This document shows positions 1 to 64,000 of a DNA stretch of 64,000 bases, one piece after another. Location of the stretch: NCBI GenBank assembly GCA_965222715.1, contig OZ244961.1, positions 12,172-76,171 of the forward strand. Reading direction: 5' to 3'. The notes under the pieces were generated by a model that saw nothing but the letters and a program-made list of their open reading frames with translations, was not told where the DNA came from and ran no database searches. A program made the position numbers and the translations under genes. Origin of the DNA: Minisyncoccota bacterium. Its GTDB lineage: Bacteria; Patescibacteriota; Minisyncoccia; Phycocordibacterales; JABMNX01. Each line of letters begins with the position of its first letter. Within the stretch, counting starts at the first letter, position 1.

Positions 1-10
1 CACCGTCGCG

Positions 11-1000
11 GTGTTTGCGGTTGCATTTTTCGTGCTAGCCCTTGTACCACTTATAACTCACGCAAGCGTCATATCGTTTCTCTCACAACTACTTGGAAGT
101 AGTAGCGCGTATGCTGATGAAGAGGTGACATCACGTACTGGTGGTGCACTTCAGGCAGCACGTAATATTGACCCAAACCCATCAAAGGGTGGTGGTGACA
201 TTACGGTTGTGAATGACTCAGCGCTTCTTTCGAGTACTGGTCCTGCGGGAACACTTGCTGACATTGAAGAGCGGCCAACAAATGGTGGTCAAATTAGTAT
301 CTATGTAGTTCGTGAAGGTGATTCCCTCTCACAAATTGCAAGGATGTTTGGCGTTTCAACCAACACCATTATTTGGGCAAATGATATACAACGAGGCTCA
401 CTCATTCGTGAAGGTCAAACACTCGTCATCCTCCCTATTACTGGTGTGCGTCACACTATCACAAAGGGTGACACACTAAGAAGTATTGCAAAGAAGTATG
501 ATGGTGATGTTGATGAAATTATTCAATATAATGGCCTTTCAGAAGACGGTACGCTTTCAGTTGGTACCGTCATTACTATTCCAGGCGGTCGAGATGCAAC
601 ACCAACCTATAGTGGCACCACTCAGATTGTTCGTGGTTCAGGTGGACCAACGTACACTGGGTACTACATTAAACCAGTAATAAATGGAAGACGCTCACAG
701 GGGCTTCATGGTTACAATGGTGTTGACCTCGCAGCACCAGTTGGAACACCAATTCTTGCGGCAGCAACCGGTGACGTTATTGTAGTACGAAACGGTGGAT
801 GGAATGGTGGGTACGGAACTTATGTAGTCATCCGACATGACAATGGTACACAAACACTTTATGCGCATAACTCAAAAAATATTGTCTACGCTGGACAGCG
901 AGTCGTGCAAGGACAAGTGATTGGGTACGTTGGTAATACTGGTCGTTCAACAGGACCACACCTCCATTTTGAAGTTCGTGGTGCGAAAAATCCATTTTAA
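11..1000 (+). CDS. LysM-domain (x2) / peptidase M23 family protein, secreted
   Basis: N-terminal signal peptide; two LysM-like repeats (GDSLSQIARMFGV, GDTLRSIAKKYDG); C-terminal M23 motifs (HNGTQTLYAHN, GNTGRSTGPHLHFEV). The start may lie upstream of the window. Confidence 0.8.
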   Translation: MFAVAFFVLALVPLITHASVISFLSQLLGSSSAYADEEVTSRTGGALQAARNIDPNPSKGGGDITVVNDSALLSSTGPAGTLADIEERPTNGGQISIYVVREGDSLSQIARMFGVSTNTIIWANDIQRGSLIREGQTLVILPITGVRHTITKGDTLRSIAKKYDGDVDEIIQYNGLSEDGTLSVGTVITIPGGRDATPTYSGTTQIVRGSGGPTYTGYYIKPVINGRRSQGLHGYNGVDLAAPVGTPILAAATGDVIVVRNGGWNGGYGTYVVIRHDNGTQTLYAHNSKNIVYAGQRVVQGQVIGYVGNTGRSTGPHLHFEVRGAKNPF

Positions 1001-1028
1001 ATACTTTTAGAAAAGTACAAACAATAAA

Positions 1029-1048
1029 CGCCAAGAGTACTCTTGGCG
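1029..1048 (+). terminator. Terminator, copy 1 of the palindrome CGCCAAGAGTACTCTTGGCG
   Basis: Read directly after the stop of ORF 11-1000. Confidence 0.6.
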
Positions 1049-1078
1049 TTTATTGTGGCTCTATTAAGGTATATAAAT

Positions 1079-1113
1079 ATTGACAAAAAATTAAAAACAA
1101 AGTATAATTTATA
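1079..1113 (+). promoter_or_regulatory. Near-consensus sigma70 promoter (TTGACA-17-TATAAT) upstream of ORF 1132
   Basis: ttgacaaaaaattaaaaacaaagtataat, read directly. Confidence 0.5.
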
Positions 1114-1131
1114 TACCTAGTTCTTTACGTA

Positions 1132-1752
1132 ATGGAGGTTGTAATGACCCTCTCCGAACTGTTGATTCTTGGATCAACGGGGCTGGTTGTTGCAACAACC
1201 GTCCTGTACATCCATTCAATCAATAATGCCAGTACCACACCAAGTATGTGGATGTGGTCAGTCCTCTTAACTCGTTCGGGTATCGATGCACTTGTCTATG
1301 CCGATTTAACTGACTGGGTACTCGCAGCTCCAAAGGTTGCAACAGTTTTGGGTATCAGTTGTGTTGTTTGGAAGGCTGTGCAGAAAAGCGAGGGGTGGCG
1401 TTTCCGAAAGAAAAATGATGCCTACGTTATGGCAATATCCTTCTTGGCATTGGGATTGTGGGGTTTTGGTTTTGTGGGACCTGGTTGGGGTAATGTTATT
1501 GTCCTGGTTGGGATGACGCTCGCATACATACCAAAATACTCTGCACTCTTTGATCTTGAAAGCAAGGAACATCCTCTTCCATGGACTTGCGCCACAGCTG
1601 TGAACTTCCTACTTTTTGTTGCTGTTGCGGTTAGTTCTCACACCACGAACTATTGGGCATACGTTGGTCCCATCGTGGGAACACTTCTCAATGCTATGGT
1701 GCTCATTCTTGAACTCCGTCGCAGAAGTAAACTCAGAGCTCGTCTCCTCTAA
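1132..1752 (+). CDS. hypothetical multi-pass membrane protein
   Basis: Long ORF with 5-6 hydrophobic segments; no motif recognised. Confidence 0.5.
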   Translation: MEVVMTLSELLILGSTGLVVATTVLYIHSINNASTTPSMWMWSVLLTRSGIDALVYADLTDWVLAAPKVATVLGISCVVWKAVQKSEGWRFRKKNDAYVMAISFLALGLWGFGFVGPGWGNVIVLVGMTLAYIPKYSALFDLESKEHPLPWTCATAVNFLLFVAVAVSSHTTNYWAYVGPIVGTLLNAMVLILELRRRSKLRARLL

Positions 1753-1781
1753 GGAAACGAGCTCATTTATTTATCAATATG

Positions 1782-3296
1782 TTATAAAAATTGCCGTGGT
1801 CTATATTGAAGCGCTTCAAGTATATGCTTTTCTTCAACTTCTACTGAGTCCTCGATATCAGCAATAGTGCGTCCAAGTTTTATTACTCGGTGATATGCAC
1901 GTGGTGAAAGGTCAAGTTTTGCCGCAGCGGTGTTCAGTGTATCACGCACAGCTTGAGAGAGTGTGACGTACTTACTTAAGTCGCGAACAGTCATCTCACT
2001 ATTTGTTTTGGATTGGTGTTTGAGCCGTTGGTGTTGTATTTCTCGCGCTTTCACAATCTTTTCTCGAAGAGTGTGTGATTCACGAGGGCGCTCTGTATTT
2101 CCTGAAAGACTCTTGTGATCAATGTGACCCACCTCAATCCACATATCAACTCTATCAATAATTGGTCCCGATATTTTCTTTTGAAATCTGCTTTGCTCAA
2201 GCCCATCAGTGCGTTCGGGTGGGTTCATTGCGGCAACTAAAATAAAATTTGCAGGAAATAGTGCTGAGCCTTTTGATCGAACAACACTTACTGCCCGCTC
2301 TTCAAGTGGTTGGCGTAGTGCTTCAATAGTGCGACGTTCAAATTCAGGGAACTCATCAAGGAAAAGTACCCCACGATGTGCAAGTGTTATCTCTCCTGGC
2401 TTTGGTACTGTTCCTCCACCAACAAGCGAAACGTATGAAGCGGTGTGGTGTGGTGCCCGGAACGGTGGGTGTGTTACTAGGGAGCTGTGTAGAGCACCAG
2501 CAATAGAGTGAATTGAGGTCACCTCAAGAATTTCTTCAAATAATAGAGGCGGCAGAATATTAGTGAATGCTCGCGCGAGCATCGTCTTCCCTGTTCCCGG
2601 TGGGCCGTAGAGGACAATATTATGTCTACCAGCTGCAGCAATAAGAAGACCTCGTTTTGCACTTTCTTGTCCTTGAATATCACCAAAGTCAATCAGGTTA
2701 TCAGGTTCAGTATAGACCACTTTTGTTTTAGGTTGGGGTAGTATACGAGCTTTTGACTCTTCCGACTCGGCGGTTTCTTTTTCATTAATGTGATTGAGTA
2801 CTTCAGACAGTGCTGATGCACCAAAAACCGTAATACCATCAATGAGAGCTGCTTCTTCGGCATTTTCATGTGGTACAAATGCGGTAGAAAAACCTTTTTC
2901 TACCGCTTTGCGGATAAGTGGGAGTATGCCATTAATTGGGCGAATCTCGCCATCAAGTGAGAGCTCTCCAAGAAACAAAATATTCTTTGGATCGAAAGCA
3001 ATTTCTTTTGTTGCAAGCAAATATGCAACAGCGATGCCCACGTCAAACGCTGGTCCTTCTTTCTTTAAATCAGCAGGAGCGAGAGAAATAACGACTTTCT
3101 GATTTTTTCCTTTGGGCGAGGTGTAGCCAGTGTTTTTAATTGCAGCAGATACCCGATCTCGCGACTCTTCAACTGCTTTGCCGGGAAGGCCGACAATAGA
3201 AAAAGCATGAAGTCCTTTCGACAAATCAACTTCTATATCAATAATATGAGCTTCAAGGAGTGTTGTTTGTGCGCTGTATACTTTAGCGAAGCTCAT
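1782..3296 (-). CDS. comM: YifB/ComM family Mg-chelatase-like AAA+ ATPase (Lon-like N-domain + AAA + ChlI C-domain)
   Basis: Walker A LYGPPGTGKTMLARA; Lon-like N-terminus; typical ComM length of about 500 aa. Confidence 0.85.
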   Translation of the reverse strand: MSFAKVYSAQTTLLEAHIIDIEVDLSKGLHAFSIVGLPGKAVEESRDRVSAAIKNTGYTSPKGKNQKVVISLAPADLKKEGPAFDVGIAVAYLLATKEIAFDPKNILFLGELSLDGEIRPINGILPLIRKAVEKGFSTAFVPHENAEEAALIDGITVFGASALSEVLNHINEKETAESEESKARILPQPKTKVVYTEPDNLIDFGDIQGQESAKRGLLIAAAGRHNIVLYGPPGTGKTMLARAFTNILPPLLFEEILEVTSIHSIAGALHSSLVTHPPFRAPHHTASYVSLVGGGTVPKPGEITLAHRGVLFLDEFPEFERRTIEALRQPLEERAVSVVRSKGSALFPANFILVAAMNPPERTDGLEQSRFQKKISGPIIDRVDMWIEVGHIDHKSLSGNTERPRESHTLREKIVKAREIQHQRLKHQSKTNSEMTVRDLSKYVTLSQAVRDTLNTAAAKLDLSPRAYHRVIKLGRTIADIEDSVEVEEKHILEALQYRPRQFL

Positions 3297-3311
3297 TCTT
3301 TATATTGGAGA

Positions 3312-3680
3312 CTACTTACTCTCCATGTGTTTTTTGCAGGTTGTTGCTGCAGGGTTCGCATTAAGTCGGTCTTCCTCAATTTCTTCACCACTCACTTCAC
3401 ATATGCCATACGTACCGTCCTCAATTCTCTTTAGTGCTGCTTTTACGTTGTTGTACCGCACTTCAAGGTCGCGAAGAATACTTGCATTTGATTCATACCC
3501 TTCAATTGCATCAGCTCGTTCGTTTGGATCAGCGTCTTGCACGTTCAAGTTGGCACCCTTTGCTTCCCAGTCCTCTGTTTCGCTATCAGGGTTACGTGTC
3601 GCAACTTTTTCAAGTTCACTGGTAAGAGTTTCTAATTCTTTCTCTAATTTTTCTTTATATTTTTCTGTGTCAATTGCCAT
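3312..3680 (-). CDS. DksA/TraR-family RNA polymerase-binding protein (degenerate zinc finger)
   Basis: Coiled-coil N-terminus; C-terminal ...RIEDGTYGICEVSGEEIEEDRLNANPAATTCKKH resembles the DksA C4 finger with only two Cys. Confidence 0.55.
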   Translation of the reverse strand: MAIDTEKYKEKLEKELETLTSELEKVATRNPDSETEDWEAKGANLNVQDADPNERADAIEGYESNASILRDLEVRYNNVKAALKRIEDGTYGICEVSGEEIEEDRLNANPAATTCKKHMESK

Positions 3681-3713
3681 ATAGCTATAGTATACCCGAG
3701 TGTCGAGAGGACA

Positions 3714-4736
3714 TCAAAATACTCTCACTGTATTCATTCGGGTGATAATCTCAACAAGAGTGTTTTCATTGGTGGTTATGATGAGCATCTGCTGGTTAGG
3801 AAACGCGTAGAGTAGTTCGATATCACCCTCTTCGTTAGTAAGTACTCGCGCGTCTATATTTCGTACTACTTTATCTATAAATGATTTTGTAAATAAATCG
3901 CTTGAGTCAACATTTTCCTCTGTTACATTTCGTTTCATAAACAAAAAGAGGTCGCTGTAGATAGCATTTTCCCATTCAAGCATTCCGGCAAAACTGTTTT
4001 GATACGAGTTTGAGATAAAAATAAGAAATGGTTGGTTTTGATTAAAAACATGCACACCAAACATAAAGTCGTCTCGTAGTGAACGTAGAAACGAGTCGTC
4101 TACTGATGCATCAATGGATTCAAGAAATGCTCGAGCGGTAAGCAGCGTGGCTGTACTCGTTGGTGTTTGCTTTTCTGTAATATAGAAATGCATTACCTCG
4201 CTCAGTGGCAGTGAAACACCCACCCGAGCCTGCCAAAGTTTTTGGAGTACATTTCGTGGTTGAGTGTTAGTTATATCAATCTCTTGTTGCTCTTCAGAAA
4301 AAATAAGTGAAGGGACTTCTTGTTCAACAGCAACTTCTTTCTCGCCTTCGTATATAAATAAAAAGTATGAAATAACCCCTACTCCCACAAGAAGTAAGAG
4401 AACACTAAGCCCCACAAGCACTATTTTCTTCACATCAAGGTGAGACGTTTCCCCACCCATATCCTTGGGGAGTCTAGTTCGACGTCGTTCTTCTGCAGCA
4501 GTAACGCTAGTAAGGGATGCTTTTTGGTTTTGTATTGCTCGAGCAAGATCTTCTTTGTAGGTTCGGACTCTCTGCACAATACCACCCTCTTCTTTTTGTT
4601 GAGGTGTTGTTTGAGGAGTCTCTGTGTTTTCTGTGCTCTCGTTGGGTAGTGCTTTTTCTTTATTTTCTTCTCCGTCCATGGTGGGTCTATTGTACCACGA
4701 TGCATAAGTACCTAAATATGTAGGTGCAGATATCAA
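3714..4736 (-). CDS. hypothetical single-pass membrane-anchored protein
   Basis: One TM segment (IVLVGLSVLLLLVGVGVISYFLFI); no recognisable domain. Confidence 0.45.
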   Translation of the reverse strand: MISAPTYLGTYASWYNRPTMDGEENKEKALPNESTENTETPQTTPQQKEEGGIVQRVRTYKEDLARAIQNQKASLTSVTAAEERRRTRLPKDMGGETSHLDVKKIVLVGLSVLLLLVGVGVISYFLFIYEGEKEVAVEQEVPSLIFSEEQQEIDITNTQPRNVLQKLWQARVGVSLPLSEVMHFYITEKQTPTSTATLLTARAFLESIDASVDDSFLRSLRDDFMFGVHVFNQNQPFLIFISNSYQNSFAGMLEWENAIYSDLFLFMKRNVTEENVDSSDLFTKSFIDKVVRNIDARVLTNEEGDIELLYAFPNQQMLIITTNENTLVEIITRMNTVRVF

Positions 4737-4791
4737 GAAAAGAAATTACAGGAGAAACAAAAAACCACCTCGTGGGTGGTCTTTTGTGTAT

Positions 4792-5328
4792 TTAACCTCT
4801 GGTGAATTTCCAAGTGCTTTTATTACCAATAAGGTATTTTTTAGGATCATCGCACATATCAATAAAATCATCACTTACTTCTCGAAGTCGAGACGAAGAA
4901 GACTTACCAAACGAAATAACTTCAACCTGGCACCCTTCTTTGTTTTGTAAGTACTCAACAAGGGGTACGAAGTCTCCATCACCAGTTGCAAGAATAACCG
5001 CATCAAGTTTTGACGCTGCTGCAACAGCGTCGATTGAAAGACCAACATCCCAGTCTGCTTTCTTAGCACCCCCATAAAAAACTTGTAAGTCTTTTGTTTT
5101 TATTTCAATACCAAGTTTTTCAAGTGCTTCAAAGAAGTTTTGTTCTTCCCCGCTTTCAGTTGTCACCACGTAGGCTCGAGCTCGAATGAGCTGCCTACCT
5201 GCAACCGCTTCTTTGAGTACGTTTCCAAAATTAACTTTTGCTTTATATAAATTTTTAGCGCTATGGTAGAGATTTTGTGTATCAATAAAAACACCAACGC
5301 GCTGTTCTTTGTGTTTAACAACAGCCAT
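4792..5328 (-). CDS. NYN-domain (LabA-like) putative RNase
   Basis: VGVFIDTQNLYHSAK ... ILATGDGDFVPLVEYL pattern typical of NYN/LabA. Confidence 0.7.
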   Translation of the reverse strand: MAVVKHKEQRVGVFIDTQNLYHSAKNLYKAKVNFGNVLKEAVAGRQLIRARAYVVTTESGEEQNFFEALEKLGIEIKTKDLQVFYGGAKKADWDVGLSIDAVAAASKLDAVILATGDGDFVPLVEYLQNKEGCQVEVISFGKSSSSRLREVSDDFIDMCDDPKKYLIGNKSTWKFTRG

Positions 5329-5479
5329 ACTATGTTATGAGAAATTATGTACTGAATGTCAGTACTACTTATAAAAAATGCTCACGAAAGAACTGTACCC
5401 TCTCTGTATCATACTATAAAAAGAAAAAATGTGCGCCTCACACATAATCCTACATCTAGCGGTGTAGAGATCCTCTGGA

Positions 5480-5746
5480 TTACTTCTTAAGACCAAGTTT
5501 TTTAACAATAGCGTTATATGAACGCTTGTTGTTTTTTTCAAGATACTTAAGGTGCTTGCGTCGGTCAGCAACCATTTGAAGAAGACCGCGTCTCGAGTGC
5601 TTGTCTTTTGTATTTTTCTTAAGGTGTGCAGTCAATGCATCAATTTTCTTAGACAAAAGTGCAACCTGGACCTCAGCAGATCCAGTGTCATTATCGTGTT
5701 TTTGCACACCTTTTATAGCGCGCGCTTTTTTCTGTTTCGTAAGCAT
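5480..5746 (-). CDS. rpsO: 30S ribosomal protein S15
   Basis: SAEVQVALLSKKIDALTAHLKKNTKDKHSRRGLLQMV ... matches S15. Start set at the internal Met (MLTKQKK), not the 5782 ORF start. Confidence 0.85.
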   Translation of the reverse strand: MLTKQKKARAIKGVQKHDNDTGSAEVQVALLSKKIDALTAHLKKNTKDKHSRRGLLQMVADRRKHLKYLEKNNKRSYNAIVKKLGLKK

Positions 5747-5919
5747 TGACCAAAGCATAGCACAGTTGTGCGGTTTTTGCAAGTTTTTCTGTATTCACTA
5801 CCATTTCCCTAAAATACCGCACAAACACATTATACGACGCGAAGATCATCGCATAATGTCAAAATATTGTGCAACATTAAAGTGTCGCACAATATTTTGG
5901 TATACTACTCATTACTAGT

Positions 5920-6822
5920 ATGGCAGGCAATCTAAAAACACTAAAACAAGAGTTTCTTGAGTATCTTGAAATAGAACGTGGGCGCGCGCTTAAGACAGTT
6001 GAAAACTATGATCGGTATCTCACTCGATTTCTTGATTTCTCCAAAGCAAAACAATCGAATGACATCACTGAAGAGAAGGTTCGTAAGTTTCGATTAGAAT
6101 TGAATCGCTCGGGCCTCAATCGAAGAACTCAAAACTATTACCTCATTGCACTCAGACAATTTTTAAAATTTCTCTTGAAACGAGGACATAAAACACTTGC
6201 GCCGGATACTATTGAACTTGCAAAAGAAACCCAGCGTGACATCTCACTTATCTCCCCCACTGAACTCAAACGACTACTCGAAGCACCAGAAGGAAATGAC
6301 GAGAAGTCTCTTCGCGATCGCGCAATACTCAACCTTCTCTTTTCAACTGGCCTTCGTGTTTCTGAACTTTGTGCACTTTCTCGGTATCTTGATTGGAATC
6401 GAGATGAAATAGCGGTCCGTGGGAAAGGTGGTAAGGTGCGTCCAGTATTCATCTCACCTCGTGCAAAAGAAACAATAAAAAAGTATCTCTCTAAACGAAA
6501 AGATACTGACGAAGCATTATTTGTCCATTTTGGTCGTGGAGCAAAACGCGCTGAGAGTGCTGATGGGTCGCGTGCACTTTCACCGAGAAGTGTCGAGCGT
6601 TTAGTGAAACACTATGCAGTGAAAGCGGGTATTGATAAACGTGTTACACCACATACCCTCAGACACTCATTTGCAACTGATTTATTACAAAATGGCGCTG
6701 ACCTGCGTTCTGTTCAGGCACTCCTTGGACATGCACACATTGGCACAACACAAGTCTACACACACGTAACTGATAAACATTTACATGATATTCATAAAAA
6801 GTTTCATGGGAAAGGTCAGTAG
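5920..6822 (+). CDS. tyrosine site-specific recombinase, XerC/XerD family
   Basis: C-terminal catalytic box LRHSFATDLLQNGADLRSVQALLGHAHIGTTQVYTHV (R..HxxR..Y). Confidence 0.85.
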   Translation: MAGNLKTLKQEFLEYLEIERGRALKTVENYDRYLTRFLDFSKAKQSNDITEEKVRKFRLELNRSGLNRRTQNYYLIALRQFLKFLLKRGHKTLAPDTIELAKETQRDISLISPTELKRLLEAPEGNDEKSLRDRAILNLLFSTGLRVSELCALSRYLDWNRDEIAVRGKGGKVRPVFISPRAKETIKKYLSKRKDTDEALFVHFGRGAKRAESADGSRALSPRSVERLVKHYAVKAGIDKRVTPHTLRHSFATDLLQNGADLRSVQALLGHAHIGTTQVYTHVTDKHLHDIHKKFHGKGQ

Positions 6823-6903
6823 GTATATCCACACATCCTTATACATTATCCATTGATGTGGAGGTAGTATAAAAATACGGTCGATTACTTACTCTAAACT
6901 GTT

Positions 6904-7296
6904 TTGTATATGGATATGACACTATTTCTTGCACAGGTAATGGGAATTTATTTCCTCGTTGCTGGTGTTGGTGTACTCATGAACCCAGCTCGCATGAAAG
7001 GGGCAGTGAGAGAAGCGCAAAGAAGCTACCTACTTCCTTATTTCGATGGAGCTATTGCCCTCATCGTTGGTCTGCTTATTGTACTTAATCACAATATGTG
7101 GAATGACCTACTTACCTCATTAGTGAGTCTCGTTGGTTGGGTTGCCGTTCTTGAAGGTGTGCTCATGCTTACTCTTCCACAAAAATCAATTTCAGCACTT
7201 ATGGAAAGTTTCGCTGGTGCACATCTTGGACGATTTATGGGAGTGGTCTCAGTAGTTATTGGTATCTATTTAGTGTATCAAGGATTTCTCCTGTAA
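6904..7296 (+). CDS. hypothetical small membrane protein (4 TM)
   Basis: Hydrophobic ORF followed by the terminator hairpin at 7319-7356. Confidence 0.45.
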   Translation: MYMDMTLFLAQVMGIYFLVAGVGVLMNPARMKGAVREAQRSYLLPYFDGAIALIVGLLIVLNHNMWNDLLTSLVSLVGWVAVLEGVLMLTLPQKSISALMESFAGAHLGRFMGVVSVVIGIYLVYQGFLL

Positions 7297-7318
7297 AAAA
7301 GAAGAGACTGGTATAAAA

Positions 7319-7356
7319 ACACGCCACCAAAAATACCAAGGTGGCGTGTTTTTGTG
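7319..7356 (+). terminator. Rho-independent terminator (ACACGCCACC...GGTGGCGTGT + T-run)
   Basis: 10-bp perfect stem followed by TTTTTG. Confidence 0.6.
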
Positions 7357-7374
7357 TGGTATCATCAGTACGTA

Positions 7375-8175
7375 ATGAAAATATACTCCTGGAATGTAAA
7401 CGGTATTCGCGCAGTAGATCGAAAAGGTCTGTTTATGCCGTTCATTAAAAAACATAAACCCGATATTCTCTGTCTTCAAGAAACAAAGGCGCAGCAAGAG
7501 CAGTCCCCACTCGACTTAAAAGAGTATGTCGAGTACTGGAATGGTGCAGAAAAAAAAGGATACTCAGGGACTGCTATTTTCACTAAGGAAAAACCAATTG
7601 CGGTCATGAATGATTTACCTGAAAAGATTGTAAAGAAATATACAATTAAAGATGATGGGTACGGTAATCCAAATACTGAAGGTCGTGTTATTGCTGCAGA
7701 ATTTAAAAAGTTTTTTGTTGTTACCGTCTACACCCCAAATTCAAAAGGTGACCTCTCTCGCCTTTCACTTCGTCATAAAAAATGGGACCCTGCATTTTTA
7801 GAGTACTGTAATGAATTACAAAAAAAGAAACCGGTCATTTTTTGTGGTGACTTAAATGTGGCGCACACTGAAGAAGATCTTGAGCATCCAAAACCGAATG
7901 AAGGAGAGCACGGGTTTACCAAGGAAGAGCGAGAAGGAATTGATAAGGTGATTAAAAAAGGGTTTGTAGATACATTTCGTTACTTTACCCCAGAGGGTAA
8001 GGGGTACTACACATGGTGGAGTCACTGGCAGAAAGCACGTGAGCGAAATGTTGGCTGGCGTATCGACTATATCTTTGCGAGTAAAAAATTAGCACCCAAA
8101 CTTAAGAGTGCAAAAATTCACCCCGATGTCATGGGCTCAGACCACTGTCCGGTGAGCACAGAAATTAATACATAA
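7375..8175 (+). CDS. xth: exodeoxyribonuclease III (AP endonuclease, EEP family)
   Basis: MKIYSWNVNGIRA ... LCLQETK ... WRIDYIF ... GSDHCPV motifs. Confidence 0.85.
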   Translation: MKIYSWNVNGIRAVDRKGLFMPFIKKHKPDILCLQETKAQQEQSPLDLKEYVEYWNGAEKKGYSGTAIFTKEKPIAVMNDLPEKIVKKYTIKDDGYGNPNTEGRVIAAEFKKFFVVTVYTPNSKGDLSRLSLRHKKWDPAFLEYCNELQKKKPVIFCGDLNVAHTEEDLEHPKPNEGEHGFTKEEREGIDKVIKKGFVDTFRYFTPEGKGYYTWWSHWQKARERNVGWRIDYIFASKKLAPKLKSAKIHPDVMGSDHCPVSTEINT

Positions 8176-8446
8176 CTCTGGCTTATCGGCCCGAAGTTTA
8201 TTTATATTTATATAGAGACTTGATAAAAACAAATATGTGTTGTATATTTAATTTTAGAATAGATGTTAGTAAAATCTTAGGAAAAGGGATTTAGAGCCAT
8301 GTTTTTTGCTCCCATGAACCAGAGAGCTATTCAACAAGAGCTCATGAGTCTTCCCAAAAACGAGCGTCGACGAGCTGTTGCTCTCGACATTCTTTTGAAG
8401 ATCGCATTCCTTTTGGTTTTGATCACCATCGGTTCGTTTTCTTGAG

Positions 8447-8653
8447 TTGTCTGTAGAAAGGAGGCCTAAAATGGCAAATCTGGGAGGTTGGTTATTTGTT
8501 CTCTATCATAGCCAACAAACAGGTCAGTGTTTTACACCCTCAGGTTTTCAAACGGGGTGTTCAAACGTACTGGATTGGGTGCTGGTGGCAGTCGTTCTAT
8601 TCGCCACTATTGCCCTACTGAACGAAATGCTAAAAAAACGAAAAGCATCTTGA
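8447..8653 (+). CDS. hypothetical small membrane protein, GC-richer than surroundings
   Basis: ORF with one TM; codon usage differs from neighbours by eye. Confidence 0.3.
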   Translation: MSVERRPKMANLGGWLFVLYHSQQTGQCFTPSGFQTGCSNVLDWVLVAVVLFATIALLNEMLKKRKAS

Positions 8654-8801
8654 CCAACGAAAGAAATCAACCGTTCGCAAGTGTCGCGAACGGTTTTCTT
8701 TTTTATACATCCCTCACCTTTTTATACCTAGAAATGTTCAACATTCGAAAATCGTCCCATCGAGTGAGCTCATGAAAGAGCCTTTATTTAAAGACTCTTT
8801 T

Positions 8802-8830
8802 TGGTTGGTCCTGATAGGACTCGAACCAAT
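8802..8830 (-). other. tRNA 3'-end-like fragment (T-loop GGTTCGAGTCC + acceptor 3' strand + ACCA) without a 5' partner
   Basis: Reverse complement reads ATTGGTTCGAGTCCTATCAGGACCAACCA; no complementary acceptor 5' strand nearby. Confidence 0.35.
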
Positions 8831-8907
8831 ACTTGACATTAGTATTAATATATGATATTATTAAAAGTAGAAATACCCCATTGAAATCCAAATCGGAGGA
8901 ATTTATC

Positions 8908-9144
8908 ATGAACACGAAAAGAATATCTGGATGCTTACTGATTGCCGTCATTGGTTGCGCACTGGCCTACTTTGGCTTCGGACTCATTGATTCGGTGATC
9001 TGGGACAGCACCAATTACCCGTCGTTTTCGAGCAAGTTCACCTCTACCCCATCTCTGTTCGGACTTTCTATGCTTCTGGTGGGAGTCCTCGCCTTCATAT
9101 TCGGATTGCTTGAGGCGGTCGAGGCAATGAGCGAAACGGGGTAA
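8908..9144 (+). CDS. hypothetical small membrane protein (GC-rich)
   Basis: GGAGGA RBS 7 nt before the ATG at 8908; two TM segments. Confidence 0.4.
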   Translation: MNTKRISGCLLIAVIGCALAYFGFGLIDSVIWDSTNYPSFSSKFTSTPSLFGLSMLLVGVLAFIFGLLEAVEAMSETG

Positions 9145-9329
9145 ACACCAAGCGCCTTTGAGGAAGACCTTATAGCTAAGCTGTGCAGCACGCATCTTAT
9201 CTATAAGGTTTTTTTATTTTCATCCCCCCAGCTTTTACATACTCAAAAGTATGCATCACAGATGACCTGACGAGTCTTAAATTATATGGTATGATTAGTT
9301 CAGTTCAGTGGAGTTTTAGGAGAATAAAA

Positions 9330-9605
9330 ATGTTCGACTTCCAACGTTCAATTGTTCTCGGCGCTCTCATTCAAAACACTGATGGCACGGTGACAGTTTG
9401 CCCCCTGTTTCATAACCAGGGAGCAACTATTCCTCAAGAAAACGTTACCCATCAAGTTGTTGAAGAACTTGAAGATTCAAGTGTCATTGTTGTCGATCTG
9501 GGACCTGATGGGCTTTTGACCGACCGTGTTATTATTGGGGTCGGTCATGAAGAGAACATGCGACATATTAATCGCAGCCGCTACTACCAACCTTTCTTTG
9601 GTTGA
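9330..9605 (+). CDS. hypothetical protein
   Basis: AGGAGA RBS before the ATG at 9330; terminator hairpin CCTTAG..CTAAGG+T-run at about 9630-9665. Confidence 0.4.
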   Translation: MFDFQRSIVLGALIQNTDGTVTVCPLFHNQGATIPQENVTHQVVEELEDSSVIVVDLGPDGLLTDRVIIGVGHEENMRHINRSRYYQPFFG

Positions 9606-9701
9606 ATGAACCTTCATTAATATATTCCGCCTTAGCAACGACGACTAAGGTGGTTTTTGTTTTTGTAGCTTTCGTGTATACTTTTTGAATTATGGCAAAA
9701 C

Positions 9702-9812
9702 GAATTACTGGAATTGAGAAAAAACGAGCAACTCGTTCAAAGAAAACAAAAAAGCGCTTAGCTATTAAGCGTGAAATGCTCGCCGCAAAGGCAGCAAAAC
9801 GGGGTAAAAAAT
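9702..9812 (+). CDS. hypothetical 36-aa highly basic peptide (MAKRITGIEKKRATRSKKTKKRLAIKREMLAAKAAKRGKK)
   Basis: Short ORF not in the ORF track (<60 aa); r-protein-like composition but I recognise no family. Confidence 0.25.
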
Positions 9813-10212
9813 AGACCCGACCACCCAGAGTTTTTAAAGGACACTTTATCCACAGAAGTGTCCTTTACATGTCCTTTATGAGTAGTACACTGTACTCAGG
9901 TAGTTCTTTACAGTTCTTTCTGAAGAGCTTCCTTGTGAACTGGCTCAAGTGATACGCGTAACCCAGCAATACGTTTATCTGCAATTATAGAGTCAATTTT
10001 GTGTCATCAGAGATATTACGTCACTGCGTCACGTTACTTCACTAGAAGAGTTCACACACAAGTCGCTTACTGCGATGTCTGGTTTTTGCCCAATCTCCAC
10101 CCAGGTCCGCACTAAGCGGCTTATTTTTATCTCCGTATACTTGACAGATATATATTTTTAATACATAGTTTGTATAGACAGCAGCTCTACCCGTGGTTTT
10201 CGCCACTTATGT

Positions 10213-10683
10213 TTGGAGGGTATGATGCAGACAGAAAAAATCACTACCGATACTTCGGTCATCGTTGCGCCCTATGGCGCTACGGGTTTGGTCTTGGTAA
10301 TGGACCCAAAATACTCAGATTCTCGACTCAAATTCCCCGGTGGGAGTGTTGAGCCTGGTGAGACTCCAGAAGAAGGAGCGCTTCGAGAACTTGAGGAGGA
10401 GACAGGTATCACCGCCTCGATTGAGGATCTTGTATTTCAGTTCGCTGAAGAGCGAGACACCACTCACCCGCACACCAGACTCTTTTTCAGTCTTGATTTC
10501 GGACATGCGTCTGTATGGGACATGGGAATGAAAAACCATACTCGAGGAGAAGTGACCAAAACAGGAGAGATCCCCTATCTCATTCCCCACATAACACCGT
10601 TTCATGAAATCCCCATGTTGGGAAACCATAGAGACCTACTCCTCTATTTAGTGCAGAGAAATAATCCGAATGTTTCAAACTAA
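10213..10683 (+). CDS. NUDIX hydrolase
   Basis: Nudix box GGSVEPGETPEEGALRELEEETGI. Confidence 0.8.
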   Translation: MEGMMQTEKITTDTSVIVAPYGATGLVLVMDPKYSDSRLKFPGGSVEPGETPEEGALRELEEETGITASIEDLVFQFAEERDTTHPHTRLFFSLDFGHASVWDMGMKNHTRGEVTKTGEIPYLIPHITPFHEIPMLGNHRDLLLYLVQRNNPNVSN

Positions 10684-10713
10684 AGCGTCAACGTAGCAAT
10701 ACGTAGGACGCTT

Positions 10714-12234
10714 TTATTTTTTCTTTTGAGTACCCCCTTTTATATTCTCAGCAACACCATGTTTTTTATGAATCTGTGTTACCGCATCTTCTTCCATTTG
10801 TTCGCGTCGTCGCTTCCCTCCTTCTCCGTGTGCTCGAAGACTTTCTTCAGGAAGTTCGCTGAGCTCAACTGCACGCTTTTCAAGATAGGTTGCTTCGTTT
10901 CGTTTTGGGTCATCAAGCACTTCTTCTAAGAGTGCGTGTAGAATATAGCCAACCCGTGGTCCAGCACTTTCTTTAGTAACCTCCATTACACGAGCGCCGT
11001 CAATTTTGAGCATTCCCACAGAAATTGGGTCGCGAAGGGCTTCTTCAACCATTGCTTTATACTTTCTAAAGCGAAATGGTTGTGCTTTCGGCCGACCTGA
11101 ACCAATACGATCACAAATGCGGAGTTTCAAAAGATCCCAAATGTTCTCTTCTCCAACATTACGGATCATCCGCCGTACTGCAGAGAGTGTAATCTTATCT
11201 GGATCAGAAAAAAACATATGCCATCGCACCATTTTTACCAATTTTTCTACTTGTTTTTTAGGAAGTTTTAGGTCGTTAAATGCTTTTTTAGAAATACGAG
11301 CACCAACTACTTCGTGTCCGTAAAACGTCCAATCTTCCTTCTCTGGTGACCATCGGCGTGTCTCTGGTTTTGAAATATCATGGTAAAGTCCGGCAAGTCG
11401 AATATCTACATTCCAGTTCATGTCTGCCCCGTGCTGCATGGTGCGTAGAAGATGCTCAAATACGTCGTATTCATGTGCTTGGTTCTGCTCCACACCAATG
11501 CCACGCTCAAGATCAGGTGCAAAGTACGGCACAAGTCCAAGTTTTTGTGCTATCACAATTGCGTGCATCGGATTGTCTGATTTAAGAATACGTAAAAATT
11601 CATCTCGGATACGTTCCTTTGAAATTTTTTCAAGTTGCTGAGCATTTTTTAGAATCGCTTGAGCAGTATCTGGGTCAATAGTGAAATTGAGTTCTGCTGA
11701 AAGACGAATAGCTCGAAGCATGCGCAGCGCATCTTCTTCAAACCGCTCATGGGGGTCCCCCACCGCACGAATAGTTTTCCGCTTGATGTCTTCGCGACCT
11801 TCGTATAGGTCTACCAACTCTCCTGTTTGCGGACTATATGCGAGTGCATTAATTGTAAAGTCGCGACGCTTGAGATCATCAGTTAATTTTTGTGAATACT
11901 CAACCGTATCTGGGCGTCGCGCGTCTGAGTACGTTGTTTCAAGTCGATATGGAGTCACTTCAACCACTTTCAAATGTTCATTTTCGGTCTCATTTACCAC
12001 ACCGACAGTACCAAAATCATTTTCATAAAATGTCTCCTCAAAGAGCTCTTGAATTTTCTCTGGTGTGGCATTCGTCGTAATATCCCAATCCTTAGGAACT
12101 CTCCCGATAAGTAGATCTCGCACACATCCACCGACAAGATATACCTCAAAACCCCCTTGCTCAAGTGTTTGAGCAACAGCACGGATTTCTTGCGGCACTT
12201 GAGACGCCGCTATCTGTTGTGTTGGAGTTGACAT
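10714..12234 (-). CDS. cca: CCA-adding tRNA nucleotidyltransferase with HD domain
   Basis: GGCVRDLLIGRVPKDWDITTNATPE head motif; HD region HDISK; about 500 aa. Confidence 0.85.
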   Translation of the reverse strand: MSTPTQQIAASQVPQEIRAVAQTLEQGGFEVYLVGGCVRDLLIGRVPKDWDITTNATPEKIQELFEETFYENDFGTVGVVNETENEHLKVVEVTPYRLETTYSDARRPDTVEYSQKLTDDLKRRDFTINALAYSPQTGELVDLYEGREDIKRKTIRAVGDPHERFEEDALRMLRAIRLSAELNFTIDPDTAQAILKNAQQLEKISKERIRDEFLRILKSDNPMHAIVIAQKLGLVPYFAPDLERGIGVEQNQAHEYDVFEHLLRTMQHGADMNWNVDIRLAGLYHDISKPETRRWSPEKEDWTFYGHEVVGARISKKAFNDLKLPKKQVEKLVKMVRWHMFFSDPDKITLSAVRRMIRNVGEENIWDLLKLRICDRIGSGRPKAQPFRFRKYKAMVEEALRDPISVGMLKIDGARVMEVTKESAGPRVGYILHALLEEVLDDPKRNEATYLEKRAVELSELPEESLRAHGEGGKRRREQMEEDAVTQIHKKHGVAENIKGGTQKKK

Positions 12235-12302
12235 ACCGACATTCTATTACATATTTGGTGCATACGCGAATATATCGTATACTTACCGCTGTTAGACGAA
12301 TA

Positions 12303-12374
12303 GCCCCTGTGGTGAAATGGATATCACAACGGTCTTCGGAACCGTTATTCTGGGTTCGAATCCTGGCGGGGGCA
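12303..12374 (+). tRNA. tRNA-Arg (anticodon TCG)
   Basis: Manual cloverleaf: acceptor GCCCCTG/CGGGGGC, D-stem GTGA/TCAC, anticodon stem ACGGT/ACCGT with loop CTTCGGA, T-loop TTCGAAT. CCA not encoded. Confidence 0.85.
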
Positions 12375-12377
12375 TGG

Positions 12378-12415
12378 TAAAACAAAAACGGCTCACACGA
12401 GCCGTTTTTGTTTTG
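12378..12415 (+). terminator. Rho-independent terminator AAAACGGCTC-acac-GAGCCGTTTT
   Basis: Perfect 10-bp stem flanked by A- and T-runs. Confidence 0.6.
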
Positions 12416-12684
12416 CTACTTTCTCTAGCGAGGATTCGAACGGAACTTTTGCGCCGAAGGAATAAGCAAAAGTCCGTGGCTCTGGAGGAGTATTGCGAGT
12501 GTATTGTGAACACCTGGAACAATACGAGCAATGCGGAGGAAGAGGAATCCTGGTAGGAGGTACTTAACGAATCAGAGCACGGAGTGCGAATGATGAGTTT
12601 AGTAACCTGACGCCTTGTGCCTAGTAACCATGGTTATAACTCGTGACCGAACCCTGGCATATCAAGGCCACACTACCTCATTTG
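12416..12684 (+). ncRNA. candidate structured ncRNA of unknown class (RNase P-like CR-I/CR-V-like motifs; possible reduced rnpB)
   Basis: 270-nt ORF-free stretch between two tRNAs; AAAGTCCGTGGCTC and GAACCCTGGCATATC resemble RNase P P4-flanking strands; several local hairpins. Confidence 0.3.
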
Positions 12685-12755
12685 TGCGATCACGGGGAAT
12701 CGAACCCCGATCTGCGCCTTGGCAAGGCGCCGTTCTACCACTAAACTATGATCGC
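12685..12755 (-). tRNA. tRNA-Gly (anticodon GCC)
   Basis: Reverse complement GCGATCATAGTTTAGTGGTAGAACGGCGCCTTGCCAAGGCGCAGATCGGGGTTCGATTCCCCGTGATCGCA folds as a canonical cloverleaf. Confidence 0.85.
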
Positions 12756-12758
12756 ATT

Positions 12759-13445
12759 CTACATACCAGATTTTAGTATAAATCCAGGTAAAAGGTCCAG
12801 CCATATTAACATCTTCTCTTTTAAATACCTACTTGAAACCACAAGTGTACACGTACCATACGGTAGACGTCTTGTTTTATGCTTACTAGGCAAAATCATA
12901 GTTTTTGTAAAGTGTTGTAAACCTGTTTCTTTTGACCAAAATATGCGACATTCTTCCTCATTCAAATCTGGGTAGATGAACAAAGCTCCCTTTATTCTAT
13001 TTTCAGGGAAATTACAGATTTCTATAAGAAATTTGAAGAAAATACTAATCATACCAGGATCTGTGTTAGTAATACGCACCAGGTGTTTTGACCGTTTGTC
13101 TCCCTCACCCCAGTACGCAGCAATTGCAAAGATGAAGAGAGGATCTTTTTTAAACTGATTAAACTCAGTCATGGCTTCTTGTCGTGCAATCTCATATTCT
13201 TTTTTCAGCTTCTCACCTCGAATTTTATTCAAGTTTTTTATGCGTATTCTGTGTTCAATGCGAGCAATTTTTAAATTTCGTTCAGTAATCTTCTTTGACC
13301 ACTTCTTCTTCTGTAACCAACCTGACAAGGTGCTTTTTGGCACCCCTAGCTCTTTATGTATCTCATTAAAAGACTTTCCTTTTTTCCTAAGCTCAAACGC
13401 TTTTTGTTTGTCTGATCTCATATTTACTACATTAGCATAAAACAT
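12759..13445 (-). CDS. hypothetical protein with N-terminal IS630/Psq-like HTH; possible decayed mobile-element protein
   Basis: KGKSFNEIHKELGVPKSTLSGWLQK HTH; C-terminal domain unassigned (IAAYWGEGDK only vaguely LAGLIDADG-like); abuts tRNA-Gly. Confidence 0.45.
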   Translation of the reverse strand: MFYANVVNMRSDKQKAFELRKKGKSFNEIHKELGVPKSTLSGWLQKKKWSKKITERNLKIARIEHRIRIKNLNKIRGEKLKKEYEIARQEAMTEFNQFKKDPLFIFAIAAYWGEGDKRSKHLVRITNTDPGMISIFFKFLIEICNFPENRIKGALFIYPDLNEEECRIFWSKETGLQHFTKTMILPSKHKTRRLPYGTCTLVVSSRYLKEKMLIWLDLLPGFILKSGM

Positions 13446-13771
13446 GAGTTCGGATTACTCGTCTAAAGGACATACATCACTGCTCTTTAGTATTGAAAAA
13501 CACTCTACCCGTCAAAGCTTTGTAATAGCTTTATAAAAAGCCATATTATAAAAAATATGTTAATTTCTGGGGATAGTGGTGTGAATAGCATAAATTAAAG
13601 GACATTTTATAACGTGTCTTTTACAAAAATACGGCTTTTTAAAGCCATATTTTTGTGTCTTTAATTCTTTAATGACTTATACACAGAAAATGTTTCACGT
13701 GAAACATTAAGTATGTATTCATTGTATGTTACACGTGGAACACAAACTAGTTTTGGTGTATACTTACTGGC

Positions 13772-14371
13772 ATGAATATTCATAATCTCCTTGATTTCAT
13801 CTCACTCACTATCAAATTTCGTGATGTTGAACGAAAAATATACGCCACAGGGACTACTCGAAACGAAAATGATGCAGAACACAGCTACCAACTCGCTATG
13901 CTTGCTTGGTACATACTTTCACAGGGTAATTATTCTTTAGATCTACACAAGGTCTTACGTTACGCACTCATCCATGATTTTGTGGAAGTATATGCTGGAG
14001 ATGCATGGTTTTACCGCTCAAAAGAAGAATCACGGAAGAAAGAAGCACTTGAGGCAGAATCTGCACAGCGTCTCCAAAAAGAATTCCCTGAATTTACTGA
14101 TTTTCATGAGACAATAGCTGACTACGAAAAACGCCAAGATCCAGAAAGTCGCTTTGTATACGCATTAGATAAACTTATTCCAATTCTCAATGTATATCTT
14201 GACGGTGGTAAGAATTGGAAAAAACACGGTGTTACTTTCGATGCTCTTCTCGAGGCCAAAACATCGAAGATTAAAGTATCTCCTGAAGTAGAGCCATTTT
14301 ATCAAGAACTACTCAGTATTTTAAAGGAACATAAAGATATGTTTCATGTGGAACATACTAAAGAAAAGTAG
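13772..14371 (+). CDS. HD-domain phosphohydrolase (YfbR-like 5'-deoxynucleotidase family)
   Basis: NDAEHSYQLAMLA ... LIHDFVEVYAGD (H..HD..D metal ligands). Confidence 0.75.
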   Translation: MNIHNLLDFISLTIKFRDVERKIYATGTTRNENDAEHSYQLAMLAWYILSQGNYSLDLHKVLRYALIHDFVEVYAGDAWFYRSKEESRKKEALEAESAQRLQKEFPEFTDFHETIADYEKRQDPESRFVYALDKLIPILNVYLDGGKNWKKHGVTFDALLEAKTSKIKVSPEVEPFYQELLSILKEHKDMFHVEHTKEK

Positions 14372-14765
14372 AAAAAAAGAGACCAAAAAGCAGCAAATTG
14401 GTCGTATTGGAGAAGACAGCGCTTGTATGTTTCTCATGAAACAAGGCTTTAGGATACTCGAGCGGAATTATTGGAAGAAATGGGGAGAGATAGATATTAT
14501 TGGAGAAAACAAGGGTGTTTTGCATTTTATAGAAGTGAAAACTGTTTCACGTGAAAACATTAGGTTTGTTACACGAGAAACACTAGATGAGTACCGACCT
14601 GAAGAAAATGTACACCCAAAGAAGCTTGAGCGGCTTCATCGAACTATAGAAACATATTTGCTTGAGAAGAAATACGAAGGGGAGTGGCAGTTAGATGTAG
14701 TGGCAGTATTTCTAGATAGTAAAAATAGGGAAGCGAAATGTCGGATTATCGAGAATGTAGTATAA
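14346..14765 (+). CDS. YraN/UPF0102 family predicted endonuclease
   Basis: GRIGEDSACMFLMKQGFRILERNYWKKWGEIDIIG ... matches the UPF0102 pattern; overlaps the HD gene by 26 nt. Confidence 0.75.
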   Translation: MWNILKKSRKKETKKQQIGRIGEDSACMFLMKQGFRILERNYWKKWGEIDIIGENKGVLHFIEVKTVSRENIRFVTRETLDEYRPEENVHPKKLERLHRTIETYLLEKKYEGEWQLDVVAVFLDSKNREAKCRIIENVV

Positions 14766-14890
14766 AGGACAAATTATGTCTTTTATAATGTCCTTTATAC
14801 GTAGTTCCACACGAAACACCTCTTTGTAACCTTCTTTCTTATTTCTGGTTTTAAATAGTAAAAGAACAAAAACAAGGAGGTGATACGTTT

Positions 14891-14953
14891 GAGCGAAATT
14901 TCTATCATATTGATTCTTTTGTTTCTTATCATACGAGAACTAAAGGTATAATC
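14891..14953 (+). CDS. candidate 20-aa hydrophobic micro-protein (LSEISIILILLFLIIRELKV, TTG start)
   Basis: AAGGAGGTGA Shine-Dalgarno 6 nt upstream; terminator hairpin AAATCCCGACC-aact-GGTCGGGATTT immediately after. Confidence 0.3.
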
Positions 14954-15012
14954 ACGAAATCCCGACCAACTGGTCGGGATTTGACGTTTATTTAATACCG
15001 TACTTCATTAGT

Positions 15013-15093
15013 GGCTAACAAAATAGCCTTATAGGCTATTTTGTTAGTTCAAGTTTGTCGATATAGCTATCGACAAACAGTCCACAGGACTGT
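15013..15093. repeat. Three consecutive perfect hairpins (15-bp, 11-bp and 7-bp stems) between the micro-ORF and tRNA-Pro
   Basis: CTAACAAAATAGCCT-tat-AGGCTATTTTGTTAG; GTTTGTCGATA-tagc-TATCGACAAAC; ACAGTCC-aca-GGACTGT. Confidence 0.6.
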
Positions 15094-15094
15094 T

Positions 15095-15165
15095 TGTCGG
15101 GGAGCCGGGAATCGAACCCGGGCCACTCGCTCCCAAAGCGAGCACACTACCATTATGCTACACCC
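15095..15165 (-). tRNA. tRNA-Pro (anticodon TGG)
   Basis: Reverse complement CGGGGTGTAGCATAATGGTAGTGTGCTCGCTTTGGGAGCGAGTGGCCCGGGTTCGATTCCCGGCTCCCCGA; anticodon loop TTTGGGA; one T-T mismatch in the acceptor stem. Confidence 0.8.
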
Positions 15166-15263
15166 CGTTTTGTACCCATATAATAAGTACGCTAACTGGC
15201 AAATTGTACCACACCATAACCATTTATCTAGTCACATAAACCATACATATACCTAGTCATTTT

Positions 15264-16361
15264 TTGAGTAAGGATAAGTTTGTTACAATAGCGTATATGA
15301 ATATTCCATTTATTGGTCAAGTAGACCGTTTCACAGAGTTTCTAGGGAACTCAATTCAAGACTATGTTATTGCTCTTGGCGTGTTTGTAGTAGCTGTCGT
15401 TATTATAAAAATTATCCAGGTCATACTGCTACACCGACTAGCCGCTTTAGCTAAAAAGACCAAAACTGATATTGACGACACACTTATTCGAGTTATTCGA
15501 AGTCTTAAACCAGCATTTTATTATGTCTTTGGTCTATGGATAGCACTCCAATATGTTGCACTTTCTGGTGCGGTTGATCAATTTGTTAATGCGATTCTCA
15601 TTATTGCCGTTGCGTATCAGGTCGTTACTGCACTTCACATTCTGATTGATTACACCTTTGAGAAACGAGCTCAAAAAGAGGGGAAGGAGGGCAAGAACGC
15701 ATACCGCTTCCTTGGAAACGTTATCAAATGGAGTTTGTGGATTGTGGCGATTCTCGCGGTACTCTCAAACCTCGGTATTAATATCACCTCACTTATCGCA
15801 GGGCTTGGTATTGGTGGTATTGCTGTTGCACTCGCAATGCAAAACATCCTCTCAGACCTTTTTAGTTCCTTTGCCATTTACTTTGATAAACCATTTGAGG
15901 TAGGGGACTTCATTATGGTTGGTGAAAACTCAGGAACGGTTGAGCGAATTGGTATTAAGACGACTCGCCTTCGAGCACTCCAAGGAGAAGAGATTGTCAT
16001 TTCAAACAAAGAATTGACGTCGGCCCGGATTCAAAACATGAAAAAAATGGAAGAACGTCGAGCTACCTTCACGCTTGGAGTGGTATATGGAACACCAATT
16101 GAGAAAATTAAAGCAATTCCTCAGATGATAGAAGAAATTTTCTCTACACTACCTGAAGGAAGTGCGCGTCTTGAGCGAGTACACTTCTCCAGGCTCGCTG
16201 ACTCATCTATTAATTTTGAAACTGTGTACTATATACCGACTCGTGAGTACATTGAATACATGGATACCCAACAAGAAATCAATCTCAAGATTATGGAGCG
16301 ATTTGAGAAAGAAAAGATTGAGTTTGCCTACCCAACACAGACGGTACACGTAGTGAAATAG
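15264..16361 (+). CDS. MscS-family mechanosensitive channel
   Basis: TM domain followed by PFEVGDFIMVGENSGTVERIGIKTTRLRALQGEEIVISN beta-domain signature. Confidence 0.85.
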   Translation: MSKDKFVTIAYMNIPFIGQVDRFTEFLGNSIQDYVIALGVFVVAVVIIKIIQVILLHRLAALAKKTKTDIDDTLIRVIRSLKPAFYYVFGLWIALQYVALSGAVDQFVNAILIIAVAYQVVTALHILIDYTFEKRAQKEGKEGKNAYRFLGNVIKWSLWIVAILAVLSNLGINITSLIAGLGIGGIAVALAMQNILSDLFSSFAIYFDKPFEVGDFIMVGENSGTVERIGIKTTRLRALQGEEIVISNKELTSARIQNMKKMEERRATFTLGVVYGTPIEKIKAIPQMIEEIFSTLPEGSARLERVHFSRLADSSINFETVYYIPTREYIEYMDTQQEINLKIMERFEKEKIEFAYPTQTVHVVK

Positions 16362-16381
16362 TCTTCTAAGTAAAGAATATA

Positions 16382-17602
16382 TTATTTTGCTAGCTCATTA
16401 ACCAGAAGTGAGGTAAGTGCTGGTGCAGTATGTAGGTTAAAAAGGGTTGACTTAACCACAAGATCACCAAAGAGAAGCGCCTCAACACTACTATTCTCTT
16501 GTTGTGTGAGGCTTCTGTTAACGTGACCAAGTGAGATCGCTCGTAAATCACGTTCTGCGGTAGTTTCAGCGCGGGTCGTGGTCACAATCACTCCAATCAG
16601 TTTTCCTTCATCTGATACTGCAGCACCTCCTGATGAGCCACCTTGTGAGACAACAGTTCCTCCAACAGAGAAGAGGTCAACTGTTTGTGCAAGAAACGTA
16701 AAACGATTGCCAACTGTTGCAATACTTGATACTCGAAACAAATCTTTTTCTACCGTTGCACCACTAATGAAGCCAGCAGGGTAGGCTGCAACCAGTACTT
16801 GGTCTCCAGTCTCGATAGCACTACTTGTTGTATCAATTGGTACGTATGGAAATTCATTTGGGAGTGATGCACTTGGATTGGTACGGCCAGTAATACGCAA
16901 AAATGCATAATCATGTTCTCCTGTTCCGGTTGGCTCAGATTCGGTAATTTCAGACGCGTGTTCAGAGACCCATACCGGAGGAATGTAGAGCAATTCTGCG
17001 GTATACGTTGCTCGTGCTGGGCTTCCTGAGCGCAAAATACACGAAAGCGCGTTTTTTGTAGGGTAGTTTTTGAGAAGAAAATACTGCGCAACATGAGCGT
17101 TGGTCACCACCACCCCTCGTGGATCAACAATAACGCCACTACCAGTGATAGGAGTCACTGCAGTCGCAGTATTTTGTGTACAAAATACATTCACCAATGC
17201 TTCTTTAGTATCTATATTTATAGTTGAAAAGGAGAGGGGAGCATCTTGTGAAGTTGTGGGGAGTATTTCATCAATCTCAGTATCAGATGTTGGTATGTCC
17301 TCAGTCGCAATTTCGGTACTTGGTGTAGTTTCAGGTTCTTCATCTTCTACTAGTCCTTCTTCTATATCTTGAGGGGTAGTTGAGTCATTGCCCTCTGACT
17401 CTTCTGGTGCAGGTATGTTGGGTATAGGGGCCACAGGAACATTTTCTTCAATAGTAGCCACAGAACTGGAGTCTTCAATAGGGTCGTGAGGTTGTGGTGT
17501 GGGGGGTTCTGAGACTGATCCAAGCCCAAGTGCTGTTGCTATAGCAACAACACCAACAATAATGCGGGAAATAACTACTTGAATAAGTGGCAAAAATGGC
17601 AT
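16382..17602 (-). CDS. membrane-anchored trypsin-like (S1 family) serine protease with acidic low-complexity linker
   Basis: GSGVIVDPRGVVVTNAHV (His), GGSSGGAAV (Ser) catalytic motifs; N-terminal TM; E/P/T-rich region. Confidence 0.75.
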   Translation of the reverse strand: MPFLPLIQVVISRIIVGVVAIATALGLGSVSEPPTPQPHDPIEDSSSVATIEENVPVAPIPNIPAPEESEGNDSTTPQDIEEGLVEDEEPETTPSTEIATEDIPTSDTEIDEILPTTSQDAPLSFSTINIDTKEALVNVFCTQNTATAVTPITGSGVIVDPRGVVVTNAHVAQYFLLKNYPTKNALSCILRSGSPARATYTAELLYIPPVWVSEHASEITESEPTGTGEHDYAFLRITGRTNPSASLPNEFPYVPIDTTSSAIETGDQVLVAAYPAGFISGATVEKDLFRVSSIATVGNRFTFLAQTVDLFSVGGTVVSQGGSSGGAAVSDEGKLIGVIVTTTRAETTAERDLRAISLGHVNRSLTQQENSSVEALLFGDLVVKSTLFNLHTAPALTSLLVNELAK

Positions 17603-17695
17603 AGTGAGGTCAGTATAGCACTAAAATACCCTTATAACAGTTGGGTATTCCAGGCACACACTCTCTTTGACATATATTTCTAATTATTGCGTGAT

Positions 17696-17729
17696 ATTGA
17701 CAAATCTATACAATCCTGTATACTTGTAG
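17696..17729 (+). promoter_or_regulatory. Near-consensus sigma70 promoter TTGACA-16-TATACT
   Basis: Read directly upstream of the small ORF at 17796. Confidence 0.45.
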
Positions 17730-17795
17730 ACATAGCTTGGGTTTAGCCCAGCTTTTTGTTTAACAGCGCTGTATGTAATCCTATAAGGGTTATAT

Positions 17796-17936
17796 ATGGC
17801 TAAGACAAAAGAAAATTCTATGACTTTCGTATTTGACGGAGAAGGAATGGAGAACGAAGGAGTAGCAACTCCAGAAGCTCCAGCAACTGAGGGAACTCAG
17901 GAAAACGAAGGAGAAGGAGAAGCTGCAACTGAGTAG
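17796..17936 (+). CDS. hypothetical 46-aa acidic protein
   Basis: Not in the ORF track (<60 aa); strong promoter upstream and terminator ACAACCCCCGCGATTGCGGGGGTTGT downstream. Confidence 0.4.
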   Translation: MAKTKENSMTFVFDGEGMENEGVATPEAPATEGTQENEGEGEAATE

Positions 17937-18019
17937 TTTCAACTCTCTTTAACACACAACCCCCGCGATTGCGGGGGTTGTGTGTTTTTGGTACGATTAC
18001 ATTCGTTCTATAAAAACTT

Positions 18020-18056
18020 GCGGGTATAGTTTAGTGGTAGAATGACTGCATTCTGT
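18020..18056 (+). pseudogene. tRNA 5'-half fragment (acceptor GCGGGTA, D-arm, anticodon stem 5' strand; loop ATTCTGT)
   Basis: Aligns with the 5' half of the adjacent tRNA-Gly but lacks a 3' anticodon-stem strand. Confidence 0.6.
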
Positions 18057-18072
18057 ACCTCGAGTAGTAAGT

Positions 18073-18143
18073 GCGGGATTAGTTTAATGGTAGAATGACT
18101 GCCTTCCAAGCAGTAGATGGGAGTTCGATTCTCCCATCCCGCA
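18073..18143 (+). tRNA. tRNA-Gly (anticodon TCC)
   Basis: GCGGGATTAGTTTAATGGTAGAATGACTGCCTTCCAAGCAGTAGATGGGAGTTCGATTCTCCCATCCCGCA folds as a canonical cloverleaf. Confidence 0.85.
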
Positions 18144-18191
18144 CTTAACACTCGAGGGCAAGCAGGAAAAACAGTGCTTAAGCACTGTTTT

Positions 18192-18216
18192 TCAGAATTC
18201 GATTCTCTCTACCCGC
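18192..18216 (+). pseudogene. tRNA 3'-end fragment (T-loop TTCGATT + acceptor 3' strand TACCCGC) complementary to the 18020 fragment
   Basis: GAATTCGATTCTCTCTACCCGCACC; TACCCGC pairs perfectly with GCGGGTA of the upstream fragment. Confidence 0.55.
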
Positions 18217-18388
18217 ACCTGTAACACACAAAACTGCAAAAACACCAGACCTAGGTCTGGTGTTTTGCGTATAAATACAAGGTTTCTATAACTACCACAC
18301 TAAAATTGACAACACAGCTTTTAAATGATATAAACTAGTTAGTTTCAACCGTTCTTACACACAACAGCGTATATTTGGAGGGTTTCTC

Positions 18389-19171
18389 ATGAACATTACG
18401 CTTCGCATTATACTCGTCTCATCGCTCTGCGGCCTTCTGGGCGCATGGCTGTCCTATGAATACCTCACCGGTTTCTGGTGGGTACTCGCTACCGGAATCA
18501 GCTTCGTCGGTGCCTGGGTGCTCTACAGTCCGAAAGGTTTCTGGAGCGGCTTCTCCCTTGCCTACGCGCATGCGCGGGGGTGGAGACTCGATCGTGAGTG
18601 GTGTCAGAAGAAGCTCAAGATGATCTGGAGACACGCTTATCTTTTTGGGTGTCTCTTCATGTGGTTGGCCATCATCATAAGTGTTCCACTCCTGATAAAT
18701 GAACCCTTCTCGGCATCTGCAGCTATGGGTGTCGTATTGAATGTCTCGATCTTTGCTGCTGTATGCGGAGGTGTGCTCGCCATACTTTTCCTTGGCGAAT
18801 TGAGTGAAGTTGTCGATGATCTGCTCAGATACATCAACATATTCACCCCGCTCATCCTGCTCATGGCACTGGTACCGGCTACTTTCTGGGTGATTCATAA
18901 AACTCCCAGCGGTATCAGAGCAGCTGGAGATGTCTTGTCGTACTTCGGCAAGTTCCTCCACCGCCTAATGCAGCTCACCATCCTTTACGTCAACTCTGAC
19001 GCACGAATGACCTGCGCTATCTGCGCAGCACTCGGCACAACCGCCGGCCACTTCGTCGGTGAAAAACTCATGGGATGCCTCATCGGCGCACTTGTTGGTG
19101 CCCTTGCTGCACTCATCAGTCGCATTGTCGTCAAATGGATTCCTCAGGAAACCACGACGAACAATGCCTAA
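18389..19171 (+). CDS. hypothetical multi-pass membrane protein, higher-GC codon usage
   Basis: TTGACA-17-TATAAA promoter at 18306-18340, GGAGGG RBS; bidirectional terminators at 19188-19270. Confidence 0.5.
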   Translation: MNITLRIILVSSLCGLLGAWLSYEYLTGFWWVLATGISFVGAWVLYSPKGFWSGFSLAYAHARGWRLDREWCQKKLKMIWRHAYLFGCLFMWLAIIISVPLLINEPFSASAAMGVVLNVSIFAAVCGGVLAILFLGELSEVVDDLLRYINIFTPLILLMALVPATFWVIHKTPSGIRAAGDVLSYFGKFLHRLMQLTILYVNSDARMTCAICAALGTTAGHFVGEKLMGCLIGALVGALAALISRIVVKWIPQETTTNNA

Positions 19172-19284
19172 CCACTGTTTCCATTCACACCCCCGGACAC
19201 TACTCCGGGGGTTCTCTTTTGTATATACACCACCACTAAAAAACACCACAAGTACTTGTGGTGTTTTTTAGGTAGTGTAAAAGA

Positions 19285-19557
19285 TTATTTTACAGCGTCT
19301 TTGAGTGCTTTTGCGGCACGGAACTTTGGTACGCGCATTGCAGGGATTTGAATTGACTCACCGGTTCGTGGGTTACGTCCGGTTCGTGCTCCTCGCATCT
19401 TTGCCTCGAAAATTCCGAGACCTGCAATAGAAACCTCTTGTCCTTCTTTTAGGCCGTTCACAATGCAATTTACCATTGTTTCTACTGCTCGCTCAGCGTC
19501 TGCTTTTGTTCCGCCGAGTGTTTCGTGTACCTTTTCAACGATTGATGCTTTGTTCAT
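19285..19557 (-). CDS. hup: DNA-binding protein HU
   Basis: Whole 90-aa sequence matches HU (GLGIFEAKMRGARTGRNPRTGESIQIPAMRVPKFRAAKALK). Confidence 0.85.
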   Translation of the reverse strand: MNKASIVEKVHETLGGTKADAERAVETMVNCIVNGLKEGQEVSIAGLGIFEAKMRGARTGRNPRTGESIQIPAMRVPKFRAAKALKDAVK

Positions 19558-19777
19558 TGTATCTCTTTACTAAAACGTCATTAATCTCGACCCGTTTATT
19601 CACCGCCAGTACAAAAATGTCTATATTTTGCACCGTGAAATTACACACCCTATTATACAGAGCCATATATTGTACGCAATCCCTACCAAAGAAGACATGT
19701 TTTTTGACAATATTTCAATGTTGTTTTCTTTTAATACAAGAAAACCAGTGTACTGCCTTGAGCGCACTGGTTTTTAT

Positions 19778-19996
19778 TTAACGTAAAGAATGTTGTTGCG
19801 CTTTTCTCAGGTGTCGCGAGGTCATGTTGAGACCCTCAACAATTTGGTGAATACGCCGTCGAACTACCCGAATTTCCTTGGTTTGGAAAATATGATTGAG
19901 TAGCTGCTCAAGTACAGCCCTATCCTCTTCATCGCAAGAGTTTAGTGCCTCTTGAATTGCTTCGGGGCACATTACTTCATGGTCTACGGTGTTCAT
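19778..19996 (-). CDS. hypothetical small protein
   Basis: Start chosen at the internal Met with an upstream AAGAGGG RBS. Confidence 0.3.
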   Translation of the reverse strand: MNTVDHEVMCPEAIQEALNSCDEEDRAVLEQLLNHIFQTKEIRVVRRRIHQIVEGLNMTSRHLRKAQQHSLR

Positions 19997-20110
19997 AAGG
20001 TACCCTCTTAAAAGGAAACTAGCCCGAGTGTACGCTAATGTGATTATATGGTCAACTATGGCAAGTAATAAAGAAACACCACAACCATCTCTGGTTGTGG
20101 TGCGCACGTC

Positions 20111-20389
20111 TCATCCCTTTGAGGGTAGAACGTCTTCGAGTTCTGGATACCCAGGATCCATAGGTCCAATTCCCTTATCTCGGGCATCGTTGCGTCGACG
20201 GACAAGTTCTGCACCAGCTTCAGCAAAGCGGTACTCAAGATCAAGATTTCTGAGCTGATCTTTGTGATATGCAATGGTTTTCTTTTTGAACCACTCATAC
20301 ACCGAAGCGTATGACCAGCCTAAAGTGAAACCAAGCCAAAACATGAATTTTGGTCGAGGCATCACTTTAAAAATGATGACATTGAACAT
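20111..20389 (-). CDS. hypothetical small membrane protein
   Basis: AGGAGG RBS 8 nt before the internal Met MFNVIIFKV. Confidence 0.4.
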   Translation of the reverse strand: MFNVIIFKVMPRPKFMFWLGFTLGWSYASVYEWFKKKTIAYHKDQLRNLDLEYRFAEAGAELVRRRNDARDKGIGPMDPGYPELEDVLPSKG

Positions 20390-20454
20390 GGCGAAACCTC
20401 CTACTTGTTTCTGATCTAAATATACCCTCAGAGAATATGAATGCAAGAAGAAGT

Positions 20455-21984
20455 TTATCGAGCAAATTCAACTGCCCGATTCTCACGAATAACATTTACC
20501 TTAATTTCACCAGGATATTTCAATTCATTTTCTATTTGAAGCGCAATATCTCGGGCTAATTTTTTAGCTTCAAGATCTGAGACCTCTTCAGGAGTCACAA
20601 AAACACGGATTTCACGACCTGCTTGGATAGCGTAACTTTTCTCAACTCCAGAAAAGCGATTTGCAATACCTTCAAGATCTTCAAGTCGTTGTACATAGTT
20701 TTCAATAGTGTCACGTCGTGCACCTGGGCGGCCACCAGAGATAGCATCAGCAACTTGTACAATGATCGCTTCAGGAGTCTCATATGGATACTCTTCATGA
20801 TGCGCTTGCATTGCTTTAATGATTGCCTCATCAACACCAAATTTCTGCAAGATTCGGCGACCAATTTCAACATGAGTACCTTGTACTTCATGATCAACTG
20901 CTTTTCCAATGTCGTGAAGCAGCGCTCCAGCGCGTGCTACGTACGGATCAGCACCAAGTTCTTCTGCAAGCATCCCAGCAATGTGCGCCATCTCAACAGA
21001 GTGGTAAAGTACGTTTTGTCCGTAGCTGGTGCGGAAATGAAGGCGGCCGAGGATACTGACGACTCGTGGGTCAAGGTTGTGTACTCCTGAGTCATACGCG
21101 GCTTTCTCTCCTTTTTCTTTAATAGTTTTCTGCACCTCATCTTTTGCTTTCTGAACCATTTCTTCAATCTTTGCAGGCTGAATTCTTCCGTCGGTTATCA
21201 GGTTTTCAAGTGCAACACGCGCTACATGACGACGAATTGGGTCAAACGATGAAAGAGTAATGACATTTGGTGTGTCATCGATGATGACATCAACACCAGT
21301 TGCTCGCTCGAATGCCTTAATATTACGGCCTTCTTTCCCAATAATCTTTCCTTTCACTTCTTCTGAGGGAATATGTACCGACGTAGTCATAATGTCGTCA
21401 ATCACTGAGTTGCCAAGTCGATGAATTGAGGTCGTCAGGATGTCACGCGCTTTTTGATCAAGCCGTTCTTTTCCTGATATTTCAAGTTTTTGCATGCGAA
21501 GGAGAATATCTTCCTCGCACCTCTTTTCGATGAGTTGTAGGAGTTCTGTTCGGGCTTCCTCTTCACTTAGTCCCACAACTTTTTCAAGCTGTGTTTTTCG
21601 TTCATCAATGAGTGCCTCTGCTTTTTCTCGTAGTGAGCGCACTTCTTCAATCTTTTTCTTTATACTCTCAACATCTTCATCAATATCCACCTGACGTTTG
21701 TCGAGTAGCTCTTCTTTTTTAATCAATCGGTCTTCTGTTTTTTTCAGTTGACCTTCTTTTTCTTTAAGCTCTGCCTTTAGGGCAGTCACTTCTTCTTCTA
21801 CTTTTTTCTCTGCATCGTGAGTAATGCGTTTTGCTTCTTCTTTTGCTTCAAGCATCATCTGCTTGATTTCAAGCTCCATTGATCCCCGTTTACCGAGTGA
21901 GATAATCCACCGCAAGAAGTAGCCAAACGCAGTCCCTATAAGACCTGCAAGGATAAGTAGAACAAATACTACTTTTAATGACAT
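20455..21984 (-). CDS. rny: ribonuclease Y
   Basis: N-terminal TM, coiled coil, KH (GKIIGKEGRNIKAFE), HD domain (LLHDIGKA). Confidence 0.85.
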   Translation of the reverse strand: MSLKVVFVLLILAGLIGTAFGYFLRWIISLGKRGSMELEIKQMMLEAKEEAKRITHDAEKKVEEEVTALKAELKEKEGQLKKTEDRLIKKEELLDKRQVDIDEDVESIKKKIEEVRSLREKAEALIDERKTQLEKVVGLSEEEARTELLQLIEKRCEEDILLRMQKLEISGKERLDQKARDILTTSIHRLGNSVIDDIMTTSVHIPSEEVKGKIIGKEGRNIKAFERATGVDVIIDDTPNVITLSSFDPIRRHVARVALENLITDGRIQPAKIEEMVQKAKDEVQKTIKEKGEKAAYDSGVHNLDPRVVSILGRLHFRTSYGQNVLYHSVEMAHIAGMLAEELGADPYVARAGALLHDIGKAVDHEVQGTHVEIGRRILQKFGVDEAIIKAMQAHHEEYPYETPEAIIVQVADAISGGRPGARRDTIENYVQRLEDLEGIANRFSGVEKSYAIQAGREIRVFVTPEEVSDLEAKKLARDIALQIENELKYPGEIKVNVIRENRAVEFAR

Positions 21985-22421
21985 ATATGCGAGCCTACCT
22001 GGGGCAGGCAGGAAATCTCGCTTTTTCTAGCTTCGTTAAAGAATTCTACTATGGGTTATATCGTCAAAATACATAGATTCTAAGCCGTTTTTCAAGAGAT
22101 ATCAGTCAATCAGTCAAAGGCAGTAAAAAGCGTGATTTCAATTTAATTCAAATAATGTGCACTTTCACTATAGCACCAGGATTTTTAGTTGTCGAATATA
22201 CTAAAAACCACGACCAAGCCGTGGTTTTTTAAGTCTCTATCCAAGCATTTAATTACTTAAGTACTTCTTCAATAAGCGTCAGGTTTCTAAGCTCACTACG
22301 TTCGCTAAGAACCTCCTGCCCGGGCTCGTTGTTGCTCGCATACTCGCGACATAACTCCACCTCGTTATTGATGACAAACAAGACGAAGGTCTTCTTTTAA
22401 GTTTTAAAAAATTTTAGAGGG

Positions 22422-23018
22422 TTATTTTAAAACTTCATCAATAACACCATATTTCTTCGCTTCCTCAGCGGTCATAAAGAAGTCACGATCAACATCTTTC
22501 TCAATTTGTGCAAGTGGCTTTCCGGTATTTTTTGCAAGGATTTTATTAAGTCGCTCACGAAGTCCAAGAATATGCTTTGCTGTAATCTCAATATCTGCAG
22601 CTTGACCCTGTGTCCCACCCCATGGTTGGTGAATCATAACCTCTGCATTTGGTAGTGCAAAGCGTTTACCCTTTTCACCTGCTGAGAGGAGAACTGCAGC
22701 AGCGGAAGCTGCCATACCAACACATACGGTAGAAACTTTTGGTTTAATATGATTCATTGTGTCGAGAATAGCGAGACCTGCTGATACTACACCTCCTGGA
22801 GAGTTAATGTAAAACTGAATTTCTTTTTTGGGGTCTTCTGATTCAAGAAAAAGCAGCTGTGCAACAATAAGATTCGCAGTATGCTCTTCAATAGGACCAC
22901 TCAAGAAAATAATTCGTTCTTTTAATAGACGCGAGTAAATATCATATGCTCGTTCGCCATATTGTGATTTTTCAACCACCATTGGCACAAGCTGATTTCG
23001 TACTTCGTTGTATTTCAT
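22422..23018 (-). CDS. clpP: ATP-dependent Clp protease proteolytic subunit
   Basis: Full-length ClpP with catalytic Ser region [11 protein letters not shown]. Confidence 0.9.
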
Positions 23019-23060
23019 AGTAGCTATGGTAGCAAATTTATTAGGTAAGACAATAATAGT

Positions 23061-24221
23061 TTATTTTTCTACTTTCTTTGATTCACCTTGTTTCTCGAGA
23101 AATGAGAACACTTCTTCATTGGTGAGCTGTGTTTCTACGTAGACATGCACATTTTCTGGTTTTGCATCTTTAAACCTCTCAAGAATCATGTCCATTTGTC
23201 GGTGCACCTCATCGTGATCTGCTTTGATACCTTCTTTTCGTGCAATGTTATTAAGGATGAGCTGCAGTTTTGCTCGCTTTTCTGCTTGTTCTTTCCACTC
23301 ATCTCGTAAATCTTCCTCAGTCTTTTTAATTTGTGAAAGATAATCCTCAAATTTCATGTTCACGCGCGCAACGTCGTCACGCATTTGTGCCATCATCTTA
23401 TCTAGTTCACTAGTAACCAGTATCTGGGGAAGAGAAATATCTGTTTGTTCAATTATTTTCTCAGAAAGCGCAACTCGCTTTTTCTCACGCGCTTTTTGTG
23501 CTTTTTCTTTTGCTAAATCTTCTCGAACGCGCTTCTTAAATTCCTCAACAGTTTTAAAGTTACCAATTGTTTGTATAAAGGCGTCGTCAAGTTCTGGAAG
23601 ATCCTCTTCTTTTTCTTCTTTCGTGCCCCCTTTGTCGGCTGATGTGTCTTCATTTTTTTCAGTATCTGTTTTTTGTTGCGATTCTTGTTGTGTTTTTTGG
23701 GCCTTTTCAAACTGCGCTTTTCCACGCCGTACTTCCATAAGCACTCGCTCCACATCCCCATCGGTGACTTCAAGATCATCATCCCCCTTCATCACTTCTT
23801 TTGCTATCTCAGTATAGTTTGGAAGATCAAAGGTAGGTACAACAGCACTTTTAATTTTAAATCCAATTGGATTGCCTGCTGCAAGTTTAGTAATCATCAC
23901 CTGTGGTTGCCCAATAACATCAAGCTCATGCTCTGTAATAAGGGCAGGGTAGGCATCGGCAAGCGCTAGCTCTGCAATTTCTCCCATGACACCATCTTCA
24001 CCAATTTTTTCGATAAGAATTTTTTCAGGAATATGTCCAGGACGAAACCCATCAATTTTTATATGCTCACCAAGTTTCTTGAGTGCTTTTGAACGATATG
24101 GTTCGTATGAAGCGACAGGAATTTCGCCTGACACTTCAACTTCAGAAGTATCAAGCTTCTGTACCGATACCTGTGCATATAGTTGTGAATCTTCTTTTTT
24201 TTCTTCTTGCATAGTCCGCAC
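23061..24221 (-). CDS. tig: trigger factor (short form, apparently lacking a canonical PPIase domain)
   Basis: N-terminal ribosome-binding signature IDGFRPGHIPEKILIEKIGED; lies upstream of clpP in the conserved order. Confidence 0.7.
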   Translation of the reverse strand: MRTMQEEKKEDSQLYAQVSVQKLDTSEVEVSGEIPVASYEPYRSKALKKLGEHIKIDGFRPGHIPEKILIEKIGEDGVMGEIAELALADAYPALITEHELDVIGQPQVMITKLAAGNPIGFKIKSAVVPTFDLPNYTEIAKEVMKGDDDLEVTDGDVERVLMEVRRGKAQFEKAQKTQQESQQKTDTEKNEDTSADKGGTKEEKEEDLPELDDAFIQTIGNFKTVEEFKKRVREDLAKEKAQKAREKKRVALSEKIIEQTDISLPQILVTSELDKMMAQMRDDVARVNMKFEDYLSQIKKTEEDLRDEWKEQAEKRAKLQLILNNIARKEGIKADHDEVHRQMDMILERFKDAKPENVHVYVETQLTNEEVFSFLEKQGESKKVEK

Positions 24222-24304
24222 AGTCTACAGTTTTGATTGTATCGTGTCAAAAATATACAGACCTCAGTACACTGAGGTCTGTATATGCCGCCTCTAAGGA
24301 ATTA

Positions 24305-24673
24305 TTAGAGTTCGTTTAAGATATCATCAAGCTCTGCGTCAATGTTGTCTAAGTCAGTTGCACTTAAATCTTCTTCAATAGCATCAATTTCGTCTGAAAC
24401 ACTTTGCGACTCAAGCTGATCTACCACCGCATCAGTACCGTCTGATGGTTGAATGGTTGGGAGTTGCTCATTCTCAGAATTTGTTTCTTCAACTTCTGCG
24501 AACCACAAGTAAAGACCTCCAGCAATAAGCACTATAATAATTATAATAATGCCAAACAGTGGTCCTGAACCGGTGTGCTGAGACTCTCCCTTTAAAGTAT
24601 TTGGAGTAGTATCTTCAGTAGCGTCTACCGCTTCCTCTACTTCATTGTTATGTTGTTTCGTATCTTGATCCAT
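24305..24673 (-). CDS. hypothetical membrane protein with acidic C-terminus
   Basis: One TM (LFGIIIIIIVLIAGGLYLWFA); terminator palindrome at 24259-24288. Confidence 0.4.
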   Translation of the reverse strand: MDQDTKQHNNEVEEAVDATEDTTPNTLKGESQHTGSGPLFGIIIIIIVLIAGGLYLWFAEVEETNSENEQLPTIQPSDGTDAVVDQLESQSVSDEIDAIEEDLSATDLDNIDAELDDILNEL

Positions 24674-24683
24674 AAGTTTTTAA

Positions 24684-25550
24684 TTAATTATTAGTAGTAT
24701 CATTTGTTGGAGTGGTAGTTGAATCTGAATCATTATCAGTAGTATTCTGACGCACCTCGTCGACCTCTGCTTTTATTAATCGCACGGCTTCTACCAGTGC
24801 TTTGTGTGCTTCTTTAAGCGCTTCTTTTGTTGCTGCAAGTGTGCCGATAATTGTTTTAAAGGTCTCTCGGTTTATATCTGTTTCAAGTGCCTCACGTGCC
24901 TCTTTAATAGTTTCTTCAAAGCTTTCTTCCGCTCGATCTATTGCACTACCAGCTTCATCAAGTGCTTCTTGTGCTTTTTCTAAACCAAAACCTCTTTCTT
25001 GTAATTTAAGAATTCTTGATTGAATACGTTCTTCTAATGTACTGAGCCGATTTATAGCGGCTTTCATCTTTCGTGAAACGTTTTCAAGGTACCCTTCAAT
25101 ACGGTCAGTTATTTTATTAAGTACATCAGTACGTGCTTCATCGCGCGCGACATCATTACGTTCTTCTAGACGAGTGCGATCTAGTCGATCGTCTCTTAAT
25201 TCGCGCTTCTCTACATCCTCACCTCTCTCTAGTTGAAGCTCTGCTCGCTTTTCCTGAATAGTTGTGCGTGCTTTTTCAAAAAAAGACTCAGGTCGTGGGC
25301 GATCCTCTTGGTTAGTGTTACCTGCTGCATCACGAAGTGTTCGTGTTTGTACTTCTTTACGTTCACCACCTTCAAGTTGCACTCGTGTTGGTGTTCGCTC
25401 GTCAATTCCTTGAGCATCTGTTGGGGTTAATCCAGCTGCATCACGTGGCTGAGCTGATGCAAAGAGTGGAGTGAGTAAAAACAAGAGACTACACACTGAA
25501 AGTAGTGCGACATGTAGTCTGCTTTGTCTAATATATGAATTGGTCATAGT
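24684..25550 (-). CDS. hypothetical secreted coiled-coil protein
   Basis: Signal peptide after the internal Met (MTNSYIRQSRLHVALLSVCSLLFLLTPLFASA); R/E-rich coiled coil. Confidence 0.4.
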   Translation of the reverse strand, partial: TMTNSYIRQSRLHVALLSVCSLLFLLTPLFASAQPRDAAGLTPTDAQGIDERTPTRVQLEGGERKEVQTRTLRDAAGNTNQEDRPRPESFFEKARTTIQEKRAELQLERGEDVEKRELRDDRLDRTRLEERNDVARDEARTDVLNKITDRIEGYLENVSRKMKAAINRLSTLEERIQSRILKLQERGFGLEKAQEALDEAGSAIDRAEESFEETIKEAREALETDINRETFKTIIGTLAATKEALKEAHKALVEAVRLIKAEVDEVRQNTTDNDSDSTTTPTNDTTNN

Positions 25551-25646
25551 ACTATTGCGCAGGTTATGTGTATATCGAAAGTATACCAAACACAGCACTC
25601 CTGGGGGAGTGCTGTGAGTGTTGATAGTTTAGATCTTTTAAAGAGG

Positions 25647-26186
25647 CTATTTTGAAGGAAACTTCTCCTGGTAAAGCTTTACAGAGCGCTCAACTGACTC
25701 CATTGCTTCTTTCTTTCCTTTGTATCCGTGCACCTCAACAACGTCACCTTTTCCTTTTAACTCTTTGTAGGTTTCAAAAAAGTGCTTAAATTCTTTAAGG
25801 TTGTGTTGGTTAATATCAGTAAGATCAACAACATTGTCCCACCGTTTATCATCTGCAGGTACTGCTATAATTTTGTAATCTGATTCTCCTGAATCGATCA
25901 TTTCCATAACCGCTACTGGTCGAACTTTAACGACGATCCCTGGATGAAGAGGGAAGGTGGTTAATATAATGACATCAAGAGGGTCGTTATCTTCCCATAA
26001 TGTTTGCGGTGCAAACCCGTAATCAAAGGGATATGGTGTTGCTGAGTAATTAGCACGATCAAGTGCAATGAGACCGGTCTCTTTATCTATTTCATACTTA
26101 TTAAATGAACCTTTGGGAATTTCAATGATTGCATTGAACTCGTGTGGAGTATTTTCTCCAAGGGTCACGTCATGCCATAAATCCAT
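25647..26186 (-). CDS. ppa: inorganic pyrophosphatase
   Basis: Family I PPase motifs (DGDPLDVL-like DNDPLDVIIL, YPFDYGF). Confidence 0.85.
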   Translation of the reverse strand: MDLWHDVTLGENTPHEFNAIIEIPKGSFNKYEIDKETGLIALDRANYSATPYPFDYGFAPQTLWEDNDPLDVIILTTFPLHPGIVVKVRPVAVMEMIDSGESDYKIIAVPADDKRWDNVVDLTDINQHNLKEFKHFFETYKELKGKGDVVEVHGYKGKKEAMESVERSVKLYQEKFPSK

Positions 26187-26213
26187 ACTCGTGTATTGTT
26201 AGATTAGTAATAC

Positions 26214-27530
26214 TTATTTATTTTTTTCTTCTTCAACCTTCTCTTCACTCTCTGTCTCCTCTACCTCTGCTGGTTCTTTATTTTCTACCACTTCCTCTGC
26301 GGCAATAGGTTCTTTCTCTTCGTCCTCTTCTAGTACTGTTTCTGTCTTTACTTCCGATGTGTTTTCAGGAGTTTCTTCCGTTGTTTCATTAATTACTACA
26401 TTATCAGCAGTATCAGCTTCAGCAATACTTTCACCTTTTGTTGAGTGGATATCTATCTTCCAGCCGGTAAGTTTTGCGGCGAGACGTACGTTTTGTCCAC
26501 CTTTACCAATAGCAAGTGACTGCTGGTCTTCAGCAACATCTACCACAGCACGTTGTTCTTCCTCGTCTATTTCAACAGAAAGTGTCTTTGCGGGTGAGAG
26601 CGCTTCCTCAATAAATTCTTTTGGATCCTCTGACCACTCAATAATATCAATCTTTTCACCACCAAGTTCTGCCATCACTGTAGCGACACGTACACCACGT
26701 TGTCCAACAAGTGAACCAACTGGATCAATATGTTCATCAAGAGAGGCGACTGCAATTTTTGATCGTGCACCCGCTTCACGCGCAATAGCTTTTACTTCAA
26801 CAGTATCTGATGCAAGTTCAGGCACCTCTTGCTCAAAGAGTTTTTTAAGAAAATCTGGGTGAGAGCGTGAGAGTCGCAAGAATGTACCTCGCTGCCCTTC
26901 TTCTACTGAGTAGAGAAGCGCACGAAGTCGCTCACCTTGACGGAATCGTTCGCTCGGGATCTGTTCGTCATACGGCATAATACCAGTCGCTCGGCCAAGA
27001 TCGATGTAGAGATTACCGCGTTCAATTCTCTGTACAGTACCTGAGACAATATCACCTTCTCGTTCTCCATACTCTTCAATAATAGAGATCTTTTCTGCCT
27101 CACGGATTTTTTGCATAATGACCTGCTTTGCAGTTTGTGCAGCAATACGCCCAAAATCATCTTTCTCTTCAAGAGGGAAGATGAGTTCAGTATCAAGCTC
27201 TGCGTCTTTTTTAATACGCTTTGCGTCTTCAATCATAATGTGGTGCTCAGGGTTGAACCGTGAACGTGCGTCATCTTCATTCTCTGGCTCTTCTTCCTCT
27301 CCTCTAACAAGCGTATCGTCTACGACAATTTTTGCTTGATAGAATTCAACTGCACCAGTATTAATATCAAACTTTGCGCGAATGATTTGTCCGCGTTTTC
27401 CATATTCTTTCTTGTATGCTGTTGCAAGCGCAGTCTCGATTGCGTTTATGATTTTTTCTCGGGGTATTCCTCGCTCTTCTTCAAGCTGATCAAGTACTGA
27501 GTTAATTACTTTTAGGTCAAACATATTCAA
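26214..27530 (-). CDS. nusA: transcription termination/antitermination factor NusA (with acidic C-terminal tail)
   Basis: N-terminal domain, S1 and two KH-like regions; E-rich tail. Confidence 0.85.
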   Translation of the reverse strand: MNMFDLKVINSVLDQLEEERGIPREKIINAIETALATAYKKEYGKRGQIIRAKFDINTGAVEFYQAKIVVDDTLVRGEEEEPENEDDARSRFNPEHHIMIEDAKRIKKDAELDTELIFPLEEKDDFGRIAAQTAKQVIMQKIREAEKISIIEEYGEREGDIVSGTVQRIERGNLYIDLGRATGIMPYDEQIPSERFRQGERLRALLYSVEEGQRGTFLRLSRSHPDFLKKLFEQEVPELASDTVEVKAIAREAGARSKIAVASLDEHIDPVGSLVGQRGVRVATVMAELGGEKIDIIEWSEDPKEFIEEALSPAKTLSVEIDEEEQRAVVDVAEDQQSLAIGKGGQNVRLAAKLTGWKIDIHSTKGESIAEADTADNVVINETTEETPENTSEVKTETVLEEDEEKEPIAAEEVVENKEPAEVEETESEEKVEEEKNK

Positions 27531-27660
27531 TTGCTATTCAATTTTTAAAAAAAATTGCCCGTTTCATACGGACATCAATAGCAATAGATTATCATACCCA
27601 GCGCCGCATGTCAAACAATGCACAAAAAGTGTATAGAATAGAGCCGTTTTCGCTATTTCT

Positions 27661-29456
27661 TTGGTATACTTAGTGTACTCAAGATGCTCACCTTATATGT
27701 ACATTCACGAAAAACAATTAAAAGAGTTTGTACTTGACTCAGGACTCGTATCAAAAGCGACATTTGAGGCTGCTGAAAAGCGTGCACAAGAAAAAAATAT
27801 ATCAGTGAGTGATGCGTTGGTTCAAAGTGGCGATATTACACAAGATGATTTGCGAAGAACGCAAGCCTACATCCTCGGCATTCCTTTCGTGAGTCTCGAA
27901 GGGAAAAAGATTGATCCTGAAGTACTCTCTCTTGTCCCTGAACCAATTGCGCGAAACCATAATATTATTGCCTACAAGAAGGGTGACGACAGTCTAGAGG
28001 TTGCCATGCTCAACACTGACGACCTTACGGCAATTGATTTTGTAAAGAAAAAAGTACGACTCAAAATTCTCCCTCGGCTCACCGACGATGCGTCAATTAA
28101 ATCAGCGCTTAAGCAGTACCAAAAGAGTCTCAAAGATGAGTTTGGTGAGATTATTCGTCGAGAAACCGCTTCACTTAAAGGTGCTCCAGAAAGTGATGAG
28201 ATATCAAGTGAGGACCTTAAGCGCCTTGCGGAAGATTTGCCGGTGGTGCGTATCGTTGATTCACTTCTTCGTCACGCTATTAATCAAAACGCCTCAGATA
28301 TACATATTGAACCAATGGAGAATCAAGTGTTGGTGCGGTACCGTATCGACGGAATTTTACATGATGCGATGACGCTCCCTAAGAGTGCCGCATCATCAAT
28401 TACTGCGAGAGTAAAAGTACTTTCAAACCTAAAGCTTGATGAAAAACGGCTTCCCCAAGACGGTCGTTTTAAGATGGAATCAGGAAGTGAACGTGTATCA
28501 TTTCGCGTCTCAGTACTGCCAACGTATTTTGGTGAAAAGACAGTAATGCGACTACTTCAATGCGACTACTTCGTGAAAACATCTCAGGCTTTACTTTGGA
28601 AGGCCTTGGTTTTCATGGGGACGGGCTTGAGCGAATACATAAAGCAACACGACAGAAAACAGGAATGATACTCACCACAGGGCCAACTGGTTCTGGTAAG
28701 ACCACAACGCTCTATACTATTTTAGATATTCTTAATACTCCTGACGTAAATATTTCAACAGTTGAAGACCCGATTGAGTATCAAATGCAACGGGTCAATC
28801 AAACACAGGTAAAACCAGATATTGGATTTACTTTTGCAAAAGGTCTTCGTGCGCTCGTGCGGCAAGACCCCGATATTATTATGGTTGGTGAGATTCGTGA
28901 CAATGAAACCGCGGCGCTTGCGGTAAACGCAGCGCTCACTGGCCACTTAGTGCTCTCAACACTCCACACCAACTCTGCGGCAGGAGCAATTCCACGACTT
29001 CTTGATATGGAAGCGGAACCGTTCTTGCTTGTTTCAACCATTGACGTGGTTATTGGACAGCGTTTGGTACGAAAATTGTGTGAAGAAAAAGAAGAGTATC
29101 TTCTGACGCCACCAGAAATAGAAAAGTTACGTAAAATTGTAGATCTCGATAGGGTGCTTACAGTTCTTAAAAGTGAAAATGTTGTATCAGACGATGCAAC
29201 GTGGGAAAACATTCCTTTATATAAAGAAAAACCGTCGCAAGAATGTGAAGACGGGTTCTCGGGTAGAGTTGGTATTCATGAAATACTTACCATATCTGAC
29301 ACAATTAAAGATTTAATCATGAAGGGTGCAACTTCTGAAGACATTGAAGATCAGGCAAAAAAAGAAGGTATGATGTCGATGATTGAAGACGGGATTTTTA
29401 AAGCAGTGCAAGGCGTGACTACTGTTGAAGAAGTACTCCGCGTTGTTTCTGAATAG
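27661..29456 (+). pseudogene. pilB: type IV pilus assembly ATPase PilB/GspE, reading frame broken by a 14-bp tandem duplication (two ORFs 27661-28668 and 28560-29456)
   Basis: N-terminal GspE_N domain in frame 1; Walker A TGPTGSGKTT and the rest of the ATPase in frame 2; perfect direct repeat ATGCGACTACTTC(a/g) at 28546-28573. Confidence 0.75.
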
Positions 29457-29459
29457 CAT

Positions 29460-30674
29460 ATGAAACAGTTTTCGTATACAGCAAAAAATAAAGATGGAGA
29501 AGAGTACAAAGGTACTGCGTCAGTCGCAGATAAGTTTGAGTTGTATAAAAAAATAAAAGAAGAAGGGGGAGTTGTTATTGAAGTTGCGGAAGCTGGTGGT
29601 TCATTCTTTTCAATAGATCGTTTCAATCAAATCTTTGGAGCAGTGAAGGAACATGAGAAAGTGGTCTTTACTCGAAACCTTGGTGCAATGATAGAAGCTG
29701 GACTCTCACTTTCTCGAGCACTTTCAGTTCTTGAGCGTCAAACAAAAAATCCAAAACTCAAACTCGTACTTGCTGAAATTAACGACGAGGTGCGTAAAGG
29801 TGGTAATTTTCACACTGCACTTAAAAAGTTTCCAAAAATATTTTCACCACTCTTTGTCTCGATGGTACACGCTGGAGAGGAGAGTGGTAAATTATCTGAC
29901 GCACTTACATTAGTTGGTAGTCAGCTTGAGCGAAGTTATACGCTCAAAAAGAAGATAAAAGGTGCGCTCATCTACCCAGGGATCATTCTCATAGCAATGG
30001 TGATTATCAGTATCCTGATGTTGGTCTATGTGGTACCAACATTAACGCAAACGTTTGAAGAGCTCGGTGCAGAATTGCCGAAAAGTACGCAGGGTATCAT
30101 TACGGTGAGTAAGTTTTTAACAGAAAACACCCTTATTGCACTCCTTATCCCGTTAGTGATATTTGGTGTCTTCTATCTTATTGGTCGACGAAAAGAAGGA
30201 AAGAAGGCCTTTTACTACATACTGCTACATCTGCCAATCATTGGTCCATTGAATAAAGAAATTCAAGCAGCCCGAACTGCTCGTACACTCTCATCATTAC
30301 TCTCCTCTGGTGTTGAAATTATACAGGCAATCAGCATTACTTCTGAGGTTTTACAAAACCCGTACTACCACGCAGTACTTGAACGAGCACAAGAAGATGT
30401 GCAAAAGGGTTCACCGCTTTCAGGGGCGTTTACTGAAAACGAACACCTCTATCCAATTCTTGTTGGGGAGATGGTCTCTGTTGGAGAGGAGACAGGAAAA
30501 CTTCCTCAAATGCTCTTGCGGGTAGCTGAGTTCTACGAAACAGAGGTTGAGCAAAAGACAAAAGATATGTCTACCGTTATAGAACCATTCCTCATGATTC
30601 TCATCGGTGCCTTTGTTGGATTCTTTGCACTCTCTATGATTGCACCAATCTACTCACTCTCTGACAGTATTTAA
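29460..30674 (+). CDS. pilC: type IV pilus inner-membrane platform protein PilC/GspF
   Basis: Two GspF repeats and 3 TM segments; directly follows pilB. Confidence 0.85.
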   Translation: MKQFSYTAKNKDGEEYKGTASVADKFELYKKIKEEGGVVIEVAEAGGSFFSIDRFNQIFGAVKEHEKVVFTRNLGAMIEAGLSLSRALSVLERQTKNPKLKLVLAEINDEVRKGGNFHTALKKFPKIFSPLFVSMVHAGEESGKLSDALTLVGSQLERSYTLKKKIKGALIYPGIILIAMVIISILMLVYVVPTLTQTFEELGAELPKSTQGIITVSKFLTENTLIALLIPLVIFGVFYLIGRRKEGKKAFYYILLHLPIIGPLNKEIQAARTARTLSSLLSSGVEIIQAISITSEVLQNPYYHAVLERAQEDVQKGSPLSGAFTENEHLYPILVGEMVSVGEETGKLPQMLLRVAEFYETEVEQKTKDMSTVIEPFLMILIGAFVGFFALSMIAPIYSLSDSI

Positions 30675-30681
30675 TAGTGTT

Positions 30682-32031
30682 ATGCGTATATCGCACCTAC
30701 AAAGTAACAAAGGTTCAACACTACTTGATGTTCTTGTTGGTTCCGCACTGCTTCTCATTGTGTTTCTCGGTTTATTTGGGGCGTTTCAACTAAGTTTGGT
30801 GTTAGTTGAAACGGCAAAGTTGCGCACAGGTGCCCTAGCTCTTGCACAAGATAGAATTGAGTATATTCGATCACTTCAATATGACGATGTTGGTACTGTT
30901 GGTGGTATTCCACAAGGTATTCTTGAATCAGAAGAAGCGCTGTCACTAAATGGTATTTCATACACCCGTCGCACCTTTGTGCAGTACACTGATGCACCCG
31001 AAGATGGTTCAGGTGCGCTCGACGAAAATAGTATTACGACTGACTACAAAACAGTAAAAGTGACACTTGAGTGGGAGACGCGAAATGGAACCAGAGAAAC
31101 TTCACTGGTATCAAACATAGTTCCCGATGGTATAGAGTCGGTTGTCGGTGGCGGAACTTTACGCATCACGGTTCTTAACGCTCTGAGTGCAGCGGTGCCG
31201 AGTGCGCAGGTAAATATTGTAAATAACGATACGAGTCCAGCAATTTCTCTCTCAACATTTACAAATACTGAAGGAGTTGTTGAACTTCCTGGTGCACCAG
31301 CGGCAAGTAATTATGAGGTTTCTATTAGTAAAAGTGGGTATAGTGGGGCGCAAACCTATTCGGTAACCGGTCAAAACACAAACCCAAGTCCAGGACATCT
31401 CTCGGTCACTGAGTCAGAAACTACAGCAGATTCATTTTTTATTGATACTCTTGGTTCGATAACAGTACGAACATTTGAATATGGAACAACTACATCGCTT
31501 TTTAATATTCCATTTTCAATACGTGGTGATAAAACAATTGGTACGGATAGTGGTAGTAATCCAATTTATAAATACACTGGCTCTCTCGATACTGGAGGAA
31601 GTGGTACTGACACCGAGAGTTCTCTTGAGTGGGATAATTACACAATTACTATTAACGATACGGTAACAGGCTACGATATCGCAGAAATTTGTCCGGCTAA
31701 CCCACTGTCACTTAACCCAGGAGATAACACTACGGTAGATATTTATCTTGACGAAAACACAACACACACACTTTTAGTAAGTGTGGTTGATGTTAACGGT
31801 GACCCGCTTAATGGGGCATCGGTGCATTTGTATCGTGGTGCGTATGACACCACTAACCAAACGGCGACGTGTGGCCAGACGTTCTTTAATAATAGTCTTT
31901 CAGAGGGGACAGCAGCTGGTAGTAACCCATACTCTCTGTCAGTCTCTCTTTCTGGATACCAAACGTACAATAACAGCTCGGTCGATGTTAGTGATGATTC
32001 AACACTTACCGTAACCTTATCAACTATATAA
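30682..32031 (+). CDS. large prepilin-like minor pilin (class III signal KGSTLLDVLVGSALLL)
   Basis: Start set at the internal ATG 30682; G/S-T-L-L-D-hydrophobic N-terminus; long T/S/G-rich C-domain. Confidence 0.55.
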   Translation: MRISHLQSNKGSTLLDVLVGSALLLIVFLGLFGAFQLSLVLVETAKLRTGALALAQDRIEYIRSLQYDDVGTVGGIPQGILESEEALSLNGISYTRRTFVQYTDAPEDGSGALDENSITTDYKTVKVTLEWETRNGTRETSLVSNIVPDGIESVVGGGTLRITVLNALSAAVPSAQVNIVNNDTSPAISLSTFTNTEGVVELPGAPAASNYEVSISKSGYSGAQTYSVTGQNTNPSPGHLSVTESETTADSFFIDTLGSITVRTFEYGTTTSLFNIPFSIRGDKTIGTDSGSNPIYKYTGSLDTGGSGTDTESSLEWDNYTITINDTVTGYDIAEICPANPLSLNPGDNTTVDIYLDENTTHTLLVSVVDVNGDPLNGASVHLYRGAYDTTNQTATCGQTFFNNSLSEGTAAGSNPYSLSVSLSGYQTYNNSSVDVSDDSTLTVTLSTI

Positions 32032-32034
32032 GCT

Positions 32035-32640
32035 ATGCAGTACAAAAACACTAAGAACGGATTTACGATTATTGAAGTGCTCGTTGTGCTTGCTATTTTT
32101 GTTGTCATTCTGGGTGCGCTGGTTGGATCACTCCGCTACTTCTACCGATCAAACACAACTGCTATTGAACAATCGTTTGCGGTTCAGAGTGCACGTCGAG
32201 GAATTGAAAATATCGCAACTGATATACGTGAGGCAACATATTCAGATGAAGGATCTTACCCAGTTATTTCAATGGCAACATCTTCATTTAGTTTCTACAG
32301 TGATATAGACTCAGATATTTTTATTGAGAAGGTTCGCTACTTTCTTGATGGGACAGATGTAAAGCGTGGGGTGATTGACTCTTCTGGTGACCCACGAACG
32401 TATGATGATAATAATGAAGTAGTATCAATAATTTCTGAAAACGTACGAAATGCTTCAGAGAGTACTGATATTTTTACGTACTACGATACGAACGGATCGG
32501 TAATTACTAGCACAGCAAGCACAACAAACGTTCGTTTTGTTGATATTAATATTATTGTAAATACTACACCCGCGCGTGGATTAAATAACTTCACTCTTAA
32601 TACGAGCGCAACACTGAGGAACGTGCGAAACGAAGATTAA
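32035..32640 (+). CDS. type IV pilin / pseudopilin (N-terminus KNGFTIIEVLVVLAIF)
   Basis: Canonical G|FTxIE prepilin cleavage/methylation motif. Confidence 0.7.
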   Translation: MQYKNTKNGFTIIEVLVVLAIFVVILGALVGSLRYFYRSNTTAIEQSFAVQSARRGIENIATDIREATYSDEGSYPVISMATSSFSFYSDIDSDIFIEKVRYFLDGTDVKRGVIDSSGDPRTYDDNNEVVSIISENVRNASESTDIFTYYDTNGSVITSTASTTNVRFVDINIIVNTTPARGLNNFTLNTSATLRNVRNED

Positions 32641-34052
32641 TGCATATGAAAGAACGAAACCCACAACAAGGATACATCACCATACTCGTACTTGTGTTTG
32701 CAGGAGTATTTTTCGTTGTGGTTTCAGGTCTTTCTGGATTTATTTTTACGCAAAACAAATTACAGATTACGAAAGAGAATCGTGAGCGAGCATTTCAAAT
32801 CGCTGAAGCAGGACTTAATTACTACAAGTGGTTTCTCTCACACTACCCAACTGACTTACAAGATGGCACAGGGCAGCCTGGTCCATATGAACATACCTAC
32901 AATGACCCTGAGGGGGGAGAAATCGGCACTTTTTCTCTTGAAGTAGAAGCAAATCAGCAGTGTAACACTACGATGTCAATTGATATCACTTCGACAGGGT
33001 GGCCCGTAGAAGATACCTCAACCCAGAGAGTACTATTTGGTCGCTACGCTCGACCGTCGGTTGCTGAATACTCTTTTATTATTAACAGTGATGTGTGGGC
33101 TGGTTCCGACAGAACAATTTATGGTAAGTACCACTCAAATGGCGGTATTCGCATGGATGGCGATAATCAGTCCACTGTTGAGAGTGCTCAGTCTACATGG
33201 ACGTGTACCAGCTCGTTTGGTTGCAGTCCTGACTCAACACAAAACGGTGTGTTTGGCGCTGGTACTAACCCAGAGTTATGGAGTTATGGAGTTTCACAAA
33301 TTAGCTTTAACAGTATTATTACTGATTTAGTAAATATGCGCTCACTTGCACAAAGTGATGGGGTAGACTTAGGAAGCTCTGGTGGTTTTGGTCACCATGT
33401 TATTTTTCAGTCAGACGGAACGATTGATGTGTACCGAGTGACGAGTGTTGGGAGTAATGACTGGGAGTATGATTCAGTAACTGGGTGGTCACAGGTAAAC
33501 CGGACCATCCTAGGAGAAACATTTCTACAAACATACACCCCTCCATCTGATTGCGGATTAATTTTTACTGAAGACGATTTGTGGGTTGAAGGAACAGTAA
33601 ACGGAAAGCTTACCATTGTGTCTGCTGACCTTGATGACGTGAATAATGAAACCGATGTCATGCTTACTGGAAACATTAGCTACTCAACACTTGATGGTTC
33701 TGATGGTTTAACAGTTGTTTCTGAGGGAAACGTATTAATACCGCTTCAGGTACCAACCGATATGAGTTTGCGAGGTATCTTCATTGCGCAAAGTGGTCGT
33801 TTTGGAAGAAACTACTATGACCCAAGTCCTGGGTATAACCCAACTCACGCACAGAAAGATTCACTCACCATAAACGGCACCATTGTTTCAAATGGTCGTG
33901 TGTCATCAAAATGGCTCTGTGGTGGTTCATATTGTTCAGGGTTTAATACCCGTAACAGTTCATATGATCGAACACTCGCCAAAGACCCGCCACCACTCAC
34001 GCCATATACAAGTTCTGATTATCGATTTATTGAGTGGAAAGAAGAGTTGTAG
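32640..34052 (+). CDS. PilX-like prepilin-type pilus-associated protein
   Basis: N-terminus QQGYITILVLVFAGVFFVV; large C-terminal domain. Confidence 0.5.
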   Translation: MHMKERNPQQGYITILVLVFAGVFFVVVSGLSGFIFTQNKLQITKENRERAFQIAEAGLNYYKWFLSHYPTDLQDGTGQPGPYEHTYNDPEGGEIGTFSLEVEANQQCNTTMSIDITSTGWPVEDTSTQRVLFGRYARPSVAEYSFIINSDVWAGSDRTIYGKYHSNGGIRMDGDNQSTVESAQSTWTCTSSFGCSPDSTQNGVFGAGTNPELWSYGVSQISFNSIITDLVNMRSLAQSDGVDLGSSGGFGHHVIFQSDGTIDVYRVTSVGSNDWEYDSVTGWSQVNRTILGETFLQTYTPPSDCGLIFTEDDLWVEGTVNGKLTIVSADLDDVNNETDVMLTGNISYSTLDGSDGLTVVSEGNVLIPLQVPTDMSLRGIFIAQSGRFGRNYYDPSPGYNPTHAQKDSLTINGTIVSNGRVSSKWLCGGSYCSGFNTRNSSYDRTLAKDPPPLTPYTSSDYRFIEWKEEL

Positions 34053-34075
34053 CGGTAAATGGTATACTCTAGATA

Positions 34076-34852
34076 ATGAAAAAAGCTAAAAAACTACTTG
34101 TTGCTAACTGGAAGATGAATCCGCAGTCTGTCGTTGAAGCAAAGCGACTCTTTATTGATGTAAAAAAGACAGCGAGTCGTCTCAGTAACGTAGAGACGGT
34201 AATTGCACCTCCTTTTGTCTTTCTTCCAATATTAAGAGAACTGTATGCTGGTCACCGCATTTCATTTTCTGGCCAAGATGTCTTTTTTGAAAAAAGCGGC
34301 TCATACACCGGTGAGATAAGTGCTTCAATGCTCAAAGAAGTGGGAGCGGAGTATTGTATTATTGGTCACTCAGAACGTCGCGCTCGAGGTGAAAGTGACG
34401 AAGATATTCAAAAAAAGGTAGATGTCATAACAACAGCAGGACTGACTGCAATTCTCTGTATTGGGGAATCAGAGAGAGATCATAGTAACGGAACACATCT
34501 TAGTTTTTTAACTGATCAAATTAAGTCAGCACTTGGAGGATTGACTGGGAAGCAAATGAAACAAGTGGTTATTGCGTACGAACCAATCTGGGCAATTGGA
34601 AAAAGTGAGAGTGAGGCAATGCAGCCGAGAGAACTTCATGAAACAGTACTCTTTATACGAAAAACACTCAGTAAATTGTTTGATGTAAAAGTAGCACAGG
34701 GTACAAAGATACTATATGGAGGTTCTGCTGAAAGTGGTAACACCGAATCACTACTTCAAGACGGGGAAGCTGATGGACTCCTTGTGGGGCACGCCAGTCT
34801 TTCAGCAACTGAGTTTAGCGAGATGCTCAGAATTGCTCAGTCTATAAAATAA
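34076..34852 (+). CDS. tpiA: triosephosphate isomerase
   Basis: LLVANWKMN, AYEPIWAIG motifs. Confidence 0.85.
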   Translation: MKKAKKLLVANWKMNPQSVVEAKRLFIDVKKTASRLSNVETVIAPPFVFLPILRELYAGHRISFSGQDVFFEKSGSYTGEISASMLKEVGAEYCIIGHSERRARGESDEDIQKKVDVITTAGLTAILCIGESERDHSNGTHLSFLTDQIKSALGGLTGKQMKQVVIAYEPIWAIGKSESEAMQPRELHETVLFIRKTLSKLFDVKVAQGTKILYGGSAESGNTESLLQDGEADGLLVGHASLSATEFSEMLRIAQSIK

Positions 34853-34868
34853 ATAGGTACTCAAGTGT

Positions 34869-35978
34869 ATGAAAGGTATTCAAGACATTGAAAGTGTAGC
34901 AGGGAAACGAGTACTTGTGCGTATTTCTACCAACGTCCCTATTCATAATGGAGAGGTAAGTAATGATTTTCGATTACGATCAGTGCTTCCTACTATTACT
35001 CAACTACAGGATAGAGGTGCTCGAGTCATTCTTTTAGGTCACTTGGGGCGAGACGGTGAGACGTTGAAACCAGTCTATGAATATCTCAAACAAAAACTCA
35101 ATCTCACTTTTATAGAAGACACTAGTGGTGAAAAAACGCAGCGCGCAGTGAGTACAATGAGTGACGGTGACGTAATACTCCTTGAAAATCTTAGAAAAGA
35201 TTCACGTGAGGTAGCAAATGATGATACGTTTGCGAAAGAACTTGCCTCACTTGGAGATATATACGTGAATGAAGACTTCGCAGTATCTCATAGAGAACAT
35301 GCTTCAATTGTTGGTGTACCGAAGTATCTTCCAAGTTACGCAGGACTTCATTTTCAAAAAGAAGTAGCTGAACTTTCAAAGGCGCGAGAACCACTCCCTG
35401 GCTCACTCTTTATTATTGGTGGTGCAAAATTTGAAACCAAACTCCCACTTATTGAAAAATTCTCCGATGTGTACGAGACAGTGATCATTACTGGCGCGCT
35501 AGCAAATAATTTTTTCGATGCACGTGGGTATGAAACAGGCACTTCACTTGTTGCAAAGAATATTGATATCTCTCACTTACTTTCAAAAGAACACATCCAT
35601 ACCCCAGTTGATGTAGTGGTCTCAAAGGGGAAGATGTCAGAGACTAAAAAACCAGAAGAAGTAAAAGAAGATGAAAAAATAGTTGATGCGGGACAAGCAA
35701 CAGTTGCATCTATTACAGATGAATTAAAGAAAGCGAGCAGTGTAGTGTGGAACGGACCACTTGGAGAGTATGAAAGTGGATTTAGTGAAGGGACAAAAGC
35801 ACTTGCAGAAGCAATCGCTAATTCAAACTGCTACAGCATTATTGGTGGGGGAGACACTGTCGCTGCAATAGCTGAGCTGGGTATTGAAGATAAGATTTCA
35901 TTTATCTCAACCGCTGGTGGCGCCATGCTCACTTTCTTGGAAGAAGGAACATTGCCTGGAATTGAAGTAATTAATTAA
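34869..35978 (+). CDS. pgk: phosphoglycerate kinase
   Basis: Length and motifs (RVDFNVP-like, GGGDT VAAI). Confidence 0.85.
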   Translation: MKGIQDIESVAGKRVLVRISTNVPIHNGEVSNDFRLRSVLPTITQLQDRGARVILLGHLGRDGETLKPVYEYLKQKLNLTFIEDTSGEKTQRAVSTMSDGDVILLENLRKDSREVANDDTFAKELASLGDIYVNEDFAVSHREHASIVGVPKYLPSYAGLHFQKEVAELSKAREPLPGSLFIIGGAKFETKLPLIEKFSDVYETVIITGALANNFFDARGYETGTSLVAKNIDISHLLSKEHIHTPVDVVVSKGKMSETKKPEEVKEDEKIVDAGQATVASITDELKKASSVVWNGPLGEYESGFSEGTKALAEAIANSNCYSIIGGGDTVAAIAELGIEDKISFISTAGGAMLTFLEEGTLPGIEVIN

Positions 35979-35985
35979 TTTTTTT

Positions 35986-36897
35986 ATGAGTAAGAGTTGG
36001 TTAGAGGAGAATTGGTTTAAAGTTTCAATTCTTTTCATTTTTCTTGGTGGAGTTTCGATTAGTTTGTATATACAACTTGTACATTCTAAAGAAGATGTAA
36101 TCCTAAAAGACAACAAAGAAATAGTTGATATTGAATCTTTAAAAGAAGAATTGCGAGTCGAAATTAAAAAAGATGTAGAAGAAGGAAATCCAAAAGAAGA
36201 ACACATCTCTGTAAATAATTTTCAGCAAACACAAAATCTCAGTGATTCAAATGTACTTTCAAAAGAACTATTAAAAGAAATAATGTCTCGAGTAGTTTAT
36301 ATACAATGCTATGGTTCGAATGGAGTCGCGACAGGTTCGGGCACTATACAATTAATAGACAATGAATCAAAAGTGGTTGTTACAAATTTTCATGTAAGTA
36401 ATGGAACCGGAGGTAATCCCGTGTGTAGTGTTAAGGTACCAGAAAAACCTGACTACACTACATCACAAAGTATTGCGCTAGAGACTGAGCGTGGAAAATT
36501 TAGTCCATATTATCCAGAGATGGATGTGGCTTTATTACATATAAAAAGCCCAGAAAACATGAAGTCTTCCTTGTTCGAACCATTTCCTCTTCCGGGGTGT
36601 AAGGATTCTCAAATTGAAATAGGTACTCAAGTTACTGTTCTAGGGTACCCTTCTTTTGGAGGTAACACCTTAACAGTAACAGAGGGTACAATAAGCGGTA
36701 TTTCTCCTACTCAATATGGTCGCAGGTACAAATCTTCTGCAAAAACAGATCAAGGAGTTTCTGGCGGTATTGCTATAAGTGAAGAGAAAAAATGTGTTAT
36801 CGGTATTCCTACTTGGGTTACAGTCGCAACAAGAGGTGAGTTTTTGGGCTTAATACAGTCTTGGGATTCAATAGAAAAATACGGTGAAATTTTTTAA
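35986..36897 (+). CDS. secreted trypsin-like (S1) serine protease
   Basis: VVTNFHV (His) and GVSGGIAI (Ser) motifs; N-terminal TM/signal. Confidence 0.6.
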   Translation: MSKSWLEENWFKVSILFIFLGGVSISLYIQLVHSKEDVILKDNKEIVDIESLKEELRVEIKKDVEEGNPKEEHISVNNFQQTQNLSDSNVLSKELLKEIMSRVVYIQCYGSNGVATGSGTIQLIDNESKVVVTNFHVSNGTGGNPVCSVKVPEKPDYTTSQSIALETERGKFSPYYPEMDVALLHIKSPENMKSSLFEPFPLPGCKDSQIEIGTQVTVLGYPSFGGNTLTVTEGTISGISPTQYGRRYKSSAKTDQGVSGGIAISEEKKCVIGIPTWVTVATRGEFLGLIQSWDSIEKYGEIF

Positions 36898-36898
36898 A

Positions 36899-37306
36899 TT
36901 ATACTTTTGAACGAATAGACTCAGCTACTTTTTTATCTTCTCCATCTTTATATGGTGTACCGCCCCAAGGAGTAAAACCATCCTCTGTAAAACGTGGAAT
37001 GATGTGCACGTGTGAGTGAAACACTTCTTGAAACGCTGCCGGTTCGTTATTCATATAAACATTTACTCCTTGAGCTTGTACTCCCTCTTTCACAGCAGGC
37101 GTAAGGTGTCGAACCGTTTTCATTACTTCAACCCAACTCTCTTCTGAAATATCGAGGACATTCCTTGAATGTTCTTTGGGTACTACAAGCGTGTGCCCAG
37201 GATTGTTGGGGTTAATATCAAGAAAGGCAAAGGTGTGCTCATTTTCATATATTTTCTCCGAAGGAATATCTCCTTTAATAATTTTGCAAAACAGGCAATC
37301 ATTCAT
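36899..37306 (-). CDS. HIT-family (histidine triad) nucleotide hydrolase
   Basis: HSHVHIIPR triad motif. Confidence 0.8.
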   Translation of the reverse strand: MNDCLFCKIIKGDIPSEKIYENEHTFAFLDINPNNPGHTLVVPKEHSRNVLDISEESWVEVMKTVRHLTPAVKEGVQAQGVNVYMNNEPAAFQEVFHSHVHIIPRFTEDGFTPWGGTPYKDGEDKKVAESIRSKV

Positions 37307-37351
37307 TACCCCTATTCTATGATAAAATTGCTCATATTACACGAGGTTATT

Positions 37352-39067
37352 ATGAGTACACATACGTCAGAAAAAATACATACAGACACAGATAATGGAC
37401 TTGATGGGTACCCCGCACTTCTCCAAACACTTCTCCGTAACCGCAACATCACTAAAAAAGAAGATGTTGAAATGTTTCTCAATCCAGATTACGACAACCA
37501 TATTCATGACCCATTTCTACTTCCTGACATGGATAAAGCGGTTGAGCGCATTCTGCGAGCGCTTAAAAACAATGAACGTATCGCTATCTTTAGTGACTTT
37601 GATTGCGATGGTATTCCTGGTGGGGTAGTGCTTCACGACTTTTTTAAAAAAATTGGCTATGAGAATTTTACCAACTACATCCCACATCGACACGAAGAAG
37701 GGTACGGACTAAATACGCGAGCAATCGACAAACTTAAAGAAGAAGGTGTCTTACTTATGATTACTGTTGATGTTGGTATTACTGATGTTGCTCAAGTTGA
37801 GCACGCGAATTCACTCGGTATCGATGTGATTGTTACTGACCACCACCTTCCAGGAGAAGCACTTCCACCAGCTCATGCGGTAGTGAATCCAAAACGAAAA
37901 GATAACACGTATCCGTTTGATGGACTGTGTGGCGCTGGCGTTGCATTTAAATTAGTGCAAGCACTCATTCAAAAAGGTGATACTCGTTTTGGAGGTGAGC
38001 ACTTCACTCTAAAAGAAGGGTGGGAGAAATGGCTTCTTGATGTTGCAGGCTTAGCTACTATCGCTGATATGGTGCCATTAACTGGTGAAAATCGTGTGCT
38101 CGCGCATTATGGTCTCAAAGTACTACGTAAATCACCACGCCCAGGACTCATGAAACTGTGCCGCAAGATGAATGTAAAACAACGAGAGATTACAGAAGAT
38201 GATGTTGGCTTTATGATTGCACCGCGTATTAATGCTGCTTCTAGAATGGATCGGCCGGAGGATGCATTTCACTTACTTGCAACAACAGAAGATGAACAAG
38301 GAGGAATGTATGCAGAGCATTTGCATAAGATAAACAACGAACGGAAGGGAGTTGTTGCAAGTGTGGTACGAGAAGCAAAAAAAGAGCTTGAGGCACGAGA
38401 CCTGCAGGAGGTTATTGTCATAGGAAACCCAAAATGGAAACCATCACTTCTTGGGCTTGTGGCAAACACGCTCGTTGAAACGTATGAGCGACCAGTGTGT
38501 TTATGGGGTGAAGAAGGTGGAAGCGTGCTCAAGGGTTCATGTCGTTCTGATGGTACGGTCAACATCGTTGAATTAATGGAATACGCTAAAAGTAACCTAA
38601 TTGAATTTGGTGGTCATCAGTTTTCTGCAGGTTTTTCAGTTTTGCGCGACCAGGTTCACACGCTTGAAGATGCTTTTGTTAATGCATATAAAGAAGTCGC
38701 AAATGGAGAGATTCAAGAAAAACAAAAAGTTGATGCAACACTTTGGCTTGATGATGTGACGTGGGACACGTATCGCTTACTTGATAAGCTTGCGCCGTTT
38801 GGAGAAGGAAACCCAAAACCGGTATTTTTATTTGAAAATGTTGAAGTGGCAAGTACTCGACACTTTGGTAAAACACAGAATCATCTCGAGGTGAGAGTTG
38901 TTAATGGAAGTGGTGTCACCATTCCTGCGATTGCGTTTTTTAGAACAGAAGAAAGTTTTGCCGCATCTCTTACTTCAGGAAGTAAGATCAATCTTACTGC
39001 GCACATTGAGCGTTCAACATTTGGCCGTAGACCAGAACTGCGCCTACGCATCATTGACATACAATAA
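37352..39067 (+). CDS. recJ: single-stranded-DNA-specific exonuclease RecJ
   Basis: DHH motifs (IFSDFDCDG, DHH), DHHA1, C-terminal OB domain. Start set at the internal ATG 37352 so the gene does not overlap the HIT gene. Confidence 0.85.
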   Translation: MSTHTSEKIHTDTDNGLDGYPALLQTLLRNRNITKKEDVEMFLNPDYDNHIHDPFLLPDMDKAVERILRALKNNERIAIFSDFDCDGIPGGVVLHDFFKKIGYENFTNYIPHRHEEGYGLNTRAIDKLKEEGVLLMITVDVGITDVAQVEHANSLGIDVIVTDHHLPGEALPPAHAVVNPKRKDNTYPFDGLCGAGVAFKLVQALIQKGDTRFGGEHFTLKEGWEKWLLDVAGLATIADMVPLTGENRVLAHYGLKVLRKSPRPGLMKLCRKMNVKQREITEDDVGFMIAPRINAASRMDRPEDAFHLLATTEDEQGGMYAEHLHKINNERKGVVASVVREAKKELEARDLQEVIVIGNPKWKPSLLGLVANTLVETYERPVCLWGEEGGSVLKGSCRSDGTVNIVELMEYAKSNLIEFGGHQFSAGFSVLRDQVHTLEDAFVNAYKEVANGEIQEKQKVDATLWLDDVTWDTYRLLDKLAPFGEGNPKPVFLFENVEVASTRHFGKTQNHLEVRVVNGSGVTIPAIAFFRTEESFAASLTSGSKINLTAHIERSTFGRRPELRLRIIDIQ

Positions 39068-39122
39068 ATATCTGTTACTATATGGTGTAGTAAGTAACGA
39101 GTGGGAATAGGGAGACCTAACC

Positions 39123-39515
39123 ATGAAGAATCTGGTACAACTCGTACAAAAGTTCCTTAAAACATGCAGCAAATTGTTTTTGAAAGAAGCCCCGGAATTG
39201 GTATTGCAGATCAATCTCGATCGTGCAGTGCCGGGTGTTTCTGAGACGTCTTTCGAAATCAAGTTGTCACGAAAAATAACTCGAGCCCGCCACTTTGTGC
39301 GTCTTTGGGTTGAGTCCTGGGAAGAAAACCTCTTCCCGGAGAGCTGCAAACCGAAAGACATCATGGTGCGCTGTTCTCCGGAAGTGTACAAATCCCTCGG
39401 TCCCGAGGAGTATTTTCCGATTGAATTTCGAGTGCCTGGATACTACCGGAGGGGCACTGCTCGCATTGTCGTCCCCAAGGGGTGCCAAGAAAAACAACTT
39501 CTTTCTGCTGCATGA
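39123..39515 (+). CDS. hypothetical protein, GC-rich
   Basis: GGGAGA RBS; codon usage distinct from neighbours by eye. Confidence 0.4.
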   Translation: MKNLVQLVQKFLKTCSKLFLKEAPELVLQINLDRAVPGVSETSFEIKLSRKITRARHFVRLWVESWEENLFPESCKPKDIMVRCSPEVYKSLGPEEYFPIEFRVPGYYRRGTARIVVPKGCQEKQLLSAA

Positions 39516-39599
39516 GAGAATGATATGCCCGCGCACCACTACACGGTGTCGCGGGTATTCTTTTTATAGTGGTATACTTTATTAATCATTTATAAAGTT

Positions 39600-40028
39600 A
39601 TGCAAAAAATAACTATCTACACAGACGGTGGATCTCGAAACAACCCAGGACCAGCAGGTGCAGGAGTAGTTATTGTTGATGAAAATGAAAAAGTGTTGAA
39701 AGAAGCATCAAAGTACTTAGGTGAACGTACCAACAATTGGGCAGAATACGAAGCAGTCATTCTTGGGTTTGAGGAAGCAAAGAAACTTGGGTTAAAAGAG
39801 CGAGACATTGAATTTAAACTCGATAGTCAGCTGGTTGCTGAACAACTTTCAGGAAACTATCAAATAAAAGAACCAACCCTCTTTGAGCAATTTGTGAAGG
39901 TACACAATTTTCAAGTAAAAGATTTTAAACACATAACCTTCAACTACATACCGCGGGAAGAAAATACAGCAGCTGATCGCTTAGCAAACGAAGCAATGGA
40001 TAGAGGAATGAGTGGAAGTCATGAGTGA
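39600..40028 (+). CDS. rnhA: ribonuclease HI
   Basis: ITIYTDGGSRNNPGPAGAG ... NNWAEYEA ... catalytic DEDD pattern. Confidence 0.8.
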   Translation: MQKITIYTDGGSRNNPGPAGAGVVIVDENEKVLKEASKYLGERTNNWAEYEAVILGFEEAKKLGLKERDIEFKLDSQLVAEQLSGNYQIKEPTLFEQFVKVHNFQVKDFKHITFNYIPREENTAADRLANEAMDRGMSGSHE

Positions 40029-41497
40029 TGTACAATTTTCTCTACATTAGTATTATAAGTTTCACCTTTGGAGTGCTCTGGCGCTCCTTTTTTGATTATG
40101 GAGTGACCTTTTCTCTTTTTATACTACTACTGAGTGTTTCCGTATTCTCTATTCTTCTTTTTTCAAAAGAAAAGAGACACATTCTCTATATTGGAATAAG
40201 TATTCTTTTCTTTGGTTGTGGAGTTTTGCGACTTGAAATAGCTGAGATACACCAAGGTAGTGAATTATTTAGAGAATCTATTGACGTCTCAGTAACTCTT
40301 CAAGGTGTGGTTGTTGATGAGCCAGATGTACGTGAGACAAATACTAACTATACAGTTTTAGTTGACTCATTTTCGGACACTTCTGTATCAGAGAAGGTGC
40401 GTGTTATAGCAGAGTCGTACCCACGATTTCGCTACGGTGATCGTGTCACAATTGTAGGTGAGTTACTACAACCACAAGGGTTTGAAACGGATACTGGACG
40501 ATATTTTGATTATGCTGCATTTCTCTCAAAAGATGACATTTTCTACCAGATGCTGTTCCCCGAACTCACGTACGTGAGTTCGGGTGAGGGAAATCCAATT
40601 AAACAAACACTTTTTACTTTTAAGAATGCATTTCTTTCGCGTATACAAGTTCTCATCCCTGATCCACAGGCCTCACTTCTTGGCGGATTAGTTGTTGGCG
40701 CAAAACAGTCTCTTGGAGAAGAATTACAAGATGACTTTCGCGCGACCGGTATTATCCATATTGTGGTGCTTTCTGGATATAACGTCACCATTGTTGCTGA
40801 AGCAATTATGCGAACGTTTGCATTTTTACCGCAAGCAATCGGTATGTCACTCGGTGCTGGTGCGATTGTGCTCTTTGCGATAATGACCGGAGCGAGTGCG
40901 ACTATTGTGCGCGCAAGTATTATGGCACTTCTCGTTATTGTTGCTCGGGCAACAGGACGAACGTATGCAATTACTCGGGCACTTTTTATTGCAGGGTTTA
41001 TCATGATTCTTCATAACCCAAAAATTTTAGTACACGATGCGTCCTTTCAACTTTCCTTTCTTGCTACACTTGGGTTGATTTGGCTTGCCCCACTTATTGA
41101 GAGGAAGCTCGGCTTCATTCCAGGTAAGTTTCAGTTCAGAGAGTTTGCAACGGCAACAATTGCCACACAGATTTTTGTGCTTCCACTGCTCCTGTATAAG
41201 ATTGGCGAACTCTCCCTTGTCGCAGTTCCTGTGAACCTACTGGTACTTATTGTAGTGCCGATCACCATGCTTATTGGTTTTCTTGCAGGCATTCTTGGTT
41301 TTCTAAGCGCTGTACTTGCACTCCCATTTGCATACTTCGCACATTTTTTACTAAGTTACCAGCTCACTGTAGTTGATTGGTTTGCCCGCCTCCCGTTTGC
41401 ATCAGTGCAAATTGACACCTTCCCGTTATGGTTAATGGTCGGATTATACTTGTTTTACGGATTAGTCTTATTCAAGTTATATAAAAAGCCCCAATAA
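40025..41497 (+). CDS. comEC: ComEC/Rec2 DNA-uptake channel, membrane portion only (DUF4131 + competence domain)
   Basis: N-terminal OB-like region then multi-TM competence domain; no C-terminal beta-lactamase domain in this ORF. Confidence 0.75.
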   Translation: MMYNFLYISIISFTFGVLWRSFFDYGVTFSLFILLLSVSVFSILLFSKEKRHILYIGISILFFGCGVLRLEIAEIHQGSELFRESIDVSVTLQGVVVDEPDVRETNTNYTVLVDSFSDTSVSEKVRVIAESYPRFRYGDRVTIVGELLQPQGFETDTGRYFDYAAFLSKDDIFYQMLFPELTYVSSGEGNPIKQTLFTFKNAFLSRIQVLIPDPQASLLGGLVVGAKQSLGEELQDDFRATGIIHIVVLSGYNVTIVAEAIMRTFAFLPQAIGMSLGAGAIVLFAIMTGASATIVRASIMALLVIVARATGRTYAITRALFIAGFIMILHNPKILVHDASFQLSFLATLGLIWLAPLIERKLGFIPGKFQFREFATATIATQIFVLPLLLYKIGELSLVAVPVNLLVLIVVPITMLIGFLAGILGFLSAVLALPFAYFAHFLLSYQLTVVDWFARLPFASVQIDTFPLWLMVGLYLFYGLVLFKLYKKPQ

Positions 41498-41501
41498 AAA
41501 A

Positions 41502-41521
41502 CGCCAAGAGTACTCTTGGCG
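41502..41521. terminator. Bidirectional terminator, copy 2 of the repeated palindrome CGCCAAGAGTACTCTTGGCG
   Basis: Perfect 20-nt palindrome flanked by A6/T6 between convergent comEC and sod. Confidence 0.65.
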
Positions 41522-41544
41522 TTTTTTGTCGCTTATATAGTGAG

Positions 41545-42135
41545 TTATTTTGCTTCAGTAAATCGTTTCTCAACAACACTCCAATTGAGATTATTGAGAA
41601 ATGCGTCAATATACTGCCCTTTTTCTGCTGGGGTGTAGTCCACCATAAAGGCGTGCTCCCACATATCCATCGCAATAAGGATTGGAAGTCCAGCAAGTGT
41701 GCCGAGCTCATGATCACCGACCCAAGTGACATGCGGCGTTTGACCTTTTGGATCGAAGTAGAGAACCGTCCAACCAATACCACGGCTTGTGCCTACTGCT
41801 TTAAAGTGAGAAATAAAATCTTCATAGCTTCCATACTTCTCTGCGAGTACCTTTTTTAGATCCCCTTCGCTTAGTGGTGTTGCGTCACCCTCAAGCCCTT
41901 CAAAGTAGTACTCGTGCATACGCATGCCGTCGAACTCAAAACTAAACCGTCGACGCAATTCAGTAATTGCATACGCATTTCCTTCCTTATCAGCTGACTC
42001 AAGTTGTGCAATTTTCTCGCGTACAACGTTTACGTGCTTTACGTACCCTTTATAGAGCCCAAGGTGCACTTCAATTTGTTTCTCAGAGAGACCTTCAAGC
42101 TTCCCAAGATTAAATGTTTGTTCTTTATATTCCAT
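41545..42135 (-). CDS. Fe/Mn superoxide dismutase
   Basis: DMWEHAF..DY motif and N-terminal His ligands. Confidence 0.85.
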   Translation of the reverse strand: MEYKEQTFNLGKLEGLSEKQIEVHLGLYKGYVKHVNVVREKIAQLESADKEGNAYAITELRRRFSFEFDGMRMHEYYFEGLEGDATPLSEGDLKKVLAEKYGSYEDFISHFKAVGTSRGIGWTVLYFDPKGQTPHVTWVGDHELGTLAGLPILIAMDMWEHAFMVDYTPAEKGQYIDAFLNNLNWSVVEKRFTEAK

Positions 42136-42256
42136 AATTATTTTTTTGAGTTATTGCAATTAGTAGAGAGTATACCAAAAATAGAATTGTAAATCTTTTG
42201 TATCCTGTTATTCTTTGAAAAGATTAGTTTTTTCGCAATCAAAAGGAGTCAGACAC

Positions 42257-43147
42257 ATGAGCCAGAAACTCTCTGTTCATTGGGGCTACGTAACATGGTT
42301 CATGTTCGTCCACGCCTCAGTTCCGATCGCAATTTGGTACGGTATCGAAGGGTATATGACCGTCGGTCCAATTACATCGACATTCAACACCAACACCCTA
42401 TGGTTTGCCGCTGTGTTGTACATCTTCGTGCACCTCTCAATCACCTGTGGTGCTCATCGCCTCTTTACCCATCGCGCGTATAAGGCCACGCCGTTTGTGC
42501 AGTGGTTATGGCTCGTCGGGTTCTCTGGTGCAATCCAGGGAACATGTATTTGGTGGGTTGGGAAACATTGGCGTCATCACGCTGAGTCAGACACCGACGG
42601 CGACCCACACAATATCAATAAAGGGTTTTGGTGGGCACACATGAAGTGGCTTTTTTTCAAAGAGTCTATCAAACAGGAATCTTCAAAGTATACAAAAGGG
42701 GTCCTGAGAGGAGACGTTGGGAAACGACTTCTTGTACAACACCGACTCTATTGGCCGCTTGCTATTTCAGTCGGGTTGGTATTCCCAACCCTAGCTTGTT
42801 GGCTTCTGTGGAATGACCCTCTTGGCGGTTTCTTAATCGCTGGTTTGTCTCGCCTTGTGTATCAGTATCACACTACATGGCTTGCAAACTCATGGAGTCA
42901 TATGTTCGGTGCACGTAGGTTTAAAGGGGGAACGGCAACAGGTTCGCCGATTGTCGGCCTGCTGTTTAATGTTGGGGAGAGTACCCAACATGACTACCAT
43001 CACGCGCGTCCTCGGGATTGGCGCCTTGGCCCAAAGCTTTCCTTGTGTGACCCTGGAGGTTGGGTGCTACGTGCACTCGGTATCCTTGGTTTGGTAAGTG
43101 ATTTTCAAGAATCCTCTGCTCAGCAAATTGAAGCTGTGCGAGTATAA
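42257..43147 (+). CDS. membrane acyl-CoA/acyl-lipid delta-9 desaturase (stearoyl-CoA desaturase family)
   Basis: Three His boxes GAHRLFTHRAYKA, HWRHHAESDTDGDPHN, HDYHH; AAGGAG RBS before the ATG at 42257; high GC. Confidence 0.8.
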   Translation: MSQKLSVHWGYVTWFMFVHASVPIAIWYGIEGYMTVGPITSTFNTNTLWFAAVLYIFVHLSITCGAHRLFTHRAYKATPFVQWLWLVGFSGAIQGTCIWWVGKHWRHHAESDTDGDPHNINKGFWWAHMKWLFFKESIKQESSKYTKGVLRGDVGKRLLVQHRLYWPLAISVGLVFPTLACWLLWNDPLGGFLIAGLSRLVYQYHTTWLANSWSHMFGARRFKGGTATGSPIVGLLFNVGESTQHDYHHARPRDWRLGPKLSLCDPGGWVLRALGILGLVSDFQESSAQQIEAVRV

Positions 43148-43227
43148 CCACCTTGGTACTCGACGCTCAGAAATATTTTATTCTGAGCGTTTTTCTTTAC
43201 TACATAAAATAAAATATACTTTTAGTA

Positions 43228-44082
43228 ATGAAACAATATATCAGCATCTCTCTCATTAGTGGTTGTCTACTCATAAACCTGATCATTTATTCAGTTGTAT
43301 TTGCTTCAGAAGATACAGGAATACTTACTGTTGCGTTTCTTGATGTTGGTCAAGGAGATTCGATTTTTATAGAAGCGCCAAACGGTAATCAGATGCTCAT
43401 TGATGGTGGTCCGAGTGGTGCAGTGGTCCGAGAACTCTCAGAACTCATGCCATTTCACGATAGAGATATTGATGTGGTTGTGGCAACGCATCCTGACAAA
43501 GATCATGTCGCTGGATTAATTAATGTGTTTGAACGTTATGAAGTAGGTCTGTACTTAGATCCAGGTATTACCCATAATACGGGAGTATACGAAACACTTT
43601 TGAGTGCCGTTAGGAATGAAAAATCAGAAGTTGTGTTCGCTCGGCGAGGTATGCGCATAGTGCTTGATAGTAGTAATAGAGTGTATGCAGATATTTTGTT
43701 TCCCGATCGTGACGTTCAGGGTGTGGAGAGTAATCTCGGTTCTATTGTAATGCGGTTAGTCTATGGAGAGACAGAAGTCTTACTCACTGGAGATGCGCCG
43801 AAAAGTATTGAGCAGTATCTGATTGATCTTGATCGTACAAATTTAGAAAGTGATGTGCTTAAAGTGGGGCATCATGGTTCACACACATCAAGTGACGAAG
43901 CATTTATTCATACTGTTAATCCAGAATTTGGCATCATCTCTGCTGGGAAAGATAATCGCTATGGTCATCCACATCAGGAAGTACTTAATGTATTAAAAAA
44001 ATTTGATATCGAGGTGTTCAATACTGCTGAGATGGGAACTTTATTATTCTACTCAGATGGTGTAAGGTTCTGGCAGAAGTAA
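43228..44082 (+). CDS. standalone MBL-fold hydrolase resembling the ComEC C-terminal beta-lactamase domain
   Basis: VAFLDVGQGDSIFIE ... ATHPDKDHVAGL ... LKVGHHGSHTSS. Confidence 0.7.
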   Translation: MKQYISISLISGCLLINLIIYSVVFASEDTGILTVAFLDVGQGDSIFIEAPNGNQMLIDGGPSGAVVRELSELMPFHDRDIDVVVATHPDKDHVAGLINVFERYEVGLYLDPGITHNTGVYETLLSAVRNEKSEVVFARRGMRIVLDSSNRVYADILFPDRDVQGVESNLGSIVMRLVYGETEVLLTGDAPKSIEQYLIDLDRTNLESDVLKVGHHGSHTSSDEAFIHTVNPEFGIISAGKDNRYGHPHQEVLNVLKKFDIEVFNTAEMGTLLFYSDGVRFWQK

Positions 44083-44103
44083 TCAAACGGAAAGGCTTTC
44101 GTT

Positions 44104-44484
44104 ATGCCAGAGTATACATGTAGAGAGATTAAGACAGAGGGTACAGCAATTCCCTCAAAGCACACTCCTTGGCAGGTGTGGGAAGGTCGGGGGGTCATTG
44201 CAACCTGTCAAAATGAAGAAGACGCGGACATGGTTGCGGAAGGCCTCATGCTTCGCGAAGAACACAGGCTTAACCTCTGGGTCAGGGCGTCTGATGTTGT
44301 CTCTGAGGAAGAGGTTCAGAAAAGAATTGATGAGGCAGTGTCCAAAGTACTGGAGACAGCCGAATCTGAGAAAGCAGAAGCCGTGGAGAAGGCACGATCT
44401 GAAACCATCGACCTTCTGTTTTCAAACAATTCTAAACCTGAGGTGGCAGAACAACGCCCGGGAGACGAAGTACCTCTCGGTTGA
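44104..44484 (+). CDS. hypothetical acidic protein, GC-rich
   Basis: ORF only; distinct codon usage by eye. Confidence 0.35.
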   Translation: MPEYTCREIKTEGTAIPSKHTPWQVWEGRGVIATCQNEEDADMVAEGLMLREEHRLNLWVRASDVVSEEEVQKRIDEAVSKVLETAESEKAEAVEKARSETIDLLFSNNSKPEVAEQRPGDEVPLG

Positions 44485-44553
44485 ATCATTATGGTTTAAA
44501 CTCAAACGCCCAGCAGCTGCTGGGCGTTCCTATTCTACTTCACTAAGATAGAT

Positions 44554-44796
44554 TTAAATTAACCCCGCTTCTTTAAGAGTTTTGTATGCCCCATTCTTAT
44601 TAATAGTACGGATTGCTTTGGTTGAAAGATTAAGAGTAACTTTTTTATTAAGCTCTGGTACAAAAATAGTTTTCTTTTGGAGATTTACCTGGCGTCGTGT
44701 TTTACCAGTTGGGTTAAATTGGGTAGCACGAGTCCGGTTGCTGTAGCCGCCAGCAACTTTTGAAGATTTTTGTGTAATTGGACAGGTTTTTGCCAT
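44554..44796 (-). CDS. rpmB: 50S ribosomal protein L28
   Basis: MAKTCPITQKSSKVAGGYSNRTRATQFNP matches the L28 N-terminus. Confidence 0.85.
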   Translation of the reverse strand: MAKTCPITQKSSKVAGGYSNRTRATQFNPTGKTRRQVNLQKKTIFVPELNKKVTLNLSTKAIRTINKNGAYKTLKEAGLI

Positions 44797-44837
44797 ATGT
44801 CTTTAGTGCGAGCTATGGTACCATTGTGGCACGTACT

Positions 44838-45485
44838 ATGCAACTAGAAATTCTATTTGTCATTCTCATACTCATTCTTTCAGTCGTTATTCATGAGGTC
44901 GCACATGGCTATGCTGCAAACATGCTAGGTGACCCAACTGCGCGTTTAGCAGGACGATTAACGCTTAACCCAATTAAGCATGTTGATTTACTTGGCTCAA
45001 TTATCATTCCAGGTCTTTTAGTGCTTTCAAGTTCACCGTTTCTCTTTGGGTATGCGAAGCCAGTGCCGTATAACCCATACAATTTGCGTAAATATAACTG
45101 GGCACAAAAGTGGGGTGAAGCATTTGTTGCCTTTGCTGGACCAGGTGTCAATATTTTAATCGCACTTATTTTTGGTCTCATTATTCGGTTTGGTGCTGGC
45201 CTTGAGTTAGTCACACCAGCGTTTATTGAAATTAGTACCACTATTGTCTTTATTAATATTCTTTTAGCAGTTATTAACCTTATTCCTATTCCACCACTTG
45301 ATGGCTCAAAGGTGCTTGCTGCAATTCTCCCAACAGGGCTTGCACTTCAGTATGCGCGGCTTCGTGGAGCGCTCGAGCAAAACGTCTTTCTTGCATTTGG
45401 TATTATTCTCTTATTTATACTCCTTTTTGGTGGTGTCTTCATACAGGGAATTCTCTCACTTTCCTCACTTATTATTGGCATGTAA
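44838..45485 (+). CDS. site-2 protease family (M50) membrane metalloprotease
   Basis: HEVAHG zinc motif in TM1 and PIPPLDGSKV (LDG motif). Confidence 0.7.
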   Translation: MQLEILFVILILILSVVIHEVAHGYAANMLGDPTARLAGRLTLNPIKHVDLLGSIIIPGLLVLSSSPFLFGYAKPVPYNPYNLRKYNWAQKWGEAFVAFAGPGVNILIALIFGLIIRFGAGLELVTPAFIEISTTIVFINILLAVINLIPIPPLDGSKVLAAILPTGLALQYARLRGALEQNVFLAFGIILLFILLFGGVFIQGILSLSSLIIGM

Positions 45486-45559
45486 TCATAAGCTTAAGAG
45501 TTTGCATTTTTGGGGCGAGTAGAGTACAGTAGTGCCCATACGCTTCGTGCGTATTTTTT

Positions 45560-45973
45560 ATGGCAACAATTAATCAGTTAGTACGAAAAGGACGAAAGAA
45601 TCCAGTCACCAAGCCAAAGGCGGTGGCTCTTCAACGTGGTTTCAATACTTTAAAGAACCGTCCAACACGATACCCATCACCATTTAAACGTGGCGTGTGT
45701 ACTAAGGTGACAACAAAGACTCCGCGTAAGCCAAACTCAGCTATTCGAAAGATTGCTCGTGTTCGTCTTACTAATGGTATGGAAGTAACCGCCTACATTC
45801 CAGGAATGGGACACAATCTTCAGGAGCACTCAGTAGTACTCCTTCGTGGTGGACGTGTGAAAGATATTAACGTTCGCTACACCATCGTTCGCGGTAAGCT
45901 TGATACTGAAGGTGTAAACAATCGAAAGAAGAGTCGAAGTCGATACGGAACAAAGAAAGATGGTAAGAAATAG
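45560..45973 (+). CDS. rpsL: 30S ribosomal protein S12
   Basis: Conserved S12 sequence (PKKPNSA(I/L)RK, TPKKPNS). Confidence 0.9.
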
Positions 45974-45981
45974 AATAATCT

Positions 45982-46443
45982 ATGCGACGACCACTTAAGA
46001 AAAAGCACGAACTCACACCAGACTTCACATATGACTCAGTGAAGGTGACTAAGTTCATCAACTACATCATGGAGCGCGGTAAGAAAAATACTGCGCGGGA
46101 AATTGTATATAAAACATTTACTGAGCTTAAAAAGAAAGGGGACCCAATTGAAATTTTTGAAACAGCACTCCGCAACGTTGAGCCAGCAATGGAGGTACGT
46201 TCACGTCGTGTTGGTGGTGCAAACTATCAGGTGCCACGAGAAATTCGTGCAGAGCGACGTCTTTCACTTGCAATGCGATGGATTATCCAAGCGGCAAAAG
46301 CACGAAAGGGAATGCCAATGCATAAGCGACTTGCTGAAGAACTCGCTCTTGCAGCAAACAAAGAGGGTGAAGCAGTGAAGAAACGAGAGAATGTACACAA
46401 GATGGCAGAAGCAAACAAAGCATTCGCGCACTTTGCATGGTAA
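45982..46443 (+). CDS. rpsG: 30S ribosomal protein S7
   Basis: S7 motifs; position after rpsL. Confidence 0.9.
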   Translation: MRRPLKKKHELTPDFTYDSVKVTKFINYIMERGKKNTAREIVYKTFTELKKKGDPIEIFETALRNVEPAMEVRSRRVGGANYQVPREIRAERRLSLAMRWIIQAAKARKGMPMHKRLAEELALAANKEGEAVKKRENVHKMAEANKAFAHFAW

Positions 46444-46529
46444 GTTCTCACTGCTAGTAATATAGATATAAATGTGATACTAAGGACTCAGGTGAAACTG
46501 AGTCCTTTGGCGTTGTAAGGAGGATCAGA

Positions 46530-47168
46530 ATGCGAATTGTTATTCTCGCACTCCTGCTTGTATGCGTTGGGTGCGCAAATCGAGAAGAACCACCCGCAAC
46601 AAGTTCGTTTCCGGGTGATGAAATAGCAATCTCACGAGACTGCATGCCAGAGATTCTCCCTGGTCGTACGGTTGAAGCTCAAGAATATGAGCCAATCATT
46701 CGCTTCGTCCACGAGTTGTCGTCACGTATCTTTTCATGCGACTACTACGAAGGTGAGCCAGTGCGCTTCTTTGGAAAGACCGTCAAAATAAAAGGAAGGC
46801 CGGTACGTTCAGGTTATGGCCTGGCCATTGCTGATCATGCGTCCATTGTTCATGAACTCTTCTCTGTGGCAAACTTCCGTATCCAGTATGACGAACTTAA
46901 ATTTAAATTGCGGATACAACAGAAGTGGGTTCATACAACATATGGTGGAGTTGAGAGAAGTCATTTGGTGTACATTGTGGAAGCAAGAAAACAATTTATA
47001 CCGTGGCAGACAATTGGTGCACTAACCACGCTCGACTTTTCAGTACGCCAGGACAAATACACTGCTTTCCTGTGGGTCCAGGGTCTCGGGCTTTCGGATG
47101 AAGAGATTGTAAACCGATTCCGAACGCTGAGTGCATTTTTGGTACCAACGGAGGTAGCTCAGCCTTAA
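46530..47168 (+). CDS. hypothetical putative lipoprotein, GC-rich, inserted between rpsG and fusA
   Basis: Signal peptide with Cys (LLLVCVGCANRE); own RBS AAGGAGG; own terminator at 47185-47215. Confidence 0.5.
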   Translation: MRIVILALLLVCVGCANREEPPATSSFPGDEIAISRDCMPEILPGRTVEAQEYEPIIRFVHELSSRIFSCDYYEGEPVRFFGKTVKIKGRPVRSGYGLAIADHASIVHELFSVANFRIQYDELKFKLRIQQKWVHTTYGGVERSHLVYIVEARKQFIPWQTIGALTTLDFSVRQDKYTAFLWVQGLGLSDEEIVNRFRTLSAFLVPTEVAQP

Positions 47169-47333
47169 CTTTTCTTACGACTTGACCCTCGCTGTTGTGG
47201 CGAGGGTTTCTCTTTACTCTAACTTTGCGTTAACTTGTCTGAGTAATAGTATTGTTGCAATTTTTACCTGTTCCCCGTATAGTAGTGGCACGCCGAAGGC
47301 GTTTTATTTTTGTAATACACAGTTAGTAACTAT

Positions 47334-49526
47334 ATGGCACAAGAACTTCCCCTAGAAAAAGTCCGCAACTTTGGAATTGTTGCGCACGTTGACGCAGGAA
47401 AGACCACCACGTCTGAGCGTATTTTGTATTACACGGGGCAGAGCCATAAAATTGGTGAGGTGCATGACGGAGAGACCACTACTGACTGGATGGAGCAGGA
47501 GCGAGAGCGCGGTATCACTATTACCGCAGCTGCGATTACCTGTTTCTGGACACCAATGTATGACCGTTTAGGGGATGATGGCAAGGTTGCTGCAAGTACG
47601 AAGGAGGACCCAACCAAGCATCGTTTTAATATTATTGACACCCCTGGTCACATCGACTTTACCTCAGAGGTACAGCGTTCAATGCGCGTGCTCGACGGTG
47701 CAGTTGTCGTGTTTGATGGTGTTGCGGGTGTTGAGCCTCAGTCTGAAACTAACTGGCGATATGCAGAAGAGGCATCAGTACCACGACTCTGTTTTATAAA
47801 TAAGCTTGACCGGACCGGTGCAAGTTTTGAGCGTTCATTTGCAAGTATTCTTGAGCGATTGAGTAAAGATGCAGTTCGCGTACAGCTCCCTATTGGAGAA
47901 GAAGATGCACATGAGGGAGTTATTGATCTTCTTACACGAAAGGTATACCACTCAGAAGGAAATCTTGGAGAAGAGGTAGTTGTCTCTGATGATATTCCTG
48001 AGAATCTTAAAGCCGATGTTGAGAAGTACCGAAATGAACTTATCGAAAAAATTGTTGAGCAAGACGAAACAGCAATGGAGAAGTATCTTGAAGGAGAGGA
48101 ACCAAGTCTTGAGGAACTCAAGAAATTGATGCGTAAAGGAGTAATCGCAAACAAGATCTTCCCTGTCTTTACTGGTTCAGCACTTAAAAACAAGGGAGTG
48201 CAAAACATTCTTGATGCAGTGGTTGACTACCTTCCATCACCACTTGATATGCCACCAGCAAAAGGATTGAAGCCTGGAACTGAAGAGGTGATCGAGCGAA
48301 AGGCGTCAGAAGATGAGCCATTTGCTGCCCTTGTCTTTAAACTCCAGACTGACCCATTCGTAGGGCAACTCTCATTCTTCCGTGTGTACTCTGGTGTCAT
48401 TAAAGCGGGAAGCACTGTGCTAAATGCAACCACAGGAAATAAAGAACGTGTCGGACGAATTGTACGACTGCAGGCTGATAAGCGAGAAGAAATTCAAGAA
48501 GTGCGAGCTGGAGAAATTGCAGCAGCGGTGGGTATGAAAGAAGCAAAGATTGGTCAAACACTCTGCGACCCAGCGCACCCAATTGAGCTTGAGAAGATTG
48601 AATTCCGTCTTCCAGTTATTTCAATGCGTATTGAACCTAAAACAAAAGCAGACCAAGAGAAGCTTGGTGTTGCGCTATCAAAACTTTCAGACGAAGACCC
48701 AACCTTCCGTGTTGAAAGTGATGATGAAACAGGTGACACTATTATTTCAGGTATGGGTGAGCTTCACCTCGACATCCTTGTTGATCGTATGAAGCGAGAG
48801 TTTGGCGTTGAAGCAAACACTGGTCAACCGCAGGTAGCGTATCGTGAGACGATTCAAGGAGAAGCTGAAGCAGAAAATAAATACATTAAGCAAACAGGTG
48901 GTCGTGGACAGTACGGACACACCAAGATTCGTATCAAACCACTCGGAGACTTACCAGAAGACGAGAAAGAGCGAGAAAAATACCTTAAGAATGTTGAGCG
49001 AGAGGATCATTTTGAATTCGTTAACTCAATTAAAGGAGGGGTGATTCCAGCAGAATATATTCCAGCAGTACGAAAAGGTGTAAAAGAAGCAATGGAGCGA
49101 GGAATTGTTGCTGGGTACCCACTCGTTGATGTTTCAGTTGAGCTCTATGACGGTTCATACCACGATGTTGACTCATCTGAAGTTGCCTTTAAAATCTCAG
49201 GCTCTCAAGCATTTCAAGATGCAGCAAAACGAGCGCGCCCAACACTCCTTGAACCAGTTATGCGTGTTGAGATAGTGGTACCTGAGAAGTTTATGGGTGA
49301 CATCAACGGAAACATTAGCTCAAAACGTGGCCAAGTGGAGAGTATGGACGATCGAACAGGAGGGCTCAAGGTGATTCACGCGAAAGTGCCGCTTGCTGAA
49401 ATGTTTGGCTATACCACAACCCTCCGCTCAATGACTGAAGGGCGAGGCAATATGGTCATGGAGTTCGACTCATACGCAGTCGTTCCACAGAATGTTGCAC
49501 AAGATATTGTGAACGCACGAAGCTAG
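47334..49526 (+). CDS. fusA: elongation factor G
   Basis: G-domain motifs [21 protein letters not shown]; full length. Confidence 0.9.
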
Positions 49527-49557
49527 TCTTTGTATAAGTCTTTAGCTAGGTAAAAAA

Positions 49558-49577
49558 ACGCCAAGAGTACTCTTGGC
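49558..49577 (+). terminator. Terminator, copy 3 of the palindrome CGCCAAGAGTACTCTTGGCG with A7/T7 flanks
   Basis: Read directly. Confidence 0.65.
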
Positions 49578-49782
49578 GTTTTTTTGCGCTCGTTTTACGG
49601 AGGCTTATATGTATTTCTTGACTTCTTTTTATGCTATTGATACCATACAAGCACGCTAGTGACGCGTATTTTTTTTGCACGCGTCGTTGGGCAATATTAT
49701 TAAGCGTGTTTACGCTCAGAAGCGAGTCAACTTGTTCTCGTGCACTCGCTTCTGAGAGTGTAAGCATTAATCGATTATTACT

Positions 49783-50979
49783 ATGGCAGATTTTGATCGT
49801 TCAAAACCGCACGTAAACGTAGGAACCATCGGTCACGTTGACCATGGAAAGACTACGCTTACTGCCGGCATTCTCCACGTCCTCAATATGATGGGCGGAG
49901 AGTACGGTGCAAATGTGAAAGCAGTTGATGCTATCGACAGTGCACCAGAAGAAAAAGAGCGTGGTATTACCATCGCCCTTTCTCACAACGAGTACTGGAC
50001 ACCAAACCGCCACTACGCACACATCGACGCCCCAGGCCACGCCGACTACATCAAAAACATGATTACCGGTGCAGCTCAAATGGATGGCGCAGTGCTTGTG
50101 GTTGCTGCATCAGACGGTGTGATGCCACAGACTCGTGAGCACATCTTGCTTGCAAAGCAGGTAGGTGTACCAAAAATTATTGTATTCCTTAACAAGGTAG
50201 ATCAAGTTGATGACAACGACCTTGTTGATCTTGTGGAAGAAGAAGTGCGTGAACTCCTTACCAAGTACGACTTTGATGGAGAAAATGCGCCAGTTATTCG
50301 TGGTTCAGGTCTCAAAGCTCTTGAATCATCATCAGCTGATGATGAGTGGGCAGGAAAGGTGAAAGAACTCATTACCGCTATGGATGAGTACTTCCCACTT
50401 CCTGAGCGTGAAACTGACAAGCCATTCTTGATGCCAATCGAAGATATCTTCTCAATTGAAGGTCGCGGAACAGTAGTGACCGGACGAATTGAGCGAGGTA
50501 TCGCAAAAGTTGGTGAAGAGGTTGAGATTGTTGGAATCAAAGACACCACAAAGACCACCATTACTGGAATTGAAATGTTTAACAAACAACTTCAGCAAGG
50601 TGAAGCAGGTGACAACGCAGGTATTCTTCTTCGAGGAACGAAGAAAGAAGATATTCACCGCGGACAAGTGCTTGCAAAACCAGGTTCAGTAACTCCACAC
50701 ACTGAATTTGAAGCAGAAGTCTACATTCTTAACAAGGATGAAGGTGGACGACACACCCCATTCTTCACTGGATACAAGCCTCAGTTCTACATCCGAACAA
50801 CGGACGTCACTGGTGAGGTAACACTCGCAGAAGGAACTGAAATGGTTATGCCAGGAGATACCGCAACCTTTAAGGTAAAACTCGTTGGCCCAATTGCTCT
50901 TGAAGAACAACAGAAGTTTGCTGTTCGTGAAGGAGGTAAAACTGTTGGTGCTGGTGTGGTAACTAAGATTGTTGCGTAA
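49783..50979 (+). CDS. tuf: elongation factor Tu
   Basis: [22 protein letters not shown] motifs. Confidence 0.9.
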
Positions 50980-51056
50980 GGAATCTCTAGAAGAGTTAAG
51001 AGAAACTAGATTTACCGACTTCCGTGTGCTACGATGCACACCAAGATTAAAGAACA

Positions 51057-51458
51057 ATGACAACTAAAGACGATACATCACAAAAGAGTACTGCAGCTAA
51101 AGCCGCACCAAAAAAGAAAGCGGCTAAGAAAGCAGATACTCCAGAATCAGGAATTCAACGACTTCGTATCAAAGTGCGTGCCTATGAGCACAAGCTTCTT
51201 GATGCGTCAGTAAAACAGATCATTGATACTGGATTACGGTATGACGCTGAAATCGTTGGTCCGGTTCCTCTTCCAACCGAGAAGAAGCGCTACACGGTTA
51301 ACCGTTCAACGTTTGTGCACAAGGATGCGCGAGAACAGTTCGAGATGCGCGTGCATAAGCGAATGATTGATATCCTTAATCCCAACCAAAAGGTGATTGA
51401 GGCGCTGACCAATCTCTCGCTTCCGTCTGGCGTCAACATCGACGTGAAGATGATGTAG
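51057..51458 (+). CDS. rpsJ: 30S ribosomal protein S10 with K/A-rich N-terminal extension
   Basis: Core IRIKVRAYEHKLLDAS ... matches S10. Confidence 0.85.
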   Translation: MTTKDDTSQKSTAAKAAPKKKAAKKADTPESGIQRLRIKVRAYEHKLLDASVKQIIDTGLRYDAEIVGPVPLPTEKKRYTVNRSTFVHKDAREQFEMRVHKRMIDILNPNQKVIEALTNLSLPSGVNIDVKMM

Positions 51459-51670
51459 AGATTAAGGAGTTACTTTATAACGACTATAATCTCAAATTCC
51501 CGACCAAGGCGTCGGGGATGTAGTCTCTAGTTACTCAAGAACAAAAACACAAAACACCGCCCAATTCTGGGCGGTGTTTTGTATTCGGCTCAACTTATTT
51601 GACCAGACTAATTTTTTGTGGTAATTATTAATATCAGAATGTAACTTTTTGGTATGGGGAGGAATTACCC

Positions 51671-52339
51671 ATGAGTTCACAAGATAAAGAATATCGCGTT
51701 GAGGTGAGGGTTCGGAACAACCTCATCCTCAAGAAGATGGAAGAGCGGGGAATTAAGAGTGTTGCTGAGCTATGCCGTGTTATAGGAAAGCCAAGTCAAC
51801 AATCTCACGTTGGGGATATCATTAATCTCAAGCTTTCGCCGGTAAATCAACAGACTGGCAAGTGGCGGGAGGTTGTGGTGCTGATGGCGAACGCACTCGG
51901 CTGTTTCCCAGAAGAACTTTTTTCAGATGAACAGTTAAACTTACAGCTTGAAAAGAATCGTTCGCATTTCGAGCTACATGCCGGCGAGATTCAAAAGGCT
52001 CTTGGTATAACTTCTGCTGAAGAAAGATCTCCTGAGACACAGCTCGAGTTTCTTGATGTACACCGAACAATCTCACTCGCCCTTAACTCCTTAACACCTC
52101 GTGAAGAGCGAGTTATCCGTCTGCGCTTTGGTCTTGGCGGTGTAGCTGAGCACACCTTGGCGGAAATAGCCCTCGAGTTAGGAGTAACTCATGAATATGT
52201 TCGTCACATTGAGCTTAATGCGCTACATAAGCTCAGGCATCCTAGTCGTTTAGTTCAGTTAAGTCAAGTTACCTGTGTCCGATCGGGCCCTAACCGCTTT
52301 GACGTTGAGCTTGACGGCGATCTCTTCAACAAAAGTTAA
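51671..52339 (+). CDS. XRE-like HTH + sigma70 region 3.2/4-like C-terminal domain protein lacking sigma region 2; inserted between rpsJ and rplC
   Basis: C-terminus [53 protein letters not shown] is near-identical in pattern to RpoD region 4.2; N-terminus [24 protein letters not shown] is XRE-like. Confidence 0.6.
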
Positions 52340-52645
52340 AAACAGGTTCCTCAATATGTTAGCCGTGTATACGCCAAAGGGTTATTCCTTTCGCCTATAT
52401 ACGGCTTTTCTTTTTTCTTGCATTATTTTAGGACTCCTGTATACTCTCCCTAACTCATATGAGTTGATCTATGTACAAAGCGCGTGCTTTGGACCAATGG
52501 ACAAAGAAACCGCAAGCCGGCTTTAGTCCATTGCGGATTTTTTATAAGCGACGTAGGGTGAGTGAAACAAAATATCTTAAATATTTTGTTTCCGAGCCGA
52601 GGAGCTTATACAAGACGAAGTGCTTTTATTTCAAATTCAAAAATC

Positions 52646-53281
52646 GTGAAATTTATACTGGGAACAAAACAACATATGACGCAAGTCTTCGATACTGAAG
52701 GCGTCACTCACCCTGCAACTATCATTAGTGCAGGGCCATTGACCGTGACTCAGGTAAAGAAAGCCGATGGGGTAGATACATATGACGCAGTACAAGTTGG
52801 ATACGGTTCACGACATGAAAAAAATGTTGCGCAAGCGCAAAAAGGTCACACAAAAGATCTTGGTGTATTCCGACACTTGAAAGAATTTCGCCTATCAAAT
52901 ACAGAGACAGGTGAGTACAATCGAGGTGACGCTATCGACGTTTCTGTGTTCCAACCAGGAGATGTGGTTGAGGTGTCAGCTATTTCAAAAGGAAAGGGAT
53001 TCCAGGGTGTGGTAAAGCGACATGGGTTTGCAGGAGGTCCTCGTACTCACGGCAATAAGCACCATGAGCGAACACCTGGTTCTATTGGTGCACAAGGTCC
53101 ACAGCGCGTACTTAAAGGGGTACGTATGGCAGGACGAATGGGAGGTGACCGAGTCACTGTGAAGAATCTAAAGATTCTTCAGGTCGATACTGAGAATAAT
53201 ACTCTCGTAATTAAGGGTGCAATCCCAGGACATCGTGGCACACTCGTTGAGATTCGAGGTATTGTTGCTACAGAAGCGTAG
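52646..53281 (+). CDS. rplC: 50S ribosomal protein L3 (GTG start)
   Basis: (M)KFILGTKQHMTQVFD ... matches the L3 N-terminus; start at the GTG. Confidence 0.85.
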   Translation: MKFILGTKQHMTQVFDTEGVTHPATIISAGPLTVTQVKKADGVDTYDAVQVGYGSRHEKNVAQAQKGHTKDLGVFRHLKEFRLSNTETGEYNRGDAIDVSVFQPGDVVEVSAISKGKGFQGVVKRHGFAGGPRTHGNKHHERTPGSIGAQGPQRVLKGVRMAGRMGGDRVTVKNLKILQVDTENNTLVIKGAIPGHRGTLVEIRGIVATEA

Positions 53282-53296
53282 TTTTAAATACACATT

Positions 53297-54064
53297 ATGG
53301 AAAAGATTTCAGTATACAACCAAGAAGGAAAAGAAGTTTCAAAGGTAAGTCTTCCTGAGGATATTTTTAATGTAGCAATGAATGCTGATCTACTACACCA
53401 GGTAGTTATCTCTCTTCAAGCAAACATGCGCACACCAGTTGCGCACACGAAAGATCGAGGAGACGTACGTGGTGGTGGACGTAAGCCGTGGCGACAAAAA
53501 GGAACAGGGCGTGCACGTCACGGCTCAATCCGCTCTCCATTATGGCGAGGTGGTGGAGTAACTTTTGGCCCACGAAATGATACTGATTACTCAAAGAAGG
53601 TGAACAAGAAAATGCGCACCAAAGCACTTTTTGTTGCACTCTCACAGAAACTTCGTGATGGAGAAATGCTCCTCCTCGACTCAGTGTCATTTAGCACTCC
53701 AAAAACTGCTGATGCAAAAACACTTCTCATGACACTTTCTTCTGTATCTGGTTTTGAGACACTTGTCACTAAAAAGAATAACAGCGCACTCATTGTCATT
53801 CCTGAGCGAGATCTTGTGACAATGCGAAGCTTTAATAACATTGGCAATGTAACAATAGCTGAGCTTCGAAACATTAATGCGCGTGACATACTCATGTATA
53901 AACATGTTATTTTTGTAAATCCAGAAGCGATGACCTCCTTCTTTGAGACAAAAGGAAAAGCAAAAGAAGGGGAAGATGCGGTCGAGCCAGCAGCAGAAAA
54001 ACAGACAAAGAAGGTAGTAAAGAAAGAAGCCGCACAAGCTGTGTCAGAAGCTAAAGCTAAATAA
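53297..54064 (+). CDS. rplD: 50S ribosomal protein L4 with K/E/A-rich C-terminal extension
   Basis: L4 core; order in operon. Confidence 0.85.
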   Translation: MEKISVYNQEGKEVSKVSLPEDIFNVAMNADLLHQVVISLQANMRTPVAHTKDRGDVRGGGRKPWRQKGTGRARHGSIRSPLWRGGGVTFGPRNDTDYSKKVNKKMRTKALFVALSQKLRDGEMLLLDSVSFSTPKTADAKTLLMTLSSVSGFETLVTKKNNSALIVIPERDLVTMRSFNNIGNVTIAELRNINARDILMYKHVIFVNPEAMTSFFETKGKAKEGEDAVEPAAEKQTKKVVKKEAAQAVSEAKAK

Positions 54065-54069
54065 GTACT

Positions 54070-54492
54070 ATGGCATTATTCCGTGTAAAAAAGAATACTG
54101 AAGAAAAGGTAGACGAGAAGAAGCAGGATTCTATCCAGCAGGATACTGCTGCGACTACAAAAAAAGCTGATACAAAAACTACGGTAGTCGAAGGAGTGGA
54201 CTATAACAGAGATATCTCTTCTGTACTTTTGAATGTGCGTGTGACAGAGAAGGCAACATTTGCAAACGAGAAAGGTGCCTACGTATTTGACATTTCTCCA
54301 CGTGCAACTAAGCGTGATGTTGCTGAAGCAATTAAAGCGCTTTATAAAGTCACTCCACGACAAGTGAATATTGCAAAAATTCCTTCTAAGCGAGTACGGG
54401 TACGTAGTCAGCGAAATGCCTTCGGTGTTAAATCAGGAGGTAAGAAAGCGTATGTATATTTGAAGAAAGGAGATACTATCGATAGTGTATAG
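54070..54492 (+). CDS. rplW: 50S ribosomal protein L23 with N-terminal extension
   Basis: L23 core (VLLNVRVTEKAT...); order. Confidence 0.8.
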   Translation: MALFRVKKNTEEKVDEKKQDSIQQDTAATTKKADTKTTVVEGVDYNRDISSVLLNVRVTEKATFANEKGAYVFDISPRATKRDVAEAIKALYKVTPRQVNIAKIPSKRVRVRSQRNAFGVKSGGKKAYVYLKKGDTIDSV

Positions 54493-54495
54493 CGT

Positions 54496-55335
54496 ATGAA
54501 ATTATTTAAACCAACAACACCAGGACGACGAGGAATGAGCGGAGTGAGCTTGAAGAAACTCACTGCTTCTAAGCCGTTCAAGAAACTTACTAAAGGTAAG
54601 AAGCGCTCAGTCGGCCGCAATAGTAAGGGGCGCATCACTACTCGTCATAAAGGAGGTGGCCACAAGCGACTCTACAGAGAGATTGATTTTCGCTATGACA
54701 AGCGAGGTATTCCTGCACGCATTGAAACGATTGAGTATGACCCCAACCGTTCAGGGTTTGTAGGACTCCTTCTGTTTGCTGACGGTGAGCGTCGCTACAC
54801 CCTCATCCCCCAATCGGTAAAGGTTGGTGATAGTATTACCATTTCAGAAAAAGCACCAATAAAGCCAGGAAACCGTCTTCACATTAAACATGCGCCAATT
54901 GGTACCTTTGTATACAATGTTGAATTAAAACCAGAGGGTGGCGCAAAGATTATTCGCTCAGCAGGAACCTACGCTGAAGTAATTGGTCACGACGCTGGGT
55001 ATACGCTCTTAAAAATGCCGTCAAGCGAGGTACGAAAAGTACTCGGTACGTGTTGGGCATCAATTGGTGAAGTATCAAATGAAGAGCATAAATTGGTGAA
55101 TATTGGTAAGGCTGGACGTAATCGATGGCTCGGTAAACGACCAACAGTACGTGGTGCAGCAATGAATCCAGTTGACCATCCACATGGTGGTGGAGAAGGT
55201 AAAGCTGGTCGTGGTCACCGACGTGCTCGATCTAAGTGGGGTAAACCTACTGGAAAGGGACAGAAAACCAGAAAACCAAAGAAATATTCCAATGCGCTTG
55301 TCGTTCGTCGACGAAAGGTTGGCAAAAAACGGTAA
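54496..55335 (+). CDS. rplB: 50S ribosomal protein L2
   Basis: L2 motifs (GRNSKGRITTRHKGGGHKR, HPHGGGEGK). Confidence 0.9.
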   Translation: MKLFKPTTPGRRGMSGVSLKKLTASKPFKKLTKGKKRSVGRNSKGRITTRHKGGGHKRLYREIDFRYDKRGIPARIETIEYDPNRSGFVGLLLFADGERRYTLIPQSVKVGDSITISEKAPIKPGNRLHIKHAPIGTFVYNVELKPEGGAKIIRSAGTYAEVIGHDAGYTLLKMPSSEVRKVLGTCWASIGEVSNEEHKLVNIGKAGRNRWLGKRPTVRGAAMNPVDHPHGGGEGKAGRGHRRARSKWGKPTGKGQKTRKPKKYSNALVVRRRKVGKKR

Positions 55336-55454
55336 GCCCAGGTATACTTATTGGACACAAGCGACTCTCTGAGTCGCTTGTGTTTTGTGAGGGTATGTGA
55401 TTTAGTGCGCTTAGTTAGAAGTAGCCAGGAACACTAGAAAATGGAGCAAAACGC

Positions 55455-55727
55455 ATGGCCGCTACGTGTTTGAGCCATCGAAAGTGGCAGGTTATTGAGG
55501 CTCGACCTCAAAAAGGTATCTATACAATCAGGGAACAAGGAGGAGACACACAACTCACCATCCTCGTGAACCAAATGTTTGTTGTGGGTGACGTGGTTCG
55601 CCTACTTGCAGTAAATGAAGTGCGTGGAATGAGCCTCGTACGTAGAGGTGTTGAGTTGATCTGGTTTTCGAAGGAGAAGGGAAGTAAAGGCCCAGTTCCG
55701 ATCACCATACAAGAAGGAGTTGTCTGA
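55455..55727 (+). CDS. hypothetical 90-aa protein, GC-rich, inserted between rplB and rpsS
   Basis: Flanked upstream by the rplB terminator (55360-55396); downstream by a hairpin and a TTGACA-17-TACTAT promoter. Confidence 0.4.
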   Translation: MAATCLSHRKWQVIEARPQKGIYTIREQGGDTQLTILVNQMFVVGDVVRLLAVNEVRGMSLVRRGVELIWFSKEKGSKGPVPITIQEGVV

Positions 55728-55837
55728 CGGGTTATGTGTAGGTTGCACATACCCGTCTTTTGTTTGACAGAACACCTCTATTCAGCTACTATATTCCCGA
55801 AGCTCTGCTCAGAGCTTATTTGTTTGATTGATTATTT

Positions 55838-56179
55838 ATGGCACGATCTATTAAAAAGGGTCCATATGTTGACCCTCGAGTACAAAAGAAAATCGAAGGG
55901 AAAAAGCCAAACGAAGCTGGTGTTATTAAGACATGGGCTCGTCGAAGCCAAATTTCACCAGATATGGTTGGTTTTACCTTTGGGGTACACAATGGTCGTG
56001 AGCACATCAATGTATTTGTTACTGACGAGATGGTTGGACATCGACTAGGAGAGTTTTCTCCAACAAAGAAATTCCACCGACACGGAGGTAAGATGCAAAA
56101 AGAGCTTGAGCAGCGACAAAAAGAAGCAGAAATTGCTGCAGCAAAGGCCGCGAAAGCAGCCGGAGAGGCAAAAAAATAA
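55838..56179 (+). CDS. rpsS: 30S ribosomal protein S19 with A/K-rich C-terminal extension
   Basis: S19 core [12 protein letters not shown] ... GHRLGEF. Confidence 0.9.
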
Positions 56180-56187
56180 ACTAGTAT

Positions 56188-56619
56188 ATGAAAGCGCGAC
56201 TCAAAAACTATCGTCAATCACCACGCAAAGTACGCCTTGTTGCTGACCTTGTTCGTGGTAAAAGTGTTGAGCGCGCACTCACTATACTTTCTTTTCTTGA
56301 TAAGAAAGCAGCACTTCCTGTACGAAAACTCATTACATCAGCTGTTGCAAATGCTGAACAAAAAGGGGTGCAGAAAGAAAATCTAACCATACGTGATATT
56401 CAGGTAAACCCAGGATTTTCTTTTGTACGATATCGAGCACGAGCTCGAGGACGTGCTGCGCCTATTAGAAAGCGCTCAAGTCATGTCGACGTAGTGCTTT
56501 CTGAGGGTTCTCAGGAGAACACCGAGAAAAAAGTAGTAAAATCAGCTAAGAAGACAGCAGAAAAAAAGGTAGAGAAAAAAGCAGAGAAAAAAGAAACAGC
56601 TACTGCTAACACACAATAA
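56188..56619 (+). CDS. rplV: 50S ribosomal protein L22 (K/E-rich tail)
   Basis: L22 core; order. Confidence 0.85.
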   Translation: MKARLKNYRQSPRKVRLVADLVRGKSVERALTILSFLDKKAALPVRKLITSAVANAEQKGVQKENLTIRDIQVNPGFSFVRYRARARGRAAPIRKRSSHVDVVLSEGSQENTEKKVVKSAKKTAEKKVEKKAEKKETATANTQ

Positions 56620-56621
56620 CC

Positions 56622-57287
56622 ATGACACATACCGTACACCCATTTGCACATAGACTTGGTATCCTTCGTGACTGGAAGTCACGCTGGTTTGCTGCGAACC
56701 CTCGCGCGTATCGAGAGGGAGTTAAGGTAGATACCACTATCCGACAGTTTCTTGCGAAGCGACTTCGTGGTATGTACGTTGGTTCTCTTGAGATTGAACG
56801 AAACCAAAATACTATTCGTATCATCATTAAAACATCTCGCCCTGGTATTATCATTGGCCGCAGTGGAGAGGGAAGTGTGAAACTTAAGAAAGATATTGAG
56901 AAGGTAGTTGCGAAACTCAAACTTGAAGAGACTCCAGAAATTAAGATTGATATTGAAGAGATTCGGTCTCCTGAATCAGATGCTGCTATTGTTTCTCAAA
57001 TGATCGCAGAAGGCCTTGAGAAGCGTATGCAATTTCGTCGTGTATTAAAACAGACTGCTGAGAAGGTTATGGCAAACCGTGATGTAGAAGGTGTACGTAT
57101 CGCGGTTTCTGGACGTCTCGCTGGAGCTGAGATGTCGCGTCGAGAAGAGGTGAAGAAAGGTCGAGTACCGCTGCAGACATTTCGTGCAGATATTGATTTT
57201 GCCCGCGAAAAAGCGTATCTTCCGTACGGTGTTATTGGTATTAAGGTATGGATTTACCGCGGTGAGGTGTTTGAGGGAGAAAAATAA
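56622..57287 (+). CDS. rpsC: 30S ribosomal protein S3
   Basis: KH and S3-C domains; order. Confidence 0.9.
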   Translation: MTHTVHPFAHRLGILRDWKSRWFAANPRAYREGVKVDTTIRQFLAKRLRGMYVGSLEIERNQNTIRIIIKTSRPGIIIGRSGEGSVKLKKDIEKVVAKLKLEETPEIKIDIEEIRSPESDAAIVSQMIAEGLEKRMQFRRVLKQTAEKVMANRDVEGVRIAVSGRLAGAEMSRREEVKKGRVPLQTFRADIDFAREKAYLPYGVIGIKVWIYRGEVFEGEK

Positions 57288-57296
57288 ACTACTCAT

Positions 57297-57713
57297 ATGT
57301 TATTTCCTAAGAAAGTAAAATATAGAAAGTGGCAGACTGGTCGCACCAATAAAAGTAAGGTGCATGCTGCAAGTCGTGGTGTTGATGTATCTTTTGGCTC
57401 ACATGGACTGAAGGCAGTAACAGGAGAGCGTATCAAGTCAAACCAAATTGAGGCAGCTCGTCGTGTTATCAGTCGTACTCTTGGGAAAACTGGTAAAACG
57501 TGGATCCGTATTTTTCCTGATCGACCATACACCCAAAAAGCAGCTGAGGTTGGTATGGGTAAAGGAAAGGGTGATCCACAAGGCTACGTTGCTGAAGTAC
57601 GCCCTGGCCGCATGCTTTTTGAGGTTGATGGAGTAAGTGATACGGTTGCACGAGAGGCACTTCGAAAGGCAGGTACAAAACTACCAGTTAAGACAAAAGT
57701 AGTAAGTCGATAG
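57297..57713 (+). CDS. rplP: 50S ribosomal protein L16
   Basis: MLFPKKVKYRKWQTGR ... L16 core. Confidence 0.9.
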   Translation: MLFPKKVKYRKWQTGRTNKSKVHAASRGVDVSFGSHGLKAVTGERIKSNQIEAARRVISRTLGKTGKTWIRIFPDRPYTQKAAEVGMGKGKGDPQGYVAEVRPGRMLFEVDGVSDTVAREALRKAGTKLPVKTKVVSR

Positions 57714-57714
57714 T

Positions 57715-57894
57715 ATGGCAAAGATTAAAGGAAAAAGCGAAAAAGACCTTCTTAAGTTACTTAACGAAAAACGTGAAGCGTTACGCAAGTTCCGTTTTGG
57801 TATTTCAGGAAGTAAGACACGAAATGTGAAAGAAGGTCAGAACACACGAAAAGATATCGCACGTATTCTTACTGAACTCAACAACAAAGCATAG
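57715..57894 (+). CDS. rpmC: 50S ribosomal protein L29
   Basis: 59-aa ORF MAKIKGKSEKDLLKLLNEKREALRKFRF... (not in the ORF track, <60 aa); position between rplP and rpsQ. Confidence 0.8.
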   Translation: MAKIKGKSEKDLLKLLNEKREALRKFRFGISGSKTRNVKEGQNTRKDIARILTELNNKA

Positions 57895-57910
57895 GTAGTA
57901 TATAGATAAT

Positions 57911-58165
57911 ATGGAAGACAAAAACGTATCACAAAAAAATATAAAGACATTCTCTGGAGTTGTTGTTTCGAACAAGATGAAAGACACGGTTGTTGTTGCT
58001 GTTTCTCAATACGCGAAGGACCCGAAATATGGTAAATTCACCAAGCGCACTAAGAAGTTTGCCGCACACGACGAAGGTAACACCAAAGAGATTGGAGACA
58101 AGGTGACTATCAAGGAGACAAACCCAATCTCAAAGACTAAACGGTTTGTTGTAGTTACCGACTAG
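57911..58165 (+). CDS. rpsQ: 30S ribosomal protein S17
   Basis: S17 core; order. Confidence 0.85.
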
Positions 58166-58179
58166 TATTTTTAAGACAT

Positions 58180-58551
58180 ATGATTCAGCCACAAACACAA
58201 GTAAAGATCACCGACAACTCAGGCGCAAAGATTGGCGTTGTGTTTAAGGTGCTTGGTGGCTCAAAGCGTCGCTACGCTCGGATTGGTGATGTGGTAGTGC
58301 TTTCAGTAAAAACAGCAGAGCCACGTAAACAGGTAAAGAAAAAAGATGTTGTACGTGGTATTGTGGTTCGACAAAAGCAGCCATTTAGACGAAAAGACGG
58401 TTCCTACATTCGATTCGATGAAAATGCAGTAGTGCTTGTTGAGAAAGAAAAGAAAGAACCACGAGCTGGTCGTGTCTTTGGTCCAATTCCCCGAGAAGTT
58501 GGAGAGCGTGGGTATCAAAAGATTCTCTCGTTAGCACCAGAGGTTGTGTAG
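58180..58551 (+). CDS. rplN: 50S ribosomal protein L14
   Basis: MIQPQTQVKITDNSGAK matches L14. Confidence 0.9.
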   Translation: MIQPQTQVKITDNSGAKIGVVFKVLGGSKRRYARIGDVVVLSVKTAEPRKQVKKKDVVRGIVVRQKQPFRRKDGSYIRFDENAVVLVEKEKKEPRAGRVFGPIPREVGERGYQKILSLAPEVV

Positions 58552-58562
58552 TTTTTGTATAT

Positions 58563-58871
58563 ATGAAAATTAAGAAAGGAGACAAAGTAAAAGTAATTGC
58601 AGGTAAAGACAAAGGAAAGGTCGGGAAAGTTTCTCGTGCGCTCCCTAAAGACGATCAAGTTATTGTTGAAGGAGTACATATCGTCAAACGACACCAACGA
58701 GCAACATCAAGCCGTCAACAAGGTCAAATTGTCGATAAAAATCTCCCGATACACGTATCAAACGTTATGGTGCTTGATCCTAAAAAAGACACCCCAACTC
58801 GCATTAGTATTAAAAAGATAAACGGAAAGTATACCCGTATTGCAAAGAAGAGTAATACAGAATTAGAGTAA
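58563..58871 (+). CDS. rplX: 50S ribosomal protein L24
   Basis: KIKKGDKVKVIAGKDKGK KOW motif. Confidence 0.9.
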   Translation: MKIKKGDKVKVIAGKDKGKVGKVSRALPKDDQVIVEGVHIVKRHQRATSSRQQGQIVDKNLPIHVSNVMVLDPKKDTPTRISIKKINGKYTRIAKKSNTELE

Positions 58872-58881
58872 TATTTTTTGT

Positions 58882-59424
58882 ATGGAATTAACTAAAGAAA
58901 AACAAAAGAATATATTCTCAACTCTTAAAGAGAAGTTTTCGTACAGCAACATGTTCCAGTCGCCTCGTATTGAAAAGGTGGTAGTTTCAACTGGCGTTGG
59001 TTCTATTAAGGATAAGAAAAAGATTGAGGTGATTGTTGATCGACTTGCGCGCATCACTGGGCAAAAAGCTTCAGCACGAAGTGCAAAGAAATCAATTGCA
59101 TCATTCAAACTCCGAGAAGGGGATGTCATAGGGTATCAAGTAACACTCCGAGGTAATCGCATGTATGATTTCTTGGATAAACTCATCCATATTGCACTTC
59201 CGCGTACCCGAGACTTTCGTGGTATCAAATTAAGTGCACTAGACGAAATGGGTAATATCACTATCGGGGTTAAAGAGCACACTATTTTCCCTGAAGCGTC
59301 TGATGAAGAGCTTAAAGATGTCTTTGGTCTTGCGATTACTATTACCACAACTGCGCAAACAAAAGAGGAGGCACGAGCACTCCTTGAAAATATCGGATTT
59401 CCATTTCGAAAAGAAGAGAAGTAG
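58882..59424 (+). CDS. rplE: 50S ribosomal protein L5
   Basis: L5 core; order. Confidence 0.9.
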   Translation: MELTKEKQKNIFSTLKEKFSYSNMFQSPRIEKVVVSTGVGSIKDKKKIEVIVDRLARITGQKASARSAKKSIASFKLREGDVIGYQVTLRGNRMYDFLDKLIHIALPRTRDFRGIKLSALDEMGNITIGVKEHTIFPEASDEELKDVFGLAITITTTAQTKEEARALLENIGFPFRKEEK

Positions 59425-59535
59425 TCATGTTTTTAGCCGCCTTAGCTCAATTAAGGCGGTTTGACTTTGAGGCACTCACTTGGTAATATGGTTCGAGCGT
59501 TTCAAGAGCGCTTTTTAATTTGCAAGCTTTATAAT

Positions 59536-59721
59536 ATGGCAAAAAAGTCAATTATTGCACGGTCTCAAAAAGAGCCAAAATTCAAATCACGCGTTGTGCG
59601 ACGATGTTTTCGTTGTGGTCGAGCGCATGGGTACATGAGAGACTTTGATCTCTGTCGAGTGTGCTTCAGAGAGCTTGCAAATGAAGGAAATATTCCTGGT
59701 ATTAAGAAAGCATCATGGTAA
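59536..59721 (+). CDS. rpsZ: 30S ribosomal protein S14 type Z (zinc-binding, 61 aa)
   Basis: [16 protein letters not shown] ... [23 protein letters not shown]; start at the internal ATG. Confidence 0.85.
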
Positions 59722-60110
59722 GCGATCCTGTAGGAGATTTTATAACACGACTTAAAAATGCGACTGCTGTCGGGAAAGAGGTTGTGGTCACTCCACATTC
59801 AAAACTCCGTTTAGCAATTGCAGAAGTACTCCAAAAGAAGGGGTACATTAAGTCTGCGCAAAAGAAGGGAAAGAAAGTGCAAAAAACTATTGAAGTTGCA
59901 CTTCGCTATGATAAACACAACAAACCAGTAATACATGGAGCTGAGCGTATCTCTAAACCAGGTCGACGAGTATACCTTGGTGCAGACCAGATACACCCAG
60001 TAAAATATGGAAAAGGTTCTCTTGTTATTTCAACACCAAAAGGAATCCTCACTGATGAGGAGGCTCGAAAAGAGCGTGTTGGTGGTGAAGCACTCTTTAA
60101 GATTTGGTAA
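59715..60110 (+). CDS. rpsH: 30S ribosomal protein S8
   Basis: [13 protein letters not shown] matches S8. Confidence 0.9.
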
Positions 60111-60118
60111 TTCACGGT

Positions 60119-60655
60119 ATGTCACGAATCGGTAAAAAACCAATAGTTATTCCTGAGAAAACCGAAGTATCTGTTTCAGATAATACGGTGACGGTAAAAG
60201 GTCCACTCGGTGAACTTAAGCGGGAACTCAACCCAGCGGTTTCAGTAACTGTTGAAGGTGGAGAGGTGCTTGTTGCCCCGGTAGGTAAAAAGGCGAATGC
60301 TGAAGCTCTTTGGGGAACGTATGCCTCACACATTACTAATATGGTGCACGGCGTAAACGAAGCGTTTGAGAAAAAACTTGTTGTTGAAGGGATTGGCTTC
60401 CGCGTTGCGCTCAATGGTAAGAACCTTGAGCTTTCAGTTGGTTTTTCTCACCCAGTTGTTATAGAGGTTCCCGAAGGGCTCACTGTTACTGTCGAGAAAA
60501 ATAACATCTCAATCTCTGGTGCAAACAAAGAACAGGTTGGTCAATTTGCAGCTGAGGTTCGGGCAGTGAAGAAGCCTGAACCATATAAAGGAAAAGGTAT
60601 TCGGTATGAAGACGAGGTTGTGCGACGTAAGCAAGGCAAGAAGACCGTTGGGTAG
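60119..60655 (+). CDS. rplF: 50S ribosomal protein L6
   Basis: MSRIGKKPIVIPE start; two L6 repeats. Confidence 0.9.
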   Translation: MSRIGKKPIVIPEKTEVSVSDNTVTVKGPLGELKRELNPAVSVTVEGGEVLVAPVGKKANAEALWGTYASHITNMVHGVNEAFEKKLVVEGIGFRVALNGKNLELSVGFSHPVVIEVPEGLTVTVEKNNISISGANKEQVGQFAAEVRAVKKPEPYKGKGIRYEDEVVRRKQGKKTVG

Positions 60656-60658
60656 TAC

Positions 60659-61027
60659 GTGAATGTAATTATTATGACTTCAGTAAAAAATCCAAAATCA
60701 GAAAAACTACAACGACGTCACGCACGTATTCGTGCCAAGATTTCTGGTACAACCGAACGTCCACGTGTTTCAATATATAAATCAAATACCCGAGTGATTG
60801 CACAAATTATTGATGATGAAACAAATACCACACTCGCTGCTGTTTCTTCTGATGCTATGAAAGGAAAGACATCAGAAGAGCGACTTAAAGAAGCGGGTAC
60901 TGCCCTTGCTAAAGATGCACAACAGAAGGGTATTACGAAAGTGGTATTTGATCGAGGAGGATTTATTTACACTGGCAATATAAAGGTATTTGCTGATGCG
61001 CTTCGTGAAGCAGGTCTTGAATTGTAA
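60659..61027 (+). CDS. rplR: 50S ribosomal protein L18 (start may be the GTG at 60659 or the ATG at 60674)
   Basis: L18 core (RRHARIRAKISGT). Confidence 0.85.
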   Translation: MNVIIMTSVKNPKSEKLQRRHARIRAKISGTTERPRVSIYKSNTRVIAQIIDDETNTTLAAVSSDAMKGKTSEERLKEAGTALAKDAQQKGITKVVFDRGGFIYTGNIKVFADALREAGLEL

Positions 61028-61046
61028 ACGTGTATTAATTTTTGAT

Positions 61047-61628
61047 ATGACAGAAACAGCAACAACAGAAAAAGAACAAAAGACAGAAGACACCTCTGTA
61101 GTTTCTGAAGGTGCCACTTCAAATACTGAAGAGTCATCTCCTAAGAAAACGTTTAAAAAGAACACGCGAAAAGTAGTGCGACGTAAAGACCGAGCTCGAT
61201 CAGAATTTGCTCAAAAAATCATTAGTATTCGTCGCGTGACACGTGTTGTTGCAGGTGGTCGTCGTTTTGGTTTTTCTGTATCAATGGTGCTTGGCGATAA
61301 GAAAGGTCGTGTAGGGGTTGGTACTGGGAAAGCAACTGATACTGCCCTTGCAATTGAAAAAGCGATGCGACAGGCAAAGAAGAACATGATTACTGTTACC
61401 ACAACCAAGGAAATGAGTATCCCGCATGATGTATCAGCAAAGTATGGCGCATCACAGATTCAGGTTATGCCAGCACCAGGTAAAGGTCTTGTTGCGGGAA
61501 GTTCGGTACGAACAGTACTTGAACTCGCAGGTATTAAAGAGGTAACCGCAAAGGTACTTTCACGAAGTAAAAATAAACTCAACAACGCACAAGCAACCAT
61601 TAAGGCACTTTCTTCGCTTACTTCATAA
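61047..61628 (+). CDS. rpsE: 30S ribosomal protein S5 with N-terminal extension
   Basis: S5 core (RVTRVVAGGRRFGFS, dsRBD-like); start at the ATG 61047. Confidence 0.85.
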   Translation: MTETATTEKEQKTEDTSVVSEGATSNTEESSPKKTFKKNTRKVVRRKDRARSEFAQKIISIRRVTRVVAGGRRFGFSVSMVLGDKKGRVGVGTGKATDTALAIEKAMRQAKKNMITVTTTKEMSIPHDVSAKYGASQIQVMPAPGKGLVAGSSVRTVLELAGIKEVTAKVLSRSKNKLNNAQATIKALSSLTS

Positions 61629-61631
61629 CAT

Positions 61632-62084
61632 ATGCAACTACATAACCTACAACAAAAAACAAAACGAACAGAAGCCAAGCGAGTTGGTCGTGGTGGACTC
61701 CGTGGTAAAACTTCGGGTCGTGGACACAAGGGACAAAAGGCGCGAGCAGGTAACTCAACTCGTCCTGAGATGCGAGACATTATTAAAAAGTTTCCTAAAC
61801 GTCGAGGGTACGGTAAAAATCGAGCGCGTACAGTAAATGATGGGGTAGTAAAACCAACACCAGTAAACCTTAAAACTCTTGAAGAAAACTTTTCTAATGG
61901 GGACTCAGTAACCCCAAAGACACTTGTCGAAAAAGGGGTTATCCGTGCGTCTGGGTCTCGTCTGCCAGTGGTAAAAATTCTTGGTACTGGAGATCTCTCT
62001 AAAAAAGTTTCAGTCTCAGGATGTCTTGTTTCTGAGTCAGCTCAGGCTTCAATAGAAAAGGTTGGTGGGTCAGTTTCCCAGTAG
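61632..62084 (+). CDS. rplO: 50S ribosomal protein L15
   Basis: L15 core; lies 3 nt after rpsE, so there is no rpmD (L30) between them. Confidence 0.9.
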   Translation: MQLHNLQQKTKRTEAKRVGRGGLRGKTSGRGHKGQKARAGNSTRPEMRDIIKKFPKRRGYGKNRARTVNDGVVKPTPVNLKTLEENFSNGDSVTPKTLVEKGVIRASGSRLPVVKILGTGDLSKKVSVSGCLVSESAQASIEKVGGSVSQ

Positions 62085-62093
62085 ATATACGTT

Positions 62094-63368
62094 ATGTTTG
62101 GTGCTTTTTTACATAAACTTCGTCTAATCGCAAAAGATACAACACTACGCAAGCGACTTCTCTTTGTTGTTGCTGCGCTTGTTCTGTTTCGTGCGCTTGC
62201 GGCAATTCCTATTCCTGGAATTGATCTTGTACAACTCGAGAACTTTTTTTCGAATAACCAATTTCTTGGACTCCTTAATATTTTCTCAGGAGGTGGGTTA
62301 GCAAACCTTTCAATCGTTATGCTTGGTGTTGGTCCGTACATTACTGCATCAATTATTATGCAGCTGTTGACGATCATGTCACCGAAGCTCAAAGCGCTCT
62401 ATCAAGAAGAAGGAGAGGCAGGACGAAAGCGTTTCCAGCAGTATGGCCGCTACCTCACCGTGCCACTTGCATTCATTCAGGCATTTAGCTTCTACGTACT
62501 TTTACAGCGACAAGGCATTATTCTTGATACTGATATCTTCACCACCATTACAAATGTGACCGTGATTGCTGCGGGCTCAATTCTCTTGATGTGGATTGGT
62601 GAACTGATTACCGAGTTTGGTATTGGTAACGGTGTCTCACTCATTATTTTTGCAGGTATCGTTGCAACACTACCATCAACTATTAGCCAACTCCTCTTCT
62701 CATTTGATGCATCACAGCTTCCGCTGTACCTAGGATTTGTTGTAGTTGGAATACTTATTACCCTTGGTGTGGTCGTCGTGACTGAAGCTGAGCGACCAAT
62801 TCCTATTACGTACGCTCGTCGTGTGCGTGGTATGAAAGTGTATGGTGGTATGTCTACCTACCTTCCTATTCGGGTAAACCAGGCTGGAGTGATTCCTATT
62901 ATCTTTGCACTTTCTATTCTTCTTTTCCCACAAATGGTCTTTAGTTTCCTTGCAAACCTCAACGTTGCCTACGTCAGTCGCGCAGCTGATTTCGTAGTCA
63001 GTGGACTTTCAAACCAAATCGTCTACGCAGCCCTCTACTTCTTGCTCGTATTTCTCTTTACCTATTTCTATACTGCAGTTACCTTTGATCCAGAGAATAT
63101 TTCAAAAAATCTACAAAAGAGTGGTGCCTTTATTCCTGGTGTTCGTCCTGGTCGGATGACTTCTGAGCATATTGGGAAAATTCTGACCCGCCTTACCCTT
63201 GTTGGCGCTATTTTCCTTGGCGTGATTGCAATCTTGCCGCTCGGCATGCAGGCGCTTACCGGTATTACTGCACTTGCAATTGGTGGTACAGCACTTTTGA
63301 TTGCGGTTTCTGTGGTGCTTGATTTAGTTAAGAAAATTGACGCGCAGATCGCAATGCGCGAATATTAA
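62094..63368 (+). CDS. secY: preprotein translocase subunit SecY
   Basis: 10 TM segments, conserved SecY motifs. Confidence 0.9.
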   Translation: MFGAFLHKLRLIAKDTTLRKRLLFVVAALVLFRALAAIPIPGIDLVQLENFFSNNQFLGLLNIFSGGGLANLSIVMLGVGPYITASIIMQLLTIMSPKLKALYQEEGEAGRKRFQQYGRYLTVPLAFIQAFSFYVLLQRQGIILDTDIFTTITNVTVIAAGSILLMWIGELITEFGIGNGVSLIIFAGIVATLPSTISQLLFSFDASQLPLYLGFVVVGILITLGVVVVTEAERPIPITYARRVRGMKVYGGMSTYLPIRVNQAGVIPIIFALSILLFPQMVFSFLANLNVAYVSRAADFVVSGLSNQIVYAALYFLLVFLFTYFYTAVTFDPENISKNLQKSGAFIPGVRPGRMTSEHIGKILTRLTLVGAIFLGVIAILPLGMQALTGITALAIGGTALLIAVSVVLDLVKKIDAQIAMREY

Positions 63369-63516
63369 ATCGTCCAGTTTGGCTAATTGCTTTGTCAGCT
63401 ACGAAAAATAATCACTCGCCGTATGCAAAATACGTCTCGTGACCATTTTTCTTGCTTCCTCGCACTTAACTCAACCTGGGCGATTTAAATAGACACTTTT
63501 TGGTATACTGAAATCT

Positions 63517-64000
63517 ATGAATCAACAGACAGTTATTTTTTTTGGTCCTTCTGGGGCGGGGAAAGGCACACAAGCAAAGCTCCTCAAAGAGTATTTAGAG
63601 AAGAGCGATCCTTCAGTTAAAGCACTTTACTTCGGCACTGGTGAACGTATTCGCAATTTTGTAAAAGAAAATAAGAATGACACTGCTTTACGTATAGAAA
63701 AAATTCTCTCAGAAGGTGGTCTACTTCCGTCATTTCTTCCTGTGTGGCTCTGGTCACAGTTTCTAGTCAATGAGTACACCGGGAGTGAGCATCTTATTTT
63801 TGATGGTACACGGCGAGTGCTTGAGGTAGAAGCGCTTGATACTGCACTATGTTTTTATGAAAAAGAAGAAGTACATATTGTGGTACTTAACGTTTCGAAA
63901 GAGTGGTCAATTACACGTTTGACTGAACGTGGTCGAGAAGATGACAAGAGTACTGAAGATATTGAAAGTAGACTTTCATGGTATGAAACTGAGGTTGTGC
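63517..64000 (+). CDS. adk: adenylate kinase (3' end outside the window)
   Basis: P-loop IFFGPSGAGKGTQA; follows secY. Confidence 0.85.
   Translation, partial: MNQQTVIFFGPSGAGKGTQAKLLKEYLEKSDPSVKALYFGTGERIRNFVKENKNDTALRIEKILSEGGLLPSFLPVWLWSQFLVNEYTGSEHLIFDGTRRVLEVEALDTALCFYEKEEVHIVVLNVSKEWSITRLTERGREDDKSTEDIESRLSWYETEVV

Follow-up and report, generated by a model that had tools for sequence, protein, structure and literature searches.

A palindromic terminator-type hairpin in three identical copies at gene ends of a Paceibacteria genome

In proteobacteria, short dispersed palindromes can also serve as terminators, as seen in REP elements and in pairs of DNA uptake sequences (DUS/USS). The palindromes of REPs are imperfect and have a conserved tetranucleotide at the 5′ end; they are present in hundreds of copies, often clustered, and associated with a RAYT gene. 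MITEs like Correia, RUP and Nezha are repeated non-coding sequences of about 50-500 bp with terminal inverted symmetry, internal sequence, target-site duplications and a related IS, and they are able to contain terminators. The genomes of Patescibacteria/CPR are tiny and repeat-poor, and these organisms are thought to be reliant on DNA uptake. In Neisseria, about 55% of the high-confidence terminators contain DUS as closely spaced complementary copies, and uptake sequences reach about 1,000 or more per genome, many of them as single copies (Kingsford et al., 2007; PMC1852404). REPs are treated as 3′UTR elements in a bioRxiv report (10.64898/2026.03.23.713779), and ordinary terminators, as described in a B. 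cereus study (PMC5381666), each have a sequence of their own, which evolves through compensatory substitutions. No account of palindromic repeats or terminators in Patescibacteria/CPR could be found in the literature.

The stretch of DNA analyzed here (the window, 64 kb) belongs to a Paceibacteria (Patescibacteria) bacterium. It contains three exact matches to the 20-mer CGCCAAGAGTACTCTTGGCG; no further match was detected in the window with up to three mismatches, and 100 dinucleotide-preserving shuffles gave 0 matches to the 20-mer. The identity at three distant loci, which had been noted in a sequence-only reading, was thereby verified. The coordinates given there are correct for the first two copies, but those of copy 3 (49558-49577) are off by one and were changed to 49559-49578. 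An alignment of the copies yielded an invariant unit of 26 nt, AAACGCCAAGAGTACTCTTGGCGTTT (AAACGCC..GGCGTTT), since the AAA/TTT flanks do not vary in any copy. Each core is surrounded by a perfect palindrome, and the sequence outside the palindromes is unrelated from copy to copy. The expectation that the conserved unit is larger than the 20-mer was correct, with 26-32 nt found as compared to the about 26-34 nt proposed. The copies, the genes at whose ends they are located and one further palindrome are as follows.

11..1000, plus strand: gene with LysM and Peptidase_M23 domains, copy 1 at its end
1021..1056: copy 1, perfect palindrome of 36 nt, ACAATAAACGCCAAGAGTACTCTTGGCGTTTATTGT; core 1029-1048
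19236..19271: perfect palindrome of 36 nt, CTAAAAAACACCACAAGTACTTGTGGTGTTTTTTAG; possible diverged relative, homology candidate only
40025..41497, plus strand: comEC (DUF4131 and Competence domains), copy 2 at its end
41494..41529: copy 2, perfect palindrome 41496-41527 (32 nt), AAAAAACGCCAAGAGTACTCTTGGCGTTTTTT; core 41502-41521
41545..42135, minus strand: Fe/Mn superoxide dismutase gene (sod), stop at 41545, copy 2 at its end
47334..49526, plus strand: fusA (EF-G, 730 aa), copy 3 at its end
49550..49587: copy 3, perfect palindrome 49552-49585 (34 nt), AAAAAAACGCCAAGAGTACTCTTGGCGTTTTTTT; core 49559-49578

The gene contexts proposed earlier (M23 peptidase, convergent comEC and sod, fusA) agree with the domain and ORF assignments, and each copy is located 0-23 nt after a stop codon. 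Copy 1 begins 20 nt past the stop codon of the peptidase gene with LysM and M23 domains, and 24 nt separate its end from a promoter (1080-1108) that matches the consensus at 12/12 positions. This promoter belongs to an orphan gene for a membrane protein (1132-1752), for which no homologue except itself was found among 5.8 billion proteins and in which no compositional anomaly was detected. Copy 2 occupies most of the 47-nt spacer between the convergent genes comEC and sod: the comEC stop (41495-41497) overlaps its A-tract, and 15 nt lie between it and the sod stop. Copy 3 begins 23 nt past the stop codon of fusA (49524-49526), and its end is followed after about 30 nt by a promoter-like site (49618-49646) of tuf, which is located at 49783. 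Copies 1 and 3, which both have a promoter-like site downstream, lie between co-directional genes and are equally symmetric.

All copies consist of an A-tract, a GC-rich stem of 8 bp (CGCCAAGA/UCUUGGCG) including five G-C pairs, a GUAC loop and a T-tract, and the stem is extended by A-U pairs from the A/T-tracts. RNA folding resulted in energies of -20.4 to -25.1 kcal/mol (z -6.1 to -7.1), and 0 of 200 shuffles folded as well; the values are -23.7 kcal/mol (z -7.1) for copy 1, -20.8 kcal/mol on the plus and -20.4 kcal/mol on the minus strand (z about -6.5) for copy 2, and -25.1 kcal/mol (z -6.1) for copy 3. A U-rich tract follows directly 3′ of the hairpin in copy 1 (TTTATTGT), copy 2 (TTTTTTGT) and copy 3 (TTTTTTTG). 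Since copy 2 has such a run on the minus strand as well (TTTTTTAT), its position is that of a bidirectional terminator, combining a symmetric hairpin, an A-tract and a T-tract with convergent genes. A stable GC-rich hairpin, a U-tract and a post-stop position are characteristic of Rho-independent terminators, and the prediction of terminator-type hairpins is supported by fold energy, A/T-tracts and placement. The window also contains nusA. A search of Rfam revealed no family at the gathering score and only sub-threshold matches to the terminator ends of sRNA models.

The ScaI-type site (AGTACT) pointed out in the 20-mer is present, but it is unremarkable with 40 AGTACT sites across the window, and an avoidance of ScaI-type restriction sites was rejected on the same count. 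Furthermore, the element fits none of the consensuses of the integron attC R''/R' cores, the Xer dif 28-mer and parS (TGTTNCACGTGAAACA). A perfect parS-like site, separate from the element, is located at 13689-13708.

In total, the window has about 25 terminator-like hairpins, of which only three (about one in eight) have the sequence of the element; it alone is repeated and the others are all unique, as is to be expected if independent terminators rarely share one stem-loop, which the sequence-only reading had argued. Terminator-like sites are about twofold enriched throughout the window in comparison to shuffles (32/25/28 observed vs. 16.5/14.6/17.5 expected), and ten perfect palindromes of at least 18 nt were counted (about 0.5 expected), most of which are intergenic and show an A-tract/stem/T-tract design. 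The palindrome at 19236..19271, between a 260-aa ORF (plus strand, end at 19171) and the HU gene (minus strand, end at 19285), differs from the element by three positions per arm, each of them mirrored. The same holds for the look-alike hairpins of the compared loci L002, L042, L013 and L034, in which every difference from the element is mirrored. These look-alikes and that of the window are nevertheless no more than possible homologues of the element, as an identity of 5-6 of 9 stem positions is common among unrelated hairpins in the loci compared (6/9 is not rare) and the general design recurs in unrelated organisms.

The EF-G identity to the window is 95% for L009, 92% for L002 and 91% for L008, the closest relatives available, and 72% for L001, a distant MAG. 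The fusA-tuf spacers are orthologous, and the tuf promoter and leader are kept in all five aligned loci, while the hairpin in between varies: L009 has none, and L008 and L002 have different hairpins. At the comEC/sod position, the hairpins of L002, L003 and L008 are different from the element, too. The comparison of orthologous intergenic regions that had been suggested as a check therefore showed hairpins that differ or are absent at both positions. In L001, fusA is followed by the identical 32 nt, with flanks of the AATAAA..TTTATT subtype, which fit copy 1 of the window and not the orthologous copy 3. In the L001 strains L010-12 (EF-G 99%), a different palindrome of 60 nt occupies this position, and L013 and L042 have similar hairpin variants after fusA. 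Among all loci compared, the element is the sole non-coding hairpin common to different clades.

The earlier idea that the fusA 3′ end is a target of the element is weakened by these data. Because nearly every relative has a strong hairpin of some kind in the fusA-tuf spacer, this spacer is a terminator position and not an element-specific target. In the five-locus alignment, a stop-proximal TTTGTAT is common only to the window, L001 and L009. A TGTAT repeat around copy 3, evaluated against L009 as a target duplication, was rejected as a sign of insertion, as the segment missing there is about 75 nt long and does not correspond to the palindrome; the presence of the stop-proximal TTTGTAT in L001 weakens it further. 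From the sequences, a microhomology deletion would be the likelier cause of the hairpin's absence in L009.

The whole L001 MAG contains one exact copy, and none was found in 185,579 other species representatives (GTDB). The exact 20-mer gave 0 matches in the JGI metagenomes and IMG/VR, as did a degenerate pattern in IMG/VR, and blastn searches of phages and plasmids with the 32-mer gave only chance matches of 17-18 nt and thus no mobile-genome or vector source. For the general form AAAC-N-CCA-NNN-GTAC-NNN-TGG-N-GTTT, 21 metagenomic matches were obtained from unrelated organisms (GC 0.29-0.57), including 11 perfect palindromes, and all of these look-alikes depart from the element at the variable positions.

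With moderate confidence, we favor the explanation that the three copies are canonical bidirectional intrinsic terminators which are identical through recent copying, with conversion or template switching as the preferred route. RNA from either strand would fold into the 8-bp stem with GUAC loop and A-U extension followed by a U-run, from which we infer that the hairpin ends the transcription of the M23 peptidase gene, comEC and sod, and fusA. At copy 2, one hairpin would serve both convergent genes, and copy 3 would end fusA transcription upstream of tuf, which has a promoter of its own. The copies would be identical because one terminator hairpin sequence was recently copied into further terminator positions of the genome. 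As to how, we infer that ectopic conversion or template switching took place between hairpins with common A/T-tract bases and replaced the upper portion of an A-tract/T-tract hairpin that was already there, for which no dedicated transposase would be needed; we know of no documented mechanism of ectopic hairpin replacement in these organisms. Foreign donor sequence could be provided by competence uptake (ComEC, type IV pilus) together with frequent recombination in the region. The window contains ComEC, PilB/PilC-type genes and a prepilin-like gene (assigned by its N-terminal methylation motif only), the fusA genes of L001 and L010 form a mosaic with 1,025 nt at 100% identity between stretches of 85-95%, and remnant fusA 3′-end copies are located downstream of fusA in L010 and L036.

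Recent copying within and between genomes, and not descent or chance, is indicated by the relatives, since those with 91-95% EF-G identity differ, L001 with 72% is identical and the L001 strains lack the element. Beyond the 26-nt unit, the locus-specific inverted repeats (ACAAT/ATTGT in copy 1, CACTAAT/ATTAGTG in L001) are consistent with a symmetric hairpin already present, into which the unit was inserted or whose top it replaced. The copies form a dispersed repeat family, which can be called low-copy by extrapolation from 64 kb of the source genome, and the same sequence appears to have crossed lineage boundaries, as suggested by one foreign copy from a MAG. As homologous recombination alone fails to explain an identity limited to 32 nt with unrelated flanks, a small mobile unit fits the cross-lineage copy at least equally. 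A possible but doubtful extension is that of a "portable terminator", a palindromic non-coding unit of 26-32 bp which would copy itself into terminator slots of Paceibacteria and jump between distant lineages, via natural transformation and hairpin-templated insertion or an unseen hairpin-specific enzyme. It speaks against the favored explanation that co-directional genes, as at copies 1 and 3, do not call for a symmetric hairpin acting in both directions.

The sequence-only reading had proposed a REP/MITE-like mini-element. Such a non-autonomous palindrome of 26-32 bp would be recognized as a DNA hairpin and moved in trans by a transposase encoded elsewhere in the genome (e.g., RAYT or IS200/IS605-type Y1), would insert preferentially at gene ends rich in A/T and would also act as a terminator. 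This is rather unlikely, although the exact copies are found at three unlinked gene ends, extragenic, palindromic and 3′ of genes like REPs, the orthologous sites of close relatives lack them, and the identical 32 nt of L001 are absent from its 99%-related strains. The dispersed nature is supported by this distant copy, but the labels REP and MITE are not: there is no larger element with internal sequence, no transposase, Y1_Tnp or RAYT domain was detected in the about 50 window ORFs scanned (the sole recombinase is Xer-type), and no IS element related to the palindrome is present in the window. The proposed check for target-site duplications revealed none, the flanks being locus-specific inverted and not direct repeats. 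With a single exact copy in the L001 MAG and no match in the other GTDB representatives, JGI and IMG/VR, the element falls far short of the hundreds typical of REPs, and the perfect palindrome has neither their imperfect stem nor their 5′ tetranucleotide. In its behavior, the element is REP-like, with its assignment to any known family unproven. DUS pairs as in Neisseria/Pasteurellaceae, in which an arm of 10-12 nt is the uptake signal for ComEC/type IV pilus and inverted pairs are co-opted as terminators, would agree with the ComEC and pilus genes of the window, the sequence common to separate lineages and the fusA mosaic. However, isolated arms occur at chance level (13-mers with up to two mismatches, 4 outside the palindromes vs. 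2.07 expected; 10-mers with up to one mismatch, 3 vs. 3.0), so that the element is not DUS-like and this explanation, largely refuted, is very improbable. Furthermore, only three of the terminator-like hairpins contain the sequence, apart from A-rich words, no further 8-12-mer is over-represented in the window, and close relatives are without the element.

An operator, in which the 20-bp palindrome is bound by a dimeric regulator of the downstream promoters (orphan gene, tuf), would account for the perfect dyad, for the exact conservation typical of protein sites and for the -35 boxes found 20-40 nt downstream of the L001 copy and of copies 1 and 3. It is hardly compatible with copy 2, which lies between two convergent stops and has no promoter, with the varying spacing of the dyad centers to the promoters (about -72, -76 and -84), with the A/T-tract flanks and post-stop position as terminator features, and with the closest relatives, which lack the palindrome although they retain the promoter and leader of tuf; we therefore give it little credence. 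Coincidence, convergence or vertical conservation of the same optimal hairpin at three sites and in L001 is still less credible. The recurrence of the general form in unrelated metagenomic organisms suggests a preferred design, and the post-fusA variants of L013 and L042 are similar, but exact identity by chance is statistically refuted by the shuffles, the metagenomic look-alikes all differ at variable positions, and the identity spans 26-32 nt including loop and A/T flanks. Vertical descent would produce the opposite pattern to that of the relatives with 91-95% and 72% EF-G identity, of which the former differ completely. Finally, an assembly artefact or chimera might be considered for a window from a metagenome-type assembly (its relatives are named as MAGs), but its probability is negligible: each copy has unique flanks that are continuous with intact gene ends and promoters, the synteny comEC-sod-...-rpsL-rpsG-fusA-tuf is the same in at least ten independent assemblies, and a repeat of 26-36 nt is shorter than sequencing reads.

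If the element truly moves within and between lineages, even regulatory punctuation would be exchanged horizontally in these organisms, and its sequence would offer a simple tag with which recombination between uncultured lineages could be followed. Should the portable reading be true, terminator sequences would represent a horizontally exchanged part of reduced genomes with fast turnover, and if there are only three local copies, the element is a minor curiosity. In practice, the sequence is a ready candidate for a compact bidirectional terminator part.

In comparison to the described systems, the element shares with the REP/RAYT systems of Enterobacteria, Pseudomonas and Stenotrophomonas (SMAG) the repeated short extragenic palindromes at gene 3′ ends, which may affect 3′UTRs or termination, but here the palindrome is perfect, the copies are isolated and single (three in 64 kb, one in the L001 MAG) and the window has no RAYT. 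The internal sequence, target-site duplications and related IS of MITEs are not seen for the element in the window. Like DUS/USS, one sequence is reused in terminator stems and ComEC and pilus genes are present, but single arms are not enriched, whether inside genes or outside them, and the density is roughly 100-fold lower; inverted pairs forming terminators are common to ordinary terminators as well and are therefore not diagnostic of DUS. In anatomy, the element resembles bidirectional Rho-independent terminators, which are typically found between convergent genes, with a GC-rich stem, a short loop and a U-run on both strands right after stops, with copy 2 common to two convergent genes and with many other window hairpins built alike. 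Unlike ordinary terminators, which are unique, the hairpins described here are perfect DNA palindromes, loop included, and one sequence occurs in three exact copies and a fourth in another lineage.

The 20-mer CGCCAAGAGTACTCTTGGCG was found at three positions of the whole window (1029-1048, 41502-41521 and 49559-49578), with no additional match at up to three mismatches and no match in 100 dinucleotide-preserving shuffles. The three exact copies claimed in the sequence-only reading were confirmed by this search, and the coordinates of the third were corrected by one base. In an alignment of the copies with 70 nt on either side, a 26-nt unit, AAACGCCAAGAGTACTCTTGGCGTTT, is invariant, and outside the A/T flanks the surroundings of the three copies are unrelated to each other. 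In an all-against-all comparison of exact repeats 16 nt or longer, nothing else in the window proved to be a dispersed repeat of this type. The three copies form perfect palindromes in the following gene contexts:

1021-1056: copy 1, 36 nt, located 3' of a LysM and Peptidase_M23 gene
41496-41527: copy 2, 32 nt, occupying most of the 47-nt spacer between the converging comEC and Fe/Mn-SOD genes
49552-49585: copy 3, 34 nt, between fusA and a promoter-like site upstream of tuf

Copy 1 is followed by a sigma-70 promoter matching the consensus at 12 of 12 positions (TTGACA-17-TATAAT, 1080-1108), which drives a 206-aa multi-pass membrane protein (promoter and gene together, 1080-1752). Among 5.8 billion proteins, no homologue of this protein other than itself could be found, and the composition of its gene is not anomalous.

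On either strand, every copy is predicted to fold stably (-20.4 to -25.1 kcal/mol, z of -6 to -7) into a hairpin consisting of an 8-bp stem with a GUAC loop and an A-U extension, followed by a U-run. Rfam assigned no family to the element region; its only matches, all sub-threshold, were to sRNA models, at their terminator ends. We infer with considerable confidence that the three copies act as bidirectional intrinsic terminators. Terminators of the window generally share this anatomy: about 25 long symmetric A-tract/stem/T-tract hairpins are located at gene ends, and terminator-like sites are about twice as common as in shuffles; nusA is encoded in the window as well. Among these roughly 25 hairpins, the element is the only one with a repeated sequence and the rest are unique.

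Ten perfect palindromes in the window reach 18 nt or more, compared with about 0.5 expected. Perfect palindromes are very frequent among the terminator-like hairpins of this genome and its relatives, including self-complementary 4-nt centres (GTAC, TTAA, CTAG); examples are located at 12377-12416, 17951-17986, 18166-18193, 18239-18266, 19236-19271 and 51546-51585. This abundance suggests either a DNA-level symmetrising process or a tolerance of long palindromes. A 26-nt perfect palindrome, CCCGAACTCACGTACGTGAGTTCGGG, is also present within the comEC coding region (40559-40584).

A search for the 24-mer across 185,579 species, each represented by one genome, returned a single locus, L001, from a distantly related MAG (CAZVBS01) that contains one copy in total; no match was obtained in the JGI metagenomes or IMG/VR. 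The L001 copy is also located between fusA and tuf, and the EF-G of L001 is 72% identical to that of the window. Closer relatives were obtained via EF-G clusters, in which the relatives bear the names Paceibacterota, Pacebacteria and Kaiserbacteria; the organism of the window belongs to the Paceibacteria/Patescibacteria, and an EF-G 100% identical to its own is encoded on a 617-kb contig. Their EF-G identities to the window are:

L009: 95% over 330 aa
L002: 92%
L008: 91%
L003-7: 85%

The fusA-tuf spacers are orthologous in an alignment of five loci. All five, L001 included, keep the tuf promoter and the tuf leader, the stop-proximal TTTGTAT is common only to the window, L001 and L009, and the hairpin slot between the fusA stop region and the tuf promoter varies. 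In this slot L008 carries GACCTCATAGTATATGAGGTC and L002 AAAAAACACCAACCTGCAGGTTGGTGTTTTTT, and no hairpin is present in L009. The comEC/sod hairpins are all different in the relatives compared. The comparison of orthologous intergenic regions proposed in the sequence-only reading showed other hairpins, or none, at these two positions. Within the clade of L001, three near-identical strains (L010-12, EF-G 99% identical to L001) carry another hairpin in the fusA-tuf slot, a 60-nt perfect palindrome; L014, L036 and L043 carry further different ones, and in L013 and L042 the slot is filled by look-alikes that differ from the element by two or three mirrored changes. Across all loci compared, the element is the sole non-coding hairpin common to different clades. 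L001 and the window have 32 nt in common, AATAAACGCC..GGCGTTTATT, which agree with copy 1 and not with the orthologous copy 3. By these comparisons, hairpin sequence turnover is seen to outpace species divergence; exact identity at four places must reflect recent copying in the genome of the window together with transfer between lineages.

In the tuf 5' leader, downstream of the promoter, a conserved small hairpin with a U-run (49656-49690) precedes a conserved long hairpin (49706-49767) with an invariant apical GTTCTCG(T/C)GC. The long hairpin is kept in 11 Paceibacteria loci, and 9 of its 22 predicted pairs show compensatory changes. The structures match no Rfam family, and the leader is a candidate for an uncharacterised cis-regulatory leader. 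A non-coding stretch of 35-39 nt that precedes the rplC-side ribosomal protein genes (52410-52448), identical in L008 and L014, is a probable conserved promoter or leader.

A degenerate scan of metagenomes (AAAC-N-CCA-NNN-GTAC-NNN-TGG-N-GTTT) yielded 21 matches, 11 of them perfect palindromes, from organisms with GC contents of 0.29-0.57. Since the design recurs in such varied organisms, it is a common solution. Unrelated hairpins in the compared loci commonly show 5-6/9 stem identity, and for this reason homology to the element cannot be derived from resemblance for the hairpins at window 19236-19271 and in L002, L013, L034 and L042.

The region of the element is recombinationally active in relatives. 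Between L001 (1-2000) and L010 (10169-12145), two strains whose EF-G proteins are 99% identical, the fusA DNA is a mosaic of 94-95% identity, 1,025 nt at 100% and then 85-91%, which shows that lineages have recently exchanged DNA by homologous recombination. A fusA 3'-end remnant of about 35 nt lies about 100 nt past the true stop in L010 (12120-12265) and L036 (5120-5255), and remnants are also present in L011, L012, L037 and L041. The true 3' end and the remnant are separated by an insert with TGCCCCGTA in common, and the remnant marks an insertion or illegitimate recombination event at this end of the gene. Elsewhere in L010, a Trp_repressor-family gene is inserted between recJ and an RNase H gene; an identical 24-nt palindrome, AATAGTTCGGTTAACCGAACTATT, on either side of this small gene (1777-1806 and 2227-2250) is possibly a pair of operators or part of a small cassette.

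ComEC and pilus components are encoded in the window. The PilB-type T2SSE ATPase (27661-29456) is split into two overlapping ORFs by a frameshift, as a pseudogene or through a sequencing error:

27661-28668: ORF with MshEN and T2SSE profile positions 3-115
28560-29456: ORF with T2SSE profile positions 109-370
29460-30674: neighbouring T2SSF gene
32035-32640: prepilin-like gene nearby

In the spacer between the ORFs 12759-13445 (-) and 13772-14371 (+), the site AATGTTTCACGTGAAACATT (13689-13708) includes a perfect match to TGTTNCACGTGAAACA, the parS consensus bound by ParB; four tRNA genes are located near this site.

Nothing found points to a mobile element of the classical kind. The sequence-only reading had suggested a REP/MITE-like mini-element or a site recognised by a specific protein, and the first of these labels gained no support: the copies lack target-site duplications and internal sequence, their flanks run on as locus-specific inverted repeats, and none of the about 50 window ORFs encodes a transposase. 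The sole recombinase observed among the window's genes is a Xer-type tyrosine recombinase (Phage_integrase and SAM-like N domain, 5920-6822), and no phage or plasmid source of the element was found. Mobilisation of a REP/MITE-like element in trans, the main rival, is kept alive by the limitation of the L001 identity to 32 nt, which homologous recombination explains poorly, and is considered unlikely. The nearest literature precedent for identical terminator stems is the DUS/USS model (Kingsford et al., 2007; PMC1852404), which does not pass its key test: isolated arms occur at chance frequency, and no other k-mer, apart from A-rich words, is enriched.

The lack of mobile-element evidence, the failure of the DUS/USS model and the recombination-active region together favour hairpin-top replacement. 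The top of a resident A/T-tract hairpin would be replaced via conversion or template switching, with donor DNA supplied by transformation; this specific route is put forward tentatively. The best overall explanation, a copied dispersed terminator hairpin, is rated slightly more likely than not.

In the literature, no description of dispersed palindromic terminator repeats in Patescibacteria was found. The repeat is real and its identity across lineages is intriguing, with few copies seen and the foreign copy being one MAG locus. We rate its kind as short dispersed palindromic terminator repeats. In function the element resembles a bidirectional intrinsic terminator, and in behaviour a small dispersed repeat of the REP type, but it fails the defining tests of REP/RAYT, MITE and DUS/USS systems wherever these could be applied.

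Follow-up and report, generated by a model that had tools for sequence, protein, structure and literature searches.

A probable recombination scar between two tRNA-Gly(TCC) alleles in a Paceibacteria chromosome

Introduction

Nanoarchaeum and some Thermoproteales or algae have split and permuted tRNA genes, which consist of complete halves with joining sequences and from which alone the tRNA is obtained. Partial tRNA genes of another kind mark tDNA islands, in which an intact target gene is accompanied by a direct, displaced copy of its 3' end from the T-loop (Islander database, PMC4383910). Such islands have a recombinase gene, cargo between the gene and the fragment, and a native 5' part of the target gene. 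Truncated, non-functional copies that lie beside canonical genes and result from the activity of genetic elements have been described as partial non-canonical tRNA genes (PMC9897764). In addition, homology-facilitated illegitimate recombination is presented as an established integration route for DNA with one homologous end (PMC3240628), and this route or mosaic short-patch replacement (PMC3240628; PMC13344027) would leave a partial duplication composed of resident and incoming sequence.

Here, we analysed a stretch of 64,000 nucleotides (the window) of a Paceibacteria (Patescibacteria) chromosome in which an intact tRNA-Gly(TCC) gene lies between two pieces of a second tRNA gene. The locus is probably a recombination scar at which two tRNA-Gly(TCC) alleles were spliced imperfectly. 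Such a scar at a tRNA gene is an ordinary kind of feature, although its two-sided, two-allele form is unusual. As in split and permuted genes, 5' and 3' halves are encoded apart; however, whereas split halves add up to a complete tRNA with which they supply the cell, those in the window lack 13–17 nt, are separated by a terminator and enclose an intact gene for the same isoacceptor. The two pieces also resemble the partial genes of PMC9897764, but here both ends of the old gene are kept around the new gene, and neither end is called by ARAGORN or Rfam.

Genomic context

The window was compared with three relatives at the orthologous site (L001, L002 and L003), 107 related loci and 80 related genomes. 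All of the genomes compared are metagenome assemblies, and a strain chimera at the repeated tRNA is formally possible, although the ordered, non-redundant layout speaks against it. The neighbours of the tRNA locus are chromosomal housekeeping genes, as judged from Pfam. A phage origin of the window was rejected on the basis of these neighbours and of zero nucleotide or protein matches in the phage collection. Exact-match look-ups of the window proteins found no record, and a metagenome scan anchored on the protease yielded relatives only, at ≤60% identity (≤54% for near-full-length matches). No relative closer than those compared was present in the collections searched, and the junction pattern AATGACTGCNTTC-(0-1)-GTACNTNGAGT had no match in the metagenome collection.

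The tRNA-Gly(TCC) gene adjoins the gene for HU in most of the 80 related genomes. At the orthologous site, between the protease gene and HU, L002 and L003 contain an intact gene of the type represented by the outer pieces of the window (T-type), so that the synteny comparison proposed in the initial annotation did reveal the decayed gene in uninterrupted form. L001 contains an A-type gene at this site. The tRNAs of L002 and L003 are 96% identical, which, together with the topology of the RNase Y tree, (L003,(WIN,(L001,L002))) with WIN for the window, indicates that the T-type is ancestral. The alleles of the window and L001 are 86% identical to each other, and the two genomes would thus carry two different replacement alleles.

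Homologues of the 46-aa ORF upstream of the locus, which has no Pfam family, and of its hairpin precede tRNA-Gly(TCC) in L001, L002 and L003. This hairpin is followed by TTGGTA in the window, L001 and L003 and by TTGATA in L002, and the leader may possibly be the promoter of the tRNA transcript. The hexamers before the tRNA and those before the membrane-protein gene described below were read by eye and were absent from the output of a promoter consensus scan. The features of the locus are listed in Table 1.

Table 1. Features of the tRNA-Gly(TCC) locus and its surroundings
Feature	Position in the window	Strand	Basis
Small acidic ORF, 46 aa, with terminator 17951-17986	17796..17936	+	Conserved upstream neighbour
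Leader with TTGGTA, 15 nt, TATAAA	17987..18019	+	Read from sequence
5' remnant of T-type tRNA-Gly(TCC)	18020..18053	+	Identity to L002 tRNA; nhmmer
Spacer, 19 nt, from 5' remnant to intact gene	18054..18072	+	Homology to L003 spacer
Intact tRNA-Gly(TCC), A-type allele	18073..18144 (or 18143)	+	ARAGORN; Rfam RF00005
h51, 3' flank of intact gene	18145..18194	+	Repeat and fold analysis
3' remnant of T-type tRNA-Gly(TCC)	18195..18218	+	Identity to L003; repeat D5
Native 3' flank of T-type gene with terminator T1 (18239-18266)	18219..18270	+	Collinear with L003 and L002
Cassette: promoter-like sequence, RBS, ORF, G+C-rich terminator 19189-19212	18271..19232	+	Absent in L001-L003; GC3
Gene for 260-aa helical membrane protein	18389..19171	+	ORF
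Decayed copy of h51 hairpin region	19147..19180	+	Direct repeat D2 with 18157-18190, 76%
Bidirectional terminator T3, common to HU	19236..19271	.	Perfect 18-bp palindrome
HU (DNA-binding protein), conserved downstream anchor	19285..19557	-	Pfam PF00216, E 1e-29

Structure of the tRNA locus

The gene that the initial annotation placed at 18073–18143 as an intact tRNA-Gly(TCC) was the only tRNA called at the locus by ARAGORN and Rfam, with a score of 73.9 bits against RF00005 (gathering score 29), as is the case for a canonical bacterial tRNA. Its acceptor (GCGGGAT/ATCCCGC) and T-stem (GGGAG/CTCCC) define the A-type. It is 96% identical over 72 nt to the gene of L008 but only 86–87% identical to those of L001, L002 and L003. 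The gene is A-type over its full length, differing from the T-type at positions 6, 7, 15, 46, 50 and 63–67; paired, compensatory substitutions distinguish it from both outer pieces at 6:67, at 7:66 and in the T-stem. It is presumably functional and the sole supplier of tRNA-Gly(UCC).

Both outer pieces proved to be genuine remnants of a second tRNA gene. The 5' remnant (GCGGGTATAGTTTAGTGGTAGAATGACTGCATTC) comprises the acceptor 5' strand, the D-arm, the anticodon stem 5' strand and the loop through anticodon bases T34 and C35, and is identical at 33/34 positions to the start of the intact L002 gene (nt 1–34); none of 100 shuffles gave a match, and nhmmer with a profile of tRNA-Gly(TCC) returned an E value of 2e-4. 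Within the 34-nt query, three positions distinguish the remnant from the intact gene of the window itself (four by direct comparison). The 3' remnant contains the T-loop, the T-stem 3' strand, the acceptor 3' strand and the discriminator A. Its segment 18198–18217 (TTCGATTCTCTCTACCCGCA) is identical to the last 20 nt of the L003 gene (20/20; no match in 100 shuffles), with three differences from the window's intact gene. In the 24-nt direct repeat D5 (18121–18144 versus 18195–18218, 83%), four positions differ, including the paired acceptor changes, and the 3' similarity may reach back to about 18193–18195. The coordinates initially assigned to the pieces (18020–18056 and 18192–18216) are therefore off by a few bases, the limits by homology being 18020–18053 and 18198–18217.

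As originally observed, the acceptor strands of the two pieces, GCGGGTA and TACCCGC, pair with each other at 7/7 positions and do not match the acceptor of the intact gene. The identity assigned to the decayed gene has to be revised, however. It was read as tRNA-Arg(TCT) on the basis of the loop ATTCTGT, but the homology to tRNA-Gly(TCC) ends after T34 and C35 at 18053, so that the third base of the apparent anticodon belongs to the spacer and the loop is a junction artefact; the 33/34 match to L002 identifies the gene as tRNA-Gly(TCC), an allele of the intact gene. Together, the pieces span tRNA positions 1–34 and about 52–71. They lack the third anticodon base, the anticodon stem 3' strand, the variable loop and most of the T-stem 5' strand, and hence do not form the four arms of a canonical tRNA. 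The tRNA-caller check suggested at the outset thus found the intact gene but not the fragments, and Rfam searches at E values up to 10 gave chance matches only for the fragments and for the 51-nt insert between the intact gene and the 3' remnant.

This insert, h51 (CTTAACACTCGAGGGCAAGCAGGAAAAACAGTGC), contains the terminator hairpin initially reported after the intact tRNA, a perfect 14-bp stem followed by a T run at 18166–18193. Its beginning contains the right arm (18150–18157) of an 8-bp perfect inverted repeat (CCTCGAGT/ACTCGAGG) that brackets the inner gene, the left arm lying in the spacer. No counterpart of h51 was detected in the 107 related loci. At the right junction (18194/18195), the terminator tail is joined to the T-loop with no homology, and the 3' piece, 51 nt past the A-type gene, is still connected to the T-type gene's own flank and T1. 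Both the sequence behind the intact T-type tRNA of L003 (88% over 41 nt) and the CCAGAC...GTCTGG hairpin downstream of the L002 tRNA are collinear with this flank (18219–18270).

On the left side, the situation is different. Homology-facilitated illegitimate recombination would predict a junction within homology here, where both the spacer and the 5' piece are common to L003. The window spacer (TGTACCTCGAGTAGTAAGT) matches that of L003 at the same position (GTACATTGAGTCATAAGA) at 13/18 positions with one indel, and a degenerate copy homologous to the 5' remnant is present at 12162–12191(-) of L003. Thus, in L003 an intact T-type gene is preceded by the 5' fragment, with its breakpoint after anticodon base 35, and by the homologous spacer, and no 3' fragment is present. 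This indicates that the 5' piece is older than the 3' scar and that the left junction either came before the A-type allele or arose independently of it. On this sequence comparison, the 5' and 3' pieces are probably not two halves of one break. The 5' piece is nearly intact in the window, whereas its L003 homologue has indels; such preservation would be surprising in an old relic whose sequence had not been kept fresh by gene conversion. Tandemly repeated parts of the tRNA 5' end are also present in other lineages: L088 contains two degenerate 5'-piece-plus-spacer units, and L003 is a further case.

The membrane-protein cassette

The GC-rich 260-aa gene downstream of the locus, with hairpins on both sides and promoter-like hexamers, is present in the sequence as initially described. 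The promoter-like elements are TTGACA (18306–18311) and, after a 17-nt spacer, TGaTATAAA (18326–18334), both read from the sequence. An RBS-like GGAGGG (18377–18382) precedes the ORF, and the flanking hairpins are located at 18239–18266, 19189–19212 and 19236–19271. The GC3 value of the ORF is 0.61, about 4 sd above the mean of the 43 window ORFs (0.337 ± 0.066). The cassette is missing between the tRNA and HU in L001, L002 and L003, and homologues of the protein were found neither in the 107 related loci nor in the tRNA–HU gaps of 29 relatives. The homologues detected are distant (≤31% identity), and those with names are hypothetical proteins of Patescibacteria. The C-terminal tails of the homologues vary in length. 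The AlphaFold model (pLDDT 86) is all helical, and the protein has no PDB fold match and no Pfam family. The GC3 excess, the exclusively distant Patescibacteria homologues and the absence from L001–L003 argue that the gene is a lineage-specific, compositionally foreign, acquired cassette.

Two collinear repeats approximately 1 kb apart bracket this cassette and are mutual best non-self matches in the 64 kb. One pairs the 34-mer at 18157–18190 with 19147–19180 (26/34, reached by none of 200 shuffles). The latter segment runs across the final codons of the membrane-protein gene and its stop codon; these final codons may possibly be read-through into a former hairpin. The other pairs T1 with T3 (23/29 identical). 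An orthologue of T3 with the structure CACTA-AAAA-stem-TTTT-TAGnTAGTG adjoins HU in L001, L002 and L003, and the variable slot has its ancestral right border in T3.

Proposed origin of the scar

The presence of the T-type gene at the same site in L002 and L003 and of an A-type working gene in the window indicates that two alleles were spliced imperfectly. In the most probable course of events, a partial tandem duplication of a unit of ~53 nt (the spacer plus tRNA positions 1–34) would have occurred long ago, before the window and L003 diverged, and given rise to the 5' piece. Later, DNA of a related bacterium would have recombined at the locus, with one junction in homology and the other, illegitimate, in the T-arm. 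Either homology-facilitated illegitimate recombination or a short-patch replacement that failed at the right-hand end may have been the mechanism, and the resident and incoming 3' ends would both have been kept. The 1-kb membrane-protein cassette would have entered the variable slot, which is bounded by T1 and the HU terminator T3, perhaps in the same event; in one possible version, a block consisting of the T-type 3' piece, T1 and the cassette entered a resident A-type locus. Both fragments would be non-functional relics. The partial duplication of resident and incoming sequence is of the kind that the recombination routes in PMC3240628 and PMC13344027 would leave, although here the mechanism is deduced from the end product only, and in uncultured bacteria.

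That replacement recurs is indicated by a short patch covering just tRNA-Gly(TCC) in another pair of relatives, a clean parallel to short-patch replacement. L084 and L085 are about 99% identical over 900 nt on each side (47–50/50 positions per interval beyond about 350 nt), but only 64–82% identical in tRNA-Gly(TCC) and roughly the next 80 nt; from tRNA position 6 onwards the two sequences diverge, and the difference gradually disappears within about 350 nt downstream. The tRNAs of the clade are generally divergent (70–96% identity), so that the allele types partly reflect fast evolution rather than transfer. The 107 related loci yielded no donor of h51, the spacer or the A-type gene, and blastn-short searches of these loci with the spacer, h51, T1 and the cassette flanks gave only 12–17-nt noise.

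The initial annotation favoured a single tRNA gene split by one insertion. In this scheme, a segment of ~142 nt (spacer, A-type tRNA and terminator) entered the resident T-type gene in one step, with a deletion of 13–17 nt between the anticodon and the T-arm, and both fragments are halves of the same break. The common allele of the fragments, their 7/7 acceptor pairing, their joint coverage of positions 1–34 and about 52–71, and the resemblance of the CCTCGAGT/ACTCGAGG repeat to cassette ends all fit this scheme. We nevertheless regard it as doubtful and, on balance, unlikely, since in L003 the same 5' fragment, breakpoint and spacer precede an intact T-type gene with no 3' fragment, and the left arm of the inverted repeat sits in the spacer common to L003; that genome would need a secondary deletion between direct repeats as well as a T-type inner gene. 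Rather unlikely, too, is a tyrosine-integrase element that entered the T-loop/3' end, regenerated the gene from attP, displaced the native 3' end (attR) and later lost most of its length, leaving 51 nt. An intact gene followed by a direct repeat of its 3' end from the T-loop (D5) is the hallmark of tDNA islands in PMC4383910, partial tRNA genes are said in PMC9897764 to arise commonly in this way, compositionally odd cargo lies nearby, and small tRNA-adjoining elements in the relatives terminate in a repeat of the tRNA 3' end. However, a Pfam search of 19 ORFs (9.3 to 26.2 kb) detected no recombinase or integrase within ~9 kb. The intact gene and the fragment are no more than 51 nt apart, and the cargo, located beyond T1, is not enclosed by the repeat pair. 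Furthermore, the inner gene is wholly A-type, including the 5' acceptor strand, D-loop and variable loop and not just the part that would come from attP. The 3' ends of the gene and the fragment are different alleles, with 4/24 positions unlike, and the 5' fragment, which attP-type integration does not produce, is left unexplained. The proposal of foreign-DNA integration at the tRNA is supported as regards the foreign character of the membrane-protein gene; the position of this gene, beyond the fragment and its terminator, and the lack of a recombinase within ~9 kb do not fit a classical island.

A purely local history, in which the tRNA and terminator were duplicated in tandem and then underwent deletions and divergence, foreign DNA playing no part at the tRNA itself, seems very unlikely to us. 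It could draw on the partial tandem repeats of the tRNA 5' end in L088 (two units) and L003 and on the similar layout of h51 and the T1 flank (TAACAC, GCA-AAAAACA, stem, TGTTTT), but it requires at least two duplications and two deletions. Moreover, the inner copy has compensatory changes at 6:67, 7:66 and in the T-stem, whereas the outer pieces are near-identical to the L002 and L003 genes, a pattern to be expected of allele import and not of drift in situ. A functional role, in which the outer halves pair in the transcript as a split or nested tRNA or as a processing stem for the inner tRNA, is effectively refuted. The minimum-free-energy fold does pair the outer acceptors and a CCUCGAGU/ACUCGAGG stem around the inner tRNA (z-score -10.3), but this low energy is largely accounted for by three terminator hairpins and the tRNA; moreover, the outer "gene" is incomplete with a terminator between its halves, and the arrangement is not conserved in L001, L002 and L003.

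The R1 repeat

A structured, multi-copy repeat linked to tRNA genes in the relatives, here named R1 and apparently undescribed, was represented by a covariance model built in this analysis. With filters off, the whole window yielded one R1 copy, at 22254–22383(-) (33.6 bits), and at the tRNA locus there were weak matches that overlapped the intact tRNA only, at 18080–18147(+) (14.8 bits) and 18061–18144(-) (7.7 bits); no match covered h51 or the 3' fragment. The candidate explanation of the 3' fragment as an R1 terminal repeat was ruled out by this search and by the extent of the fragment. The fragment keeps the TT of the T-loop, and R1-type repeats do not have it.

A broader reading joins these observations by taking the tRNA genes of Paceibacteria as exchangeable cassettes whose T-loops are entered by R1, with the scar in the window as a frozen intermediate of turnover; we give it little credence at present. 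Under this reading, patches of tRNA plus terminator may be swapped between lineages so frequently that an exchange can be caught between 99%-identical strains, and R1 may copy the tRNA 3' end on entry at the T-loop. The driver may be selection on acceptor and anticodon-stem variants, e.g. for escape from tRNA-targeting toxins or phage nucleases.

Conclusions

The locus provides a worked example of a bacterial tRNA gene replaced by another allele without an integrase, at the strength with which the imperfect splice of two alleles is proposed above. It also cautions against taking tRNA-like fragments for split genes or for another isoacceptor. The spacer between tRNA-Gly(TCC) and HU is a gene-gain slot in bacteria with tiny genomes, whose routes of gene acquisition are poorly known. 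If short-patch replacement and R1 prove to be general, it would become testable how Patescibacteria exchange DNA and whether their tRNA genes face diversifying pressure.

Host chromosome and relatives

The window is part of a bacterial chromosome, not of a phage, and had no match among phage records. In addition to the genes listed in the table below, those for a CCA-adding enzyme, MscS, ClpP and trigger factor were recognized around the locus by Pfam. Relatives were gathered with an RNase Y query, one genome per species, and all of the 80 resulting loci are from metagenome-assembled Patescibacteria carrying Parcubacteria/Paceibacterota, Kaiserbacteria-like or Taylorbacteria-like labels. The loci closest to the window by RNase Y are L001 (84%), L002 (83%) and L003 (76%), and a neighbour-joining tree of this protein yielded the topology (L003,(window,(L001,L002))). 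The gene order tRNA-Arg(TCG), tRNA-Gly(GCC), tRNA-Pro(TGG), protease, tRNA-Gly(TCC), HU, RNase Y is widespread among the relatives.

Features of the tRNA-Gly(TCC)–HU region and copies of the structured repeat R1 (window coordinates unless a relative's locus is named)
Feature	Position	Strand	Remark
Trypsin-like protease	16382-17602	minus	
5' piece of decayed tRNA	18020-18053		
Intact tRNA-Gly(TCC) (inner gene)	18073-18143/4		73.9 bits
Perfect 14-bp hairpin and T run	18166-18193		within 51 nt after inner gene
T-type 3' end (3' remnant)	18195-18218		directly after 51-nt flank
Flank and hairpin T1	18219-18270		follows 3' remnant
Membrane-protein ORF	18389-19171		GC3 0.61 vs 0.337 ± 0.066 (43 window ORFs)
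HU	19285-19557	minus	
RNase Y	20455-21984	minus	
R1 copy in window	22254-22383	minus	33.6 bits, E 5e-8
R1 copy, L027	7155-7318		
R1 copy, L044	16655-16790		
R1 copy, L039	12054-12190		
R1 copy, L022	6697-6832		
R1 copies, L002	13956-14105; 11700-11849; 8860-9006		
R1 copy, L001	14884-15025		
R1 copy, L003	15670-15790		others too

Remnants of a second tRNA-Gly(TCC)

ARAGORN and Rfam called a single tRNA at the locus, the inner gene. The 5' piece upstream of it has one mismatch to the initial 34 nt of the tRNA-Gly(TCC) that is intact in L002, and positions 18198-18217 of the 3' remnant match the 20-nt 3' end of the intact L003 gene exactly. Both fragments were also detected with a profile from 58 tRNA-Gly(TCC) genes, and neither was matched in shuffled sequence. 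The two tRNA pieces described in the initial annotation are therefore real, and their acceptor strands (GCGGGTA and TACCCGC) do, as it had proposed, pair with one another rather than with those of the inner gene (GCGGGAT/ATCCCGC). The anticodon TCT (tRNA-Arg) assigned there was mistaken. Homology to tRNA-Gly(TCC) continues through ACTGC-ATTC and ends after two anticodon bases, and the T that follows is a spacer base; the decayed gene is thus itself a tRNA-Gly(TCC).

A perfect 8-bp inverted repeat (CCTCGAGT/ACTCGAGG, 18058-18065 and 18150-18157) flanks the intact tRNA, 7 and 6 nt off its ends. Its arms are paired in the predicted fold, and the repeat is absent from L001, L002 and L003.

Two alleles and their replacement

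Two alleles of tRNA-Gly(TCC) can be distinguished. The T-type (acceptor GCGGGTA/TACCCGC, T-stem GAGAG/CTCTC) occupies the orthologous position in L002 and L003, whose copies share 96% identity; these are uninterrupted counterparts of the decayed gene. The A-type (acceptor GCGGGAT/ATCCCGC, T-stem GGGAG/CTCCC) is shared by L001, the window's inner gene and the majority of the wider group. Because the T-type is present in the outgroup L003 and also in L002, it is ancestral for the four-genome clade. The A-type alleles of the window and L001 are only 86% identical and have unlike anticodon stems, indicating that the gene has been replaced at least twice.

In the window, T-type remnants are retained on both flanks of the A-type gene. 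The 3' remnant is still joined to its native downstream sequence, since the flank and T1 behind it are collinear with the sequence downstream of the intact T-type genes of both L003 and L002. At the junction 18194/18195, a terminator tail meets the T-loop with no homology. On the other side, a degenerate copy of the 5' piece lies upstream of the intact T-type gene of L003, a locus with no 3' remnant. Its breakpoint (after TTC) is identical to that in the window and the spacer behind it is homologous (GTACATTGAGTCATAAGA in L003, TGTACCTCGAGTAGTAAGT in the window), with 13 of 18 positions matching (probability at a fixed position ∼3e-5 by a binomial estimate). The common breakpoint and the homologous spacer imply that the 5' piece and spacer arose once and independently of the A-type allele. 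Their simplest origin would be a partial tandem duplication of ∼53 nt in the clade ancestor, and the 5' piece may later have been lost from L001 and L002 by recombination between direct repeats. Ahead of the intact tRNA-Gly(TCC) of a further relative (L088, 87-176) there are two degenerate tandem units, each consisting of ∼18 nt of the tRNA 5' end and an 18-nt spacer ending in ...ATAAGTAAG, which indicates that partial 5' duplications of this gene recur.

Direct evidence for short-patch allele replacement of tRNA-Gly(TCC) was obtained from two other related genomes, the near-identical strains L084 and L085, which are ∼99% identical over 900 nt on either side of the gene. Upstream, 47–50 of 50 positions are identical in each comparison interval, and the same applies beyond ∼350 nt downstream, whereas the tRNA (L084 3560-3633; L085 4305-4378; also L087) and the next ∼80 nt are just 64–82% identical. 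The divergence begins at tRNA position 6 and tapers off across ∼350 nt downstream. This difference is a short recombination patch, similar in extent to the window's A-type gene with its 51-nt flank. When the other tRNAs of the cluster, tRNA-Arg(TCG), tRNA-Gly(GCC) and tRNA-Pro(TGG) (window 12303-12374, 12684-12755 and 15096-15167), were compared across the four genomes, their allele groupings also conflicted with the RNase Y tree: the window's tRNA-Arg is 96% identical to that of L002 and 83% to that of L001, and its tRNA-Pro is 89% identical to that of L003 and 70% to that of L001.

An acquired membrane-protein cassette

The tRNA and HU genes are 59–70 nt apart in L001 and L003, with a bidirectional terminator alone between them, 292 nt apart in L002, where a small structured repeat (R1) occupies the slot, and 1141 nt apart in the window. 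In more distant relatives, this gap is 52 nt to 8 kb long and contains varied genes; part of this variation is ordinary synteny loss. The membrane-protein ORF is the GC3 extreme of the window ORFs, and none of 107 related loci contains a homolog of it, which bears out the earlier suggestion that it is foreign. It is a real gene that was acquired as a cassette and occupies the slot bounded by T1 and the HU terminator T3.

A word-indexed search with the protein returned the identical sequence alone, whereas exhaustive HMMER searching recovered 73 further cluster representatives (74 with the identical sequence counted), similar in length and ≤31% identical over the full length. Among seven homologs looked up, two had a source name, and both are Patescibacteria hypothetical proteins. 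The closest homolog, P0002 (L108 4001-4774; 23–29% identity depending on the alignment), belongs to another Patescibacterium and has broadly the same gene surroundings (HU, YmdB, P0002, a 182-aa ORF, DUF559, RNase Y, ClpP); a tRNA-Gly was not found there. The AlphaFold model (41 sequences) is all-helical with a pLDDT of 86, and the protein has a conserved C-terminal glycine-zipper-like region, with no Pfam family and no match in a PDB fold search.

Apart from itself, the hairpin after the inner tRNA (34-mer, 18157-18190) is best matched within the 64-kb window by 19147-19180 (26/34, a level reached by 0 of 200 shuffles), which overlaps the final codons and stop of the membrane-protein gene. 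For T1, the best match other than itself is T3 (23/29; 18238-18266 and 19239-19267). Both pairs are reciprocal best matches within 64 kb, collinear and ∼1 kb apart, and the cassette is therefore bracketed by diverged direct repeats. This arrangement suggests that the cassette entered by recombination that duplicated or imported a hairpin-to-terminator segment.

The HU–RNase Y spacer (19558-20454) is also enlarged, being ∼900 nt in the window versus 207–294 nt in L001, L002 and L003. It contains two small minus-strand ORFs (19778-20107 and 20111-20446), neither with a Pfam match, and a terminator (20076-20103), and is probably another lineage-specific insertion.

The structured repeat R1

In many relatives, R1 is an undescribed 100–160-nt element located right behind tRNA-Gly(TCC), tRNA-Gly(GCC), tRNA-Pro or tRNA-Arg. 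Its 5' stretch is complementary to the 3' end of the neighbouring tRNA, its conserved core is GAATCGAA-GGCGGAG ... CGAGCC-GGG, and its 3' end repeats the tRNA 3' end from the T-loop CGATTC on. A covariance model built from 16 copies gave 26 matches (E < 1e-3) in 97 loci, with up to three per 20 kb, and R1 is multi-copy and patchy among close relatives. The window copy, between clpP and RNase Y, adjoins no tRNA and has a terminator of its own behind it (about 22205-22232). Support for the structure is good: paired cells make up 86.8%, compared with 65% in shuffles and ≤48% with partners slid, and covariation is strong, with both-side changes in 17 of 20 pairs. Rfam contains no family matching R1 in the relatives at E up to 10, and at gathering thresholds gave no non-tRNA match in the window. 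R1 may represent a mobile element or, alternatively, a small RNA that mimics tRNA. Its model has no match to the 51-nt flank and 3' remnant (18145-18218), ruling it out as the maker of the scar, and R1 shows that the T-loops of tRNAs in this group are prone to recombination.

Origin of the locus

We consider it probable that the locus is an imperfect splice of two tRNA-Gly(TCC) alleles, which could have been assembled in either direction. A resident A-type locus (tRNA-hairpin-T3-HU) may have taken up a block comprising the T-type 3' end, T1 and the cassette from a T-type relative, the right end of the block being anchored by homology and the left end illegitimate; alternatively, an A-type patch may have entered a resident T-type locus. 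The initial annotation, sound in its observation and right in part in its interpretation, envisaged one gene split by one insertion. Such a one-step nested insertion is unlikely, because L003 has the 5' piece without the 3' remnant and a secondary deletion there would be needed.

Somewhat less likely still is an integrase event followed by deletion. In a classical tDNA island, as outlined in PMC4383910, a regenerated gene is followed by the island with its integrase and then by the displaced 3' fragment. Among the features outlined there, the direct 3' repeat is the only one seen at the window locus, where, unlike in such islands, the repeat pair does not enclose the cargo, A-type sequence makes up all of the inner gene and 4 of 24 positions are different between the two 3' ends. 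Moreover, Pfam revealed no recombinase in 19 ORFs (9.3–26.2 kb). Purely local duplication and decay is improbable, and a functional nested RNA highly so: the predicted fold is its sole suggestion, and the low energy of that fold stems from the tRNA and terminators.

Several other features were also recorded. A 228-aa ORF (12759-13445, minus strand) adjoining tRNA-Gly(GCC) has transposase-type helix-turn-helix matches (CENP-B_N, HTH_23 and Sleeping Beauty HTH), and a T-loop-like GTTCGAATCC motif lies at ∼12436-12460, ∼245 nt downstream of the same tRNA and outside called tRNAs. In L042, a further related locus, the 4.9-kb gap between HU (13863-14132) and tRNA-Gly(TCC) (19080-19151) contains an R1 copy (14322-14479) and a 541-aa ORF that, by eye, looks like a candidate large serine recombinase (N-terminal ...YARKSTEEDDKQIMSIEAQ...).

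In this Patescibacteria chromosome, the window locus is probably a recombination scar left by tRNA-Gly(TCC) allele replacement, and an acquired gene cassette lies beside it. Scars of this kind are known; the two-sided, two-allele, integrase-free form is unusual.

Follow-up and report, generated by a model that had tools for sequence, protein, structure and literature searches.

A frameshifting 14-nt tandem duplication in the pilB gene of an uncultivated CPR bacterium

Type IV pili, one of the few machineries that are both conserved and enriched across CPR/Patescibacteria, are widespread in these bacteria (PMC6744442). They are believed to be central to the CPR way of life, with proposed roles in attachment to hosts, motility, and DNA uptake (PMC6744442, PMC11623550). 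In cultivated Saccharibacteria, one pilus system is essential, while a pilB2 deletion mutant of TM7x is viable, lacks thin pili, and binds its host less well (PMC11623550). In PilB of G. metallireducens, the N2D domain (residues 181-288) is joined by a flexible linker (289-295) to the CTD (296-568). The main contact in the PilB hexamer, about 1,600 square angstroms, joins each N2D to the CTD of the neighboring chain; this pair is known as the "packing unit," and the linker tethers packing units in the open state (PMC5424180).

Genes for surface structures can be switched on and off by changes in the copy number of short repeats. The SSR contingency loci of Neisseria, Haemophilus, and Campylobacter have tracts of many 1-7-nt units that are conserved between strains (PMC4235727). 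A second kind of switch is known from S. pneumoniae serotypes 3, 8, and 37, in which spontaneous and reversible duplications within ORFs control phase variation of the capsule. This was the work of Waite et al. (2001, 2003) on the genes cap3A, cap8E, and tts, as cited in a later account (PMC4243769).

Here we analyze a 64-kb stretch of a 617,472-bp contig from a Kaiserbacteria/Paceibacteria-like CPR bacterium (hereafter, "the window" is this whole stretch). A preliminary description, made from the sequence alone, reported that its pilB gene is inactivated by a short tandem duplication. We think that this is a real allele, that is, an ordinary loss-of-function frameshift that arose from a spontaneous 14-nt duplication, and judging from the sequence comparisons below, we would give this reading a probability of roughly 0.57.

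One gene in two reading frames

The 14-nt unit AATGCGACTACTTC is present twice in tandem, as exact copies (Table 1), and the order across positions 28520-28600 is ...GGTGAAAAGACAGT AATGCGACTACTTC AATGCGACTACTTC GTGAAAACATC.... Because the run of identity at period 14 is exactly 14 bases long, there is just one perfect register. The duplication had rightly been called perfect but had been placed one base too far to the right: in that register (28546-28559 and 28560-28573), the two 14-mers disagree at their last base, A versus G. TRF reports a period of 14, 2.0 copies, a 100% match, and a score of 56, which is the joint top score of 33 rows (the other row with this score is a 63%-matching array). 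No other tandem duplication in the window is perfect at a period above 9, and when we simulated the window 20 times with a first-order Markov model, none of the runs produced a perfect duplication with a period of 12-16. An exact repeat of this kind is unexpected by chance.

The ends of the duplication are blunt. We found no microhomology beyond the 14 nt at its flanks and no significant inverted repeats around the site. Direct repeats of GTGAAAA do flank the duplication, but their spacing would give a 27-nt event rather than a 14-nt one. On these grounds we dropped the idea of a local structure that promotes slippage. We also considered a 14-nt target-site duplication left behind by an excised mobile element, and saw no sign of a transposon nearby.

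The duplication splits pilB into an N-terminal fragment of 323 amino acids and a C-terminal fragment of 298 or 263 amino acids, depending on its start. Frame 1 reads ...FGEKTVMRLLQCDYFVKT... until the TGA at 28666-28668; the reading in frame 3 is MRLLRENISGFTLEGLGF...TGPTGSGKTT... up to 29456. This bears out the earlier statement that the remainder of the gene, with its Walker A motif, lies in the +2 frame. The change of frame is at 28559, and the deposited gene does not encode a single uninterrupted polypeptide. The N-terminal fragment has native residues 1-287, which comprise N1D/MshEN and the complete N2D and end in ...FGEKTVMRLL, followed by a tail of 36 out-of-frame residues (QCDYFVKT...HDRKQE, read as ...VMRLLQCDYFVK...) and then the TGA. 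The longer version of the C-terminal fragment begins with MRLLRENISGF and holds the last four residues of N2D, the linker, and the whole ATPase CTD, including the Walker A, Asp, Walker B, and His boxes. In the public record, the C-terminal fragment instead starts at the ATG at 28665, which overlaps the TGA of the N-terminal fragment as ATGA; this gives a protein of 263 amino acids (P0122) that begins with MILTTGPTGSGKT....

If one copy of the unit is deleted in silico, then a single ORF of 581 amino acids runs from the ATG at 27697 and reads ...KTVMRLLRENISGF...; across the duplication site, the intact protein reads ...VMRLLRENISGF.... Starting from an upstream TTG at 27661 would give 593 amino acids. 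So removing one copy does restore a single PilB, as had been proposed, but its length is 581 rather than about 600 amino acids, and the likely start is the ATG at 27697 instead of position 27661.

Could the cell read through the duplication by programmed recoding? If the ribosome shifted frame by -1/+2, or the polymerase slipped, downstream of the duplication, a single PilB would result whose linker holds a short insertion. There is room for such a shift within the 109 nt shared by the two frames, and a weak hairpin lies at 28586-28606. Nevertheless, we see next to no chance of this. There is no X XXY YYZ heptamer in frame 1 across 28545-28668 and no homopolymer of at least 6 nt within 28400-28750; the hairpin has just 7 pairs, of which 3 are G-C, and lies within native coding sequence; and the relatives need no recoding. 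With the slippery heptamer and the homopolymer both missing, we rejected programmed frameshifting and transcriptional slippage.

The identification of the gene as PilB/GspE holds up. The repaired protein matches Pfam T2SSE (PF00437) over profile positions 3-370 of 370, with 417 bits (cut-off 24.9) and E = 6e-125, and its residues 60-145 match MshEN (PF05157) with 49.9 bits (cut-off 23.1). It is the N-terminal MshEN/N1 domain that separates the extension ATPases and GspE from PilT. The two broken products match positions 3-115 and 109-370 of the T2SSE profile separately, with the split at about position 110. The repaired protein is 83-84% identical, over 100% of its length, to proteins of 581-582 amino acids from Kaiserbacteria or Paceibacteria MAGs. 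The 120 homologs that were listed are all in one piece, with lengths of 580-640 amino acids, and are labelled Candidatus Kaiserbacteria, Paceibacteria, or Patescibacteria.

The ATPase boxes of the repaired protein are intact: GPTGSGKTT (residues 324-332), VEDPIEY (351-357), DPDIIMVGEIRD (386-397), and TGHLVLSTLHTN (410-421). The residues of the Walker A, Asp, Walker B, and His boxes are almost all at positions where the 24 aligned sequences do not vary. The tetracysteine zinc motif (CxxC...CxxC) is incomplete, with C457 and C512 alone, which align to the first cysteine of the first pair and the second cysteine of the second pair in T. thermophilus PilF. This motif is common but not universal in the PilB/GspE family. 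Because the same two cysteines are nearly invariant in the clade, we view the two-cysteine state as a trait of the lineage and not as decay.

Where the break falls

We aligned the repaired protein to chain B of 5TSG (5tsg_B) and subtracted the 20 extra residues of its 588-aa construct, which we assumed are all N-terminal tag. On this numbering, L287 corresponds to residue 288 of G. metallireducens PilB, the last residue of N2D, and R288 to residue 289, the first of the linker. Judged by this alignment, native reading stops at the last residue of N2D, at the N2D/linker boundary. Copy 1 of the unit covers native codons V283-M284-R285-L286-L287 and the first base of the following codon. Because the duplicated unit holds the M-R-L-L codons, the second copy supplies an ATG (at 28560, the Met284 codon) that is in frame with the linker and the CTD. 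This position at an inter-domain hinge is the sole unusual aspect of the break, and it is most likely a coincidence.

Table 1. Coordinates of the pilB operon features in the window.
Feature	Position	Strand	Comment
GGTATACT box	27663..27670	+	putative -10-like element of the pilB operon promoter, 26 nt before the ATG
pilB N-terminal fragment ORF	27697..28668	+	323 aa; exact product in public collection (P0121)
Copy 1 of the 14-nt unit AATGCGACTACTTC	28545..28558	+	exact tandem copy, period 14
Copy 2 of the 14-nt unit	28559..28572	+	derived insertion, shifts the frame by +2; exact tandem copy (TRF)
pilB C-terminal frame	28560..29456	+	298 aa from ATG 28560 = native M284-E581
pilC (platform protein)	29460..30674	+	404 aa, intact; Pfam T2SSF in two stretches, E = 2e-61
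Large pilin-like protein	30682..32031	+	about 436-449 aa depending on start; intact
Type IV pilin-like protein	32035..32640	+	201 aa, intact; canonical prepilin N-terminus (NG/FTIIEVLV...)
Protein with pilin-like hydrophobic N-terminus	32640..34052	+	470 aa, intact; QQG/YITILVLV..., without Glu5

Still, the position raises the question of whether the two halves, N1D-N2D and linker-CTD, might be made separately and reassemble through the contact of N2D(n) with CTD(n+1), so that some activity is kept. The break falls exactly at the domain boundary, copy 2 provides a Met codon, and the interface between the chains is large (PMC5424180). A crystallized CTD-only construct of PilT (2eyu) begins near the equivalent position. 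Coupled re-initiation is also plausible, because the genome is largely without Shine-Dalgarno sites and its genes are tightly packed. On the other hand, the linker itself tethers the packing units in the open state (PMC5424180), the N-terminal fragment bears a nonsense tail of 36 residues, and among the matches listed, neither the 82 informative loci nor the 120 homologs include a split PilB.

It is also hard to see how the second half would be expressed. We found no promoter-like site on the + strand inside pilB and no ribosome-binding signal ahead of the ATG at 28560. The latter counts for little by itself, because this genome hardly uses such sites (a Shine-Dalgarno sequence precedes only about 5 of 47 ATG genes). 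More to the point, ribosomes in the frame of the N-terminal fragment would run 109 nt beyond ATG 28560 to the TGA that overlaps ATG 28665, and this best-placed site for re-initiation would yield a CTD without the linker and shortened by about 23 residues. As for independent transcription, the putative promoter element GGTATACT occurs 11 times in the window versus 1.06 expected, a count that none of 100 shuffles reached, and most copies lie just 5' of gene starts. At pilB, it occurs only 5' of the native start, and separate transcription of the C-terminal fragment is unsupported. Overall, a working two-piece motor seems very unlikely. If it did exist, it would be a natural test of whether the motor needs a covalent linker.

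The rest of the operon is intact, as the preliminary description had stated. PilC aligns over residues 1-404 with its orthologs in two of the syntenic loci described below (L001 and L004), in one frame. The large pilin-like protein has a hydrophobic N-terminus (KG/STLLDVLVG...) and CarboxypepD_reg domains, and aligns over residues 1-435 with a 436-aa ortholog from L004. The 201-aa protein is full length relative to its orthologs and matches Pfam N_methyl (PF07963) with 29.9 bits (cut-off 21.2). We would not count three prepilin genes, however, since only this protein passes the Pfam N-terminal methylation motif; the other two have pilin-like hydrophobic N-termini only, and the 470-aa protein has no Pfam match. 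There is no second PilB- or PilT-like gene within the 64-kb window.

Relatives and the age of the lesion

We found the same gene order in two MAGs (GCA_016186705.1 and GCA_026195275.1) and in two Logan contigs, which together give four syntenic loci (L001-L004). The conserved order is PPase and NusA (on the minus strand), then PilB, PilC, three genes, TIM, and PGK. In all four loci, pilB is uninterrupted and the orthologous site has a single copy of the unit, which encodes the same GEKTVMRLLRE peptide with synonymous differences inside the unit; the flanking codons also vary synonymously between lineages. More broadly, a profile-guided survey of genome representatives found an interrupted pilB in 0 of 82 informative loci among the matches listed (84 loci, all from other genomes), and these matches are mostly distant (at most 70% identity) instead of being the nearest relatives, so we use the survey only as a base rate of interruption. 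The 16 loci of the survey that appeared to be "multi-frame" each have a full-length pilB and a neighboring paralog. The duplication is derived and unique.

Within the window too, pilB stands alone. It is the only one of about 19 orthologs at 16.4-39 kb that needs two frames, while the other orthologs in the 22 kb shared with relatives are in a single frame and full length. The two parts of pilB are also the only overlapping, out-of-frame pair of long same-strand ORFs in the gene map. These observations argue against a generally error-prone consensus sequence.

The exact 323-aa and 263-aa products (P0121 and P0122) are in the public protein collection, from a single NCBI/ENA contig of 617,472 bp, as are PilC and several neighbors from the same contig. 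So the deposited record has the duplication too, and it is not a peculiarity of our window. Searches with gapped exact patterns that span the site found no one- or two-copy allele from the same species in either the GTDB species representatives or the JGI metagenome contigs (0 in each). We found no conspecific sequence in the roughly 15 billion proteins searched or in either contig collection, and the protein clusters from the window are all singletons at 90% identity.

Apart from the duplication, pilB carries no damage. The repaired protein retains 236 of 238 positions that are invariant in 23 relatives, and the two departures are I to V and T to S; in leave-one-out controls, the relatives have 0-3 changes at invariant positions. 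Also, the repaired protein is no more diverged from distant PilBs than sister lineages are, although this comparison is biased in its favor because the outgroups were chosen as the best matches to it. The test of invariant columns is free of this bias. We rejected an old or decaying pseudogene: there is a single lesion, the invariant positions are kept, and there is no acceleration in rate. With the one-copy protein co-linear with relatives of about 582 amino acids and the duplication as the only lesion, the preliminary claim that a tandem duplication puts pilB out of frame stands. Because the relatives have one copy, no informative locus among the matches listed is broken, the other orthologs are intact, and nearly all invariant residues are retained, we infer that the frameshift is evolutionarily very recent or else is not biological.

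These are the two readings that remain of those offered earlier, which were a very recent pseudogenization and a sequencing artifact. If the duplication is an artifact, then the real pilB is normal, with one copy of the unit, and assembly, polishing, or curation introduced the second 14 nt. For example, two ends that share a 14-nt overlap might have been joined without collapsing it, during gap closing or manual extension, or there might be a local mis-assembly. The genome is a single 617-kb contig and its organism is uncultivated, so the assembly is derived from a metagenome and may have been curated. An artifact would fit with a gene that is otherwise pristine, an intact pilus operon, a lesion that is never seen in relatives (neither in the four syntenic loci nor in the informative loci among the matches listed), and blunt ends with zero microhomology, which is just what an un-merged overlap would leave. 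But there is no other frameshift or tandem-duplication anomaly in 64 kb, which implies that the quality of the consensus is high. A 14-nt insertion is atypical of base-calling errors, and there is no homopolymer nearby. Also, a k-mer assembly would need to have the junction sequence in the reads. These points are not decisive, and an artifact, though less likely than not in our view, is the main rival to a real allele and a good deal more credible than recoding or a two-piece motor. An artifact, too, would predict the complete absence of other decay in the gene.

The preliminary description suggested a classic reversible on/off switch. In this scenario, a 14-nt copy is gained and then precisely lost, piliation goes OFF and ON, and the assembly caught the OFF state. 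Slippage can precisely remove a perfect duplication, pili are surface structures and so are typical targets, a pristine gene is compatible with frequent switching, and the pneumococcal capsule genes are a precedent for reversible duplications within ORFs (Waite et al., as cited in PMC4243769). Yet there are just two copies and no pre-existing repeat tract, and there is neither microhomology nor a nearby hairpin to raise the rate of slippage. Comparison with related lineages, which had been suggested as a check, gave single copies at L001-L004 and no support for a switch; because these relatives have one copy and their flanking codons differ synonymously, there is no conserved slippage-prone DNA motif. 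Nor does the lesion recur (0 of 82 informative pilB loci among the matches listed), and a second allele was not seen in the protein, genome, and metagenome collections that we searched. We consider phase variation to be quite improbable. More generally, it is improbable that the duplication is both real and functional, whether as a reversible switch of piliation or as a PilB that is cut at its hinge into two polypeptides that still assemble.

Our preferred reading is the ordinary loss-of-function allele. A spontaneous and very recent error of replication or repair (most likely) would have added a second copy of AATGCGACTACTTC to the only pilB of the window. Through the +2 frameshift, native translation would end with Leu287, where N2D ends as well, and the N-terminal domains would be uncoupled from the ATPase domain. 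With these domains uncoupled, we would expect the allele to be null, or at best to encode a severely crippled extension motor. The other genes of the operon are intact. As with any tandem duplication, reversion by the precise loss of one copy would be possible in principle. The sequences show that the duplication exists, that it is derived and unique, where it breaks the gene, and that there is no other damage; that cells carry this allele instead of its being a product of assembly, that function is lost, and that we are dealing with an ordinary mutation and not a selected switch are inferences.

A null allele in a consensus genome is somewhat unexpected, unless there is a paralog in the other 553 kb. 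How well the lesion would be tolerated depends on such a PilB paralog, because in Saccharibacteria one pilus system is essential while PilB2 is dispensable. If the allele is real, then this genotype would be without an extension motor for this pilus locus, and we would expect either another motor encoded outside the window or a subpopulation that lacks pili; both would bear on the episymbiont lifestyle. If it is an artifact, then the record needs to be corrected, because automated annotation gives two PilB fragments, and inference of metabolism or traits would score the system as defective. Either way, the lesson is modest: this is one frameshift in one genome.

Comparison with known systems

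The repaired protein aligns end to end with the PilB/GspE motors of G. metallireducens (5TSG and 5TSH), M. xanthus (3JC8), and T. thermophilus (PilF, 6F8L), with E values of 1e-117 to 1e-121. Like these solved motors, it has N1D (MshEN), N2D, the linker, the CTD, and all of the ATPase boxes, and as in other PilB/GspE systems, its gene adjoins pilC and pilin-like genes. Unlike theirs, the gene in the deposited record is broken by a frameshift between N2D and the linker, and none of pilT, pilM, pilN, pilO, or pilD is adjacent to pilB. T. thermophilus PilF has all four cysteines of the zinc motif, whereas this clade keeps two of the four.

As a frameshift in a gene for a surface structure whose outcome would be ON or OFF depending on copy number, the duplication resembles the SSR contingency loci. 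But those loci have hypermutable tracts of many units, and here the 14-nt unit is present twice, is in a single copy in the relatives, and does not belong to a many-unit tract or to one that varies in copy number among relatives. There is also a likeness to cap3A, cap8E, and tts of the pneumococcus: all are perfect, short tandem duplications within an ORF for a surface structure, with a predicted loss of function by frameshift, and all can revert in principle. In the pneumococcus, both states and the switching between them were seen experimentally, with many independent duplications; for pilB we have one sequence, with no ON allele and no recurrence found.

A precedent within the CPR is PilB2 of Nanosynbacter lyticus TM7x, a member of a different class from the host of this pilB (and our window covers 64 of 617 kb). 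In TM7x, the loss of one PilB is tolerated alongside a second pilus system (PMC11623550), and the PilB2 locus, like the pilB locus described here, is without a retraction ATPase. Set beside these systems, the pilB duplication adds one more case to a well-known class of lesions.

A recurrent octamer and translation initiation

The octamer GGTATACT is present in 11 copies across the whole window, where 1.06 would be expected, and none of 100 shuffles attained that number. For most copies, a gene starts 7-33 nt beyond the 3' end: the distance is 7 nt for the genes whose ATG lies at 34076 or 63517, and 13 nt for the gene that starts at 5920. The octamer resembles an extended -10 promoter box, which would give transcripts with very short leaders or none.

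Across the whole window, only about 5 of the 47 ATG-start ORFs of at least 120 aa are preceded, at a plausible distance, by a Shine-Dalgarno-like core. Neighbouring genes within operons either leave 3-10 nt between them or share 1-4 nt. From the sequence, translation initiation in the window seems to be largely Shine-Dalgarno-independent or coupled. As for stop codons, TGA is rare: ORFs of at least 120 aa across the window end in TAA (42), TAG (18), or TGA (5). The out-of-frame N-terminal fragment of pilB, the gene for the type IV pilus extension ATPase, ends at one of the window's rare TGAs.

Features discussed in this section (L001 and L004 are syntenic loci from relatives, in their own coordinates)
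Feature	Sequence	Coordinates	Strand	Detail
Octamer GGTATACT	window	5899-5906, 27663-27670, 34061-34068, 39571-39578, 55341-55348, 63502-63509	+
Octamer GGTATACT	window	3689-3696, 25580-25587, 42169-42176, 58828-58835, 59969-59976	-
Genes with Shine-Dalgarno-like core (examples)	window	starts 18389, 39123, 46530, 51671
228-aa protein	window	12759-13445	-	transposase-type helix-turn-helix N-terminus
222-aa protein	window	51671-52339	+	sole match sigma-70 region 4 (PF04545, E 9e-16)
First pilin-like gene downstream of pilC	window	30682-32031
First pilin-like gene downstream of pilC	L001	12984-14738
First pilin-like gene downstream of pilC	L004	13028-14338
Terminator-like hairpin inside pilB	window	28586-28606	+	7 pairs (3 G-C), then TGGTTTTCAT

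Features outside the pilus operon

The 222-aa protein is encoded between the EF-Tu region and ribosomal-protein genes, and its Shine-Dalgarno site is among the window's few good ones. The 3' end of its gene is overlapped for 65 nt by an 83-aa ORF (52275-52526), for which we found no credible family match.

The 228-aa protein matches CENP-B_N, HTH_23, and the Sleeping Beauty HTH, each weakly. Its gene directly adjoins tRNA-Gly(GCC) (12684-12755, minus strand) and lies close to tRNA-Arg(TCG) (12303-12374, plus strand); the region 12303-13445 may contain what is left of a mobile element at a tRNA site.

The stretch 8176-10212 is gene-poor, with three short ORFs (82, 103, and 104 aa) that have no credible match in Pfam. 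Two of its intervals, 8176-8526 (351 nt) and 9606-10212 (607 nt), contain no ORF, and Rfam at gathering thresholds gave no matches within the stretch.

Pilin-like protein and PilB

The first of the pilin-like genes downstream of pilC differs between relatives by a whole block. Its product has 584 aa in L001 and about 436-449 aa in L004 and the window; the window's protein lacks L001 residues ~269-411, and the gap is in frame. The window's protein contains CarboxypepD_reg domains and is possibly a tip protein of a variable, adhesin-like kind.

The hairpin inside pilB lies 14 nt 3' of the duplication, within native coding sequence, and its resemblance to a terminator is probably a chance match. 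Finally, PilB proteins of this clade, including the product of the window's gene (27697-29456) once repaired by removing one copy of the duplication in silico, retain only two cysteines of the zinc-binding CxxC...CxxC motif, which has four in T. thermophilus PilF; the two are residues 457 and 512 of the repaired protein, and they are nearly invariant across the clade.
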